From Dehalococcoidales bacterium (GTDB lineage Bacteria > Chloroflexota > Dehalococcoidia > Dehalococcoidales > GCA-2688105), in assembly GCA_002688105.1 (NCBI GenBank), contig NZBQ01000009.1, positions 21,389 to 63,555 on the forward strand: a DNA stretch of 42,167 bases. Reading direction: 5' to 3'. This document shows positions 1 to 42,167 of this stretch, in pieces. Both the position numbers and the translations under genes were made by a program. Position 1 is the stretch's first letter. Every line of letters starts with the position of its first letter. The notes beneath the pieces were generated by a model, which saw nothing but the letters and a program-made list of their open reading frames with translations, searched no databases and had not been told where the DNA came from.

Positions 1-1257
1 TGGAGGAGTTTCTTCCTTTGGCTCGACCGGCTTTTCAAAGCCGGGGAGAAGCTGCCCTTCAAGCCAGTCCGCCAGCTTGCCCTGCGTAAGGCTGAGAGGT
101 GGGTCACCGAGCACCAGGAAGCTGATGGGAGCTGGGGAGGTATTATGCTTCCCTGGGTATACTCGCTGATAGCTCTGAAATGCCTTGGCCACAACCTAGA
201 CCATCCAGTTATCGACAAGGGGTTAAAGGGGCTGGAAGACTTCATCATGGAAGATAGCGACGTGTTCCGCCTGCAGCCGGCCACCTCTCCAGTCTGGGAT
301 ACCGCCTGGGCGGTGATTGCGCTGGGCAAATCGGGCCTGCCAGCACACCATTCAGCACTGGTTAAAGCAGCCCGCTGGTTACTTGGACAGGAAATTCGCA
401 TTGGTGGTGACTGGCAGATCAAAAATTCCAAAGTCGAGCCTGGTTGCTGGGCCTTTGAGTTTGAGAACGACCTCTATCCTGATATTGATGATACCGCTGT
501 GGTGCTTGAAGCCTTGATGAAAGTGCGGCTCCCTGGTGGAGAAGACGCGGGCAAAACTGAAGCCATCAAAAGAGGCCGGCAGTGGGTAATAGCCATGCAG
601 AGCCATAACGGCGGATGGGCAGCTTTTGACCGGAACAACAACAAGAAAATGCTGGCATATATTCCTTTTGCCGATTTCATGACACCTCTTGACCCGACCA
701 GCCCTGACGTTACGGCTCATGCCGTTGAATTACTGGGAGAACCTAAAACCGATAGCTCTTCGCTCAAATTAGCGCTATCCTATCTGAAAAGGGAGCAGGA
801 ACCCGATGGAGCCTGGTACGGCCGCTGGGGTGTCAACTATATCTATGGTACCGGTTTGGTTCTTGATGCCCTGCAAGCAGCCAAAGAGGACACAACGCAA
901 AGCTATATCCGTCGGGCTGTTTCCTGGCTTAAATCTTGCCAGAACCAAGACGGGGGTTGGGGCGAAACCTGCCACACCTATGAAGACCCATTCTGCCGAG
1001 GCAAAGGTCCAAGCACGGCCTCTCAGACAGCCTGGGCGCTTTCGGGGCTGATTGCCGCCGGTGAACAGGTTAGTACGGCGGTCAAAAGAGGCATTAACTA
1101 TCTATTGAACTCCCAGAAAGACGACGGTTCGTGGCAAGAGGATGCCTATACCGGCACCGGATTTCCCGGAGCTTTCTACCTGAGATATGACCTGTATCGA
1201 ATCTATTTCCCGTTAATCGCCTTAGCCCAATACAGAGTCTTTTCGCAGGGGGTGTAA
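1..1257 (+). CDS. shc: Squalene-hopene cyclase, 5'-truncated by window edge
   Basis: Frame open from base 1 (WRSFFLWLDRLFK...QEADGSWGGI). DxDD motif YPDIDDTAVV, SPVWDTA, QW repeats (QNQDGGW, QKDDGSW), GRWGVNYIYGT, TGTGFP..FYL.Y..Y. Confidence 0.95.
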   Translation, partial: WRSFFLWLDRLFKAGEKLPFKPVRQLALRKAERWVTEHQEADGSWGGIMLPWVYSLIALKCLGHNLDHPVIDKGLKGLEDFIMEDSDVFRLQPATSPVWDTAWAVIALGKSGLPAHHSALVKAARWLLGQEIRIGGDWQIKNSKVEPGCWAFEFENDLYPDIDDTAVVLEALMKVRLPGGEDAGKTEAIKRGRQWVIAMQSHNGGWAAFDRNNNKKMLAYIPFADFMTPLDPTSPDVTAHAVELLGEPKTDSSSLKLALSYLKREQEPDGAWYGRWGVNYIYGTGLVLDALQAAKEDTTQSYIRRAVSWLKSCQNQDGGWGETCHTYEDPFCRGKGPSTASQTAWALSGLIAAGEQVSTAVKRGINYLLNSQKDDGSWQEDAYTGTGFPGAFYLRYDLYRIYFPLIALAQYRVFSQGV

Positions 1258-1258
1258 G

Positions 1259-2299
1259 GTGAAAGCAAGGTTGGAAAAGCAGTTTAACCCACTGATAGAC
1301 ACAAAAATGGACTGGAAATATTGCGAGGAAATTTTACCCAAGGTATCAAGGACGTTTGCTCTAAATATAGCTCAGCTAAAAGGGGATATCTATAAGGCAG
1401 TTTTGCTCGGCTATTTACTTTTCCGGATTGCCGATACCTTTGAGGACAATAACTTTCAGAATGAGACTCAGAAAATAACCGCGCTTCGTGACTACTCAGA
1501 GATTTTCAGGGGAAATAAAAACTTAAATGAAAGATTGAAGCTGTATGAATCGTTAAAATTTAGGTGGGAGGAAGAGTCACCGGATAAGAACCTCGTAGAA
1601 AATGGAGGTAGAGTTATAGGATGTTATTTTGACCTGCCCGATGTTTATCGAGAAATTGTCGCCCCTCATATTGCCCGGACATCGGAAGGCATGGCGAAGT
1701 TTCAAAAAAGAAAACTGGAAAGTAATTCAAAGGTATTTCAGCTTCAGAATGTAAAGGATTTGGAAGAATACTGTTATTACGTAGCCGGTATCGTTGGTGA
1801 GATGCTTACCCAGATTTTCTGTCAGCAGGAAGATATCTCAGCCTTAAAATCAGAGCTGGAAAAATATCAGACACAGTTTGGCTTAGCTTTGCAAGTTATT
1901 AATATTGTAAAAGATTACCAGAAAGATATAGAAAGGGGCTGGTATTATATTCCAGCGTCAATAACAGAAAAATACGGCATTACGCTTGACAAAGTGACTA
2001 ACCTATCTATTTTTCAGAAGAAGAGGATACTAAGTGAGCTAGCCCCGGTAATACTGGACTACTTTAATTCAACCCTGAAATATATAAAGACTATACCGGA
2101 AAGTGAACGGCCTATCCGGATGTTTTGCATAATACCATTTGTCCTCGCCTATAATACGTTGCTTAACATTACCCAAATGAAAGGTAATAAACTCCCAAGA
2201 GACCAAGTTACCACCATATTGGTCAAATGCGATTCTTTCGCTAGGTCAAATAACTTGTTGGAAAAAGACTATTTACAGATTTACTCTAAGTTGATTTAG
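1259..2299 (+). CDS. Squalene/phytoene synthase family, single-subunit squalene synthase type (alternative ATG at 1307)
   Basis: LPKVSRTFA, YLLFRIADTFED, YCYYVAGIVG, FGLALQVINIVKD motifs; starts 1 nt after the shc stop. Confidence 0.88.
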   Translation: MKARLEKQFNPLIDTKMDWKYCEEILPKVSRTFALNIAQLKGDIYKAVLLGYLLFRIADTFEDNNFQNETQKITALRDYSEIFRGNKNLNERLKLYESLKFRWEEESPDKNLVENGGRVIGCYFDLPDVYREIVAPHIARTSEGMAKFQKRKLESNSKVFQLQNVKDLEEYCYYVAGIVGEMLTQIFCQQEDISALKSELEKYQTQFGLALQVINIVKDYQKDIERGWYYIPASITEKYGITLDKVTNLSIFQKKRILSELAPVILDYFNSTLKYIKTIPESERPIRMFCIIPFVLAYNTLLNITQMKGNKLPRDQVTTILVKCDSFARSNNLLEKDYLQIYSKLI

Positions 2300-2387
2300 C
2301 CCTTTCTCCTTAGAGCTAGATTATGGGTATAGACGGGATAGGGAACAATAGGCAAATATTAAGGTACTCGTACCATTGGAGGAAGCA

Positions 2388-3386
2388 GTGAAGGCACTTA
2401 TTTTAGCCCCTTTTGACCCTTCAGCTTTGCGAAGGCTGAGAGAAGGGTTGGAGATTATGTATGAAAGCTGGCTGGATACCAGAAGACTGCTCTCCCCAGA
2501 AGAACTGATAGAACGTATTCAGCGTCATGACTTACAAATCGTGGTAGTTGAGGCCGATTTCATTTTTGATGAGGTTTTCGAGAGCACAAACAGCCTTCGC
2601 TTGGTGGGAGTCTGCCGTAACTCGGTGAACAATGTCGATGTAGAGGCGGCAACCAGGCACGGGGTCTCGGTGATTAACACTCCAGCCAGAAATGCTGTCT
2701 CTGTAGCCGAACTCACCGTCGGGTTGATGTTGTCCCTGGCACGCCATATCCCCAGCGCGCACTCAATTGTGCAATCAGGAAAGTGGCTCGACCCGGTAGA
2801 ACCTTATATCACGCTGCGTGGGGTAGAACTGGCGGGCAATGTAGCTGGCATAATTGGCCTCGGAGCCATCGGTTCCGAGGTAGCCAAAAGGCTTCGTGCC
2901 TTCGATATGGTTGTTCTAGTCTATGACCCCTATGTTAATCCAGAAAGGATAACCCAAGCTGGCGGCAAAAGAGTGGGCTTACCTGAGCTAATGAGAGAGT
3001 CCGACTTTATTACCATCCATTGCCCGGTATCGCCTGAGACCATAGGCTTGATAGGCGCCAATGAAGTTGGCCTGATGAAGCCTACGGCTTACCTGATAAA
3101 TACCGCGGGCTGGGAGGTGGTGGATGAGAAAGTGCTTCTCCAGGCTCTCGAGCAAAGGCGTATCGCTGGCGCCGCCTTTGACACTTATCAGACCCACCCG
3201 GTGTCGCCACAGAATCCGCTTTTACAATTAGATAATGCAATTCTGACACCTCATATAGGTGGTGCCACCGATGGCACAGTTAAACGGTACTCCCAAATGA
3301 TGGTTGAGGAAATAGAGAGATTTGTTGACGGCAAGCGGCCAAAAAATTTGGTCAACCCAGAGGTGTGGAAACAAAATGTCCGCTAA
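2388..3386 (+). CDS. D-isomer-specific 2-hydroxyacid dehydrogenase family (SerA-like), divergent active site
   Basis: NAVSVAE, GIIGLGAIG Rossmann motif, TPHIGG; GTG at 2388 follows GGAGG. Confidence 0.85.
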   Translation: MKALILAPFDPSALRRLREGLEIMYESWLDTRRLLSPEELIERIQRHDLQIVVVEADFIFDEVFESTNSLRLVGVCRNSVNNVDVEAATRHGVSVINTPARNAVSVAELTVGLMLSLARHIPSAHSIVQSGKWLDPVEPYITLRGVELAGNVAGIIGLGAIGSEVAKRLRAFDMVVLVYDPYVNPERITQAGGKRVGLPELMRESDFITIHCPVSPETIGLIGANEVGLMKPTAYLINTAGWEVVDEKVLLQALEQRRIAGAAFDTYQTHPVSPQNPLLQLDNAILTPHIGGATDGTVKRYSQMMVEEIERFVDGKRPKNLVNPEVWKQNVR

Positions 3387-4902
3387 CTATGTCCTGGCCA
3401 TAGATGCTGGCACCAGTAGCGTCCGTTGCCTTATCACCGACCTCAACGGACACCCGATCTCATTTTGCCGCAAGGAGTGGAGTTACCAGTCGCCGGCGGA
3501 GGTCAATCCTCTTGGCAGGGAGTTTGACCCTGACGAATTCTGGCACATAATTTGTGAGAGTATCAAGGGAGCTCTTAAGGACACCAGCGTAAGTGGCAAG
3601 GCTATAGTCGGCGTCAGTGCTACCAGTCAGAGAGAAGGTGTGGTATTTTTGGATAAAGAAGGCGGTGAACTGTATGCCAGTCCTAATATTGACCTCAGAG
3701 CACTAACCGAGGGAATCTCAATTGACTATGAGTTTGGTAGTGAGATCTACTCCATTACCGGGCATGCTCCCTCTTTCCTCTTTGTCCCCGCCAAGTTAAA
3801 ATGGTTTGAAAGAAATCAGCCGGAGACTTACAACAGAATCGCCACCGTTTTGACTATCAGCGACTGGATTATTTACAAGCTATCTGGCGAGCGAGTGAGC
3901 GAAGTCTGTGGAGCTAGCGAACTGGGATTAGTTGATATCCAAAGCCGCATATGGTCTGATAGGTTAAAGGAACTTTTATCTCTACCCGAGGCTATCTACC
4001 CGGCACTTGATCCAGCCGGGAGCCAAGTGGGAACAGTTACTCGTCAAGCTGCTGACGAGACCGACATCGCCGAAGGTACTTCAGTGGCTCAAGGAGCACC
4101 AGATACTCACTGTGCCTTAATTGGTCTGGGAATAAAAGATGGAGGTCAGGCGGGTGTTATCCTGGGATGGAGTGCACCGGTTCAGATAGCTACCGATAAG
4201 CCAGTATTTGACCCTGGGGCTAGAATCTGGACGGGTTGTCACCCGCTACGGGCAAGGTGGATTTTGGAAAGTAGCACCGGCGAAGCGGGAAACGCTTATC
4301 ACTGGCTCAAAGAAATGATTTTCGGTAAAGAAGCCTCCTCAAATGACGGGATTTATGAACTGATGGATGATATGGCATTGCAGGCCCCACCGGGAGCTGG
4401 AGAGGTCCTGGCGTATATTGGTCCCGCAATTATGGACATGAGCCATCTGGCAATAAAATTTGGCGGCTTCCTTTTCCCGGTGCCCCTAAGCGTCACTGGG
4501 GTAGAGCGTGCTCACTTGGTAAGGGCGTCACTGGAAAACCTTTCCTTTGCCATCAAGGCTAATTACCTTCAACTCGAGGCAATTTCAGCTTCGAAAATAG
4601 GGGAAGTTAAGATTGGTGGCAGCTTGGCTAAGAGTCGGTGTCTTGCCCAGATCCTCCCCAATGTGCTTGAGGTGCCGGTCCATATTCCCGAGACCACCGA
4701 AGTCTCAGGGCTGGGAGCTGCGGTGTGTGCCGCTGTTGGCTCGGGAAACTACTCCAGTTTGGAAGAAGGCATGGAAGCTATGAGACCCAAGTTTAGAGTT
4801 ATTGAACCTGATCGGCCCTCTGCTTCGGAATACGCCGAATATTACCAAAGGTGGATTACTACCGGTAAATGGCTCGAAAAACTAAGTGAGGGAATGAAGT
4901 GA
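3376..4902 (+). CDS. FGGY-family carbohydrate kinase, LsrK (AI-2 kinase)-like
   Basis: LAIDAGTSSVR, EFDP..FW, SATSQREG, NIDLRA; ATG at 3376 overlaps the upstream gene end. Confidence 0.85.
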   Translation: MSANYVLAIDAGTSSVRCLITDLNGHPISFCRKEWSYQSPAEVNPLGREFDPDEFWHIICESIKGALKDTSVSGKAIVGVSATSQREGVVFLDKEGGELYASPNIDLRALTEGISIDYEFGSEIYSITGHAPSFLFVPAKLKWFERNQPETYNRIATVLTISDWIIYKLSGERVSEVCGASELGLVDIQSRIWSDRLKELLSLPEAIYPALDPAGSQVGTVTRQAADETDIAEGTSVAQGAPDTHCALIGLGIKDGGQAGVILGWSAPVQIATDKPVFDPGARIWTGCHPLRARWILESSTGEAGNAYHWLKEMIFGKEASSNDGIYELMDDMALQAPPGAGEVLAYIGPAIMDMSHLAIKFGGFLFPVPLSVTGVERAHLVRASLENLSFAIKANYLQLEAISASKIGEVKIGGSLAKSRCLAQILPNVLEVPVHIPETTEVSGLGAAVCAAVGSGNYSSLEEGMEAMRPKFRVIEPDRPSASEYAEYYQRWITTGKWLEKLSEGMK

Positions 4903-5561
4903 GCAAGTGGCAAGAGGAAAAGAGGCTCGTGCTGGATACGAGTCGAAAAATGCTGGAGAAGGGCTTGGTGGTAGGCAAATCCGGAAATGTCAGTCTGCGC
5001 CTGCCACCTGATGGTGGTCGGGAACTGCTGGCAATTACTCCCAGCTCCCGATATTATGATTTACTCACCATCGACGAAATACAGGTAATTGACTTCGAAA
5101 CCGAACCGGTAGAAGGAGACCTAACTCCGTCAGCTGAGACAATGTTACACATTGGTATCTACCAAGCCAGGAAGAACATTAATACCGTAATTCACACTCA
5201 CTCAGTCTTCGCCAGTGTCCTCTCAGTTGCCGGTCTGGAAATTCCATCCATTCTGGATGACCAGGTGACGTTTATTGGAGGCGAGATAAAGCTGGCCAAG
5301 TACGCTCTTCCCGGCAGCCAGGAACTAGTTGCCAATGCCATTGACGCTCTAGGGCAGAGAAACGCAGTATTACTGCCCAATCATGGGGCAGTGGGTATTG
5401 GCCGAACCCTGCGTGAGGCTTTTACTATATGTGAGCTTGTGGAAAAGACGGCAAAGATTTACTTCTGTTCCTCGGTTTTGGGGAAGATCAACCCCCTACC
5501 GGCAGAGGCAGCCGAAGTCGCGGAAACATTCTTCACCATGCTCCAGAGTGGCGATGAGTGA
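4899..5561 (+). CDS. Class II aldolase/adducin family (L-fuculose-phosphate aldolase-like)
   Basis: SGNVSLR, ITPS, PSAETMLH, HTHS and LPNHG zinc ligands; GTGA overlap with the kinase stop. Confidence 0.9.
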   Translation: MSKWQEEKRLVLDTSRKMLEKGLVVGKSGNVSLRLPPDGGRELLAITPSSRYYDLLTIDEIQVIDFETEPVEGDLTPSAETMLHIGIYQARKNINTVIHTHSVFASVLSVAGLEIPSILDDQVTFIGGEIKLAKYALPGSQELVANAIDALGQRNAVLLPNHGAVGIGRTLREAFTICELVEKTAKIYFCSSVLGKINPLPAEAAEVAETFFTMLQSGDE

Positions 5562-5672
5562 TAAACGCGTTGCATTATAAATAATGTTATTGTAGTGCAT
5601 AATAAAATCCTTGATTACTTGTTAAGAGGGGATAGTTACCATAAATCATTAGCTCTAAAAGGAGGTATAAGG

Positions 5673-6044
5673 ATGATTAGTGTACCACCATTCCTGCTTA
5701 AACGGCTGTATGTCAAAGGGAGCTTGCGTAACAATGAGCAAGGTTTCCAGTTTGAATTGAAGAATACTCTGGGCGCTGGTTATGGCACTGAGCTCCTGCC
5801 GCTAATGCTGGACGGGAATGAACTGCCTAAAGAGAATTCGTATTTTGGCCTTGACTCGGAAGAAATCCCCTTTTCCGCCATAAGTAATGAGAGACCGTTC
5901 ACCCTGGTGATGAACAAAGTGATAACAATCTTGGTTAAAGGAATAACCCTGACTGAGGAGCCTCACAAGTTAGGCTTTAACTTTGTTGCTCAGGGTCTTG
6001 GTAAACTGGGCTTTGAGGTGACTGACGTGGTCACCAGCGCCTGA
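5673..6044 (+). CDS. Hypothetical protein resembling the N-terminal extension of some HMG-CoA reductases
   Basis: AAGGAGGT RBS before ATG 5673; LLKRLYVKGSLRN...FQFELKN pattern (recalled similarity). Confidence 0.6.
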   Translation: MISVPPFLLKRLYVKGSLRNNEQGFQFELKNTLGAGYGTELLPLMLDGNELPKENSYFGLDSEEIPFSAISNERPFTLVMNKVITILVKGITLTEEPHKLGFNFVAQGLGKLGFEVTDVVTSA

Positions 6045-6282
6045 CAAAACATTTGCCAACTAAGTAGCAGAAGCATCCGCACAAGCCTGACCGGTATGCC
6101 AGAGCTGTAACAAGGTCTATCACCATCAAAGACGAAGCACATATCCAACTTAGAGAACAGTTGCCTGAATAGTTCGAAGGCGACTTTGAGATAGCACTCC
6201 AGTTAGCCAGTGAACTTGACTTCCTATCCGAAAATGGCGATAATAAGGTTCGGCATCCTTCCTAAGTGGACAGCCAGAGCAC

Positions 6283-6357
6283 TCCCTGGTAGCTCAATGG
6301 TAGAGCGGGCGGCTGTTAACCGCTAGGTTGTAGGTTCGAGTCCTACCCGGGGAGCCA
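6283..6357 (+). tRNA. tRNA-Asn (GTT)
   Basis: Cloverleaf: acceptor TCCCTGG/CCGGGGA, D arm GCTC/GAGC, anticodon loop CTGTTAA, T loop TTCGAGT, encoded CCA. Confidence 0.97.
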
Positions 6358-6419
6358 ATTTTTCTCCATAATTACTAGAGCTAAAACTCACTACCACCAT
6401 AACCTTTCCTCCCCTTCTT

Positions 6420-6449
6420 TTGAGCGCAATTTAGAGGCTGTGATATAAT
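6420..6449 (+). promoter_or_regulatory. Sigma70-type promoter of prfA-prmC with very short leader
   Basis: TTGAGC-N18-TATAAT with TG extended -10, 11 nt before ATG. Confidence 0.6.
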
Positions 6450-6460
6450 ATTGAGGCAAT

Positions 6461-7543
6461 ATGGAAAAAATCATACAAGACCAATTGAAAAGAGTTGAGA
6501 AGCGTTCTCAGGAGCTGGACCACCAGCTAGCCACGCCTGAGATAACCTCCGACCTTGAACGACTGCAAGTCCTGGCTCAGGAGAAAGCCGGCCTGGAAGA
6601 ACTGGTAACCAGGTATCGGGAATATAAAGTTGTCTCCGGGTCACTAAAGGAAACCAGGGCAATGCTGGGTACTGGACTAGACGAAGACATGACGACTTTA
6701 GCCAGGCAAGAGATAGCCAGCCTTGAGTCACGCCTGGGCCAGCTACTTCAAGAGATAACACTCGCCCTACTGCCCAAGGATGCCAATGATGAAAGAGACA
6801 TCATCATGGAAATCAGAGCCGGGGCTGGTGGTGACGAAGCGGCTCTGTTTGCCGCTGACCTCTTCCGCATGTATAGTCGGTATGCCCAATCTAAAAGTTG
6901 TGGTATAGACATTATTGACCATAATGAAAGCGATATAGGCGGCTTCAAGGAAATCATTTTTGAAATAAAGGGTAAAGGTGCCTTCAGCCGACTCAAGCAT
7001 GAAAGGGGAGTCCACCGGGTGCAGCGAGTGCCCACCACCGAATCCTCGGGCAGAATTCACACCTCAACCGCCACGGTAGCCGTTCTCCCCGAAGCCAGTG
7101 AGGTAGAGGTATCAGTAAAACCCGACGACCTGAGAATTGACATCTTCCACAGTGGCGGCGCCGGAGGACAGCACGTCAATAAGGTAGCCACCGCTGTCCG
7201 TATCACCCATTTACCTACCGGTATCGTTACTACCTGCCAGGATGAACGCTCACAATTAAGAAACAAAAATAAGGCGATGTCAGTGCTCCGAGCCCGACTC
7301 CTGGATATAAAGCAGCGTAAACAGGACGATGAAATAACCTCTCAGCGCCGCTCCCAGGTGGGCACTGGCGACCGTGCCGAAAAGATACGAACCTATAATT
7401 TCCCTCAAGACCGGGTTACTGACCACCGCATCGGACACTCCCTCCGTAATCTGCCCCGAATCCTGGAAGGAGAGCTTGACGAACTCATTAATGCCCTAGC
7501 CGCCCACGACCAAGCCAAGCAGTTAGAAAAGCAACTGGCATGA
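6461..7543 (+). CDS. prfA: Peptide chain release factor 1
   Basis: EIRAGAGGDEA, HRVQRVPTTE (PxT), GGAGGQHVNK, IRTYNFPQDRVTDHR. Confidence 0.97.
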   Translation: MEKIIQDQLKRVEKRSQELDHQLATPEITSDLERLQVLAQEKAGLEELVTRYREYKVVSGSLKETRAMLGTGLDEDMTTLARQEIASLESRLGQLLQEITLALLPKDANDERDIIMEIRAGAGGDEAALFAADLFRMYSRYAQSKSCGIDIIDHNESDIGGFKEIIFEIKGKGAFSRLKHERGVHRVQRVPTTESSGRIHTSTATVAVLPEASEVEVSVKPDDLRIDIFHSGGAGGQHVNKVATAVRITHLPTGIVTTCQDERSQLRNKNKAMSVLRARLLDIKQRKQDDEITSQRRSQVGTGDRAEKIRTYNFPQDRVTDHRIGHSLRNLPRILEGELDELINALAAHDQAKQLEKQLA

Positions 7544-8382
7544 CTCTAAAACAGGCTATTCATCACGCCCGAGGTAGTCTGGCCGCTAAGAACATAGAAG
7601 ACGCCCTACTGGAGAGTGAGCTGCTGCTAAGACACGCACTGAAGATAAGCCAGACTCAATTATATATAGACTTCGACCGGGAATTAAGTCCCAAACAAGA
7701 GAAAACCTTCTGGAATCTGGTTAAACGCCGCCTTAAGGGTGAGCCCACCGCCTATATAATCGGGCATCGCGAGTTCTATGGGTATGATTTCCAGGTGAAC
7801 CATGATGTCCTCATCCCCCGACCGGAAAGCGAGTTGCTGGTAGAAAAGGCTATCCAGATAGCGCAAAATCGCTCAGGAGTTACTATCGCCGAAATTGGTA
7901 CTGGCTGCGGGGCTATCGCCATCAGCCTGGCACTAAACCTGCCAAAAGCTAAAATCTATGCTACCGATATATCAGCCCCGGCCCTCAAAGTAGCCCAAGC
8001 CAACTGCCAAAAACACGGAGTGACCGAGAGAGTTTGCCTCTTACCAGGGGATATGCTCGACCCCTTGCCTGAGCCGGTTGACCTGATAGTAGCCAATCTC
8101 CCTTATGTTGGGGAATCAGAATTGCCTATCCAGACTAGTTCTGAACCGCGGCTGGCATTAGATGGAGGCCCGGATGGGCTGGAAAAGATACGCCAGCTAG
8201 CCAGTCAACTAAATAGCAAACTTAACCCTGAGAGCTACCTGCTCCTGGAGATGGGACAGGGACAGGAAAAGGCGGTAACCACCACTTTATCCAGCCTCTT
8301 CCCCTCAGCTAAGATAGAGGTAACGCCAGACCTGGCTGGCATAGACCGCGTAGTAAGTCTCCACCTGACCCGACTGTCCTGA
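7540..8382 (+). CDS. prmC: Release factor glutamine methyltransferase
   Basis: GEPTAYI, VLIPRPESE, EIGTGCG, ANLPY, ALDGGPDG; ATGA overlap with prfA. Confidence 0.95.
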   Translation: MTLKQAIHHARGSLAAKNIEDALLESELLLRHALKISQTQLYIDFDRELSPKQEKTFWNLVKRRLKGEPTAYIIGHREFYGYDFQVNHDVLIPRPESELLVEKAIQIAQNRSGVTIAEIGTGCGAIAISLALNLPKAKIYATDISAPALKVAQANCQKHGVTERVCLLPGDMLDPLPEPVDLIVANLPYVGESELPIQTSSEPRLALDGGPDGLEKIRQLASQLNSKLNPESYLLLEMGQGQEKAVTTTLSSLFPSAKIEVTPDLAGIDRVVSLHLTRLS

Positions 8383-8389
8383 TGCCAAG

Positions 8390-10438
8390 CTAATCCTTCT
8401 CAGCTTGCCTTTCGGCAATAACCTTCTGAGCAACGTTAGCTGGCACTTCCTCATAGTGGCTGAAGTCTACAGTATAGCTACCTCTGCCTTGAGTTATTGA
8501 CCTGAGGTCGATAGCGTAGCGCAAAATCTCAGCCAGCGGCACTTGAGCCTCGATAACATTGGCTCCATGTTCAAGATTCATACCCAGCACCTTGGCCCGT
8601 TTGGTATTAAGACCGCCAATAATATCACCGGTAAATTCCTCAGGAACCCTCACCTCAGTATTCATTATCGGTTCAAGGAGAATTGGCTGCCCTTGAGCTA
8701 ATCCCTTCTTCAGCGCCTGGGCTCCAGCAATTTTGAAGCATATTTCCGAGGAATCAACCGGGTGAAAGCTACCATCATACAGAGTTGTTTTTATGTCAAC
8801 TACCGGGTAACGAGCCAAAATCCCCTCGTGAACTGCCTCATTAACCCCTTTCTCTACCGCCGGGATATAATTCTTGGGCACAGAACCGCCAACTACCCTT
8901 GCCGCAAACTCATCGCCACTGCCGCGGGGTAAAGGCTCAATCTCCAACAACACATGCCCATACTGTCCGTGCCCTCCAGATTGCTTCTTGTGCTTATACT
9001 CAGCCTTGGCCGGCACGGTAATCGTCTCTTTATAGGGAACTCTTGGGGTGGACAGCTCGACGTTGACACCGAATTTACGCATCATTCTCTCCACCGCCAC
9101 TTCAAGGTGAGTCTCACCAAGCCCGGATAGAATTGTCTCATTGGTATCCGTCTCCCGACGCACCTGAAGCGTGGGGTCCTCCTCAGCTAGTCGAGACAAT
9201 GCCCCTCCCAGCTTATCTACATCAGCTTTAGTCTTAGGATGTACCGCAGCACTAAAAATCGGCTCAGGGAATATAATGGGAGCAATTTTTACCGGCTTAT
9301 CCTTGCTACACAAGGTATCCCTGGTATTGGTCAAGCTCAATTTGGCTACCGCTCCTATATCCCCAGCCCCAACCTTAGGCACCGGCTCCTGGTTCTTACC
9401 TCTCAGCATAAACAACTGCCCGATGCGTTCCATCCCATTCTGCAGCGCGTTCCACGCCTGAGAATTGCTCTCAATAGCGCCAGTGTAAACCCGAAAGTAG
9501 GTAAGTTTACCCACATATGGGTCAGCACTGGTCTTAAACACCAGAGCCGCCAGGGGAGCCTCCTGGCTTGGTTCGATTGTTTTATCGTCAGCCAGAAATA
9601 CCTCTCGCTCCTTGGGGGATGGCAAATAACTATGTACGGCGTCCAGCAGCGAGCTAACCCCTATATTCCTGGTAGCTGAACCAACCAAAACCGGCACAAT
9701 CTTGCCAGCAATCACACCCTGCCGTAAGCCGCTAATTATCTCCTCCGGACTGAGTTCTTCACCAGATAGATACTTCTCCAATAACCTATCGTCAATTTCA
9801 GCCACCGCCTCTACTAATTTCTCACGAAAAGAATCAACTTGAGCCGACAATGATGAGGGTATTTCCGACTCCTTGGCGGGAGAACCGGTATAGCCTTTCT
9901 TGGTCAGCAGGTCAACAACCCCCTGGAAATCATCCTGAGCGCCAATTGGTAACTGCACCGGTACACATTTACGACCGAGCTTCGATTGAAGCTCTTCCAT
10001 GATACGGTAGAAATCAGCATTCTCACGGTCCATCTTATTAACCAAGATAAGTCGAGGCAGATTAGCTTCCTCACTATATCCCCACACCTGCTCACTGCCC
10101 ACCTCAACGCCGGAGGCGGCACAGATTACAATTACCGCCCCTTCGCTGACCCGTATGGCTGCCCTGACCTCACTAACGAAGTCAGCATAACCGGGAGTAT
10201 CAAGCAGGTTAATCTTAGTCTCCTTCCACTCAGTGGGAAGCAGGGCTAAGTTAAGGCTAATCTTACGCTTTACCTCATCAGGGTCGTAATCCGAGGTAGT
10301 AGTACCATCGTCAACCTTGCCGAAACGGGTAACAACTTCAGCAGTAAACAAAATTGCTTCTGACAGCGATGTCTTACCGGCACCACAATGAGACAGTAAA
10401 ACAACGTTACGAATATTCTCCAACCCATACTGCTTCAT
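8390..10438 (-). CDS. fusA: Elongation factor G paralogue (EF-G2 type)
   Basis: IRNV, HCGAGKT, DTPGY, NKMDR, KKQSGGHGQYGH, GSFHPVDSSE; divergent G2 (RKISL); outside the str operon. Confidence 0.92.
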   Translation of the reverse strand: MKQYGLENIRNVVLLSHCGAGKTSLSEAILFTAEVVTRFGKVDDGTTTSDYDPDEVKRKISLNLALLPTEWKETKINLLDTPGYADFVSEVRAAIRVSEGAVIVICAASGVEVGSEQVWGYSEEANLPRLILVNKMDRENADFYRIMEELQSKLGRKCVPVQLPIGAQDDFQGVVDLLTKKGYTGSPAKESEIPSSLSAQVDSFREKLVEAVAEIDDRLLEKYLSGEELSPEEIISGLRQGVIAGKIVPVLVGSATRNIGVSSLLDAVHSYLPSPKEREVFLADDKTIEPSQEAPLAALVFKTSADPYVGKLTYFRVYTGAIESNSQAWNALQNGMERIGQLFMLRGKNQEPVPKVGAGDIGAVAKLSLTNTRDTLCSKDKPVKIAPIIFPEPIFSAAVHPKTKADVDKLGGALSRLAEEDPTLQVRRETDTNETILSGLGETHLEVAVERMMRKFGVNVELSTPRVPYKETITVPAKAEYKHKKQSGGHGQYGHVLLEIEPLPRGSGDEFAARVVGGSVPKNYIPAVEKGVNEAVHEGILARYPVVDIKTTLYDGSFHPVDSSEICFKIAGAQALKKGLAQGQPILLEPIMNTEVRVPEEFTGDIIGGLNTKRAKVLGMNLEHGANVIEAQVPLAEILRYAIDLRSITQGRGSYTVDFSHYEEVPANVAQKVIAERQAEKD

Positions 10439-10472
10439 CAAATCACCTGCTCTCTCTAGCTCACTTCAGCAT

Positions 10473-10502
10473 ATTATACTCAATAGCTTGCAGCTACGGC
10501 AA
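10473..10502 (-). promoter_or_regulatory. Sigma70-type promoter of the EF-G paralogue
   Basis: TTGCCG-N18-TATAAT on the minus strand. Confidence 0.55.
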
Positions 10503-10518
10503 GTAACGGTGATTATGT

Positions 10519-10593
10519 ATCTACCTCGCCCCCTTTATCCCCCTCTCCTTCAAAGGAGAGGGGGAAGAGATTTTAGAAGGGGCTTTGCCCCTT
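10519..10593 (+). repeat. REP-like palindromic repeat, copy 1 (two hairpins)
   Basis: TCCCCCTCTCCTT-CA-AAGGAGAGGGGGA (10538-10565) and AAGGGGC-TTT-GCCCCTT (10577-10593). Confidence 0.85.
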
Positions 10594-10684
10594 AAACCCC
10601 TTCCGACTACCCACTCCTGTGAAGATACAGCCGGTTCTAACACAGGCAACTCTAACTTAGAAACTGGTACAACTAGTGGAGTAG

Positions 10685-11314
10685 GACAGGTCACCGGTAC
10701 ATAGCCGGAGAAAGACATGTGATGCCATCTTAGTATACGGAAATTTAGCTGTTTTGATGGAATTTAAAACTAAACCACTTAAGCTAAAACGAACGATTAT
10801 TGATTGCGATTTTGATTCATTAATCGAAGACATAAATATGGCGTTCATTGAAAGTAATGAAAAAGATAAAGCTGCAAAACAGATAGACGAAACGATTAAA
10901 TCTTTAAGAAATGGTAGCCTTCATTTGAGTGGAATAGATACTCGTAATATTGCAAATTACTACCCGATAATAGTTACGTTTCAAAACTGGCCACTTGGCC
11001 CATTTGTATATGATTTAATTAGGAGAATGGTGAATACGTCAGGATTACTTAGACAATCATATTGCGCGCCAGTCGAAATTTGGAGTTGCGAAGAGCTTGA
11101 ATATATTGAGGCCATACTTACTAACGACAAAATATCCCCTTTAGATATCCCCTCAATTATTAGAGATAAGCTGAATAGCGGATATGGAAACATGAATATA
11201 TACTCCTTCTTATGGGACAAGCGCCATGATATGTTAAAGAATAATAAATATGTTACTGGTAAAATGGATGAGATGTTCGAGGTAATTAAGAACCAATCGG
11301 GACTAACTGAGTGA
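10685..11314 (+). pseudogene. AT-rich, apparently 5'-truncated PD-(D/E)xK nuclease-like fragment
   Basis: Frame open upstream of the ORF call: KTCDAILVYGNLAVLMEFKTK gives a D...ExK pattern; in-frame TAG at 10682 and no ATG before the motif. Confidence 0.5.
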
Positions 11315-11482
11315 CTTCCCCATCTAGGTTACCAGATAGGTTTGGCCTGTCCCCGTGTAAATCAACGAGCGATGCGTTAGATACTGGGAGCGAACAGAAA
11401 ATTAACTTTTGTAGTGGCTACTCTCCGATAGAAACGTGCACAAAATTTCACACCCTTTCTAATCAAACATTCTGACGGAATG

Positions 11483-12322
11483 TCACCTCCGATAGCGAGC
11501 GCGTCTTCTCCTCCGGAATAGGGACAGCAACCATAACAAACCAATTATGCCAAAGAAAGGAAAGGGTCGGGCGGCAGTGCCTCCGTCGGCCTGGGTAACG
11601 GCAGCGGCTGGTGCCGCAGGCGGTTCTAATGGAGCTATGGCTTCTTCACCGACTTCATAGACAGCCAGCTCAACATTGATATACTCCTTGGGTACCCAGC
11701 CCAGAGGATTATTCCTGCCCGTAGCCTCAGCCCATACCCAACCCGTCTCACCCTCCAGCTCAAAAACTGACGAGGCTTTTTTATAATCAGGCAGGTAGAC
11801 CAAGACGGCGGTATGACCTGGACCAACCACTATCGCTGAGCGGTAGCCAGCCCCCTTATACATAACCGCCAGCAACACCACAGAGTCCTCACAATCACCA
11901 TAACCAACACCATTCTGGCCAATAACGGTCGCCAACTCGTCGGCATTCTGAGCATACTCATCATATTCAAACTGCTCGATGTCAGAGGTATAGTTTACCC
12001 TATCCCGCACGAAGTGAAATATCTTCTCTGCCCTCAGCAGCGGATCTGGATATTGGGCAACTAACTGTTCGCCCAGACGGTAAGCCACATCAGAGCTTTC
12101 CCCCAGACTCTCAAAGACTATAACCGGACGGAAAGCTGTCTTACTTATCTGATAAAAGCCGTCTTCACCAAAGGCTCTGGTTCTACTTATATTCCAGTCA
12201 TCATATACATCACCATTCGCTTCATAGAAACCAGACGACGGAGTCGCCAACACGTAACCAGCCGCTCCTAAACCAGCCACCAATGCCACTATCAAGCCCA
12301 GTAATACCTTAATCCCTTTCAT
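11483..12322 (-). CDS. Exported transglutaminase-like cysteine protease domain protein with C-terminal membrane anchor
   Basis: N-terminal signal/TM, GDCED...GHTAV...AEAT, Pro/Ala linker, TM plus RRRRR tail. Confidence 0.8.
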   Translation of the reverse strand: MKGIKVLLGLIVALVAGLGAAGYVLATPSSGFYEANGDVYDDWNISRTRAFGEDGFYQISKTAFRPVIVFESLGESSDVAYRLGEQLVAQYPDPLLRAEKIFHFVRDRVNYTSDIEQFEYDEYAQNADELATVIGQNGVGYGDCEDSVVLLAVMYKGAGYRSAIVVGPGHTAVLVYLPDYKKASSVFELEGETGWVWAEATGRNNPLGWVPKEYINVELAVYEVGEEAIAPLEPPAAPAAAVTQADGGTAARPFPFFGIIGLLWLLSLFRRRRRARYRR

Positions 12323-12383
12323 AACAATAACTCCTGGGAGGTCATTTACCCAAGGCTATCCCTCCTTCATAACAAACGTTTAA

Positions 12384-12440
12384 GAGAGGCGCTAGCCCCT
12401 CTCCTTTTAAGGAGAGGGGGATTAAGGGGGTGAGGTAGAT
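12384..12440 (-). repeat. REP-like palindromic repeat, copy 2 (inverted, shorter)
   Basis: Reverse complement of 12396-12440 matches 10519-10563 at 42 of 45 positions. Confidence 0.85.
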
Positions 12441-12449
12441 GAAAATCTA

Positions 12450-12935
12450 TCAAAGTGATGTGGTTAACGCCGCATGAAGTATCAAGCCAAAGAAAATGAG
12501 ATAACCAAAGATATAGATACCCACCGCCACCCCATCCTTATTGATGTTCTTAAATGGTATTTTGGGTGTTAGCTTGTCAACAATATGAAATATAGCTACT
12601 CCGATAAGCAGGCTTATCACAAAGCTTACCGCCAATATCCCTAACTGCCTGAAATCAAAGAAGTAGCTAAGTAATGAGCCACCAAACACGGTCGGTGTAG
12701 TAGCCGCCCCGTGGACGACAAGACCCACCAGGATGAAAAAACCAGCAATGAATAGTCCTGTAGCCACCGGGCTTTCTCCTATACGTTGACGCTTATCAAT
12801 ATAAGGCATAAGAGCATCCAGGGCTCTAATTCCAAGCCACGCCAGAAAGACACAAATAATAACCAGCCATATCACTTTGGCCAGCCATACTAGAACAATT
12901 ACCCAAAAGGGGGATGCCAGACCCAGTTCCTGCAT
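12450..12935 (-). CDS. Four-TM membrane protein, tandem DUF350-like repeats
   Basis: Two similar halves (D.LMP...SPVATGLF / DKLTP...GVAVGIY); AGGAGG RBS. Confidence 0.7.
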   Translation of the reverse strand: MQELGLASPFWVIVLVWLAKVIWLVIICVFLAWLGIRALDALMPYIDKRQRIGESPVATGLFIAGFFILVGLVVHGAATTPTVFGGSLLSYFFDFRQLGILAVSFVISLLIGVAIFHIVDKLTPKIPFKNINKDGVAVGIYIFGYLIFFGLILHAALTTSL

Positions 12936-12955
12936 ATCATGTCCTCCTTATTATC

Positions 12956-13507
12956 CTAGTCTAACAAAAGTGGGGTGACAAATGTTTCAATGATAGCCGC
13001 TGGCACCAGTAAAGCGAAGGCTATGGCGAGATACTTCGAATTCTGTTTCAGGCTGGGCAATAATTGGCTCTTCTCCCTCTTTTTAAACATAATCAATATT
13101 ACCATGAAACCGAAGCTAAGAGCCGCTGCCTCACCCAGGATGAAAGCCGGAAGCTCAATAATGCCATGAGGTAGTAAACCAGCTAATACGAAACCAAGTG
13201 ATTCCTCCTGAATTATCATAGTTGACACCATAGTAAGAACCCAGCCATTGAGTATTAACGCCGCAATAGGCGCCAGACAAAAAATCGGGCTGAGGGCAAA
13301 ACTAAACAGCAAGGCTGAAGCATTCTTGAAAAAGATGACTACAGCAGTAAGAGCTGGAGGCAATGAAAATAAGAAGTCGCCAAGCTCGCCAAGGGCAACG
13401 ATGTCTTCGGAAAGAAAGCTGACGCTACCGGCTGGGACAACCAAACCCAGCGCCAGCCCAACGCCGAATAAGCCAATGGCAACTAAAATCCACCGCTTAT
13501 AGCTCAT
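12956..13507 (-). CDS. SpoIIM/DUF95 family membrane protein
   Basis: IFFKN, NG, LPHGIIELPA, AAIIETFVTP. Confidence 0.85.
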   Translation of the reverse strand: MSYKRWILVAIGLFGVGLALGLVVPAGSVSFLSEDIVALGELGDFLFSLPPALTAVVIFFKNASALLFSFALSPIFCLAPIAALILNGWVLTMVSTMIIQEESLGFVLAGLLPHGIIELPAFILGEAAALSFGFMVILIMFKKREKSQLLPSLKQNSKYLAIAFALLVPAAIIETFVTPLLLD

Positions 13508-13519
13508 ATAAATAGCATC

Positions 13520-14095
13520 TTACCCGGAGCCATATATATCATTAAAAACAATTTCAGAAAGTTCTTTTCTGGGCCTAACTTCGGGGTCTTCTACCGGGTA
13601 ACCTAAAGGAGTCATCGCCACCACACTGAAACCTGCTGGCACCTCCAGGATTTCCGCCACTTTTTTAGCATCTATCCCACCAACATACCTTGTGCCCAGC
13701 CCCAACGAACAGGCAGCCAGTACCAAGTTCTGCATAGCCAGGGCTACATCAAACATATACCAGTAATCGCCCTTATCCGTGTCTGGCTCCGGAGCACCCC
13801 TTGAACGACCAGATTGCCCCACCTCAGCACAAGCCACAATCACTACCGGCACCGTCTTTATCGCCTCAATGGCTGGATTAGGAATGTCTCTAATCAAATC
13901 ACCAACTAAGGTATCGGCAAGCCAGCTTTTTATTTTCTTGTCCCGCACCACGACAAACCGCCAGCATTGCGTATTAGCCCAGGATGGTGCCCAACGGGCA
14001 GCCCCCAAAACAACCTCAATAGTTTTATCATCTACCGGGGTAGTTTTATACTTGAGAATACCCCTCCTGGTTCTAATTGCTTCCAGAACTTCCAT
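13520..14095 (-). CDS. Nitroreductase family protein
   Basis: AIRTRR, APSWANTQCWRFVVV, QNLVLAA..LGLGT, LGYP. Confidence 0.9.
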   Translation of the reverse strand: MEVLEAIRTRRGILKYKTTPVDDKTIEVVLGAARWAPSWANTQCWRFVVVRDKKIKSWLADTLVGDLIRDIPNPAIEAIKTVPVVIVACAEVGQSGRSRGAPEPDTDKGDYWYMFDVALAMQNLVLAACSLGLGTRYVGGIDAKKVAEILEVPAGFSVVAMTPLGYPVEDPEVRPRKELSEIVFNDIYGSG

Positions 14096-14106
14096 AGTTT
14101 CCCTCC

Positions 14107-14745
14107 TTATTCTTGTTCCCAGGCATCTTTACCGATAAGGGAGACAAATCGACAGCCGCCTAAGTTACGAATTGTATTCTTAGTCCTATGCCTGGTAATT
14201 TTATATAACTCTTGAACATAGCGCGAGCCCACCGGAATTACCATTCGCCCGCCAATGGCTAGCTGAGCCACAAGGTCAGTCGGCACCTTGGGAGCAGCCG
14301 CCGTAACTATTATGGCATCATAAGGCGCCCCCACCCACCAACCTAAAGTCTCCTCAGCCAGGTGCACCTCAATGTTGGTATAGTCTAGGCTATCCAATAC
14401 TTTCCTAGCCGTCTCAGCCAGAATAGGTAGGCGCTCTGTAGTAATCACTAATCGAGCTAATTCAGCGAGAATAGCTGTCTGATAGCCACTGCCCGTCCCT
14501 ACCTCCAGCACCTTTTCACTGCCAGTAAGCTCTAAGGCCTCGGTCATAAGAGCAATAATAAAAGGTTGTGAAATTGTCTGTCCCAAGCCAATAGGCAACG
14601 GTCCATCTTCATAAGCTAAGTATTGCTCTTCTGGCGGTATAAAACGCTCCCGTGGAACACGAGACATAGCCGCTAATACCCGCTTATCCTTAATCTCAGT
14701 GTGAAGGTGCTCAATTAACTTAGCTCTTTCAGCTTCAAAATCCAT
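14107..14745 (-). CDS. pcm: Protein-L-isoaspartate O-methyltransferase
   Basis: VPRERF, GQTISQP, VLEVGTGSGYQTA, APYDAIIVTAA. Confidence 0.95.
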   Translation of the reverse strand: MDFEAERAKLIEHLHTEIKDKRVLAAMSRVPRERFIPPEEQYLAYEDGPLPIGLGQTISQPFIIALMTEALELTGSEKVLEVGTGSGYQTAILAELARLVITTERLPILAETARKVLDSLDYTNIEVHLAEETLGWWVGAPYDAIIVTAAAPKVPTDLVAQLAIGGRMVIPVGSRYVQELYKITRHRTKNTIRNLGGCRFVSLIGKDAWEQE

Positions 14746-14769
14746 ACTGAGCCCTCACCATAAGGTGAG

Positions 14770-15057
14770 TCAGGACAAAACTAACGATAGCACTATTAGA
14801 ATAACCAGCGCTATCCCGGCCAGAATACCGATTCTCCGCAGTTCAGTAGCTATAAAGGGATAGTGCACTGCAGTCGGTGCCGGCATCGAGGTAGGCACGC
14901 TTGCTGAAGGAGCAGCCACCTGAGACGGGGTAACCGGCTCATAGGTTTGAGTAGCTGCTGGCCGCTGAGCCTCCATAGTTGAGGCACCAAACTTGCCTCT
15001 CTTTTTTCTACTTTGAGACGAGTGCTTGCCCCGACTTCGCCGGGATGTACCAGACAT
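14770..15057 (-). CDS. Small hypothetical protein with basic N-terminus and C-terminal TM helix
   Basis: Arg/Lys-rich start, Pro/Ala linker, ELRRIGILAG..TM; co-oriented between xerD and pcm. Confidence 0.65.
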   Translation of the reverse strand: MSGTSRRSRGKHSSQSRKKRGKFGASTMEAQRPAATQTYEPVTPSQVAAPSASVPTSMPAPTAVHYPFIATELRRIGILAGIALVILIVLSLVLS

Positions 15058-15058
15058 A

Positions 15059-15101
15059 TAGAACTTCACCCCCCTCCCGGAGTTTTTTTAGAACTTCACC
15101 C
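15059..15101. repeat. 13-bp direct repeat TAGAACTTCACCC, 30-bp period
   Basis: Copies at 15059-15071 and 15089-15101. Confidence 0.7.
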
Positions 15102-15104
15102 AGG

Positions 15105-16013
15105 CTACTTAGCTCTGGGATGAGATTTCTCATAACTGCTCCGGATATGCTCGGTAGTAAGATGAGTATAAATCTGTGTGGTTGAGATATTGGCGTGACC
15201 CAACAGTTCCTGAACTGACCTTAAGTCAGCCCCACCATTCAGCATATGAGTCGCAAAACTATGCCGCAGGGTATGAGGAGTAATTTCAGTGTCCAGCTCG
15301 GCTGATTTAGCATGACCCTTTAATATTTGCCAAAGTCCCTGTCTGGTCAACCTCTCACCACGCGCGTTAAGGAATAGAGCCGACTCGGTATCACTATGTA
15401 CCAAACGAGAACGAGCTTCGTTTATATATTCGTCTACGGCTAAAGCAGCTTGTTTATGAATAGGGATAAGTCTCTCTTTGTGTCCTTTGCCAAAGCAACG
15501 CACATAACCACTCCCGGTATCAATATCATTCAAGTTCAAAGATACCAGCTCACTCACCCTCATGCCGCTGGCATATAATAGCTCCAGCATCGCCTTGTCC
15601 CTTTTAGCTTCCAGCGTAGATAGCTTGGTCGGCTGCTCTAACAAACGGCGAACCTGACTGACTGAGATAGGTTTAGGTAATGACTTCCCTGCCCTAGGTG
15701 AACCCATATCCCCTATCGGGTTAGTCTTGATAATACCTTCAGATACCATAAAGTTGAAGAAAGATTTAGCCGCCGCTACCTTGCGAGCCACTGTAGTCGG
15801 GGCATAATTCCTCTCCTTCAGGTTAAGCAGATAACTAAGCATGGACTGACGATTAAAACCAGCCCACGGAGTAATGACGCCAAGCTTGGTCGCCTCTTTC
15901 TGTATAAAGATGGCTAATTGCTGAAGGTCATTACGATAAGCCTCTATGGTATTTTGGGAAAGGCCTCTTTCCACAGCCAGATAGTCTATAAAATCTCTAA
16001 TAGCCTCTCTCAC
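15105..16013 (-). CDS. xerD: Tyrosine recombinase XerD
   Basis: ERGLSQNTIEAYRNDL, LYASGMRVSEL, GKGHKER, LTRQG, HTLRHSFATH, LGHANISTTQIYTH. Confidence 0.93.
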   Translation of the reverse strand: MREAIRDFIDYLAVERGLSQNTIEAYRNDLQQLAIFIQKEATKLGVITPWAGFNRQSMLSYLLNLKERNYAPTTVARKVAAAKSFFNFMVSEGIIKTNPIGDMGSPRAGKSLPKPISVSQVRRLLEQPTKLSTLEAKRDKAMLELLYASGMRVSELVSLNLNDIDTGSGYVRCFGKGHKERLIPIHKQAALAVDEYINEARSRLVHSDTESALFLNARGERLTRQGLWQILKGHAKSAELDTEITPHTLRHSFATHMLNGGADLRSVQELLGHANISTTQIYTHLTTEHIRSSYEKSHPRAK

Positions 16014-16249
16014 GACACTACTCCTCTGTTAATCTCCCAGTGAACGACCCCCAAGCAATTTAGTTTATTTTAACATAACTTATGAACATTTAACACAAAA
16101 ACAAGAAAAACGCAAGAAAGCAGACGAATAAGCAATAGAGAATTTATCAACCAAGCTGATATTTAAGACCACAATAGCCAGGTTCTGCCCTTTGGTATTA
16201 CTACTTTCTTATCGATGGGTCACTGAGACGCCAGAACGCTTACATGGAG

Positions 16250-16279
16250 TTGACAAGGTTACTATATCTGTGGTAAAAA
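16250..16279 (+). promoter_or_regulatory. Putative sigma70 promoter of the M24 operon
   Basis: TTGACA-N18-TAAAAA with TG extended -10. Confidence 0.4.
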
Positions 16280-16428
16280 ATTGGGGCAGCATGAAGCAAA
16301 GTAATTATCCCCACACAGGTACTTCCCAAATTAATTTGGTAACGGGACCAAAATCGTGCTTTATAGTTTTGCCATTTAGCACGTGGAAGGTCCTGTTTTT
16401 ATATTAAAGCAAAGAAAGGAGTCTAAAA

Positions 16429-17751
16429 ATGGGGTTAAGAGACAATTGGACCAAGGAAGAACATAGTTGGGATTTTTTCAGCGCTAAAGATTTCAAGCAT
16501 GAGTGGTCACCTCGCCACCTTTATGGTCAGGATGGATGTGACTTCCAGGAGCGAATCAACTGGGCAAGGATGCGGGAGTACCGGTACGGAAGACTGCAAT
16601 GGGCTTTGAAAAAACATGGTATCCCGGCATTGTTACTCAATCTTGGCGATAATATTCGTTACGCCAATGGAACTTGGGATTACGCCTGGAAGGGCAACAA
16701 CGGTGCCAGATATCTGCTCGTTTTCCCAGATAAGCCGGCCTACTTCTTTGATACCATAGGGATTGACATGGAAGTAACCAGAATGCATTGCCCATGGGTT
16801 ACGGAAGACAGGTTAGATACCGCTATTACCTATAAATTTGCGGCTGGTGGATTCGCTGAGCAATGCAAGCGATACTGGGAGCAGATTAAGTCAGTCTGTA
16901 AGGCAAACGGTGTAGATATCACCAAAGAGAAACTGGGTATTGACAGTATTGAAATTGGCGGCTATGAAATCGCCAAAAGTATGGGCATCAACCTCGTACC
17001 CGCTGGTCAGCCGATCTTTGAGGCACGATACAAAAAGAACCAGGATGAACTGGAAGCCTTGAAAATTGCGGCCGCTTGGGGCGATATGGGCTACTGGAAA
17101 GCCAAAAACGAATTTGCCAAACCAGGTGTCCGTGAGAGAGAGGTTTTGGGGAAAGTTGTTGAGTTCTTGTATCAACTTGGAGCCCAGCACTGCTGGGGAA
17201 CGAATGTGGCCTCCGGGGGCAATACCAATCCGTACATCCGTGCCTTTACCGACAAGCTTATCCGCCAGGGAGACATGATTACTCTAGACCTTAATACCAA
17301 CAATTATTACGGTTATGTTCAAGATACCTGCCGTTCCTGGGTTGTGGAAAGAAAAATGACATCAAAACAAAAGGATGTCTACAAGAGGTGCTACGACCTG
17401 TTACAGAAATCCTTATCCATTGTTAAACCGGGGGCAACTACAGGTGACATCGCCAAAACTTGGCCAAGATATTATGACAACACCCAGAAAACGTGCACCT
17501 TGGTTCAGTTTGCCCATACCATCGGCTGTGGACTCTACGAAGGATTCTGGGTAAGCCAGGGATTTTCACCAGACTATCCGGTTGAAATTGAGGAGAACTT
17601 CTATATGGCTCTTGAGGTATTTACCAGCGACGGGCCTGGTGGAAACTGCAGTGTTCGACTTGAGGAGAATTTTGTGGTAACCAAGGATGGCATCTCGATA
17701 TTCAGCCTGTTCCCGTTTGAAGAAGAGGCTGTCGGGTTTATCGATAATTAA
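16429..17751 (+). CDS. M24-family (Xaa-Pro peptidase/creatinase/DddP-like) metallohydrolase
   Basis: DNIRY; candidate ligands in TLDL..QDTCRS, AHTIG, ALEV, VRLEE; AAGGAG RBS. Confidence 0.85.
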   Translation: MGLRDNWTKEEHSWDFFSAKDFKHEWSPRHLYGQDGCDFQERINWARMREYRYGRLQWALKKHGIPALLLNLGDNIRYANGTWDYAWKGNNGARYLLVFPDKPAYFFDTIGIDMEVTRMHCPWVTEDRLDTAITYKFAAGGFAEQCKRYWEQIKSVCKANGVDITKEKLGIDSIEIGGYEIAKSMGINLVPAGQPIFEARYKKNQDELEALKIAAAWGDMGYWKAKNEFAKPGVREREVLGKVVEFLYQLGAQHCWGTNVASGGNTNPYIRAFTDKLIRQGDMITLDLNTNNYYGYVQDTCRSWVVERKMTSKQKDVYKRCYDLLQKSLSIVKPGATTGDIAKTWPRYYDNTQKTCTLVQFAHTIGCGLYEGFWVSQGFSPDYPVEIEENFYMALEVFTSDGPGGNCSVRLEENFVVTKDGISIFSLFPFEEEAVGFIDN

Positions 17752-17776
17752 GGCTCGTCTGGTCGAGGTCAATTCA

Positions 17777-17802
17777 GGGGAAGGGGAATCCTCTCCTTCC
17801 CC
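17777..17802 (+). other. Intergenic stem-loop without U-tract (mRNA stabiliser or weak terminator)
   Basis: GGGGAAGGGGA-ATCC-TCTCCTTCCCC. Confidence 0.5.
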
Positions 17803-17825
17803 AATCCTGAAATGAGGTTAGGACC

Positions 17826-18149
17826 GTGGTAAAAGTAGTCTATATTTACAATCTGAAGGAAGGGGTAGACCCCAAGGAGTTTGAGAATTACTACTTCAAC
17901 CAGAGAATCCCCCAGGTCATGAAAGTTCCCAACCTACAGAAGTTCTGTTTCAATGTCGCTACCGGAGACGACCCAGCACCATACCGATATATGGCGGAGA
18001 ACTACTATAAGGACATGAAGACCGCCAAGGAGACGCTTAGCTCAGACTATTTCAAGGATGTCCACGGTTATATTGCGGGCAAACTGGCTGATATGAAGGT
18101 TATGTTCTACGAAACTCATGAATGGATTCCGGCTGAGTGGAAAGAATGA
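17826..18149 (+). CDS. EthD-family protein (dimeric alpha-beta barrel)
   Basis: K....Y...DPKEFENYY....P..KVPNL, AENYY.D. Confidence 0.75.
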   Translation: MVKVVYIYNLKEGVDPKEFENYYFNQRIPQVMKVPNLQKFCFNVATGDDPAPYRYMAENYYKDMKTAKETLSSDYFKDVHGYIAGKLADMKVMFYETHEWIPAEWKE

Positions 18150-18182
18150 GACATCAACGGCAAGAAGAAAGGACTCAAATTC

Positions 18183-18542
18183 ATGGAAAAAGAACCGAAA
18201 TGTATTAAAATAGCGAATGTGGAGGCAAGTATACCACCCAATCACACTAAAACGTATGGCTGGGAATTAGCCACCAGGGATAATGTTGGTGCTGAGAATG
18301 TTAATGTGTTTATGAGTGAAATACAGCCAGGCGGAACCGCTGACCCGGACATACATCCTAATGCTGAGCAACTTACCTTCGTTCTGTCCGGGAGGGCGAA
18401 AGCGGTTATTGGCGGCAATGAATTCCTCATGGAACCGAACAGCTGTCTCTTTGTTCCCCCAAATACCGAGCACAGTATGGAGGTCATCGGTAAAGAAACC
18501 TTCAGGACTCTGGTTATTTTTTCACCGCCTTTGAAGAGATGA
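18183..18542 (+). CDS. Cupin domain protein
   Basis: DIHPNAEQ..FVLSG and VPPNTEHS motifs (first His replaced by Asp). Confidence 0.85.
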   Translation: MEKEPKCIKIANVEASIPPNHTKTYGWELATRDNVGAENVNVFMSEIQPGGTADPDIHPNAEQLTFVLSGRAKAVIGGNEFLMEPNSCLFVPPNTEHSMEVIGKETFRTLVIFSPPLKR

Positions 18543-18557
18543 GACTGGAAATTTAAG

Positions 18558-20324
18558 ATGGTAAACGAAAGAATAGTGCTGAGGGATACTGCCCTGGGCA
18601 AGGAAAGGGCTGACCTCATTATCAGGAAGGGCAAACTGGTCAATGTGTATACCGGTGAGATTTACCCGGCAGATATTGCCATCAAGGGAACCCGGATTGC
18701 CTGTGTGGGAGATGTGAAGCATACGCTAGGCCCGAAAACTCAAACCCTTAATGCTTCTAATAAATTCTTACTTCCCGGCTTCATTGATACCCATCATCAT
18801 ATGGGCGGCTCACAATTGTCCATGACCCGATGGGCTGAGACGCTTTTAGCTAATGGAACCACCTCCATTGCCACCGATCTTTACGAAATCGGCTCTGTGG
18901 CTGGCATAAAAGGGATTCGTTTCGCATTAGATGAAGCCCAAGCAATGGGCTTGAATATTCTCTTTCTCATACCCGTAGTGGCTTATCTGCAGCATAATCC
19001 ATTCGGTAATTCCGAGAGCATTAGTGAAAAAGAACTCTTTGAAATGCTCGATTGGCCAGAGAACATTGGTATCAATGAGCCGCCACCGGATTGGCTGCTC
19101 GATGGCAACGAAACTATGCTGAGGCTGGCTGACGAAACTTTGAAACGAGGCAAGTTGATTGAAGGTCACGCCGCTGAAACTTTTGATAACAGGTTGCAGG
19201 CATATATCAGTTTGGGGCCGAACTCAGACCACGAATGCCTGAGCGCTGATGAAGCCATATCGAAGCTTCGCCTGGGGGTGGAAATTTTGATGCGTGAGGG
19301 CTCTGCCGCCGTTGACCTAGCCAATGTGGTCAAGGCGATAACCGAGAACAGGATGCCCGCCGATCATTTTATGTTCGCTACCGATGAACGAGACCCCGCT
19401 GACCTCTACGATATAGGCCATTTCAACTTCACTTTGAAAAAGGCAATTCGTCAGGGTCTGAACCCGGTAACAGGTGTTCAGATTGCCACTATCAATGCCG
19501 CCCGCTATCTACGGAAAGACCACGATATAGGAAGCATCACCCCAGGCAGATTCGCCGACATCTTGATTACTGGTGACCTGACGGAATTTGACCTGGATTA
19601 TGTAGTCTCCAAAGGAGAAATCGTTGTCCAGAAGAGAAAATATGTCAAACCTACACCTAAAGTCAAGTATCCAGACTTCATGAAAACCAAAATCAACCTG
19701 AAGAGACCAACCGAATTAAAAGACCTGGCCGTCACCACCGATAAGAGTAAGGACTCGGTAAAGGTACGTGTGCTCCACTGTATCGACGGAACACTCGTCT
19801 CGGAAAGAAAAGAGGCCGTACTAAAGGTCAAGAATGGAGAAATCCGGCCCGAGGCAGCCAAGGATGTCGCCAAAATGGTGGTCTTGGAACGTCACCGGGG
19901 AACTGGCAAGATAGGAAAAGCCTTTATGTCCGGGTTTGGATTAAAGCGCGGCGCTTTCGCCCAAACCTATAATCCGGTAACGAATAATCTCACTGTCTTA
20001 GGGACATCAGATGAAGATATCTTATTCGCCATCCAACAAATTCAGAAAATGGGCGGAGGTTTTGTTGTTGTGGACAAGGGAAAAGTGCTGGCGTCGCTGC
20101 CTCTTCCCATCATTGGGGTATTGTCAGACCAACCGTTAAAGGTAGTTCAAAAGGGATTCAAAGAAGTCACCGATGCCATCCATAAGCTCGGCTCTCACTT
20201 TAAATCACCCATGCTGAGCGTTGGTTTTATGGCTATGGCTTACGGAATACCCACCTATAAATTAAGTGAATACGGGCTGGTAGATATTGATACCTTAGAA
20301 TTGGCCGACCTGATTATTGAGTAA
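18558..20324 (+). CDS. Adenine deaminase-family amidohydrolase, divergent
   Basis: PGFIDTHHH, EGHA, SDHE, REGSAA, ATDE, ATINAA, GSITPGRFAD, VLERH, LPLPIIGVLS. Confidence 0.88.
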   Translation: MVNERIVLRDTALGKERADLIIRKGKLVNVYTGEIYPADIAIKGTRIACVGDVKHTLGPKTQTLNASNKFLLPGFIDTHHHMGGSQLSMTRWAETLLANGTTSIATDLYEIGSVAGIKGIRFALDEAQAMGLNILFLIPVVAYLQHNPFGNSESISEKELFEMLDWPENIGINEPPPDWLLDGNETMLRLADETLKRGKLIEGHAAETFDNRLQAYISLGPNSDHECLSADEAISKLRLGVEILMREGSAAVDLANVVKAITENRMPADHFMFATDERDPADLYDIGHFNFTLKKAIRQGLNPVTGVQIATINAARYLRKDHDIGSITPGRFADILITGDLTEFDLDYVVSKGEIVVQKRKYVKPTPKVKYPDFMKTKINLKRPTELKDLAVTTDKSKDSVKVRVLHCIDGTLVSERKEAVLKVKNGEIRPEAAKDVAKMVVLERHRGTGKIGKAFMSGFGLKRGAFAQTYNPVTNNLTVLGTSDEDILFAIQQIQKMGGGFVVVDKGKVLASLPLPIIGVLSDQPLKVVQKGFKEVTDAIHKLGSHFKSPMLSVGFMAMAYGIPTYKLSEYGLVDIDTLELADLIIE

Positions 20325-20348
20325 GAAATTTAAAAATGGAGGGTTGGA

Positions 20349-20660
20349 ATGGAGAAGATAAAAGCATTATACATGTTTTTGGATGAAAGTGCTGATTCAA
20401 CCAAGCATCGGGCAACCGTGGATACCCCTAGCGTAACGCTGACAGTAGTCGGGGTTAGTAGCCCGGAAGTTGCCATCCAAACCGCCAAACAGTTGATACA
20501 AGAAGGTAAAGCAGAGCTGGTAGAGCTATGTGGTGCCTGTGGGTACAGGGTAGCCAAAGCAGTTTATGAGGCGGTAGGTGACCAGGCTCCAGTGGGTATG
20601 ACAGTCCATCAATTTGACAACGCGCCCAAAATATGCGAATTAATAAAGAAGTGGGGCTAG
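20349..20660 (+). CDS. DUF6506-like small protein
   Basis: LTVVGV..A..AKQL..G..LVELCGA pattern; GGAGG RBS. Confidence 0.7.
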   Translation: MEKIKALYMFLDESADSTKHRATVDTPSVTLTVVGVSSPEVAIQTAKQLIQEGKAELVELCGACGYRVAKAVYEAVGDQAPVGMTVHQFDNAPKICELIKKWG

Positions 20661-20753
20661 TAGAACTACCGTAACTTATTCCAGCAGACAGATGAAGCCA
20701 GTGTTCTTGTAATCCTGACTTTGTTTGTTACTCCATTTAGTAACTTGGTGGCA

Positions 20754-21947
20754 TCAAGTCTTAGCTCCCCCTACCCCCTGGAATTCCTTTTTGATTTTCA
20801 TAACCACTTCGGAATCGGACACCAGGTCAACCACGGTCATAGCCAACGCCCTGGCACCATCAATGAGGCCGTTAATACCTGCATCCGAAGCGGCTGCCAA
20901 GGCAAACTCAGAGGTATGGAAGGCTACCCCTGGTGAGGTGATGCCCACCACAGCCTGAATGCTAGGTGCTAACTGGCTGACGTTACCCATATCAGTGCTG
21001 CCACTTAGTTTACTGGGGTCTGGCATAATTACTTTGCGTCCCAGAGATTGTAAGTTATAACTGAATAACCGGGCTAGAATCGGATTATTATCCATAGTAG
21101 CATAGCGTATGTCGGCCCACTTATACTCCAGACGGGCCCCGCTAGCGGTAGCGGCGCCAATGAAGCAATTCATAACTTTCTGTTTTAGTTCATCTAGATA
21201 AGTATCATCCTCAGCCCGTATCAGGAAGTCGGCAGCGCTATGGGCTGGAACTACATTAACCGCTTCTCCACCATCAGTAATAACACCATGAATTCGGGCT
21301 TTATCCCTGATGTGTTGTCTGAGTGAATTAATGCCGGCAAAAGACAGGAGCATAGCTTCTAGAGCATTAACGCCCGCCTCTGGTGCGGCGGCGGCATGAG
21401 CTGTTTTACCAAAGAACTCAACCTCTAAACCCTGAGCGGCAAAGGCATAAAAGACAGGGCTATTGTATTGTCCCAGATGCACCATCATAGCCACATCTAA
21501 GTTGTCAAAAGCCCCTCTATCAGCCATTGTTACCTTACCCCCGTGTATCTCCTCAGCCGGAGTGCCAATAACGAGGATAGTCCCTCCATAGCGGTCAATC
21601 GCTAGTTTGGAAGCTACTCCGGCACCAACGGCGCAGGTTGATATTAGGTTATGCCCACAGGCATGACCAAGGCCAGGCAAGGCGTCATACTCAGCCATAA
21701 TCGCTATAATCGGTTTTCCGTGTCCATACCCTGCCTTAAAAGCAGTCGATAGTTCACAGATACCTCGCTCCACAGAGAAGCCATTTTGCTCCAGGTACTG
21801 GGTTAGCCAAGCGGCTGCCTTTACCTCCCGGAAACCCAGCTCCGGATTGGAATGTATCTTTAGAGCCAGTTCACTGAGTTGGCTACGGCTAGCCTCTATA
21901 TCTTTTATGGTTGAGGTCTTCAGTGTCTCTACATCTGAACTGCTCAC
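20754..21947 (-). CDS. M20 family amidohydrolase (ACY1L2/AbgB-like)
   Basis: IHSNPELG, EYDALPGLGHACGHN, GTPAEE, GSTDMGNVS, FH. Confidence 0.92.
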   Translation of the reverse strand: MSSSDVETLKTSTIKDIEASRSQLSELALKIHSNPELGFREVKAAAWLTQYLEQNGFSVERGICELSTAFKAGYGHGKPIIAIMAEYDALPGLGHACGHNLISTCAVGAGVASKLAIDRYGGTILVIGTPAEEIHGGKVTMADRGAFDNLDVAMMVHLGQYNSPVFYAFAAQGLEVEFFGKTAHAAAAPEAGVNALEAMLLSFAGINSLRQHIRDKARIHGVITDGGEAVNVVPAHSAADFLIRAEDDTYLDELKQKVMNCFIGAATASGARLEYKWADIRYATMDNNPILARLFSYNLQSLGRKVIMPDPSKLSGSTDMGNVSQLAPSIQAVVGITSPGVAFHTSEFALAAASDAGINGLIDGARALAMTVVDLVSDSEVVMKIKKEFQGVGGAKT

Positions 21948-21979
21948 GGAACAACCCCCTAATCATTTACAATACCACC

Positions 21980-22008
21980 ACTATACGACAAACCTGATTC
22001 CTCGGCAA
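21980..22008 (-). promoter_or_regulatory. Sigma70-type promoter of the M20 gene
   Basis: TTGCCG-N17-TATAGT on the minus strand. Confidence 0.55.
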
Positions 22009-22053
22009 GCAAGATGCTTTCTATAGCGAGTGTAGTTCTCAGCACACTTTTCG

Positions 22054-22920
22054 TCATATATTATGGACTAAAGTTGCCATCATTTCTGCTGCCTGAAAAG
22101 AGCTGCGTACAAAGGGACTGGAGGCTACAAAGTCAAAACCCATATTCTCCCCTATACTTTCATACTCGTCGAACTCCTGAGGGGTAACATATCTTATCAC
22201 CGGATGGTGCTCGAATGAGGGTGCCAGATATTGTCCAATAGTCAAGAGGCTACACCCTACAGCAAGAAGGTCTTCCATTACCGCTACCACCTCATCATGT
22301 TCCTCTCCCAACCCCAACATCAGCCCTGACTTGGTTAATATCCTCCCATCCATAGACCTCACTGCCCGTAGCAGATTGAGTGAGCGATGGTAATCAACCT
22401 CGGGACGCACCTCAGCGTATAAGCGAGGGATAGTCTCCAAATTGTGATTAATTACTTCCGGATAACTATCAACAATGGTCTGCAACGCACTGAGAGAACC
22501 CTTAAAATCAGGAATAAGAACCTCAACAGTAGGATGAGGTTTAACCTGCCTGATGGCATTCACGGTTTTACTGAAGTGTGCAACTCCCCCATCGGATAAA
22601 TCATCCCTGGTTACTGAAGTAACGACGACGTGCTTTAGCTGCAGTTCACTCACGGCTCGGGCGACATTGCCGGGCTCATCCGGGTTGAGGAGAGATGGTT
22701 TTCCCTTTTTGACAGCACAAAAACGGCAGTGGCGAGTACAAATATCTCCCATAATAAGGAAGGTGGCAGTTCGATGCGAAAAACACTCCCCTAAGTTGGG
22801 ACACAGGGCACTTTCGCACACGGTATGAAGTGATAGTCCGCTCAGTAGCTCCCTCATCTCATTAAGGACAGATGGAGAAGGAGCCTGCTTTCTCAACCAC
22901 TCAGGACGCCTACTGGACAT
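22054..22920 (-). CDS. lipA: Lipoyl synthase
   Basis: CESALCPNLGEC, CTRHCRFC, TSVTRDDL, NHNLET, IGQYL, VRSS. Confidence 0.96.
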   Translation of the reverse strand: MSSRRPEWLRKQAPSPSVLNEMRELLSGLSLHTVCESALCPNLGECFSHRTATFLIMGDICTRHCRFCAVKKGKPSLLNPDEPGNVARAVSELQLKHVVVTSVTRDDLSDGGVAHFSKTVNAIRQVKPHPTVEVLIPDFKGSLSALQTIVDSYPEVINHNLETIPRLYAEVRPEVDYHRSLNLLRAVRSMDGRILTKSGLMLGLGEEHDEVVAVMEDLLAVGCSLLTIGQYLAPSFEHHPVIRYVTPQEFDEYESIGENMGFDFVASSPFVRSSFQAAEMMATLVHNI

Positions 22921-23618
22921 AGAAATCTATTGAGTTCCTCCACAGAACCTTGCCTAATATCTGTATTAAAAACCTGTGCGCATTGCTCTAGCATACATGA
23001 AGTTACCTCTTCTAAGGCAATGTCCCGTCCCAGTAACTGAGACATTGAAGTTACACGCCTATCGGCAATGCCACAAGGAATAATGCAATTGAAGTACTTC
23101 AGGTCAGTATTTACATTCAGGGAAAAACCGTGCTTGGTGACCCAGCGACTGACCCGGATGCCCAGGGCACAAATCTTATCCTGTCCCACCCAGACACCAG
23201 GGTACTGAGGATTGCGATAGGCTGGGATAGAGAAAGCGCCCAAGGTTCGTATGACCACCTCCTCCAGGTTACGCACATATTGATGGATGCCCCTCCCCTT
23301 GGTCTTCAGATCGAAAATCAAATAGCCCACCAACTGCCCTGGTCCGTGGTAGGTTATATCTCCACCACGGTCAATGTGAAGGACAGATATTCCCTCACTA
23401 TCCAGCCAATCCCTGGAGGCAATGATGTTTTCCTCACTCCCGGAGGCCCCAATGGTAAATACAGGAGGATGCTGAAGAAACAGGCTTACATCTGGAATTT
23501 CACCAGCAATACGGGCTGATACCAGTTCATCCTGCAACCGCAGGGACTCCTCATACTCAACAACACCCAGGTCATATGCCCGGCACCGGCTTACCCTTGC
23601 GATAGATTCTCTCTCCAT
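22893..23618 (-). CDS. lipB: Lipoyl(octanoyl) transferase
   Basis: QHPPVFT, RGGDITYHGPGQLVGY, KICALG, HGFSLN, IIPCG. Confidence 0.95.
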   Translation of the reverse strand: MERESIARVSRCRAYDLGVVEYEESLRLQDELVSARIAGEIPDVSLFLQHPPVFTIGASGSEENIIASRDWLDSEGISVLHIDRGGDITYHGPGQLVGYLIFDLKTKGRGIHQYVRNLEEVVIRTLGAFSIPAYRNPQYPGVWVGQDKICALGIRVSRWVTKHGFSLNVNTDLKYFNCIIPCGIADRRVTSMSQLLGRDIALEEVTSCMLEQCAQVFNTDIRQGSVEELNRFLCPVGVLSG

Positions 23619-23636
23619 CCGCTTATCAATCCTTTT

Positions 23637-25022
23637 TCAGAAATGGATGGTCTTTCCCTCAGCATTTAGAGCGGCTTCCAGTACTGCTTCTGATAGTGTG
23701 GGGTGAGCATGAATAGTAGCCGCAATTTCTTCCAAAGTGGCTTCCATTTTTATGCCGAGAACAGCCTCAGCAATGAGGTCGGTGGCATGAGGACCGAGGA
23801 TTTGCACACCCAGAATTTGTTTATAGCGAGCCTCAGCAATAATTTTCACCATACCCGCTGTCTCATCCAGTATCAGCGCTTTACCATTAGCCTTAAAGGG
23901 GAACCGGCCAACCTTAATATCCCCATACTCCTCTTTAGCCTCAGCCTCAGTTATCCCCACCCCGGCTAGTTCCGGAGAAGTGTAAACACATCGGGGGACA
24001 GCCCAGTAATCTATTTTACAGTCAGCACCCATGATATTCTCGGCGGCACACTTACCCTCGTCCATGGCTACATGAGCCAGCATCAGTCCCCCTATCACAT
24101 CGCCAACAGCATAGACACCGGGGATATTTGTCTCCATCCGTTCATTGGCCACGATTCTACCCTTCTCCATAGCCAACCCCAGCTTATCCACTCCCAGGTC
24201 ATCGGTATTAGGTTGCCGCCCCACCGAGAGCAGAACCTTCTCCACTATCACTTCCTGTTCACCTTTACCATCTTTAGTGGTGAACGAAACCAAACTCCCC
24301 TTTCGTCCGGCACTTGCGATGCTTTTGACCGTAGCACTGGTGAATATCTTAATGCCATCTTTCTCTAATATACCACCGAGCATGTTGGCAACCTCGGTAT
24401 CCTCGGTAGGTAATATCTGAGGCATCATCTCTACGATAATTACCTCACTTCCCAGCCGGCTCATAATCTGGGCAAACTCCAGTCCAATCACCCCACCACC
24501 GATGATGACAATACTCTTGGGAGATTGCTCCATAACTAAAGCTTCATCACTGGTTATTACCCCGGACTCATCAATGCCCTTAACCGGAATCGTGGAGGGC
24601 TTTGAGCCAGTGGCAATAATAATATTATCGGCAGTTACCCGCTCACTTCCCCCTAAAATCTCTACTGTTTTGGAATCAATCAGGGTGGCAATACCTTCAA
24701 TAACCTTAACCTTGTTCTTCTTCATCAGGAAGGTAACGCCAGACACCAGCTGTTCAACGACGGCGTTTTTCCTTTTAGTTACTGCTGAGAAATCTATGGA
24801 GACTTTTCCCGCCGAGATACCGAAAACACCAGCTTCCTTGATTTTTGCCAGCATATCGGCTGATTGAAGCAGGGCTTTGGTCGGAATGCAACCCCGGTTG
24901 AGGCAGGTGCCTCCCAGAGCATCCTTTTCAATTAAGGTTACCTGAGCACCCAATTGGGCGGCTCGAATGGCAGCTACGTAACCGCCAGTTCCGCCACCAA
25001 TTACTATGATACTTTTAGCCAT
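23637..25022 (-). CDS. lpdA: Dihydrolipoyl dehydrogenase (E3)
   Basis: GGGTGG, GGTCLNRGCIPTK, GGGVIGLE, HAHPTLSE. Confidence 0.96.
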   Translation of the reverse strand: MAKSIIVIGGGTGGYVAAIRAAQLGAQVTLIEKDALGGTCLNRGCIPTKALLQSADMLAKIKEAGVFGISAGKVSIDFSAVTKRKNAVVEQLVSGVTFLMKKNKVKVIEGIATLIDSKTVEILGGSERVTADNIIIATGSKPSTIPVKGIDESGVITSDEALVMEQSPKSIVIIGGGVIGLEFAQIMSRLGSEVIIVEMMPQILPTEDTEVANMLGGILEKDGIKIFTSATVKSIASAGRKGSLVSFTTKDGKGEQEVIVEKVLLSVGRQPNTDDLGVDKLGLAMEKGRIVANERMETNIPGVYAVGDVIGGLMLAHVAMDEGKCAAENIMGADCKIDYWAVPRCVYTSPELAGVGITEAEAKEEYGDIKVGRFPFKANGKALILDETAGMVKIIAEARYKQILGVQILGPHATDLIAEAVLGIKMEATLEEIAATIHAHPTLSEAVLEAALNAEGKTIHF

Positions 25023-25063
25023 TGACTCGCCCCTTACTTGGTGAACTAATGAGATGAAGCTAT

Positions 25064-26287
25064 CTACACAATCACACTGACCGGACTTTCGATATAATTC
25101 TTCAGACTCTGCAGGAACTGTGCCCCAATAACACCGTCCAGAACCCGATGGTCAATGGACAAAGTCATTGTCATTATGGGTCTTATTACTACCTGCCCGT
25201 CTCTCACCACGGCTTTGTCGGCAAGGCGGCCCACGGCCAAAATAGCCGCCTCAGGGGGTTGGAGAATAGCACTGATCTGGTCTACCCCAAACATTCCCAT
25301 ATTGGAGATGGTGAAAGTGCTACCTCTCATCTCTCCCAGACTGAGTTTGCCATCTCTTGCTCGCTGAGCTAGCTCAGCTCTGTCTTGAGAAATCTCGGCT
25401 AATGACATCTTATTTGCCCGGCGAATAATGGGAACAATCAGCCCCCCCTCAACAGAGGTAACCAAGCCTATGTCTATTCGCCTGAAGAGCTTGACAGAGC
25501 CGTCAGCATAAGCACAATTGACCGACGGGTTATCCTCCAGCGCTTTGGCAACTATCTTAATCAGTAAATCAGTAATAGTTAGTCGTATTCCAATTTTGCT
25601 CTCTATGAGAGGTATCAATTGTGTACGTGTCTTGACCAATTCCTGTCCGTCAACCTCCACTGTCAGGTAGAAATGTGGAGTTTGAAAGCTCTCAATCATA
25701 TGACAGGCAATGACCTCTCGCATAGAGGATAACGAGGTTATTTCCTCTTCAGCTAATGCCAATTCCTCCCGAACAGGTTGAGCGGCTCCTACCTTGCCCT
25801 CCTCCACAGCCCGCAGGACATCTGCTCTGACTATCCTGCCACCCGGACCGGTTGCCCTTACCACAGCTAGATTGATATTATGCTCTCTGGCTATCTTCTT
25901 AGCCGACGGGGAAGCCTTTATTCTGCCTCCGGCTCTCTCCAGTGTCTCCGGCACTTCAACCGACACTGCTACCGTAGACGCTTCAACTGCTGCTTCTTTT
26001 TTAACGGCGGCTACCGGCTCCGGAGCCTTGGGGGCCTCCGGCGCTTTTTCACCCGGCTGCAGGATATAGGCAACGACTGTTTTTATCGGCACCTCCTCCC
26101 CCTCCCCCACCACTATCTTTAAAATACCTGATTCTTCCGCTTCAATCTCAAAGGTTACCTTCTCAGTTTCTACTTCAAGAAGAGCTTCACCTTTTTTCAC
26201 CTGTTCCCCATCCTGCTTCATCCACTTCACGATTCTCCCTTTGGTCATTGCTTCATCAAGTTTAGGTAATAACACTGCGGTAGCCAT
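25064..26287 (-). CDS. Dihydrolipoamide acyltransferase (E2), one lipoyl domain
   Basis: VETEKV lipoyl Lys, KASPSAKK..GTGPGGRI-type E3-binding region, TFTISNMG, DHRVLDG. Confidence 0.93.
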   Translation of the reverse strand: MATAVLLPKLDEAMTKGRIVKWMKQDGEQVKKGEALLEVETEKVTFEIEAEESGILKIVVGEGEEVPIKTVVAYILQPGEKAPEAPKAPEPVAAVKKEAAVEASTVAVSVEVPETLERAGGRIKASPSAKKIAREHNINLAVVRATGPGGRIVRADVLRAVEEGKVGAAQPVREELALAEEEITSLSSMREVIACHMIESFQTPHFYLTVEVDGQELVKTRTQLIPLIESKIGIRLTITDLLIKIVAKALEDNPSVNCAYADGSVKLFRRIDIGLVTSVEGGLIVPIIRRANKMSLAEISQDRAELAQRARDGKLSLGEMRGSTFTISNMGMFGVDQISAILQPPEAAILAVGRLADKAVVRDGQVVIRPIMTMTLSIDHRVLDGVIGAQFLQSLKNYIESPVSVIV

Positions 26288-26354
26288 CTTAATCCCCCCA
26301 TTGGTTTTCCCTCAGCTTCTGCCTTTGAAGTTGAGGTATTGGTTCAACCAGAGA

Positions 26355-27347
26355 TTACCGGGCGGAGACTTCTTTCCCCATCAACTCCCGAGCTCCAGCT
26401 ATAATGTCGCCCTCATTAGGGATAATATAGTCTTCTAACCTGGGATTAAAGGGAATAGGCGAATCCAGAGCCGTCACCCGCTTAATCGGCGCATCCAGAT
26501 AGTCTATCGCCTTTTCAGCAACAATAGCGGCTACCTCCCCACCAAATCCCCCCGTCTTACAAGCCTCATGAACAACCATTAATCTGCTTGTCTTCTTAAC
26601 CGAATCCAGTATCGTATCCTCATCTAAAGGCAACAGCGTCCGTGGGTCAACGACCTCTAAAGATATGCCTTCCTTCTCCAGAGTCTCAGCAGCCTGCAAA
26701 GCCAGAACGAGGCTCTTGGAATAGGCAACTACGGTAATATCTTTGCCCTCGCATTTAACCTCTGCTTTGCCTAACGGCACCAGATATTCTTCCTCGGGAA
26801 TCATCCCCGACTGGCCATAAAGTCCCTTGTGTTCGATAAACATAACCGGATTATCCTCTCGGATACTCGACTTGAGCAGGCCTTTGGCGTCATAAGGGAT
26901 AGACGGCATAACCACCATCAGCCCCGGCATGTGAGTATATAGTGCCTCCAGAGACTGAGAATGGTGAAGTCCTGCCGATACCCCCCCACCACCCTGGGTC
27001 CGTATCACCAGCGGCACCTTCACGGTACCCCCAGTCATGTAGCGAAACTTCGCTATCTGGTTAAAAATTTGGTCCATGGCGATGGGCGAGAAGTCAATAT
27101 ACATTATCTCAGCTACCGGTCGCATTCCCACCAGAGCAGCTCCCAGCGTAGCCCCGATTATTCCGGCCTCAGCTAAAGGGGTGTTCCTGACCCGCTCATG
27201 ACCAAACTCATCAACTAATCCCTGTGGTACCTTATAGGAGCTGCCATATTCAGCTATATCCTCACCCAACAGGAAAACGGACTCGTCACGCTTCATCTCC
27301 TCCCGGAGCGCTTCACGCAGTGCTTCTCTATAGGTTAACTCTTTCAT
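26355..27347 (-). CDS. 2-oxoacid/acetoin dehydrogenase E1 beta subunit
   Basis: LGEDI, NTPLAE, GMRPVAEIM, HHSQSLE, FIEHK. Confidence 0.93.
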   Translation of the reverse strand: MKELTYREALREALREEMKRDESVFLLGEDIAEYGSSYKVPQGLVDEFGHERVRNTPLAEAGIIGATLGAALVGMRPVAEIMYIDFSPIAMDQIFNQIAKFRYMTGGTVKVPLVIRTQGGGGVSAGLHHSQSLEALYTHMPGLMVVMPSIPYDAKGLLKSSIREDNPVMFIEHKGLYGQSGMIPEEEYLVPLGKAEVKCEGKDITVVAYSKSLVLALQAAETLEKEGISLEVVDPRTLLPLDEDTILDSVKKTSRLMVVHEACKTGGFGGEVAAIVAEKAIDYLDAPIKRVTALDSPIPFNPRLEDYIIPNEGDIIAGARELMGKEVSAR

Positions 27348-27365
27348 ATTTTCACCCTCTTGCCT

Positions 27366-28337
27366 TTATCTTGCTGTATAGTAAATACCACTAAGGGCAT
27401 CTTCAATCTTTGGTTCGGGGCTCTCAGCAGCAAACTTAACCGCCTCATCGAGTTCCCTGTTCACGTCAGCTTGTATTTCCTCGATATCCGATTTAGTTAT
27501 TACCTTTGCCTTGAGCAGGCGGGATTGAAGCCTTGCAATCGGGTCTTTTTTCTTCCAATCCTCTACTTCCTCTTTGGTCCGGTAACTAGTCCCCGGGTCG
27601 CCCATGTGATGTCCATATATTCGATAGGTCATTCCCTCAATAAAGGTAGGACCACCACCTTTCCTAGCCCTCTCTATTGCCTCACTGGCTACCTCAGCAA
27701 CCGCCGCGACATCATTTCCGTCCACGGTTACTCCGGGAATCCCGTAAGCTTTAGCCCTATCAGATATGTGCTCAAGTTTAGTATATACCTTCTGAGGAGT
27801 ACTCAGAGAATACAAATTGTTGGCGCAGACAAAGACTACCGGCAGGTCCCAAACTGAGGCAAAGCAAAGAGCCTCATGGAAGGCGCCGGTACAGGTGGCA
27901 CCGTCACCGAAGAAGCAAACAGTTACCCTATCGAGCTTCTGCATTTTACAGCCGAGGGCAACTCCAGAAGCTATAGGGAGACCAGCACCAACAATCGCCG
28001 TAGCGCCCAGCATATTGCGGTCTGTGGCTACGATATGCATTGAACCTCCCCTACCTTTGCAGTATCCGGTCTCTTTAGCGAAGAGCTCAGCCATCATCTT
28101 GTCAAATCTGGCCCCCTTAGCAATAATATCACCGTGACCCCGGTGAGTGGTCAGAAGATAGTCATCCCCTCTAAGGAAGGCTCCGACCGCAGCCGGGATT
28201 GCCTCTTCCCCAATCGAGGAATGTATAAACCCAGGTATTCCCTTGTGGTATTCCACTATTGCCCTCTCCTCAAAAGCCCGGATCCTTAGCATAATGATAT
28301 AAATTTCCTTAAGCTTCTCTTTACCTATTTTCGACAT
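27366..28337 (-). CDS. 2-oxoacid/acetoin dehydrogenase E1 alpha subunit
   Basis: GFIHSSIGEEA, THRGHG, GRGGSMH, TPP motif GDGA...NN, TYRIYGH; AGGAGG RBS before ATG 28337. Confidence 0.93.
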   Translation of the reverse strand: MSKIGKEKLKEIYIIMLRIRAFEERAIVEYHKGIPGFIHSSIGEEAIPAAVGAFLRGDDYLLTTHRGHGDIIAKGARFDKMMAELFAKETGYCKGRGGSMHIVATDRNMLGATAIVGAGLPIASGVALGCKMQKLDRVTVCFFGDGATCTGAFHEALCFASVWDLPVVFVCANNLYSLSTPQKVYTKLEHISDRAKAYGIPGVTVDGNDVAAVAEVASEAIERARKGGGPTFIEGMTYRIYGHHMGDPGTSYRTKEEVEDWKKKDPIARLQSRLLKAKVITKSDIEEIQADVNRELDEAVKFAAESPEPKIEDALSGIYYTAR

Positions 28338-28528
28338 AGCCCCCCTCCTTACAATCTTTTCACAGAGGTTAACACCAAAGTCACGACTCACCTACCAGTG
28401 AGGGTAAGTAAATTACCGACCCACTAGAACAAAAGCTACCGGTAGGATTTAGATGCAGATTATAAATTGTCAAAACACTTGCTTGCTCAACTGAAATAAG
28501 TTACCAAGTCAGGTAATTATAGCACAAC

Positions 28529-29122
28529 CTACACTTTCTCTAAAACAGGTAGCATATCAACTCCCGGAATTACTTTTTCCCCATCCTTGCCAACTATTTT
28601 CACCCTGGCACCTAAAGCAATTAAGACTGGAGCGGTATCTGATTGGAGAATCCTTTTTTGACAGCCCCTGTCTTCTTTATCCACATAACACACCTTACCA
28701 CCCAGTTTATAGCATGGCGTCCAGCTTCGATGCCAATCATGAGATTGATTATAATACCAGCACCTGGACTCCTGACAGATATTACCGGCGATGGAACCGA
28801 CATTCCTGACCTGGAGGTAAGCCACCCGGCCGGCAGCCTGAGCTAAAACACCGAGCTTTTCCTGAATTACCGAGGAAGTCTCTATAGCACGAAGGGTAGT
28901 TAAAGCACCGATTTTTATCCCGTTCCCGCCGTCTGAGTTAATATAAGCTAAACCGGGGATTCTCTTAAGGTTCACTAAGTAATGAGGTGTAACCACCTCC
29001 TGTTTCATCAGAACTAATACATCAGTACCACCGGCAATTAACTTCGCCTTCCCCTTATATTTCTTAAGTAGGGAGATCGCTTCCTCAACTGTTTTTGGTT
29101 CAAGGTACTCAAAGGTTTTCAA
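28529..29122 (-). pseudogene. 3'-truncated FAD subunit of xanthine dehydrogenase family (HcrB-like, FeS insert)
   Basis: FEYLEP, IAGGTD, IGALTTL, RNVGSIAGN, CQESRCWYY..CYK..C insert, SDTAPVL; similarity ends after EKVIP. Confidence 0.75.
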
Positions 29123-29279
29123 TACTTTACGTCTTCCCCCCAGATTTGTGATTACCTCTGGCAACCATTTAGCACATACTTACTCGCACGATTATCTCGC
29201 CGAGATCGGTCGGTTTTCCAATTTCCCGGCTTCTAATCAGGAACGAGACTTGCGGTAAGCTTCCTTCTTAATTATCCTA

Positions 29280-30479
29280 TTATTTCTTTTTCTTACGATA
29301 GATAAACTGGCAGTTTTGACAAGGACCGTATTCCAGAGCGAAGGTGCAGTAACCGGTGGGTTGTTCATCCTCAATTTCATCCTCTAAACCGGCAAGTTCG
29401 ATAACGTAATGGTTCACTCTAAGGGAAAGGGAATATTCGGTTTTGTAGTATGCCATTTTTCTGGCGTGAACATCAGGCGGTCCTAACTCCGGATTAGGAC
29501 ACCAATGCACTTCAGCAATCCACTCGTCTTCCGTATCCTTCACCACCTTATATCTTGAAGGCACATCAAGGAAGAATGCTTGATGTATTCTGCCTATGTC
29601 TCGGGCGGTCTTTGGCTTTTCCATACCTAACTTCTCCAAGGCGGCGTTGTAAGACATAACCAGCAACTGCTTCCAACACTCCCAATATAATTCTTCAGCT
29701 ATTTCCGGCCCAAATTCAGCATTCAGACACTTCCAGGTAAGGTAAACACCGGCATACTGATTTTTGGTCGCAATCAGCGCCTGTTCATCAGATGTCCGGT
29801 TGGTTACCGCCATACAATAGTCCAGAACATCGTCCAGGCTTAAGTCACGGCAGTCACCCAATCTCCCCTCTTTCTTGGCCGGCGCTACTTCCCCAGGTTC
29901 TTTCTTGGTCGTCTTCCACTCGTAGATGCCACGGCAAACATGGTCTGCCTTGTCCAGACAGGCAAATTTGTCTGCGGTAGCTACTACTTTATCTTCCAGC
30001 CCAGCCAACTCTATCAACCTGGGATAAATCCATTCTTCAGTGGCAGCAGCTGCCTTCAACCAGGTAGAATCCAAATCTTCACCAAAAACTTCTTTGGCTA
30101 TTTGAACCAAAGGACAAGCCAGGACAGTCATAGTAGCACGACCGGGTTCTTCGCTTATTTTAGAAGGACAAGGAGTTCCGTCATTGATAAACATTCGTAT
30201 CCGAACCAGCTTGTCAAGGTCATCCACTTTATCTATACCAAGTACTTCCTTAGCAGCTTTGAATGCCCCATCTACCACCGACTCCCACTTTTTGCGGTGC
30301 ATTTCTATGGCTTTTTCCGGCCCATACTTAGCTTCAACAGCAGCCACCAATTGATGGTCAACCGCCAGAGAGCCCACCATAGCCGCCTTAGCATGCTCAT
30401 ATGTAGACCTACCGGATTCCTTCAGCACCTCAAAAAACTCTCTTTCCTCAGGTTCAAGTTTTTTCATGTCCAGTACCAT
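29280..30479 (-). CDS. Hypothetical protein with two tandem ATC-hydrolase/V4R-like Cys-motif domains
   Basis: Repeated pattern (Y/F)GPE.A.E...W..LG...V..CP...C..C..IY.(W/K)K; AAGGAGGT RBS. Confidence 0.65.
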   Translation of the reverse strand: MVLDMKKLEPEEREFFEVLKESGRSTYEHAKAAMVGSLAVDHQLVAAVEAKYGPEKAIEMHRKKWESVVDGAFKAAKEVLGIDKVDDLDKLVRIRMFINDGTPCPSKISEEPGRATMTVLACPLVQIAKEVFGEDLDSTWLKAAAATEEWIYPRLIELAGLEDKVVATADKFACLDKADHVCRGIYEWKTTKKEPGEVAPAKKEGRLGDCRDLSLDDVLDYCMAVTNRTSDEQALIATKNQYAGVYLTWKCLNAEFGPEIAEELYWECWKQLLVMSYNAALEKLGMEKPKTARDIGRIHQAFFLDVPSRYKVVKDTEDEWIAEVHWCPNPELGPPDVHARKMAYYKTEYSLSLRVNHYVIELAGLEDEIEDEQPTGYCTFALEYGPCQNCQFIYRKKKK

Positions 30480-30545
30480 AGCATTAACCTCCTTTTAATT
30501 AATTTGTGGCTTACCGCTTAACCACATAATCAGAGTCTTAAGCCC

Positions 30546-31397
30546 TCACCTTTTCGGTGGAAAGTATAAATCTTCAGCTATATCAGCCACTCGCCTTAAA
30601 ATCTCGGGTCTGACGTCACGCAGCAATGGAAGGTCCAGCCTGGCCTGCGTGATGATATCAGGGTCTAATTCCCTCTGAATGATTTCGTCGTTAAGGTCCT
30701 CTCCATATTGTGCGCTCTCTATAATTTGAGCAGCGTTATCGACTATGCAGGAGCCGCCTTCAAAAACCACTCCTTCCTGTGGGCCAATCTCATTCACAAA
30801 GGCGAAAAAGGCTTGATTTTCCACTGCCCGGGCTTGGGCGAGAAGCCGGAAAACATCAGGGACTTTAAAAGGAGAAGCCGAAATGTTAAACAGCAGCCAG
30901 GCTCCCTGGAGCGCACAGCACCTCTCTATCTCTGGGAACCAGAAATCGTAACAAATTTCTACCCCAATTTTACCGAACCTGGTATCAAACACCTTGATGT
31001 CAAAGCCCGGTTTAAAGAAGAGATGCTCTTCGTATCGGACCCCGGCATATTCAAAGGTTACCAAATGGAGCTTTCGATAGACCCCTAAAACCCCGTCAGG
31101 CTCAATTAACACTGCTGAATTATGGGCTAAGCTCCCGTTCAACTCCGGCATACCGAAAAGGATATCAATGTTCTTATCTTTAGCCAGTTTGACCACTTTT
31201 TCAGTTGCAGGTCCTCCAATTGGTTCCGCATGTTCCAACCATCTTTTACCACATACATACCCGGTCAGAGCCATCTCAGGAAAGGCAACGAAGTCAGCCC
31301 CATCCTTGGCCGCCTGGCTGGAAAGGTCCAGAATCTTTTCCAGATTCCGCTTTTTGTTATGAAGCTCTGGCTTCATCTGCACTAAAGCTAATTTCAT
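30546..31397 (-). CDS. Carbon-nitrogen hydrolase (nitrilase family)
   Basis: Catalytic triad FPE, YRKLHL, ICYD; ARAVENQ. Confidence 0.93.
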   Translation of the reverse strand: MKLALVQMKPELHNKKRNLEKILDLSSQAAKDGADFVAFPEMALTGYVCGKRWLEHAEPIGGPATEKVVKLAKDKNIDILFGMPELNGSLAHNSAVLIEPDGVLGVYRKLHLVTFEYAGVRYEEHLFFKPGFDIKVFDTRFGKIGVEICYDFWFPEIERCCALQGAWLLFNISASPFKVPDVFRLLAQARAVENQAFFAFVNEIGPQEGVVFEGGSCIVDNAAQIIESAQYGEDLNDEIIQRELDPDIITQARLDLPLLRDVRPEILRRVADIAEDLYFPPKR

Positions 31398-31446
31398 AAA
31401 ACCTTCCCTCCTAAGATTTTGGGCTATATAGAAATTATCCTCAGGC

Positions 31447-32724
31447 TTACCACTCTATCCATCCGGTATCAACCGGACCTTCTCCTGCCCAGATCGTCTT
31501 GCCCGTTTTAGCATGAACGATAGAGATGGCACCAGTGGGGCAAATCCCGGCACAGAATCCACAACCCACGCACTCCACGTCATCTACCCCAATTTCGTCC
31601 TTATCTTTATCGGCACTTATAGCATCATGAATGCAGGTGATAACACACTGCATGCAGAAGTTACATTTGCCAACATCAAACTCAGGCAGAACAGGAGTGG
31701 ATACACTCTTTAGATCCAGCATTGCCTCTTCATGAGGAACATCTTTATATAGCTTCAGCTGAGGCAAAAGCTTACCTTTAAAGTCATTGATGCTGTTATA
31801 TCCTTTTCTCTCCATAAAGGCTTCAATTCCGTTAAGGATTTCGGGGAACACTCGCGCACCCTTAAAATATAGCGAAGAAACCATCTGAACCGTCGGACAG
31901 CCGAGAAGAATGTACTCGAGAGCATCCTCTGTCTTGAAAATGCCACCGCAGCCTGATACTTCAAGGTCACAGGCTTGTTTGATCTGAGCCACTTTGGCAA
32001 TTCCCCACCACTTCAAAGATGGCCCGGGAATATAACCGACCAGGGTGTTTGCTCCCCTGATTACTTCATTCTCCACATCAATTGAAAAGCCTCCAGGTGC
32101 ATTGACCGCCGTGCAGAAATCAGCCCCACCGTCCCTCTGAGCAATAACAGCTATCCTATCAAGCCTTCTAATGGTAGGTGAAAGTTTAATGCCGACGGGA
32201 ATATTTACTGCCTTCTTTACCGCGGCAGTCAGCCTGGCGGTAATCCCGGGGTCTTCTCCAAGCTCAATTTCATCGTAATTATCCGATTCTCCCGGCGCCA
32301 GCGGACAGCCTAAATCCAATTCAATGGCTTCAACCCCAGCCGCTTCTACCAACTGGGCTAACTCGCCCCAATCATCTAAGTCTGCCCCCCGACCAACAAT
32401 ACTCTGTATCCACCTGGCATTGTATTTCTGGCATATTTCCTTGAATCTTGGAGCCTCTTCTTTAGCCCAAACATCCGGGGGTATGGTGCTTAACAATTCC
32501 CCCTCTGTCATGGCTCCTTTTAGGCCATGCCTGCTTAACGGATAAAAGGTCGGCCTAATATAACTGCGTAACTTTGGGTCAGATGTTACCGTTTTGGCGA
32601 GTACACCGCCAGCCCCGGCTTTCAGCCATTTCTCGGTAACCTTCGCCCACTCGGTTATACCGGCACAACCGGCAATCAGCGGATTTTTAAAGGTCAATCC
32701 TACCATTCTCGTCTTTAGTGACAA
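31447..32724 (-). CDS. Dihydropyrimidine dehydrogenase PreA-like FMN protein with C-terminal 2x[4Fe-4S] domain, divergent
   Basis: FKNPL, KT, ELDLGCP, KLSP, SGCGGI, CNFCMQCVITC and CVGCGFCAGICP; TTG at 32724 after AAGGGGAG. Confidence 0.85.
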   Translation of the reverse strand: MSLKTRMVGLTFKNPLIAGCAGITEWAKVTEKWLKAGAGGVLAKTVTSDPKLRSYIRPTFYPLSRHGLKGAMTEGELLSTIPPDVWAKEEAPRFKEICQKYNARWIQSIVGRGADLDDWGELAQLVEAAGVEAIELDLGCPLAPGESDNYDEIELGEDPGITARLTAAVKKAVNIPVGIKLSPTIRRLDRIAVIAQRDGGADFCTAVNAPGGFSIDVENEVIRGANTLVGYIPGPSLKWWGIAKVAQIKQACDLEVSGCGGIFKTEDALEYILLGCPTVQMVSSLYFKGARVFPEILNGIEAFMERKGYNSINDFKGKLLPQLKLYKDVPHEEAMLDLKSVSTPVLPEFDVGKCNFCMQCVITCIHDAISADKDKDEIGVDDVECVGCGFCAGICPTGAISIVHAKTGKTIWAGEGPVDTGWIEW

Positions 32725-32802
32725 CTTAACTCCCCTTTCTTTTTCGAGATAAAGAAATCGCATTATACCCAGAGACACATATTAGTCTCGCAATAATGAA
32801 AT

Positions 32803-33732
32803 TTAGACTTCTCCCTTGATGTAAGGGACAGCCAACTTCCTAGGCGGAACAGCTTTCCTCACCACACCGACTATACCGACTAAGACAATTACGGTTACAA
32901 CATAGGGCAACATAAGGAGTAGCGGGAACGGGACAGGAACTCCTGCCGCCTGCAGCTGCATCTGTAGGGCATCAATAAAAGCAAACAGAAGTGAACCACC
33001 AAGTATACCCCACGGGTTCCACCCGCCGAAGATGACAATACAAAGAGCTATAAATCCACGGCCGGCGGTCATATTCTCACTGAATCTATGTAATACTGCT
33101 AATGGTAGATATGCCCCACCAAATCCTGACATGGCACCAGTGATAAGAACACTGAGGTAACGCATTTTGGGGACACTGTATCCAGCCATATCAACTGCTA
33201 ATGGGTTCTCCCCCGTTGCTCTAACAAGTAAACCAAAGCGTGTCCGGAACATAATAAGGGCAAAAACGACAACCAAAAGCATGGCAATGTAAAACAGGAC
33301 ATTCTGCTGGAAGATGACTGGACCGATTCCAGGGAGGTCGCTCAGCACTGGTATTTGAACAGATGCAAAACCATCTAGAGGGTCCGTGATGCCCACTGTT
33401 CTAAATATAAAGGAACTAATTCCCATACTAAACAGCCATATGGCTATGCCACTGATTATCTGGTTAGTTTTAAATGTTATCGACAAACAGGCGTGGACTA
33501 GACTGAGCGCCGCACCGGCCAGCATTCCTATAACTATGCCAAACCACACATTGCCGGTAGTAACCGCCGCAAGGTATGAGGCTACAGCACCCATTAACAT
33601 ATATCCTTCAACACCTACGTTATATACTCCAGACCGCTCTGAAACTGCCTCACCCAACGACGGAACGAGCAAAGCAAAACTCATCCGTAGGGTAGCCGCT
33701 AACACCGGGATTATAAGTGGGTAAAAATCCAT
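32803..33732 (-). CDS. ABC transporter permease (nucleoside/BMP-associated)
   Basis: SERSGVYNVGVEG, RATGENP, AGRGFIAL, MLPY. Confidence 0.92.
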   Translation of the reverse strand: MDFYPLIIPVLAATLRMSFALLVPSLGEAVSERSGVYNVGVEGYMLMGAVASYLAAVTTGNVWFGIVIGMLAGAALSLVHACLSITFKTNQIISGIAIWLFSMGISSFIFRTVGITDPLDGFASVQIPVLSDLPGIGPVIFQQNVLFYIAMLLVVVFALIMFRTRFGLLVRATGENPLAVDMAGYSVPKMRYLSVLITGAMSGFGGAYLPLAVLHRFSENMTAGRGFIALCIVIFGGWNPWGILGGSLLFAFIDALQMQLQAAGVPVPFPLLLMLPYVVTVIVLVGIVGVVRKAVPPRKLAVPYIKGEV

Positions 33733-33760
33733 ATATCTACCCCTCCCTTTTAACAATCAG

Positions 33761-34825
33761 TTAATCATGATGAATCTTAAATAGATTTTCAAAGCGTTGC
33801 TCTAGGAATGGCAGTAGCACCAAAGCCAACATAATGACAGCCACTAATACATGAACCACGGTAACATCAAGGCCAAGACTTGACTGAACATAATGGCTCC
33901 CAGATAATAACCCTCCCAGGAATATCGCCATAATCACTGCCCCCAGAGGATGCAACCTTCCAACAAAAGCAACTACTATGGCTAGAAACCCGTAACTAAC
34001 AGAAATATTATCTGCCAGCACATGGAAAATCCCTGATACCTGAGCCATCCCGGCAATACCAGACAGACCACCACTTAAAATCATAGAAGTTACAACAATT
34101 TTCCTAACCGGTATACCACCATACAATGCTGTATCAGGATTTACACCTACAGCTTTAATATGATAGCCGTAGGTACTCTTTTGCAAAATGAACCAGACCA
34201 CTACTGCCAGTACCAAGGCTATTATGAATCCCGCATGTGCGCCAGTTCCCGGCAGTATTGGCAGCCAGGCGGTAGGCCATATTTGTTCACTTACCGGAAA
34301 ACCGGCCGCAGTAGTTGACCTCCACGGAAACTTTATCAAATAAGATACAAACCATACAGCAATGAAAACCATGAGTAGAGAAGTGATGATTTCGTTGGTA
34401 TTGAATCTGGCTCGTAAATATCCAGGTATTGCTCCCCATACCGCCCCAAAAATGAAGGCAAATATAACCATTAAGAGAATCTGCAACGGCCCGGGTATAC
34501 TGGGAACAAAATATCCGGCTATAAGAGCCCCTACTGCTCCCATATACAATTGCCCTTCAGCACCTATGTTCCATATTCCAGCCCTGAATACCAGTAAAAG
34601 TCCTAAAGCACAAAATAGAAGAGGGGTCGCCTGATTTAGCGCCTGACCTAGCCTATGTAAACTCCCAAAGCCTCCGCTAAACAAGCCCAAAAACACTTCT
34701 CCGGGATTGAACCCGGAAATAGCAACTAAAATTGAAGTAATCCCAAATGCTACAGCAAACACGATTAATAAAGGGATTACCTTGCTAAGATAATAGCCCC
34801 GCCTTGGGGATAAACGTAATCTCAC
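33761..34825 (-). CDS. ABC transporter permease (nucleoside/BMP-associated)
   Basis: ATPLL, WNIGAEGQ, NEIITSL, GRLHPLG. Confidence 0.92.
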   Translation of the reverse strand: MRLRLSPRRGYYLSKVIPLLIVFAVAFGITSILVAISGFNPGEVFLGLFSGGFGSLHRLGQALNQATPLLFCALGLLLVFRAGIWNIGAEGQLYMGAVGALIAGYFVPSIPGPLQILLMVIFAFIFGAVWGAIPGYLRARFNTNEIITSLLMVFIAVWFVSYLIKFPWRSTTAAGFPVSEQIWPTAWLPILPGTGAHAGFIIALVLAVVVWFILQKSTYGYHIKAVGVNPDTALYGGIPVRKIVVTSMILSGGLSGIAGMAQVSGIFHVLADNISVSYGFLAIVVAFVGRLHPLGAVIMAIFLGGLLSGSHYVQSSLGLDVTVVHVLVAVIMLALVLLPFLEQRFENLFKIHHD

Positions 34826-34827
34826 TG

Positions 34828-36360
34828 CTAGCCCTCACCTCCTCCACCGCCAACCATCAGTCTTTCTATCTCACTTCTATTAATTTTGTCGTGGGGGAAC
34901 ATCGTCATTTTCCCCTCAAACATAACTCCAACCCTATCGGATAATCTCAAAACCTCATCCAGGTCATAAGAGACTAATAAAGTCGCTTTCCCATTTTCTC
35001 TCTGCTCTACTAGTCTCTCATTCACAAACTCAACAGTTTTGGCATCCAAGCCTCTGACCGGTTGGGCAGCAATTATAAGCTCCGGCTCCCAGGCGAATTC
35101 TCTGGCTAAGACCATCTTCTGTAGATTCCCGCCTGATAAATGCCTGGCTAGCGCATCTATTCCCCTCGTTATCACATTATACTTTTTGACCTGCTTTTCA
35201 GCGAAGCTCCTGATGGGAAGAAAATTCAAAAACGGGAAACGATTGGAAAGAAATCTGTAGATAAAAGGAGGCTTATCTTCTCGTCCCAGGATTAGATTCT
35301 CGCTAATGGCCAAATCACTAAACGAGCCCATCTTCATCCGCTCCTCGGGGATATGCGCCATTCCCATCTCCCTCCGAGCTTTTGGCGAGTAATTGGTTAC
35401 CTCTTTCCCTTTGAACAATATACTGCCTTCTTCAACTTTGCGCAGGCCAGTAATAGCCTCAATCAGCTCTTTCTGACCATTACCAGCTACACCAGCTACA
35501 CCCACAATCTCGCCTTTTAAGACATTAAAGGATATTTCTTTAATCCTGGTTAGCCTCCGAACATCCTTGACATGCAAATTTTTTACCTCTAAAACTGGGG
35601 ATCTATCCTTGGCGGCTATTGGCTTATATTCCCGAACAGTTACCTTTCCCCCAAACATTGCCTCAACCAATCCGGCATGAGTTGCGCCCTTGGCATCCTG
35701 CTCTGAGACAATCTTCCCATCTCTTAAAATTGTTATCCGGTCGGTGAGGAGTGCTTCCATCAATTTATGGGTAATAAATATAACCGATTTTCCTTGGCTG
35801 GTCATTGAGCGCAGTATCTTGAACAATTCCTCTGTCTCCTGAGAAGTAAGAACAGCCGTTGGCTCATCCAGAATGAGGATTTCCGCACCTTGGTAAAGGG
35901 CTTTAAGGATTTCGACACGCTGTTGCTCTCCCACCGATAGCTCCTCTACCTTTGCCTGTGCTTCTATGTGAAAGCCACAACTTTCTGCCAGAGCTAACAC
36001 CCTCCTCCGGGTTTCTTTCTCATCGATTAGAACGTTTCTGGCAGGAATATCTCCAAGAACAATATTCTCGCTGACGGTGAGCGGCAGAACCAAACTAAAG
36101 TGCTGAGATACCATCCCTATTTTCTGATTTATGGCATCTCTAGGGGACCTCAGCTTCATCTTTTGGCCTCTGATGTATAGCGCCCCTTCATCTGGCTGCC
36201 ATAAGCCGTAAAGAACGTTCATTAGAGTTGTCTTGCCGGCGCCATTCTCACCAAGCAGAGAATGTATCTCCCCCTCCTCCACCTGGAGAGTAATATTATC
36301 ATTAGCTACTAACTCTCCAAACCGTTTAACAATGTTCTCCATTTTCAGAATTGGTGCCAT
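34828..36360 (-). CDS. ABC transporter ATPase with two ABC domains
   Basis: GENGAGKT, LSVGEQQRVEI, LDEPT, LSGGNLQK. Confidence 0.95.
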   Translation of the reverse strand: MAPILKMENIVKRFGELVANDNITLQVEEGEIHSLLGENGAGKTTLMNVLYGLWQPDEGALYIRGQKMKLRSPRDAINQKIGMVSQHFSLVLPLTVSENIVLGDIPARNVLIDEKETRRRVLALAESCGFHIEAQAKVEELSVGEQQRVEILKALYQGAEILILDEPTAVLTSQETEELFKILRSMTSQGKSVIFITHKLMEALLTDRITILRDGKIVSEQDAKGATHAGLVEAMFGGKVTVREYKPIAAKDRSPVLEVKNLHVKDVRRLTRIKEISFNVLKGEIVGVAGVAGNGQKELIEAITGLRKVEEGSILFKGKEVTNYSPKARREMGMAHIPEERMKMGSFSDLAISENLILGREDKPPFIYRFLSNRFPFLNFLPIRSFAEKQVKKYNVITRGIDALARHLSGGNLQKMVLAREFAWEPELIIAAQPVRGLDAKTVEFVNERLVEQRENGKATLLVSYDLDEVLRLSDRVGVMFEGKMTMFPHDKINRSEIERLMVGGGGGEG

Positions 36361-36573
36361 CTCACCCTCCAAACCAGCCTCATAGATATCTCCTCTGACG
36401 AAAGTTCTAATCTATTTACCATACTGAAGTCTGAATCCGCTCGACAGAATTATCTATAAAACTGCCATTACATATTTTACCCTACATCACATCGCACACC
36501 GACATACCCGCACTTTCTATGGCGTGCAGTCTATAAGTCAAATTACGCACCAAGTTCGCATCTCCAGGCAACC

Positions 36574-36601
36574 CTTGGGCAAGTCCTAAGACCTGCCCAA
36601 G
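36574..36601 (-). terminator. Stem-loop downstream of the binding-protein gene (partial terminator or stabiliser)
   Basis: CTTGGGCAGGTC-TTAG-GACTTGCCCAAG on the minus strand. Confidence 0.55.
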
Positions 36602-36673
36602 AATCACCCCTTCTCCTCCCCTTTCCCTAGAGTAGAGAGGATAAAGTAAAGCCGACTACGAAGTGATCAAAGT

Positions 36674-37834
36674 TCAGGGTAATTCTATGCCTAGTTCTTC
36701 AGCAGATGGTATATCGTAGTCATCAGGCCATACGGTCCCTATATAGTTTAGGGTTCTTAGCGACGGGACGTGTATCACCTCGGTGGCGATAGCCTCGGTG
36801 AGTTTGTCAGCTACAGCCGCGATTTCATCTGACACATTACTCACTGGAGCGATAGCTGGCCAGCCTTGTATGAGGGAATAATTAGAGGCCGTATGCGTAA
36901 TGGTGCCAGATCTGTAGTCCAGTAAGGCGCGTTCTGCCAAGAGATAATGGTCCAGAAGAACACTGGTTAGGATTATGTCAGGCGCCATGTCATGTTGATC
37001 ACGGACAACTCCTACAAACCATTTATTTTCCTCTTGGGCGGCCTTAAGAACTCCTAAGCCAGACTCATCGGCGTACTGAAAAATCACATCAGCACCCGTG
37101 GCAATCATCGCTTGGGCACTCTCATAGCCCTTCTCTGGGTCAATCCAACTGCCAACCACCATGAACTCCACTTGTATATCCGGATTAACCCACTTAGCCC
37201 CCAACTCCATACCGGTACCACACCTAATTAGCTCCGGATAATCAACGCCAACAACCAGGCCAATATGTTGGGCCTCTGACTTCATAGCGGCGATAGCTCC
37301 AGCTATGAAATAACCCTGTTCCTCTCTCCGGTCATAACCAGCAACATTACGTGGCAGCAGAGCAATCACCCCGGCATCAGAACCAGGTACAGCATACCAG
37401 GTATCCGGGTATTTAGGGGAAACCGCTTTCATAGCCTCACCCCAGGTTTGGCCGGAATCAGTGTAAAGAAGCTCAGTCCCCAACTCCCCTTGTACCTCCA
37501 GGAACGTAGGAAAATCACCCCAGGGAACCAAATCAGTAAAGGTGATATCAACTATATCCCCATACCTATCCTGGAGATATAGGTAAGCTTCGTAAATACC
37601 TTGAGACCAGGCGCCATCTGTCCTCGACCCAATGGTGGCGACGGCCACCGTGGTCTTCTCAACTTCCGGGACCGGGGCCGGTGCTGGCGCTGGGGCCGGG
37701 GCCGGTGCTGGGGCCGGTGCTGGCGCTGGGGCCGGGGCCGGTGCCGGGGCCGGTGCTGGAGCGGCACAACCAGCAATAGCTAATCCCGTTACCACTACCA
37801 CTGCAATCAGTAGCATTACCATTCTATTTTTCAT
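36674..37834 (-). CDS. BMP-family ABC substrate-binding lipoprotein
   Basis: Lipobox IAGC, DGAWSQ, GAKWVNPD, GSWIDP, GADVIF, GVVRDQ. Confidence 0.92.
   Translation of the reverse strand: MKNRMVMLLIAVVVVTGLAIAGCAAPAPAPAPAPAPAPAPAPAPAPAPAPAPAPVPEVEKTTVAVATIGSRTDGAWSQGIYEAYLYLQDRYGDIVDITFTDLVPWGDFPTFLEVQGELGTELLYTDSGQTWGEAMKAVSPKYPDTWYAVPGSDAGVIALLPRNVAGYDRREEQGYFIAGAIAAMKSEAQHIGLVVGVDYPELIRCGTGMELGAKWVNPDIQVEFMVVGSWIDPEKGYESAQAMIATGADVIFQYADESGLGVLKAAQEENKWFVGVVRDQHDMAPDIILTSVLLDHYLLAERALLDYRSGTITHTASNYSLIQGWPAIAPVSNVSDEIAAVADKLTEAIATEVIHVPSLRTLNYIGTVWPDDYDIPSAEELGIELP
37673..37762 (-). repeat. Coding (Ala-Pro)15 repeat with 36-nt higher-order duplication
   Basis: Hexamer repeat; blocks starting at 37674 and 37710 are identical for about 35 nt. 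Confidence 0.9.
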
Positions 37835-37981
37835 TTATTGTAACCTCCTATTCTTCCCGTAGTACCACATAGAACTGAAACTCGTCTTACTCTTCCTATA
37901 GGCACCCACCTCCTTCATAATGAGATTATCAATTAAGCGTTACAACAGACTTAAAATAGTTTCCACCAAATTTACCTAGAC

Positions 37982-38011
37982 ACGATACATTAAGAATACA
38001 AAACAAGTCAA
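37982..38011 (-). promoter_or_regulatory. Putative internal promoter of the ABC transporter operon
   Basis: TTGACT-N18-TATCGT on the minus strand. Confidence 0.4.
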
Positions 38012-38030
38012 GTCCAAACCTACGAATTTT

Positions 38031-39263
38031 TCAGTCTTTCTTGGAAGTTCCTTTCATCATTTCATCAAACAACATTACTGCCTTCTCCGAGAAAGCCGGG
38101 TCATTGATAGTCATATCCAGTTCAATAAACCTAACTGCGCTAGGATTTATCTTTTCCCTTATTACCTCAATGAATCTCCGACGACCTTCAGGGTCATGCA
38201 TCGGTGTCCCCTCTTCATCCAGCCGGGAAAAACTCCGAAGCGGGATTAGTAAAACGACAGGCCCTTTTGCTTTGTTTAGCCTCTCCGCCATTATCTCGGC
38301 TATTTCCACCTTCTCTTCTTGGCTAACCGGCACCTGAGCCGTCAAAGGATTGTGCCATCTAACCTCTCGGTTCTTATATTTCGCTGGCAGGGTATCTATG
38401 GCTCCGTTCCACTGGAACCAACTTATAGCACCCGGAGCAACAACCTGCGGAATACCCGTTTCACCGGCCGCCGTTAACTTCTCGTCACCGCCTTTAATCA
38501 CGCCACCACACACATAATTGGCTATCTCAAACATCGTGAAATCCAGTATGCCATCAATGTGTCCCTGTCTGATGAGAGTCTCGCAAGTCTTCATCCCTAT
38601 GGAATGGAAGACCGCCGGGTCATACCCCCTCTCAATAAGCATGTCCGAGCAATAATCGACGTGAGAAAATGCCGATGCACCCAGCGTGGTTATCGCTACC
38701 AACGGCTTCTCATCCTTTTCCTCCTGCTGGGTTTCCACCATGCCGCTTATCGCTCCAGCCGCCCTCCTCAATACCATCTTCGTTACTCTGTCCACACCAC
38801 ACGAATGCGTAACCGATTGCATCATTACCTGGTCCATCGCCACCGACTCGGGCGTCACCAATGCCGTATAGGTTATCGTCGATACCATTAACTTCGGGAT
38901 ATTAAACGGAAGCTCCTTCATCACCTTCAAACAAAGGGATGTCCCCATAGACCCACCAAGTCCAACTATGCCATCCAACTTTCCACCCGAAAGTAGCCTC
39001 TGAATAATATTTGAAGCTCCCTCAGCCATCACCGATATAGCTTCCGCTTCCTCCATGCCGGCAATCTCCTTGATGTCCTTCCCAATCGCCTTAGCTACTT
39101 CCTCATGAGTTACATCAGACTTAAAAGGAGGCTCCTTTAAGGCAGTACAAACATCTACCACTATGGTATTATGACCCCTCTCCCTGATGCGGTCTCTGAT
39201 ATATGCCGCCGCCTTACCTCTGGTATCTAAGGTAGCAATAATGGTGATACTCTTACTTTGCAT
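38031..39263 (-). CDS. Tm-1-like ATP-binding domain protein (UPF0261)
   Basis: IATLDTRG, GLGGSMGT, PKLMVST, VFHSIG, PQVVAPGA, HNP, INDPAF. Confidence 0.88.
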   Translation of the reverse strand: MQSKSITIIATLDTRGKAAAYIRDRIRERGHNTIVVDVCTALKEPPFKSDVTHEEVAKAIGKDIKEIAGMEEAEAISVMAEGASNIIQRLLSGGKLDGIVGLGGSMGTSLCLKVMKELPFNIPKLMVSTITYTALVTPESVAMDQVMMQSVTHSCGVDRVTKMVLRRAAGAISGMVETQQEEKDEKPLVAITTLGASAFSHVDYCSDMLIERGYDPAVFHSIGMKTCETLIRQGHIDGILDFTMFEIANYVCGGVIKGGDEKLTAAGETGIPQVVAPGAISWFQWNGAIDTLPAKYKNREVRWHNPLTAQVPVSQEEKVEIAEIMAERLNKAKGPVVLLIPLRSFSRLDEEGTPMHDPEGRRRFIEVIREKINPSAVRFIELDMTINDPAFSEKAVMLFDEMMKGTSKKD

Positions 39264-39296
39264 AAGTTATCCCCTCAACTATTTGGCTCTCTTTCT

Positions 39297-40943
39297 TTAA
39301 GCATTTTGCCTGGTTAGATAGTCCCCTATCTTTTGCCCCGCCGGGGACGACTCAGCCAACTTTAGCAGTTTATTTAAATCCTCATCCTGGTCAAGACTTA
39401 CCACTGGTACCTCCCCAAGTATTACCTCACCACTGCTTCCGTCGATAGAAATCTTATCCCCTTCCCTTATTATAGTGCCTTCAGGCATTCGGCACTGCTT
39501 GTCCTTATACTCAATACAAATTCCCTGGCATCCAACCACTGATGGTTTTCCCAGGTCACGGCATATAATAGCGGCGTGGCTAGAGGTACCACCCCTAGAA
39601 GTAACCAAACCCACAGCTGCCTTAATCCCGGCAACATCGGCCGGGGAAGTTTCTTGTCGCACCAGGATTACTTGTTCTCCCTTACCTTTCCAAACCAGAG
39701 CATCTTTAGGGGTAAAGACGACACGACCACTAACCACACCTGGAGAAATAGGAATCCCTGAGGTAATAACTTTTTTCTCGACAGAGTCAAGCTGAGTAGC
39801 CACTGACTGTTCCAACTGCTCCGTTGAGATTCTTGATAAGGCTTCTTCCTTAGTTATTAACCCCTCCTCCACCATATCAACAGCTATTTTTATCGCTGCC
39901 TTAGGCGTCCGTTTAGCGGTTCTACTCTGTAGCATAAAAAGTCTGCCTTCATCCACCGTGAATTCAACATCCTGAACGTCTTTATACCTCTTCTCCAATT
40001 TCTCCAAAGTTTTCTCTAAGGCAGGGTACACTTCCGGCATCTCTTCTCTTAGCTCCTCAATTTCTTTTGGTCTCCTGGTTCCCGCAACCACATCCTCTCC
40101 CTGGACATTCGTCAGATACTCACCATAGAGTCCTCTATTCCCCGTAGATATGTCCCGTGAAAAAACGACACCCGAACATGAGTTATCCCCACTATTGCCG
40201 AAGACCATTGTCTGAACGGTTACCGCCGTGCCCGGGAGGTCACCCGATATGTTTTTCATCCGGCGATACTCAATCGCCCTTGGGGTATTCCACGATTGGA
40301 ATACCCTGCCGATAGACCTCCACAACTGCTCATCAACACTTTCCAGAAAACTCTTACCATGTTTCTGGAAAACTTCCTCGAACTCCTGGGTGACATCTCG
40401 CAGGTCCTCCACTTCAAGCTGGGTTTCAGAGGTTAAATTCCCTTCGCTAACCTTATTCCTGATTATTATGTCAAACTCGCCATCTTCTATCCCCTCAACA
40501 GCAGTTCCAAAGCTTTGTAAGAGACGCCGATAGCAGTCCCACACAAACCAAGGGGCTTTATTATTCTTAATCAGCCTATCCACAATACTCCTGTTCAAAC
40601 CTATATTGAGCACTGTGTCCATCATGCCAGGCATAGAAACGGCTGCCCCAGAACGAGCCGAAACAAGAAGATGGTTTTCTGGGTCCCCAAACTTCCTGCC
40701 CGTGGCTCTCTCCAGCTTCCTGAGATTCGCATTAACCTCGTCTTTTAGCCCTGGTGGATACTGGCCTTCACCAGTGTAATATTTACCGACTTCGGCGGAT
40801 ATTATAAAGCCCGGAGGCACAGCTATTCCGATACTAGCCATATCCGCCAACCTAGCCCCTTTATTACCTAATATATCCCGTATTTCAAGGCTACCTTCAC
40901 CCTCACCGCTTTGGAAAAAGTAAACACGCTTCTCTACGCCCAT
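39297..40943 (-). CDS. Pyruvate phosphate dikinase-like protein: nucleotide-binding and phospho-His domains only
   Basis: LGNKGA, VPPGF, RSGAAVSMPGMMDTVLN, QTMVFGN, QGEDVVAG, QDVEFT, LQSR, GGTSSHAAI; ends at 548 aa without the pyruvate-binding barrel. Confidence 0.88.
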   Translation of the reverse strand: MGVEKRVYFFQSGEGEGSLEIRDILGNKGARLADMASIGIAVPPGFIISAEVGKYYTGEGQYPPGLKDEVNANLRKLERATGRKFGDPENHLLVSARSGAAVSMPGMMDTVLNIGLNRSIVDRLIKNNKAPWFVWDCYRRLLQSFGTAVEGIEDGEFDIIIRNKVSEGNLTSETQLEVEDLRDVTQEFEEVFQKHGKSFLESVDEQLWRSIGRVFQSWNTPRAIEYRRMKNISGDLPGTAVTVQTMVFGNSGDNSCSGVVFSRDISTGNRGLYGEYLTNVQGEDVVAGTRRPKEIEELREEMPEVYPALEKTLEKLEKRYKDVQDVEFTVDEGRLFMLQSRTAKRTPKAAIKIAVDMVEEGLITKEEALSRISTEQLEQSVATQLDSVEKKVITSGIPISPGVVSGRVVFTPKDALVWKGKGEQVILVRQETSPADVAGIKAAVGLVTSRGGTSSHAAIICRDLGKPSVVGCQGICIEYKDKQCRMPEGTIIREGDKISIDGSSGEVILGEVPVVSLDQDEDLNKLLKLAESSPAGQKIGDYLTRQNA

Positions 40944-41503
40944 TCATCCCTCTCTTTGCCTAAAAGATTAATAAGATCCTCATGTAACTCGAACCATATA
41001 GTATGATAGGAATCCACACTGTATTTGGCTAGGTACTCTGTCTTGCCATCCTTAAGGTTCTGGAGAGCCCGGCTAAACCGGCTGGGATAAATTTCATACC
41101 TCGGAACTAGCTCGGTTAACCCCTGGAAAATTTCACCTACCCTAGCATGAACACCTTCTAACTCATCAAGAGCCTTTTGGTCATCCTTTCCTATCTGCCA
41201 TTCACTCACTATCTTTTTGAAAGTATTATTCTCCTCATCAAACTTTTCATAGACAGTTTCCAACTCCTTCTCCCGACCTTCCACCTCGGCTTTTCTAAAT
41301 TGACTAATCGCTTCTTCTCCGCTTTCAGTGAGCATCCACATACCATTATCCTCAGAAATATAACCCGTTTTAACACAGCCACCAAATAGTTCTCTCGTCT
41401 TGGCCGGCTCCATTTCAACTATTGAGGCGATAACATCCGGGTCTTCTATTGCCTGCCTGATATTTATATAGTTGAGAATCTTAAATTCATCCAGTGACAC
41501 CAT
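40934..41503 (-). CDS. Hypothetical protein, N-terminal winged-helix-like region plus DSYHxxWFELHEDL motif (Rv1126c-like)
   Basis: GYI...WMLTESG wing pattern; DSYHTIWFELHEDL; 10-nt overlap with the PPDK-like gene. Confidence 0.7.
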   Translation of the reverse strand: MVSLDEFKILNYINIRQAIEDPDVIASIVEMEPAKTRELFGGCVKTGYISEDNGMWMLTESGEEAISQFRKAEVEGREKELETVYEKFDEENNTFKKIVSEWQIGKDDQKALDELEGVHARVGEIFQGLTELVPRYEIYPSRFSRALQNLKDGKTEYLAKYSVDSYHTIWFELHEDLINLLGKERDEWA

Positions 41504-41587
41504 AATACTACCATCCCTTATAGACTTTATCGTCCCAAGAAAACTTATAATTTCAGAAATTCAAGATTTCCTTGAGTTGATTCTAGC

Positions 41588-42167
41588 TCAAACACGTTTA
41601 AGAATTGTCACAATGCCTTCATCACCATCCACCCTGATAATATCCCCGGTCTTGATTTTACGGGTGGCAACCCTGGTGCCCACAACGGCGGGAACCCCTT
41701 CTTCCCGGGCAATGATAGCCGCATGACACATGTTCCCACCGGCATCCAGCACTACGCCTTTGCTCCTTACCAGAACCGGCCCCCAGGCCGGCGCTGTCGA
41801 AGACGTAACCAGGATATCACCATTCTTTACCTTATAGCTCTCTGAGAATCTGGGGATGACTACGGCCGGCCCTTCAGTAACACCAGCCGAGGCGGCTACA
41901 CCATTCACCACATCACTTTCCTCTTCCTCAGCCCTTTCCCATTCTTCCAGCCTCTCCTTGGTTATGCCCCATAGCATTACCGTAGATGGGTCAGAAAACT
42001 CTCCCTCAGGAAATACCCCAAGCAAGGTAGGAGGAGTATACTCACATAACTTCTCCCACATCATTTTTCTCTTGGCCACCTTCTTCTTCCAGTAAATATC
42101 CTTCACCGGTATGCCTACACCCCACGCCTGACAGACATCAAATATTACCTCATCTAATTCATACCTC
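41588..42167 (-). CDS. PEP-utilising phospho-His-domain enzyme, phenylphosphate synthase subunit A (PpsA)/CreH-like, 5'-truncated by window edge
   Basis: Frame open to the edge (RYELDEVIFDVCQAWGVG..YW); DP..MLWGIT, GVAASAG..EGPA, TAPAWGP, GGNMCHAAIIARE. Confidence 0.78.
   Translation of the reverse strand, partial: RYELDEVIFDVCQAWGVGIPVKDIYWKKKVAKRKMMWEKLCEYTPPTLLGVFPEGEFSDPSTVMLWGITKERLEEWERAEEEESDVVNGVAASAGVTEGPAVVIPRFSESYKVKNGDILVTSSTAPAWGPVLVRSKGVVLDAGGNMCHAAIIAREEGVPAVVGTRVATRKIKTGDIIRVDGDEGIVTILKRV

Follow-up and report, generated by a model that had tools for sequence, protein, structure and literature searches.

A same-strand accessory gene island of separable modules in a Dehalococcoidia-type bacterium and its possible role in N-heteroaromatic catabolism

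The region under study lies on the minus strand of the window (the whole 42,167-nucleotide stretch of DNA that was analysed) and appears to form the 3' two-thirds of an accessory catabolic island, which spans about 30 kb, holds about 25 genes and is organized in separable modules. Tentatively, the island most likely serves the oxygen-independent catabolism of a hydroxylated N-heteroaromatic compound rather than of a nucleoside or pyrimidine, and sequence comparison indicates that a key enzyme of the island was lost here by deletion. As in the original prediction, the region is best read as an undescribed set of catabolic genes that breaks down an N-heterocycle without oxygenases, although the cluster extends further and is more composite in make-up than was described there.

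Extent and composition of the island

Each gene that the original prediction had assigned to a single strand was recovered there and at its place by ORF, Pfam and NCBIfam analysis (Table 1). The window contains no ambiguous N bases, and its last position (42167) is a contig end and not a biological boundary. Its contig (C9) joins contig C11 through an exact, in-frame 99-nt overlap that is confined to these two contig ends and is one of only two end-to-end matches among 46 contigs. Across the join lies the 5' part of the swivel-His protein (447 codons, NF006153 positions 4-447), so that the complete protein is about 606 aa long. C11 also adds, on the same strand, an intact three-subunit molybdenum (Mo) hydroxylase (FAD, 2Fe-2S and MoCo subunits), a DUF1989 protein and an MttB/corrinoid pair, resulting in 25 genes in a row on one strand. 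This Mo hydroxylase heads the array and is one of four complete ones in the genome.

The accessory status of these genes is indicated by the absence of the tandem-Cys protein from all 40 relatives, and of E1alpha, UPF0261 and the reductase subfamily from each of the three congeners searched. Neither a riboswitch nor a regulator points to the substrate, and an Rfam search returned only a tRNA. The host is a marine (sediment-type), Dehalococcoidia-type organism with a small genome (1.33 Mb) of the streamlined type.

Table 1. Features of the island and adjoining genes in the window
Feature	Position	Strand	Basis
PpsA-like / PRK08296-type PEP-utiliser swivel-His protein, C-terminal 192 aa	41588-42167 (ORF 41588-42166)	-	PEP-utilizers domain; NF006153 positions 415-608
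189-aa ORF P0001	40934-41503	-	10-nt overlap with next gene
PPDK N-half, ATP-grasp nucleotide-binding + mobile His domain	39297-40943	-	PPDK_N, PEP-utilizers; NF004531 470.9 bits (cut-off 456)
UPF0261 (Tm-1-like), both domains	38031-39263	-	Pfam; 9mpy_A E 3.5e-46 over 4-403
Bmp-family substrate-binding lipoprotein, (Ala-Pro)n linker	36674-37834	-	PF02608 129.6 bits
ABC ATPase of Bmp-type importer	34828-36372	-	Pfam, NCBIfam
Permease of Bmp-type importer	33761-34825	-	Pfam, NCBIfam
Permease of Bmp-type importer	32803-33756	-	Pfam, NCBIfam
PreA-like FMN / 2x[4Fe-4S] ene-reductase (DHO_dh + 2x[4Fe-4S])	31447-32778	-	PreA 193.5 bits (cut-off 335)
Carbon-nitrogen (CN) hydrolase, Nit/omega-amidase-like	30546-31397	-	PF00795 191.7 bits; triad Glu41/Lys109/Cys149 intact
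399-aa tandem V4R/Bet3-like (phenol-sensor-like) Cys-motif protein	29280-30479	-	Structure model, fold match
Relic: N-terminal 211 codons of HcrB-like FAD/[4Fe-4S] Mo-hydroxylase subunit	28529-29164	-	FAD_binding_5 only, without CO_deh_flav_C
Deletion junction, ~200 nt without counterpart	28362-28564	-	blastn break points vs L004
E1alpha of 2-oxoacid dehydrogenase	27366-28391	-	Pfam, NCBIfam
E1beta of 2-oxoacid dehydrogenase	26355-27347	-	Pfam, NCBIfam
E2 of 2-oxoacid dehydrogenase	25064-26287	-	Pfam, NCBIfam
E3 of 2-oxoacid dehydrogenase	23637-25022	-	Pfam, NCBIfam
Lipoyl ligase/transferase-family protein	22893-23618	-	PF21948
Radical-SAM protein	22054-22920	-	PF04055

The reductase cassette and its deleted hydroxylase

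The reductase shares with the enzymes of reductive pyrimidine catabolism (PreT/PreA or DPD) its fold, the FMN Lys residues, the catalytic Cys and the C-terminal 2x[4Fe-4S] domain; its top NCBIfam match is PreA, its top PDB match is pig DPD, and its counterpart in metagenome locus L002 is fused to Fer4_20 and Pyr_redox_2, which completes the DPD domain set. A variant uracil/thymine pathway could be envisaged on these grounds, in which the reductase yields dihydrouracil, the tandem-Cys protein substitutes for dihydropyrimidinase, the CN hydrolase (a superfamily that includes beta-ureidopropionases) acts as beta-ureidopropionase and the Bmp importer takes up the base or nucleoside. ATC hydrolase, a weak relative of the tandem-Cys protein, is likewise followed by a carbamoyl amidase in its own pathway. 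Such a pathway is nevertheless very improbable. The PreA score falls well below its cut-off, and the subfamily is discrete and rare, comprising 26 clusters at no less than 51% identity before a fall to 33%. The pocket retains the catalytic Cys158, whereas the three base-binding Asn residues of DPD are changed at two positions (Asn668 to Asp155 and Asn609 to Glu92); judged from these residues, the reductase does not act on uracil. The CN hydrolase has much stronger matches to Nit proteins (3ivz, 1.8e-33; Nit2 2w1v, 5.6e-29) than to beta-ureidopropionases (about 1e-11 to 1e-13), and neither the Mo hydroxylase of the relatives' cassette nor the attached 2-oxoacid dehydrogenase would have a role in uracil reduction.

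The partners of a canonical pathway are missing as well. The window holds no PreT-type Fer4_20 match (the four in the genome are on C8, C5, C2 and C11), and the only TIGR02033 protein above cut-off, a true dihydropyrimidinase homolog (439.8 vs 393.25), resides in a purine-type cluster on C35. The absence of PreT and dihydropyrimidinase noted in the original prediction therefore holds, and no canonical gene for either lies just outside the window, where C11 carries the intact Mo hydroxylase instead. Of the two substrate classes that had been proposed, the N-heterocycle is retained, whereas the PreA score, the reductase pocket and the Nit-like hydrolase make a nucleoside or uracil unlikely.

A paralog of the reductase (61% identity) adjoins another CN hydrolase on C33. 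After this pair come genes for PrpD-like, succinyl-CoA-synthetase-like and HpcH/CitE-like lyase proteins, an arrangement consistent with a dicarboxylate product. The only other species genome with this reductase subfamily belongs to Thermoleophilia (68% identity); there the gene adjoins ATP-dependent lactamase-type genes (HyuA/HyuB) and omega-aminotransferases, and CN hydrolase is absent at the locus.

The tandem-Cys protein is predicted to adopt a double V4R/phenol-sensor-like fold (pLDDT 88.4, pTM 0.87). Both halves of the model resemble the DmpR and PoxR phenol-sensor domains as well as the Bet3/V4R folds (VIA-align Z 8.8, 8.6 and 9.8 for DmpR, PoxR and Bet3, respectively), a fold class of mostly ligand-binding proteins with few enzymes. 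Atlas leads point to DUF6125 and ATC hydrolase, with family matches below the Pfam cut-offs, indicating that the protein is distantly related to the ATC_hydrolase/DUF6125 families. It could act as a ring-opening hydrolase or as a ligand-binding subunit.

The core genes co-occur elsewhere, a point on which the original prediction had been open to refutation. In metagenome loci L002, L003 and L004, the reductase, CN hydrolase and tandem-Cys protein are followed by a full Mo hydroxylase, and the window's reductase, CN hydrolase, tandem-Cys and FAD-subunit genes are syntenic with these loci at 72-83% nucleotide identity, so the arrangement is not due to chance. L002 and L003 are 99% alike, and the cassette is thus represented by three lineages, the window included. 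The hydroxylase of the relatives is nicotinate-dehydrogenase-like with split MoCo subunits; the L004 MoCo-L subunit has the large subunit of Eubacterium barkeri nicotinate dehydrogenase as its top match over the full length (3hrd_A, E 9.4e-94).

In the window, only a relic of this enzyme is found. The truncation recognized in the original prediction is confirmed, but the fragment is now identified as the remainder of a second, cassette-specific Mo hydroxylase, which, by comparison with L004, was removed by a 3.6-kb deletion. The relic aligns with 1rm6_B (E 1.7e-25) at every Cys of the Fe-S insertion, and intact FAD-subunit homologs of 328-339 aa are present in L002-L004. The junction stands in for 3.57 kb of L004 that encodes the remainder of the FAD subunit together with the 2Fe-2S subunit and the split MoCo subunits. 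It includes a promoter-like site (28544-28516) ahead of E1alpha, which is a 10/12 consensus match and nothing beyond that. The cassette is therefore incomplete here, and the route may be broken.

The cassette could accordingly be a non-functional remnant that is decaying after loss of its hydroxylase, as the deletion, the truncated subunit and the small genome of streamlined type would suggest. The relic also has an omega of 0.21 (window vs L002), against 0.14 between intact copies. This reading is improbable, since none of the three proteins (reductase, CN hydrolase and tandem-Cys protein) is truncated, their catalytic or Cys motifs are intact and their omega values of 0.05-0.10 indicate purifying selection, although all omega values are rough because dS is near saturation (0.7-2.1). 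The relic itself is free of frameshifts across the 186-193 codons that can still be aligned, with every cluster Cys retained, and the four other complete Mo hydroxylases of the genome include the one in the same array.

Phosphorylation, import and dehydrogenase modules

The phosphorylation module combines a split dikinase with a UPF0261 protein. The ATP-grasp component lacks the PEP/pyruvate barrel and covers TIGR01828 only at positions 2-525 of 865. P0001, which has no Pfam or NCBIfam family match, is matched in 13 of 300 other genomes of the class, in 12 cases within frames of 476-1051 aa, and at five of six loci examined this dikinase domain is fused to the C-terminus of a PPDK-N-like protein. 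The Tm-1-like (UPF0261) protein is, by full-length alignment, a homolog of the MarK-type aromatic kinase, with Arg at an ATP-contact position and Gly195, His219, Phe283 and His304 kept. Orthologs of UPF0261 (79% identity) and of the reductase (69%) are both labeled 'Deltaproteobacteria bacterium' with a longest contig of 17036; as a lead only, this common label and value suggests that the two may share a contig. By analogy with the 3hpd cluster described below, the more probable partner of the phosphorylation module is the upstream Mo hydroxylase on C11.

The Bmp lipoprotein scores 86 bits against its top NCBIfam equivalog (cut-off 400), and its gene is flanked by gaps of 196 and 301 nt. In L002, a Bmp-type permease lies directly upstream of the reductase as in the window, the first 139 nt of that locus matching the window permease at 33115-32977 (90.6%, blastn). 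Two other places in the genome also have a Bmp importer next to CN hydrolases or PpsA-like genes.

The dehydrogenase complex has a PDH-like heterotetrameric E1, with E1beta and E3 above the PDH/Lpd cut-offs; such an alpha/beta E1 is an unusual type for 2-oxoglutarate or 2-oxoadipate. The adjoining radical-SAM and ligase/transferase genes are probably its lipoylation genes, the radical-SAM protein being tentatively assigned as LipA from its position. The original prediction had placed the cassette directly upstream of the dehydrogenase. This position is upheld, and the complex is probably a member of the unit and not simply a neighbor, being accessory in the genus and, from E1alpha to E2, syntenic after the L004 cassette despite a different upstream context, although this shared adjacency could reflect descent alone.

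A somewhat unlikely alternative holds that the modules are functionally unrelated neighbors lined up head to tail in a small genome of high gene density, namely a Mo hydroxylase operon coupled to a dikinase, an importer, a reductase cassette that has decayed and a pyruvate dehydrogenase operon of housekeeping-like character. In L004, a GntR regulator and a LIV-type ABC importer take the place of the kinase genes and Bmp importer, leaving modules A and B (defined below) unlinked to module C there; L003 has no oxoacid dehydrogenase after its cassette; and in the relatives examined within the class Dehalococcoidia, the dikinase pair is accompanied by none of UPF0261, Mo hydroxylase and Bmp. The gaps around the Bmp gene, the promoter-like site before E1alpha, the dehydrogenase's own lipoylation genes and its PDH/Lpd scores point the same way. 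Against this are the run of 25 genes on a single strand, the L002 permease, the L004 dehydrogenase, the repeated Bmp neighborhoods and the joint absence of the dehydrogenase, UPF0261, reductase subfamily and tandem-Cys protein from the three congeners. The single linear route of import, activation, reduction and hydrolysis in the original prediction is, however, not upheld, given the L004 cassette and the solitary dikinase pairs.

Proposed route and related systems

Module A, partly on C11, would comprise the Mo hydroxylase, the DUF1989 protein, the MarK-like UPF0261 protein and a split phenylphosphate-synthase-like dikinase (the PpsA-like swivel-His protein, the 189-aa domain and the ATP-grasp/His protein), and may phosphorylate and hydroxylate a hydroxylated (hetero)aromatic ring with water-derived oxygen. 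The closest parallel is the 3hpd cluster of Ensifer adhaerens HP1, where HpdA1-A4 are accompanied by orf9 ('pyruvate-phosphate dikinase') and orf10 ('PEP-utilising mobile subunit'), and the Mo hydroxylase HpdA needs the adjacent PEP-utiliser and PPDK-like proteins, the dikinase role being unexplained (bioRxiv 10.1101/2020.01.08.898148). In both systems, as far as the gene descriptions allow, a multi-subunit Mo hydroxylase directly adjoins a two-protein dikinase, and the substrate (3-hydroxypyridine in 3hpd, the proposed class here) is a hydroxylated N-heteroaromatic. Unlike 3hpd as described there, the present array has extra DUF1989, free 189-aa and UPF0261 components in an oxygenase-free context, and the C11 genes showed no SRPBCC subunit. 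MarK (UPF0261) and the dikinases AcvAB, HpeHI and PpsAB are described as phosphorylating phenolic hydroxyls (PMC12624787), and homologs of both kinds of kinase are adjacent here. In contrast to that account of lignin monomers, the context is of N-heterocycle type, His348 (which binds the ketone of acetovanillone in MarK) is Leu, and a carboxylase or phosphatase partner is absent from this locus, while C10 has such a set.

With module B, the Bmp-type ABC importer, supplying uptake, module C would act on the resulting lactam or pyridone: the ene-reductase would saturate a ring C=C, the tandem V4R-like, ATC-hydrolase-like Zn/Cys protein would bind and probably open the ring, and the Nit/omega-amidase-like hydrolase would remove the amide nitrogen to give a (2-oxo)dicarboxylate. 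Nicotinate fermentation in E. barkeri, outlined in PMC9304392 with NdhFSLM, 6-hydroxynicotinate reductase and enamidase, follows the same logic of Mo hydroxylation, partial ring saturation and hydrolytic opening, and the relatives' hydroxylase shares its L/M split of the MoCo subunits and most resembles NdhL (3hrd). By comparison with that outline, the present reductase belongs to the DHOD/DPD family, the ring would be opened by other proteins, an HcrB-type Fe-S insertion is present in the FAD subunit, the gene set continues with a CN hydrolase and a 2-oxoacid dehydrogenase, and the hydroxylase is deleted in the window. The same source outlines the Aspergillus hxn route (ring reduction, cyclic imidase, amidase) and an Arthrobacter/Rhodococcus route from 2,3,6-trihydroxypyridine through alpha-ketoglutaramate to omega-amidase (PMC9304392). 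These late steps, in which a saturated or hydrolytically opened ring yields a half-amide and then a C5 (oxo/hydroxy)dicarboxylate, resemble the Nit2/omega-amidase-like hydrolase followed by a 2-oxoacid dehydrogenase here, although reduction and ring opening in those routes, as outlined, are assigned to other protein families.

Module D, the 2-oxoacid dehydrogenase with its lipoylation genes, would convert the (2-oxo)dicarboxylate into an acyl-CoA. In relatives, module C includes its own nicotinate-dehydrogenase-like hydroxylase with the HcrB-type extra Fe-S cluster; with that enzyme deleted, the cassette of this bacterium would have to rely on module A or on substrates that are already oxidized.

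Gene content of the island and its continuation on a second contig

Every gene between positions 20754 and 42167 of the window lies on the minus strand (ORF calls, with identities from Pfam and NCBIfam), and each item in the gene list of the original prediction is present among them (see table). Downstream of the dehydrogenase, the same strand carries lipoyl-ligase-family, radical-SAM and M20 amidohydrolase genes. A small plus-strand group adjoins a tyrosine recombinase; its adenine-deaminase-like amidohydrolase scores 384.9 bits against a cut-off of 472.5. The far end of the window contains squalene-hopene cyclase (1-1257) and squalene/phytoene synthase (1259-2299) genes, and the genome is small and of the Dehalococcoidia type.

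Features of the window discussed in this section, with strand and basis of identification
Feature	Positions	Strand	Basis
PRK08296-type swivel-histidine protein, C-terminal 192 aa	41588-42166	-	Pfam/NCBIfam
189-aa ORF, no family match	40934-41503	-	Pfam/NCBIfam
PPDK-like N-half (PPDK-N): ATP-binding and mobile His domains, without PEP/pyruvate barrel	39297-40943	-	Pfam/NCBIfam
UPF0261 (Tm-1-like) protein	38031-39263	-	Pfam/NCBIfam
Bmp lipoprotein, ABC ATPase and two permeases	32803-37834	-	Pfam/NCBIfam
DHO_dh + 2x[4Fe-4S] protein, best family PreA	31447-32778	-	193.5 bits, cut-off 335
CN hydrolase	30546-31397	-	Pfam/NCBIfam
Cys-rich 399-aa (tandem) protein	29280-30479	-	Pfam/NCBIfam
211-aa protein, first domain only of Mo-hydroxylase FAD subunit (relic)	28529-29164	-	Pfam/NCBIfam
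E1alpha, E1beta, E2 and E3 of 2-oxoacid dehydrogenase complex	23637-28391	-	Pfam/NCBIfam
M24 protein (weak DddP-like match), 107-aa ORF without assignment, cupin, amidohydrolase, DUF6506 protein	16429-20660	+	
Tyrosine recombinase	15105-16013		

The assembly comprises 46 contigs (1.33 Mb, 91% complete), and the end of the window (C9:21389-63555) is the end of its contig, C9. Contig C11 ends in a 99-nt stretch that exactly matches the final 99 nt of C9 in reverse complement; this 99-mer is unique in the genome, and the whole assembly has only 2 end-to-end matches of such a kind. The overlap is in frame, with positions 4-447 of the PRK08296-type family encoded on C11 and 415-608 on C9. Joining the same-strand genes of C11 to the window therefore yields a 25-gene array of about 30 kb. 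The original prediction had hinged in part on canonical preT and dihydropyrimidinase genes not lying just beyond the window; neither is there, the joined genes encoding an Mo hydroxylase, a DUF1989 protein and an MttB/corrinoid pair.

The array on C11 is headed by a corrinoid protein and a non-pyrrolysine MttB-family methyltransferase without an in-frame stop (locus L027, 11657-13761). A 376-nt gap separates this pair from an Mo hydroxylase with its full complement of subunits: 308 aa (FAD), 159 aa (2Fe-2S) and 759 aa (MoCo). The MoCo subunit has 4-hydroxybenzoyl-CoA reductase alpha as its best solved relative (E 2.7e-87), and the DUF1989 gene follows the hydroxylase genes. A second non-pyrrolysine MttB and corrinoid pair on contig C12 (locus L153, 3322-5940) is divergent from CN hydrolase and Bmp importer genes, the Bmp protein and two permeases sharing 49-71% identity with the window's counterparts. 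Both pairs may act on N-methylated substrates, such as N-methylpyridinium osmolytes. DUF1989 proteins have a role in carboxyguanidine deimination. A guanidine- or creatinine-type substrate, hinted at by the DUF1989 gene and the nearby M24 gene, was rejected on finding no carboxylase or allophanate hydrolase in the array.

Divergently upstream of the C11 array lie molybdate-type ABC transport, MobA-like, YqeC and XdhC-like genes. The same contig carries a SelD gene (C11:8455-9378) with one in-frame TGA, probably encoding selenocysteine. YqeC and XdhC-like genes are presumably markers of selenium-dependent hydroxylases, and their company with SelD fits an enzyme of this kind.

An Rfam gathering scan of the window and 20 kb of C11 returned only a tRNA (6283-6354) and no riboswitch or other RNA clue to a ligand. 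Promoter-like sites number 38 against 26.3 expected and terminator-like sites 27 against 17.2; the scan revealed no clear intergenic terminator and so was not used for operon definition.

A rare cassette and its truncated hydroxylase

The tandem protein is confined to 11 clusters in a search of 5.8 billion proteins, and in a 1.84-billion library 64 representatives reach E <= 1e-3, most of them single domains about 185 aa long. It was found in none of the 40 relatives searched (0/40), and none of 83 pattern matches in species genomes was confirmed. Its gene occurs on six metagenome loci, three of which (L002, L003 and L004) are long enough to read. The original prediction required its core genes to co-occur elsewhere, and the cassette order is indeed kept in 3/3 readable loci: reductase, CN hydrolase and tandem protein, followed by a complete Mo hydroxylase with a split MoCo subunit (FAD 328-339 aa, 2Fe-2S 160-161 aa, MoCo 430-456 + 341-346 aa). 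Because L002 and L003 are 99% alike, the arrangement represents three lineages including the window. L003 has an additional DUF169 gene inside the cassette.

In the window, homology to these loci ends at 28564 and restarts at 28362, corresponding to L004 positions 11807 and 15380. These break points place the missing segment at 3.57 kb, covering the remainder of the FAD subunit along with the 2Fe-2S and the two MoCo subunits. An NdhFSLM-type set of FAD, 2Fe-2S, L and M genes is complete in L003 and L004 (4/4 genes), whereas the window retains 211 FAD codons. The L subunit of L004 matches the large subunit of E. barkeri nicotinate dehydrogenase end to end (3hrd_A, E 9.4e-94), and for the cassette FAD subunit an unbroken alignment was obtained only with the 4-hydroxybenzoyl-CoA reductase beta subunit. 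The relic itself gives one continuous alignment of 190 residues with 1rm6_B, in which all Cys of the extra-cluster insertion are aligned; it covers positions 1-187 of the 321 in TIGR03195, and the protein ends thereafter. The Cys-rich insertion of HcrB-type subunits carries an extra [4Fe-4S] cluster.

Omega values, which are rough because dS is 0.7-2.1, are 0.05-0.10 for the reductase, CN hydrolase and tandem protein; equally rough, at the same dS, are those for the relic, 0.21 for the window compared with L002 and 0.14 for the intact copies compared with each other. That the cassette is a dead remnant is among the less likely explanations and distinctly improbable, the loss of the hydroxylase genes standing beside these low ratios in the three other cassette genes.

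The surroundings of the cassette differ among loci. L004 carries E1alpha, E1beta and E2 downstream, at 72% nucleotide identity to the window; upstream, where the window has the Bmp genes and kinases, it has DUF2284, a GntR-type regulator and an ABC system of the LIV type. L003 continues after the cassette with a protein without assignment, YqeC, an XdhC-like protein and an integrase, and the first 139 nt of L002 match the window permease at 90.6%. Among three congeners (completeness 80, 93 and 67%), UPF0261 and the reductase subfamily are each found in 0/3; E1alpha is likewise found in 0/3, and in 7/37 other families of the order at <=48% identity. These contexts and congener searches mark the island in its entirety as accessory.

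The dehydrogenase is more likely part of this unit than a housekeeping neighbour. Its E1beta (395.2 vs 321) and E3 (576.7 vs 408.8) score above the curated cut-offs for the pyruvate dehydrogenase (PDH) complex, whereas E1alpha (355 vs 393.85) and E2 (334.7 vs 445) score below them. The adjacency of cassette and dehydrogenase in L004 and the window is possibly due to shared descent. The main rival explanation, that the modules serve unrelated substrates, agrees with the replacement of importer and kinases in L004 and is less easily squared with the dehydrogenase again following the cassette in that locus; it is considered unlikely, though it is the strongest of the competing accounts.

Enzymes of the cassette and the phosphorylation module

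The PreA-like reductase falls below the PreA equivalog cut-off (NF006183). In pig DPD (1gt8_A), Cys671 is taken here to be catalytic and Asn609, Asn668 and Asn736 to bind the pyrimidine. The reductase keeps Cys671 (as Cys158) and Asn736 (as Asn226), whereas Asn668 is replaced by Asp155 and Asn609 by Glu92, the latter in a column beside a gap and less certain; it therefore lacks the full PreA/DPD set of catalytic Cys and three Asn. Asp155 is invariant in 15/15 subfamily members. The subfamily is discrete, with 26 clusters at >=51% identity and the next at 33%, and its members span Chloroflexota, Thermoleophilia and MAGs labelled Deltaproteobacteria and Bathyarchaeia. A pattern scan of 185,579 species genomes yielded one member, in a Thermoleophilia MAG (68% identity); the next match is at 35% and the other 78 kept loci at 27-31%. 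Neighbours of the Thermoleophilia gene encode an IclR regulator, an ABC importer, HyuA/HyuB of the ATP-dependent hydantoinase/oxoprolinase family and two class-III aminotransferases.

The reductase occurs in two architectures, a stand-alone form of 422-443 aa and an 888-aa form in L002 (330-2996). In the latter, an internal 1.46-kb insert codes for Fer4_20 and Pyr_redox_2, which sit after the barrel and ahead of the C-terminal ferredoxin domain; DPD has its domains in a different order. As for a PreT-type partner, no Fer4_20 match occurs within the window, and a copy on contig C8 adjoins a PyrK-like protein. Nor does the locus contain a dihydropyrimidinase: the sole protein at TIGR02033 level in the genome is on contig C35, in a purine-type cluster (locus L032, 2506-11492) together with OTCase-like, carbamate-kinase-like, M20 and three-subunit Mo hydroxylase genes, a set that, as we understand it, resembles anaerobic purine/urate clusters. 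A uracil or thymine pathway, to which the PreA family assignment would point, is very improbable in view of the altered pyrimidine-binding positions. From its sequence, we read the enzyme as a putative reductase of the C=C bond in a lactam, imide or pyridone that is unsaturated, not in uracil.

A second reductase copy in the genome, on contig C33 (locus L151, 4969-13771; 61% identity), adjoins another CN hydrolase (36% identity), directly after which the contig ends. Further genes there encode a PrpD-like protein, succinyl-CoA-synthetase-like alpha and beta subunits, an HpcH/CitE-like lyase and a flavoprotein (FAD_binding_2). These genes probably make up a sister pathway whose end product is a C4-C6 dicarboxylate.

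The CN hydrolase possesses a Glu41/Lys109/Cys149 triad. Its nearest PDB relatives are Pyrococcus nitrilase-like proteins and Nit2/Nit3 (E 1e-25 to 1e-33). Nit-type entries (1e-29 to 1e-33) rank ahead of carbamoylases (1e-20 to 1e-23) and beta-ureidopropionases (about 1e-11 to 1e-13). It reaches 137 bits against the N-carbamoylputrescine amidase model, with a cut-off of 410.

The tandem protein has a structure model of pLDDT 88.4 and pTM 0.87, and a whole V4R/Bet3-like domain is recognizable in each half. VIA-align matches both halves to folds of the Bet3/V4R type, among them the domains by which DmpR and PoxR sense phenol, at Z 8.6-9.8 (2cfh_A, Z 9.8 over 237-398; 6iy8_A, Z 8.8 over 36-195; 5fru_A, Z 8.6 over 1-194), and the MJ1460 V4R domain follows at Z 6.3; best Z values of 7-8 are common for models without a clear Foldseek match. 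Foldseek of this model against the PDB gave no match at E <= 1e-3 (E-values 6e-3 to 1e-1). All 9 orthologues compared retain Cys104, Cys122, Cys174 and Cys182 in the first half and Cys222, Cys327, Cys378 and Cys390 in the second, with only Cys122, Cys174 and Cys182 common to distant tandem relatives. ATC_hydrolase (PF14196, 25.4 vs 28.1) and DUF6125 (PF19620, 23.1 vs 27) stay under Pfam gathering and are leads also in precomputed labels and Atlas. The protein is a candidate ring-opening hydrolase or ligand-binding subunit.

In the phosphorylation module, the UPF0261 domains score 204.7 and 153.5 bits (cut-off 27). According to a 2025 report, the UPF0261 protein MarK uses ATP to phosphorylate phenolic hydroxyls; the report gives the heterodimeric dikinases AcvAB and HpeHI as alternatives to it and lists Lys16, Gly195, Thr196, His219, Phe283, Ile285, His304 and His348 as substrate/ATP-site residues (PMC12624787). 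The window protein matches MarK (9mpy_A) over its full length (E 3.5e-46, residues 4-403 vs 5-402). By eye, the alignment keeps Gly195, His219, Phe283 and His304, with Arg at ATP-contact position 16 and the changes Thr196 to Ala, Ile285 to Trp and His348 to Leu.

The 189-aa ORF overlaps the PPDK-N gene by 10 nt (40934-40943). Elsewhere in the class its homologues form a domain at the C-terminus of a PPDK-N-like protein, with a match in 13/300 class genomes and fusion in 5/6 fetched loci; the sixth, L130, was left out because the ORF filter had retained a longer frame that overlaps it. In 2/6 of these loci the neighbouring gene is PpsA-like, and homologues of UPF0261, Mo hydroxylase or Bmp were not seen there. 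The domain order in the window is permuted relative to the fused proteins, and the split is a gene fission with rearrangement.

The genome holds three UPF0261 genes, at least 5 PRK08296-type genes and four complete Mo hydroxylases. On contig C10 (locus L028, 60-6870), PPDK_N, PpsA-like, UPF0261, BKACE and oxaloacetate-decarboxylase-alpha-like carboxyltransferase genes stand in a row, a set that looks like phosphorylation followed by carboxylation of the acetophenone/acetovanillone type. Contig C7 has PpsA-like, Bmp and two permease genes together. On contig C16 (locus L034, 3567-13629), a beta-eliminating lyase of the tryptophanase/tyrosine-phenol-lyase family lies between the 2Fe-2S and MoCo genes of an Mo hydroxylase, followed by a LIV-type ABC importer.

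By gene content and order, the head of the present array is of the 3hpd kind, in which an Mo hydroxylase stands beside a dikinase pair: on C11 the FAD, 2Fe-2S and MoCo genes and DUF1989 are followed, once the 99-nt join is made, by the genes for the PpsA-like and PPDK-N proteins. A separate SRPBCC subunit, HpdA3 of the 3hpd cluster, has no match among the C11 genes scanned. According to the 3hpd report, HpdA1-A4 of Ensifer adhaerens HP1 converts 3-hydroxypyridine only with an adjacent PEP-utiliser mobile protein and 'pyruvate-phosphate dikinase', a need left unexplained there (bioRxiv 10.1101/2020.01.08.898148).

A proposed route for N-heteroaromatic degradation

The best-supported reading, tentative and somewhat short of an even chance, is that the island is composite, works without oxygenases and serves to break down a hydroxylated N-heteroaromatic. 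The substrate would enter through the Bmp ABC system and be phosphorylated and hydroxylated by the dikinase/UPF0261/Mo hydroxylase module, after which the PreA-like reductase would saturate the ring. Ring opening, with the tandem V4R-like protein as candidate, would be followed by deamidation by the Nit-like hydrolase, and the dehydrogenase complex would then oxidatively decarboxylate the oxo-acid so formed. One article describes precedents for this step logic: the nicotinate fermentation of E. barkeri, the hxn route of Aspergillus, and the route from trihydroxypyridine through alpha-ketoglutaramate to omega-amidase (PMC9304392). Searches of open-access literature provided no precedent for the protein set as a whole. 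The aerobic homarine pathway homABCDER was rejected as a model, being oxygenase-type and unrelated to the island genes (PMC13236597).

A more specific version envisages an unprecedented redox-balanced, oxygen-independent dismantling of a pyridine- or pyridone-type ring by the cassette. Water-derived oxygen would be inserted by a hydroxylase that resembles nicotinate dehydrogenase and bears an additional Fe-S cluster of the HcrB type, and the two electrons would go directly to the DHOD-family FeS/FMN reductase, saturating the same ring. A new enzyme family with two phenol-sensor-like (V4R) domains would open the lactam, and an omega-amidase-like hydrolase would deliver a 2-oxo-dicarboxylate to the dedicated 2-oxoacid dehydrogenase complex. 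Upstream, dikinase and UPF0261 would activate a ring hydroxyl by phosphorylation, and MttB/corrinoid may first demethylate an N-methylpyridinium osmolyte (trigonelline, homarine). That all these steps hold jointly is quite unlikely.

To our knowledge, the removal of N-heteroaromatics by marine-sediment anaerobes is largely unexplained beyond the nicotinate fermentation of one Clostridium-type organism. The compounds in question include pyridines, pyridones, imides and methylated osmolytes, and the anaerobes may be strict or facultative. The island offers a compact, expressible cassette, in which a reductase of a discrete subfamily within the DHOD/DPD family is joined by a CN hydrolase and a new tandem protein of V4R-like type, together with a natural deletion variant that tells which cassette parts are dispensable. 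It also adds another case of the unexplained coupling between Mo hydroxylase and dikinase, here with a MarK-type kinase attached, and solving this coupling would give functions to the 'hypothetical' families PRK08296, UPF0261, DUF6125/ATC-hydrolase-like and DUF1989.

Follow-up and report, generated by a model that had tools for sequence, protein, structure and literature searches.

At one end of the window (the whole 42,167-nt stretch of Dehalococcoidales DNA analysed here), a short PPDK (sPPDK) and a small partner protein (X) are encoded directly after a PpsA-like protein, and a comparison of gene orders shows the pair to hold the position of PpsB in orthologous clusters. Our preferred, if still tentative, reading is that PpsA-like, X and sPPDK together make up an ATP-dependent dikinase of three components, whose substrate would be a hydroxylated (hetero)aromatic compound taken up from outside. 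The sPPDK, held with its obligate partner X, would phosphorylate its own swivel histidine from ATP, and in this lineage the pair presumably has come to stand in for the separate ATP-grasp subunit (PpsB/HpeI type) of a two-component small-molecule dikinase. The phosphoryl group would be supplied to PpsA-like, onto its own swivel histidine, and PpsA-like would pass it on to an oxygen (hydroxyl or enol) of the imported substrate, a hydroxylated aromatic or N-heterocycle.

Gene order and the short PPDK

The genes for PpsA-like, X, sPPDK and a UPF0261 kinase lie in this order, all on the minus strand. The end of contig C9 cuts the PpsA-like gene, and the window with it; the C-terminal 192 codons are present (41588..42167, open at the window and contig end) of a PpsA/HpeH-like protein with a substrate-binding and a swivel His domain. 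X (189 aa, 40934..41503) combines an N-terminal wHTH with a helical domain and is an Rv1126c-like short-PPDK partner. The sPPDK (548 aa, 39297..40943) has an ATP-grasp and a swivel His domain without a PEP/pyruvate domain and is of the VadK (Rv1127c) type, and the UPF0261 protein (410 aa, 38031..39263), a MarK/Tm-1-type ATP-dependent kinase, carries both UPF0261 domains. Four genes of a BMP/PnrA-type ABC importer follow on the same strand (32803..37834), for the substrate-binding lipoprotein (BMP, 36674-37834), the ATPase (34828-36372) and the permeases (33761-34825 and 32803-33756). Two more minus-strand genes lie beyond them (30546..32778), one for a PreA-like protein of dihydropyrimidine-dehydrogenase type (DHO_dh + 4Fe-4S, 31447-32778) and the other for a carbon-nitrogen hydrolase (30546-31397). 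From their co-orientation only, both are placed as likely members of the same pathway.

The three co-oriented genes and two swivel-His motifs of the original prediction were borne out (GGNMCHAAI in PpsA-like and GGTSSHAAI in sPPDK), as was the 10-nt overlap of the X and sPPDK ORFs (40934..40943, ATGGGCGTAG), just upstream of which lies a Shine-Dalgarno-like AGAGAGGGA. Neither a promoter scan (11 vs 8.4 ± 3.4 in shuffles) nor a terminator scan (6 vs 4.4 ± 2.1) rose above shuffles. In two metatranscriptome libraries from the same study, contigs match parts of the UPF0261, sPPDK, X and PpsA-like genes at 99% or more; coverage is patchy and such libraries may contain DNA, so neither transcription nor co-transcription is claimed. 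Nine runs from six studies labelled marine or seawater contain half or more of the words sampled, and the source sample may be among them.

The sPPDK matches PPDK_N (PF01326, E 2e-45) and PEP-utilizers (PF00391, E 8.4e-23, residues 423-505), and the ORF reads GGTSSHAAI. Its score of 470.9 bits exceeds the cut-off (456) of the NCBIfam model NF004531 (PRK05878; the mycobacterial short PPDK, VadK, Rv1127c), and the 629.2 bits it reaches with the canonical PPDK model TIGR01828 fall below that model's 843.45. Over their full length the ATP-grasp and swivel domains align with canonical PPDK (TIGR01828; PDB 1dik, 5jvn; E 1e-131 to 1e-140), reaching residues 2-527 of the 874-aa solved PPDKs (best E 1.3e-140). 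The protein ends after the His domain, as first proposed: the alignment to TIGR01828 covers positions 2-525 of 865 only, and the third domain is absent. The UPF0261 gene starts 34 nt past the sPPDK stop, and there is therefore no third-domain remnant. Canonical PPDK has a PEP/pyruvate TIM-barrel, whereas both the sPPDK and its genome have none: PF02896, the model for this domain, had no match in the window's 91%-complete genome and matched 14/14 control genomes. The canonical PPDK reaction is therefore excluded, and a canonical PPDK split between separate genes was rejected on the same grounds.

With a PPDK-type ATP-grasp, a swivel His, no PEP/pyruvate domain, a score above the family cut-off and an adjacent small partner, the sPPDK has the features of a short PPDK. 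In relatives it is kept at 547-548 aa (84-93% identity), and by sequence comparison it is confirmed as a stable family member. We find it hardly credible that it is a decay product, i.e. a recently truncated or frameshifted canonical PPDK beside a 189-aa ORF that is a fragment or arose by chance. The first two thirds from the N-terminus do closely resemble PPDK, as the E-value and the 629 bits with TIGR01828 attest, but hundreds of short homologues accompany X, and a DNA contig from another run covers 38031-41619 with zero indels. Recent truncation was rejected on the passed NF004531 cut-off and the length in close relatives, which carry this form and not full-length PPDK, as the original prediction would have it. 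X precedes sPPDK here and comes last in the fusions described below, so that frameshifting a fusion could not by itself yield the window's order; a frameshifted sPPDK-X fusion was rejected, the X-first order and the 10-nt overlap being kept in two related contigs (L136, L138).

According to the accessible text of its description (PMC13400623), VadK (Rv1127c) of M. tuberculosis is a PPDK without the PEP/pyruvate domain that keeps the ATP-grasp and catalytic His, autophosphorylates on His in an ATP- and Mg-dependent manner and acts on the methylcitrate cycle; it is called a regulatory kinase and possible energy sensor, and no transcriptional regulation of the methylcitrate genes is reported there. 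VadK was solubilised by co-expression of Rv1126c, with 2 M NaCl used for separation. The window shares the short PPDK, the adjacent partner gene of ~200 aa and the lack of a PEP/pyruvate domain elsewhere in the genome, and the pairing seen in mycobacteria was rightly expected to recur. The equivalence of X to Rv1126c is drawn from position, size and mycobacterial homologues. Mycobacterial loci have sPPDK then X, with small overlaps, whereas X comes first in the window; VadK's neighbours are methylcitrate genes, whereas those of the window are PpsA-like, the UPF0261 kinase, the importer and a Mo-hydroxylase. The accessible text of the VadK paper (PMC13400623) mentions no Rv1126c family, short-PPDK fusion or PpsA-like link, and in the literature searched Rv1126c appears only in Methods mentions, with nothing on its family.

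The partner protein X

X had been called a wHTH partner, which holds for its N-terminal third only. A Foldseek search of the AF2 model (pLDDT 94.3) against the PDB aligned MarR, Rv0880 and other wHTH proteins over 66-78 columns (rmsd ~1.8-2.8, E 0.013-0.05), with 0 matches at E <= 0.001, and the family profile matches DtxR/MarR chains (E 3e-4 to 5e-3). Residues 60-189 form a helical domain of another kind, without significant matches among solved structures, in which the MarR dimerisation helices were not found. X belongs to no Pfam family above cut-off (best match PF24409, 17.7 bits vs 27) and to 0 NCBIfam families. A profile search nevertheless gathered 2204 representative clusters, and those in the protein atlas are only unnamed or 'hypothetical'. 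The family alignment has an invariant motif, SYHxxWFELHE (S165-Y-H167-x-x-W-F-E-L-H174-E), and other invariant polar residues at Q103, R135, R142 and R185.

Where a word-index search gave only five longer X homologues, the profile search revealed sPPDK-X fusions. X is encoded next to short PPDKs or forms their C-terminal end, the place otherwise taken by the PEP/pyruvate domain. Fusions were seen at 13/16 loci of the phylum sample (11 of its 16 X-bearing genomes being from one family, f53), 5/80 of the genome collection and 16/80 of the metagenomes; at a further 42/80 genome loci X is adjacent and unfused, giving 47/80 adjacent or fused, Mycobacterium species included. Given adequate flanks, X without a nearby sPPDK was found at 17/80 genome and 12/80 metagenome loci; two orphan X genes sit between ORFs judged by eye to be dapB- and dapA-like, and inspection of the orphans yielded no lead to a function. 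In every fusion X is at the extreme C-terminus, tethered by a long Ala/Pro-rich linker. From these comparisons, X is conserved and made of two parts, and many genomes encode it as the short PPDK's own C-terminal domain.

This position, that of the third PPDK domain, fits a reading in which sPPDK and X are a complete, independent dikinase: X would be a second active site with a His/Arg pocket, passing the phosphoryl group to a small molecule or water in another step of the same pathway, e.g. with the Mo-hydroxylase, and PpsA-like would be a mere neighbour. The invariant H167, H174, E172, E175, R135, R142, R185 and Q103 are in keeping with such a pocket, and fused sPPDK-X ORFs abut Mo-hydroxylase large-subunit ORFs at 8/16 phylum and 9/80 metagenome loci. 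We consider this unlikely: the 80 X loci of the genome collection showed no Mo-hydroxylase, no known catalytic fold resembles the helical part of X, PPDK's own linkers are structured whereas that of the fusions is flexible, and the absence of PpsB wherever sPPDK/X adjoins PpsA-like (see below) would be left unexplained.

The main rival, to which we give somewhat more credence though still not much, is a regulatory module. Here sPPDK would be a histidine kinase that autophosphorylates and senses the ATP state, its phospho-acceptor or effector would be the wHTH protein X, and the pair would control neighbouring catabolic genes or enzymes, whilst PpsA-like would be fed by a PpsB-like protein encoded on contig C10. 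The MarR-like wHTH at the X N-terminus, the description of VadK as a regulatory kinase or energy sensor in the text available (PMC13400623), and the long linker, as for a mobile target, all suit this idea, as do the variable neighbourhoods of sPPDK/X loci, most of which have no PpsA-like nearby. However, X has no regulator match above threshold in Pfam or NCBIfam, the methylcitrate genes are not reported to be transcriptionally regulated by VadK (PMC13400623, accessible text), and the gene orders described next also speak against it.

PpsA-like and the PpsB position

The C-terminal part of PpsA-like matches Pfam PEP-utilizers (E 5.9e-23), and the fragment aligns to positions 415-608 of 608 in NF006153 (E 6.3e-64). 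Its first 447 codons are at 43876-45218 of contig C11, joined by a 99-nt exact overlap of contig ends with the frame continuous. PpsA-like has both the substrate-binding domain and the C-terminal swivel His of a two-component small-molecule dikinase, and its gene is flanked by DUF1989 upstream and X+sPPDK downstream. No stand-alone ATP-grasp component lies beside it: the upstream PpsB-like gene that had been sought is missing from the locus, the C11 side included, and the sole PpsB-like gene of the genome is on contig C10, beside another PpsA-like and followed, like the window's module, by UPF0261. The C10 protein could act in trans for the window's PpsA-like, which is what the regulatory reading draws on, but it groups with its own adjacent PpsA-like clade. 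In a paralogous cluster on contig C7 a PpsA-like gene is followed directly by a BMP transporter, without X, sPPDK or UPF0261; residues 268-605 of this paralogue match chains of the rifampin-phosphotransferase type (5fbs/5hv1).

In close relatives the arrangement is preserved. Four metagenome contigs (X 74-93% identical) have PpsA-like then X (189 aa), and where long enough continue with sPPDK (547-548 aa), UPF0261 and BMP. The PpsA-like gene is directly upstream of X in L137, L138 and L139, the 10-nt overlap is identical and UPF0261 is at the same position in L136 and L138, and BMP follows UPF0261 in L138. The PpsA-like/X/sPPDK neighbourhood is also found in further families of this phylum and among Actinomycetota, the latter with tight operons (L047, L088, L099); one sPPDK/X pair is flanked by several PpsA-like genes in L088, L047 and L139. 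The predicted co-occurrence of the three families stands for these groups. Elsewhere most sPPDK/X loci lack it: PpsA-like is absent within 10 kb of X in 67/80 genome-collection X loci. All loci were found through X or through PpsA-like, and the compared groups are therefore not an unbiased sample. On the gene orders, a single conserved operon of PpsA-like, X, sPPDK, UPF0261 and the BMP-type importer is the best explanation, with the UPF0261 kinase belonging to the module as its fourth conserved gene.

Evidence for replacement comes from 14 PpsA-like orthologue loci in eight other genomes (35-39% identity, full length). A PpsB-like ATP-grasp gene is directly beside PpsA-like in six; four of these (L125, L126, L128, L133) are PpsA/PpsB/Mo-hydroxylase clusters that also carry an ABC ATPase of the window importer's type, as seen around the window's gene. 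At L122, PpsA, PpsB and UPF0261 are in the window's order, with PpsB occupying the position of X+sPPDK. X or sPPDK was found at 0/14 of these loci. Neither PpsB nor sPPDK is nearby in the other 8/14, and an adjacent ATP module is therefore not required. Conversely, no PpsB-type gene was found at any of 176 X loci by BLAST or by HMM; the HMM, built from nine PpsB-likes whose training sequences score 499-567 bits, matched only sPPDK ORFs and short edge fragments (16-80 bits). On a tree of 35 PpsA-likes, the window's clade pairs as sister (SH-aLRT 100) with the clade of these orthologues, which have PpsB or no module, and sPPDK/X linkage is complete in two further clades, of 12 and 4 rows; at least three label changes are needed. 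In five near-complete genomes with PpsA-like and sPPDK-X, every PF01326 match is in an open frame of at least 624 aa, and three f53 genomes have, besides sPPDK-X, only a long PPDK-type frame (with a second long frame in G349).

The original prediction of a PPDK-type ATP module in place of a PpsB-type one is supported by this position. X+sPPDK sit exactly in the PpsB slot with PpsB never beside them, and the f53 genomes examined have PpsA-like and no PpsB-type frame, both of which count against a regulatory module. Against the three-component dikinase, sPPDK keeps its own swivel domain, superfluous for a mere PpsB substitute, and there are the many X loci without PpsA-like, those without sPPDK and the availability of the C10 PpsB-like. 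The C7 cluster, the eight orthologue loci with no ATP module nearby and the reported action of VadK on the methylcitrate cycle also weigh against it. A complex prediction of X with the window's PpsA-like, its input split into two chains, scored 0.00 (mark, 0.32), a value counted neither for nor against binding.

Phosphoryl transfer and related kinases

The two-component small-molecule dikinases include PpsAB, CreHI, AcvAB and HpeHI (PMC12167813, accessible text). What the window shares with them is a ~600-aa component with a substrate-binding domain and C-terminal swivel His in a catabolic context. The reaction that defines the class is ATP -> AMP + Pi, with the beta-phosphate passed to a phenolic OH. 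Their ATP module is a stand-alone ATP-grasp of about 340-380 aa, whereas that of the window is a PPDK-type ATP-grasp with its own swivel His, plus X. For the three-component dikinase we infer the physical coupling of sPPDK/X to PpsA-like and the substrate class. The phosphoryl group might pass from His to His directly, a step we conjecture, or via X, or the ATP-grasp of sPPDK might act on the His of PpsA-like in trans.

The UPF0261 gene has a counterpart in MarK, a UPF0261 aromatic kinase of Novosphingobium aromaticivorans, whose homologues co-occur with AcvAB/HpeHI homologues in many genomes (PMC12624787, accessible text). The window's protein matches PDB 9mpy ('UPF0261 domain-containing protein', E 3.5e-46), which by name, length and the D-T-K match is probably MarK E16K. 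The ATP-site triad given for MarK in the accessible text (PMC12624787) is D-T-K, whereas the window's protein has D13-T14-R15 in the 9mpy alignment; two UPF0261 paralogues in the genome read D-T-K by eye.

The several PpsA-like genes around one sPPDK/X pair resemble the organisation of the PTS. In that system (Enzyme I -> HPr -> Enzyme II), a PEP-utilizer domain with a swivel His feeds a small protein serving several substrate-specific modules. A PTS-like relay, from sPPDK through X to the swivel His of one or several PpsA-like modules and to other clients in mycobacteria, is in our estimation a long shot. X would accept the phosphoryl group on the invariant His167, at the N-terminal end of a helix and beside invariant Arg residues, and as carrier or adaptor hand it to the PpsA-like swivel His; in lineages without PpsA-like neighbours, such as mycobacteria, the sPPDK~P/X~P pair would have other proteins as its phosphorylation clients. 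Such a relay would run on ATP, whereas the PTS uses PEP, and X is unrelated to HPr in fold.

VadK-type truncated PPDKs were described only in 2025-2026, and the literature searched contained no link between truncated PPDKs and phenylphosphate-synthase-type enzymes. The locus points to what this kinase family may pass its phosphate to. What is new is that the small partner represents a large, unnamed and strongly conserved family, often the third domain of the kinase, and that there is a concrete candidate client in PpsA-type substrate modules that lost their usual ATP subunit. If the relay through X were true, the missing acceptor of VadK-type kinases would be identified. If the three-component dikinase is true, the family of two-component small-molecule dikinases would be widened, with relevance to the breakdown of aromatics and lignin-derived compounds, and a kinase family studied in pathogens would gain a harmless environmental model in which its biochemistry can be followed.

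The module at the contig end

Three co-oriented genes, two of them encoding swivel-domain histidine motifs, had been read from the sequence as a module in which a PPDK-like protein stops cleanly after its histidine domain and its gene overlaps the neighbouring one by 10 nt. Open reading frames, Pfam, NCBIfam and solved PPDKs confirmed all of these features. The PpsA-like gene (42166..41588, minus strand) leaves the window; its 3' part of 192 codons encodes a PEP-utilizers swivel domain (E 5.9e-23, GGNMCHAAI) and aligns with the last 194 positions of the NCBIfam model NF006153 (PRK08296 group, ~608 positions; E 6.3e-64). Next come the genes for the 189-aa partner X (41503..40934, minus strand) and for the 548-aa short PPDK, sPPDK (40943..39297, minus strand), whose domains are PPDK_N and a swivel domain bearing GGTSSHAAI. 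The overlap of 10 nt is between these two, with a Shine-Dalgarno-like AGAGAGGGA immediately 5'. A fourth co-oriented gene, 34 nt past sPPDK, encodes a UPF0261 protein (39263..38031, minus strand) and is followed by genes for a BMP-type ABC importer, a PreA-like dihydropyrimidine-dehydrogenase-type protein, a carbon-nitrogen hydrolase and a 2-oxoacid dehydrogenase complex.

sPPDK is a settled member of the short-PPDK family. It spans positions 2-525 of the 865-position PPDK model, and its comparison with solved 874-aa PPDKs covers residues 2-527 (E about 1e-140). Gene decay, which would make it a recently truncated PPDK, is highly improbable: sPPDK scores 470.9 bits against NF004531 (the ~530-aa 'PRK05878' PPDK; cut-off 456), its relatives in L136 and L138 (84-93% identity) have 547-548 aa, and a 3.8-kb DNA contig of another run covers 38031-41619 with no indels. 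The lack of a pyruvate domain thus does not reflect recent truncation. A canonical PPDK split between two genes is excluded, since PEP-utilizers_C (PF02896) is absent from the whole 91%-complete genome, while the same search was positive in 14 of 14 control genomes. The architecture is that described for VadK (Rv1127c; PMC13400623), a truncated PPDK for which autophosphorylation with ATP and Mg is reported and whose genome has no pyruvate domain anywhere. The same paper reports that the 'operonic partner' Rv1126c improves VadK solubility and that 2 M NaCl was used to part the two; this is the mycobacterial short PPDK with a small partner to which the sequence reading had pointed.

Several observations were made on the surrounding genes. 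The UPF0261 protein has D13-T14-R15 where the solved UPF0261 protein 9mpy has D-T-K, as do both paralogues elsewhere in the genome; for MarK, a conserved ATP-site triad D14-T15-K16 is described (PMC12624787). The BMP substrate-binding lipoproteins of the window (at 37632-37783) and of contig C7 (2528-3721) carry a long (Ala-Pro)n linker directly after the lipobox cysteine, of about 17 repeats in the window. A 211-aa FAD_binding_5 protein of the Mo-hydroxylase flavoprotein type (28529-29164, minus strand) has neither CO_deh_flav_C nor an adjoining Fe-S or Mo subunit. It lies between the 2-oxoacid dehydrogenase genes and a 399-aa protein (29280-30479, minus strand) that has only sub-threshold matches, to ATC_hydrolase and DUF6125, itself located between the carbon-nitrogen hydrolase and this orphan flavoprotein.

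Beyond the window

The window (C9:21389-63555) ends where contig C9 ends, in a genome of 1.33 Mb and 46 contigs. Over its final 99 nt, C9 matches the end of contig C11 exactly in reverse complement, and the last 32 residues of a terminal 447-codon open frame on C11 are the first 32 of the window's PpsA-like fragment. Joined in this way, the two pieces would give a protein of about 607 aa, matching the PpsA/HpeH-type size. The junction is supported by three independent contigs (L137, L138, L139), in which X directly follows this PpsA-like C-terminus; DNA contigs from other runs break inside the PpsA-like gene, as expected from its paralogues on C7 and C5. A PpsB-like gene, the stand-alone ATP-grasp subunit, had been suggested as something to look for upstream. 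None is there; C11 instead encodes a DUF1989 protein and a Mo-hydroxylase of xanthine-dehydrogenase/CO-dehydrogenase type with all three subunits. Some kilobases further upstream (C11:36875-38979) are corrinoid-protein-like and MttB-type methyltransferase-like ORFs, by a by-eye N-terminal reading.

A canonical two-component set is found on another contig (C10:60-6870), with PpsB-like (340 aa), PpsA-like (563 aa) and UPF0261 (409 aa) proteins, together with a BKACE-family protein and a PYC_OADA/HMGL-like carboxyltransferase, which recalls the kinase-plus-carboxylase logic of the Hpe/Acv pathways. Its PpsB-like protein could act in trans. Were it to serve the window's PpsA-like protein, sPPDK might instead be a regulatory kinase with X as its wHTH effector, a reading that we consider rather unlikely.

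The 6.3-kb contig C7 (1-6275) carries a paralogous cluster of a DUF1989 C-terminus, a 610-aa PpsA-like protein (89% identity to the window's over the N-part, 82% over the C-part), the BMP lipoprotein and two permeases; X, sPPDK, UPF0261 and the ABC ATPase are absent from it. This contig has ambiguous bases. The cluster may be a genuine paralogue or may come from a related population that was binned with this genome. What is left of a third copy of the PpsA-like gene (C5:49871-50534), beside cytochrome-c-maturation-like genes, retains the last ~200 codons spread over two frames (a 119-aa ORF and a swivel-domain match in the other frame), and is probably a pseudogene.

The X family

X has no Pfam match above cut-off (best PF24409, 17.7 bits against 27) and no NCBIfam family match. 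Its AlphaFold2 model (pLDDT 94.3, pTM 0.86) places a wHTH at residues 4-58 and long helices after it. Solved structures resemble the wHTH part only (MarR-type, about 70 columns, E >= 0.013), with no structural match at E <= 0.001. An alignment of 24 homologues has G62, Q103, R135, R142, A146, G153, S165, H167, W170, F171, E172, L173, H174, E175, L177, G182 and R185 invariant; in the model, H167 is at the start of helix 166-180.

When 1.84 billion representatives were searched with a profile of X, 2204 proteins matched at E <= 0.001 (820 at E <= 1e-30). Among the best 150, 117 were shorter than 300 aa, 19 were 590-783 aa and 14 lay in between, and in the longer ones X is the extreme C-terminus. 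X was found in 16 of 400 other genomes of the phylum sample, 11 of them in a single family (f53) and so not independent. In 13 of the 16 it forms the C-terminal domain of an ORF of 706-861 aa that begins with a short PPDK of ~470 residues, the two being joined by an Ala/Pro-rich linker; a further fused homologue is from a Chloroflexota bacterium (L103). Lengths and overlaps in high-GC loci are upper bounds because ORF starts were set at the first possible start. In the fusions, thus, X occupies the place of the PEP/pyruvate domain, and in the window it is a separate, translationally coupled gene.

Gene order was compared in the best 80 genome-collection loci (out of at least 600 motif matches, 595 confirmed) and in 80 metagenome loci. 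X precedes sPPDK, as in the window, in 27 and 8 loci, respectively; sPPDK precedes X, as in Mycobacterium, in 15 and 0; and the two are fused in 5 and 16. sPPDK is elsewhere in the locus in 9 and 0, there is no sPPDK despite adequate flanks in 17 and 12, and flanks were too short in 7 and 44. X represents a large family that has no name and is linked to short PPDKs. The description of X as a wHTH partner stands for its N-terminus but understates a protein that is often a C-terminal domain fused to short PPDKs. In two metagenome loci (L146, L170; at about 8.2-11.5 kb), X lies between dapB-like and dapA-like ORFs (read by eye) with no short PPDK within 10 kb, so it also stands alone in some housekeeping contexts.

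PpsA-like neighbours and the PpsB slot

Four metagenome contigs with X 74-93% identical retain PpsA-like and X, and also sPPDK, UPF0261 and BMP where the contig reaches; one (L139) has a tandem of two PpsA-likes. In the phylum set, a strict rule gave a PpsA-like ORF in the fetched stretch of 8/16 X loci, with two more matches cut at locus edges, and a Mo-hydroxylase large subunit in 8/16. The order in f53 is PpsA-like, a GntR-like gene (by-eye N-terminal reading), Mo-hydroxylase subunits and sPPDK-X. Separately, in six metagenome loci (L168, L175, L179, L188, L203, L207) fused sPPDK-X abuts or overlaps the 3' end of the Mo-hydroxylase large-subunit ORF, which suggests a tight link of the short-PPDK kinase with the hydroxylase in these lineages.

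The predicted co-occurrence of the three families held in part. Beyond relatives and the phylum set, it recurs in tight operons of a Solirubrobacteraceae MAG (L047), a Mycobacterium sp. (L088, with PpsA-likes on both flanks) and Antrihabitans (L099), and PpsA-like is present in 13 of the best 80 genome loci, 11 of these with sPPDK. However, the other 67 have no PpsA-like nearby, and X occurs also without sPPDK. A rival reading, in which sPPDK and X make up a dikinase of their own and X provides the second active site, is distinctly unlikely in our judgement.

The closest full-length PpsA-like relatives (35-39% identity) come from 14 loci in eight other genomes, all without an X match; none of the conclusions depends on the genomes G038, G227, G344 and G145, which are flagged as unpublished. 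A stand-alone PpsB-like ATP-grasp directly adjoins PpsA-like in 6/14; in four of these, Mo-hydroxylase subunits and an ABC ATPase resembling the window's come next, and one locus (L122) reads UbiD-like (by-eye N-terminal reading), PpsA, PpsB, UPF0261. At the remaining 8/14, both PpsB and sPPDK are absent within about 9 kb. In a PpsA-like tree of 35 rows (omitting ORFs cut at locus edges as well as L083, L098, L104, L105, L171, L138, L179 and L203), the window clade (window N-part, C7, L139) is sister to the clade of these relatives, with PpsB or no ATP module beside them, with an SH-aLRT of 100, two further clades (12 and 4 rows) are entirely sPPDK/X-linked, and at least three label changes are needed. 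Both BLAST and an HMM from nine PpsB-likes found a PpsB-type gene at 0/176 X loci; the HMM matched only sPPDK ORFs and short edge fragments (16-80 bits; its training sequences scored 499-567 bits, high by construction). In five near-complete genomes with sPPDK-X and PpsA-like, all PPDK_N (PF01326) matches lie in open frames that are 624 aa or longer. G253 and G381 have nothing beyond sPPDK-X and one long frame of PPDK type, and G349 has one extra long frame. X and sPPDK therefore stand in the PpsB slot, and as neighbours of PpsA-like, PpsB and sPPDK/X exclude each other in the loci examined, many of them on short contigs and in groups defined by the counted features, because loci were reached through X or through PpsA-like.

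In the HpeHI-type mechanism (PMC12167813), the ATP-grasp component presents ATP and the large component's swivel histidine attacks its beta-phosphate; the gamma-phosphate is lost by hydrolysis, and His~P then phosphorylates a phenolic oxygen; the HpeH-HpeI complex is transient only. MarK, a UPF0261 protein, is described as a second, ADP-forming type of aromatic kinase (PMC12624787), and UPF0261 recurs beside PpsA/PpsB pairs (C10, L122) and at the window's module.

The sPPDK/partner pair (VadK/Rv1126c) and PpsA-type dikinases are already known. In the literature searched we did not find the X family defined or reported as fused to short PPDKs, nor its recurrent pairing with PpsA-like modules as sPPDK/X, nor the displacement of PpsB by sPPDK/X. 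We tentatively favour, at a little short of an even chance, sPPDK and X replacing the ATP-grasp component for the window's PpsA-like protein. They would supply its phosphoryl group in place of a PpsB-type ATP-grasp, possibly from swivel to swivel, through X, or by the sPPDK ATP-grasp acting on the PpsA-like histidine. The acceptor in this same proposal would be an imported hydroxylated aromatic or N-heterocycle; by context, the importer, Mo-hydroxylase, DPD-like and carbon-nitrogen hydrolase genes point to a heterocycle.
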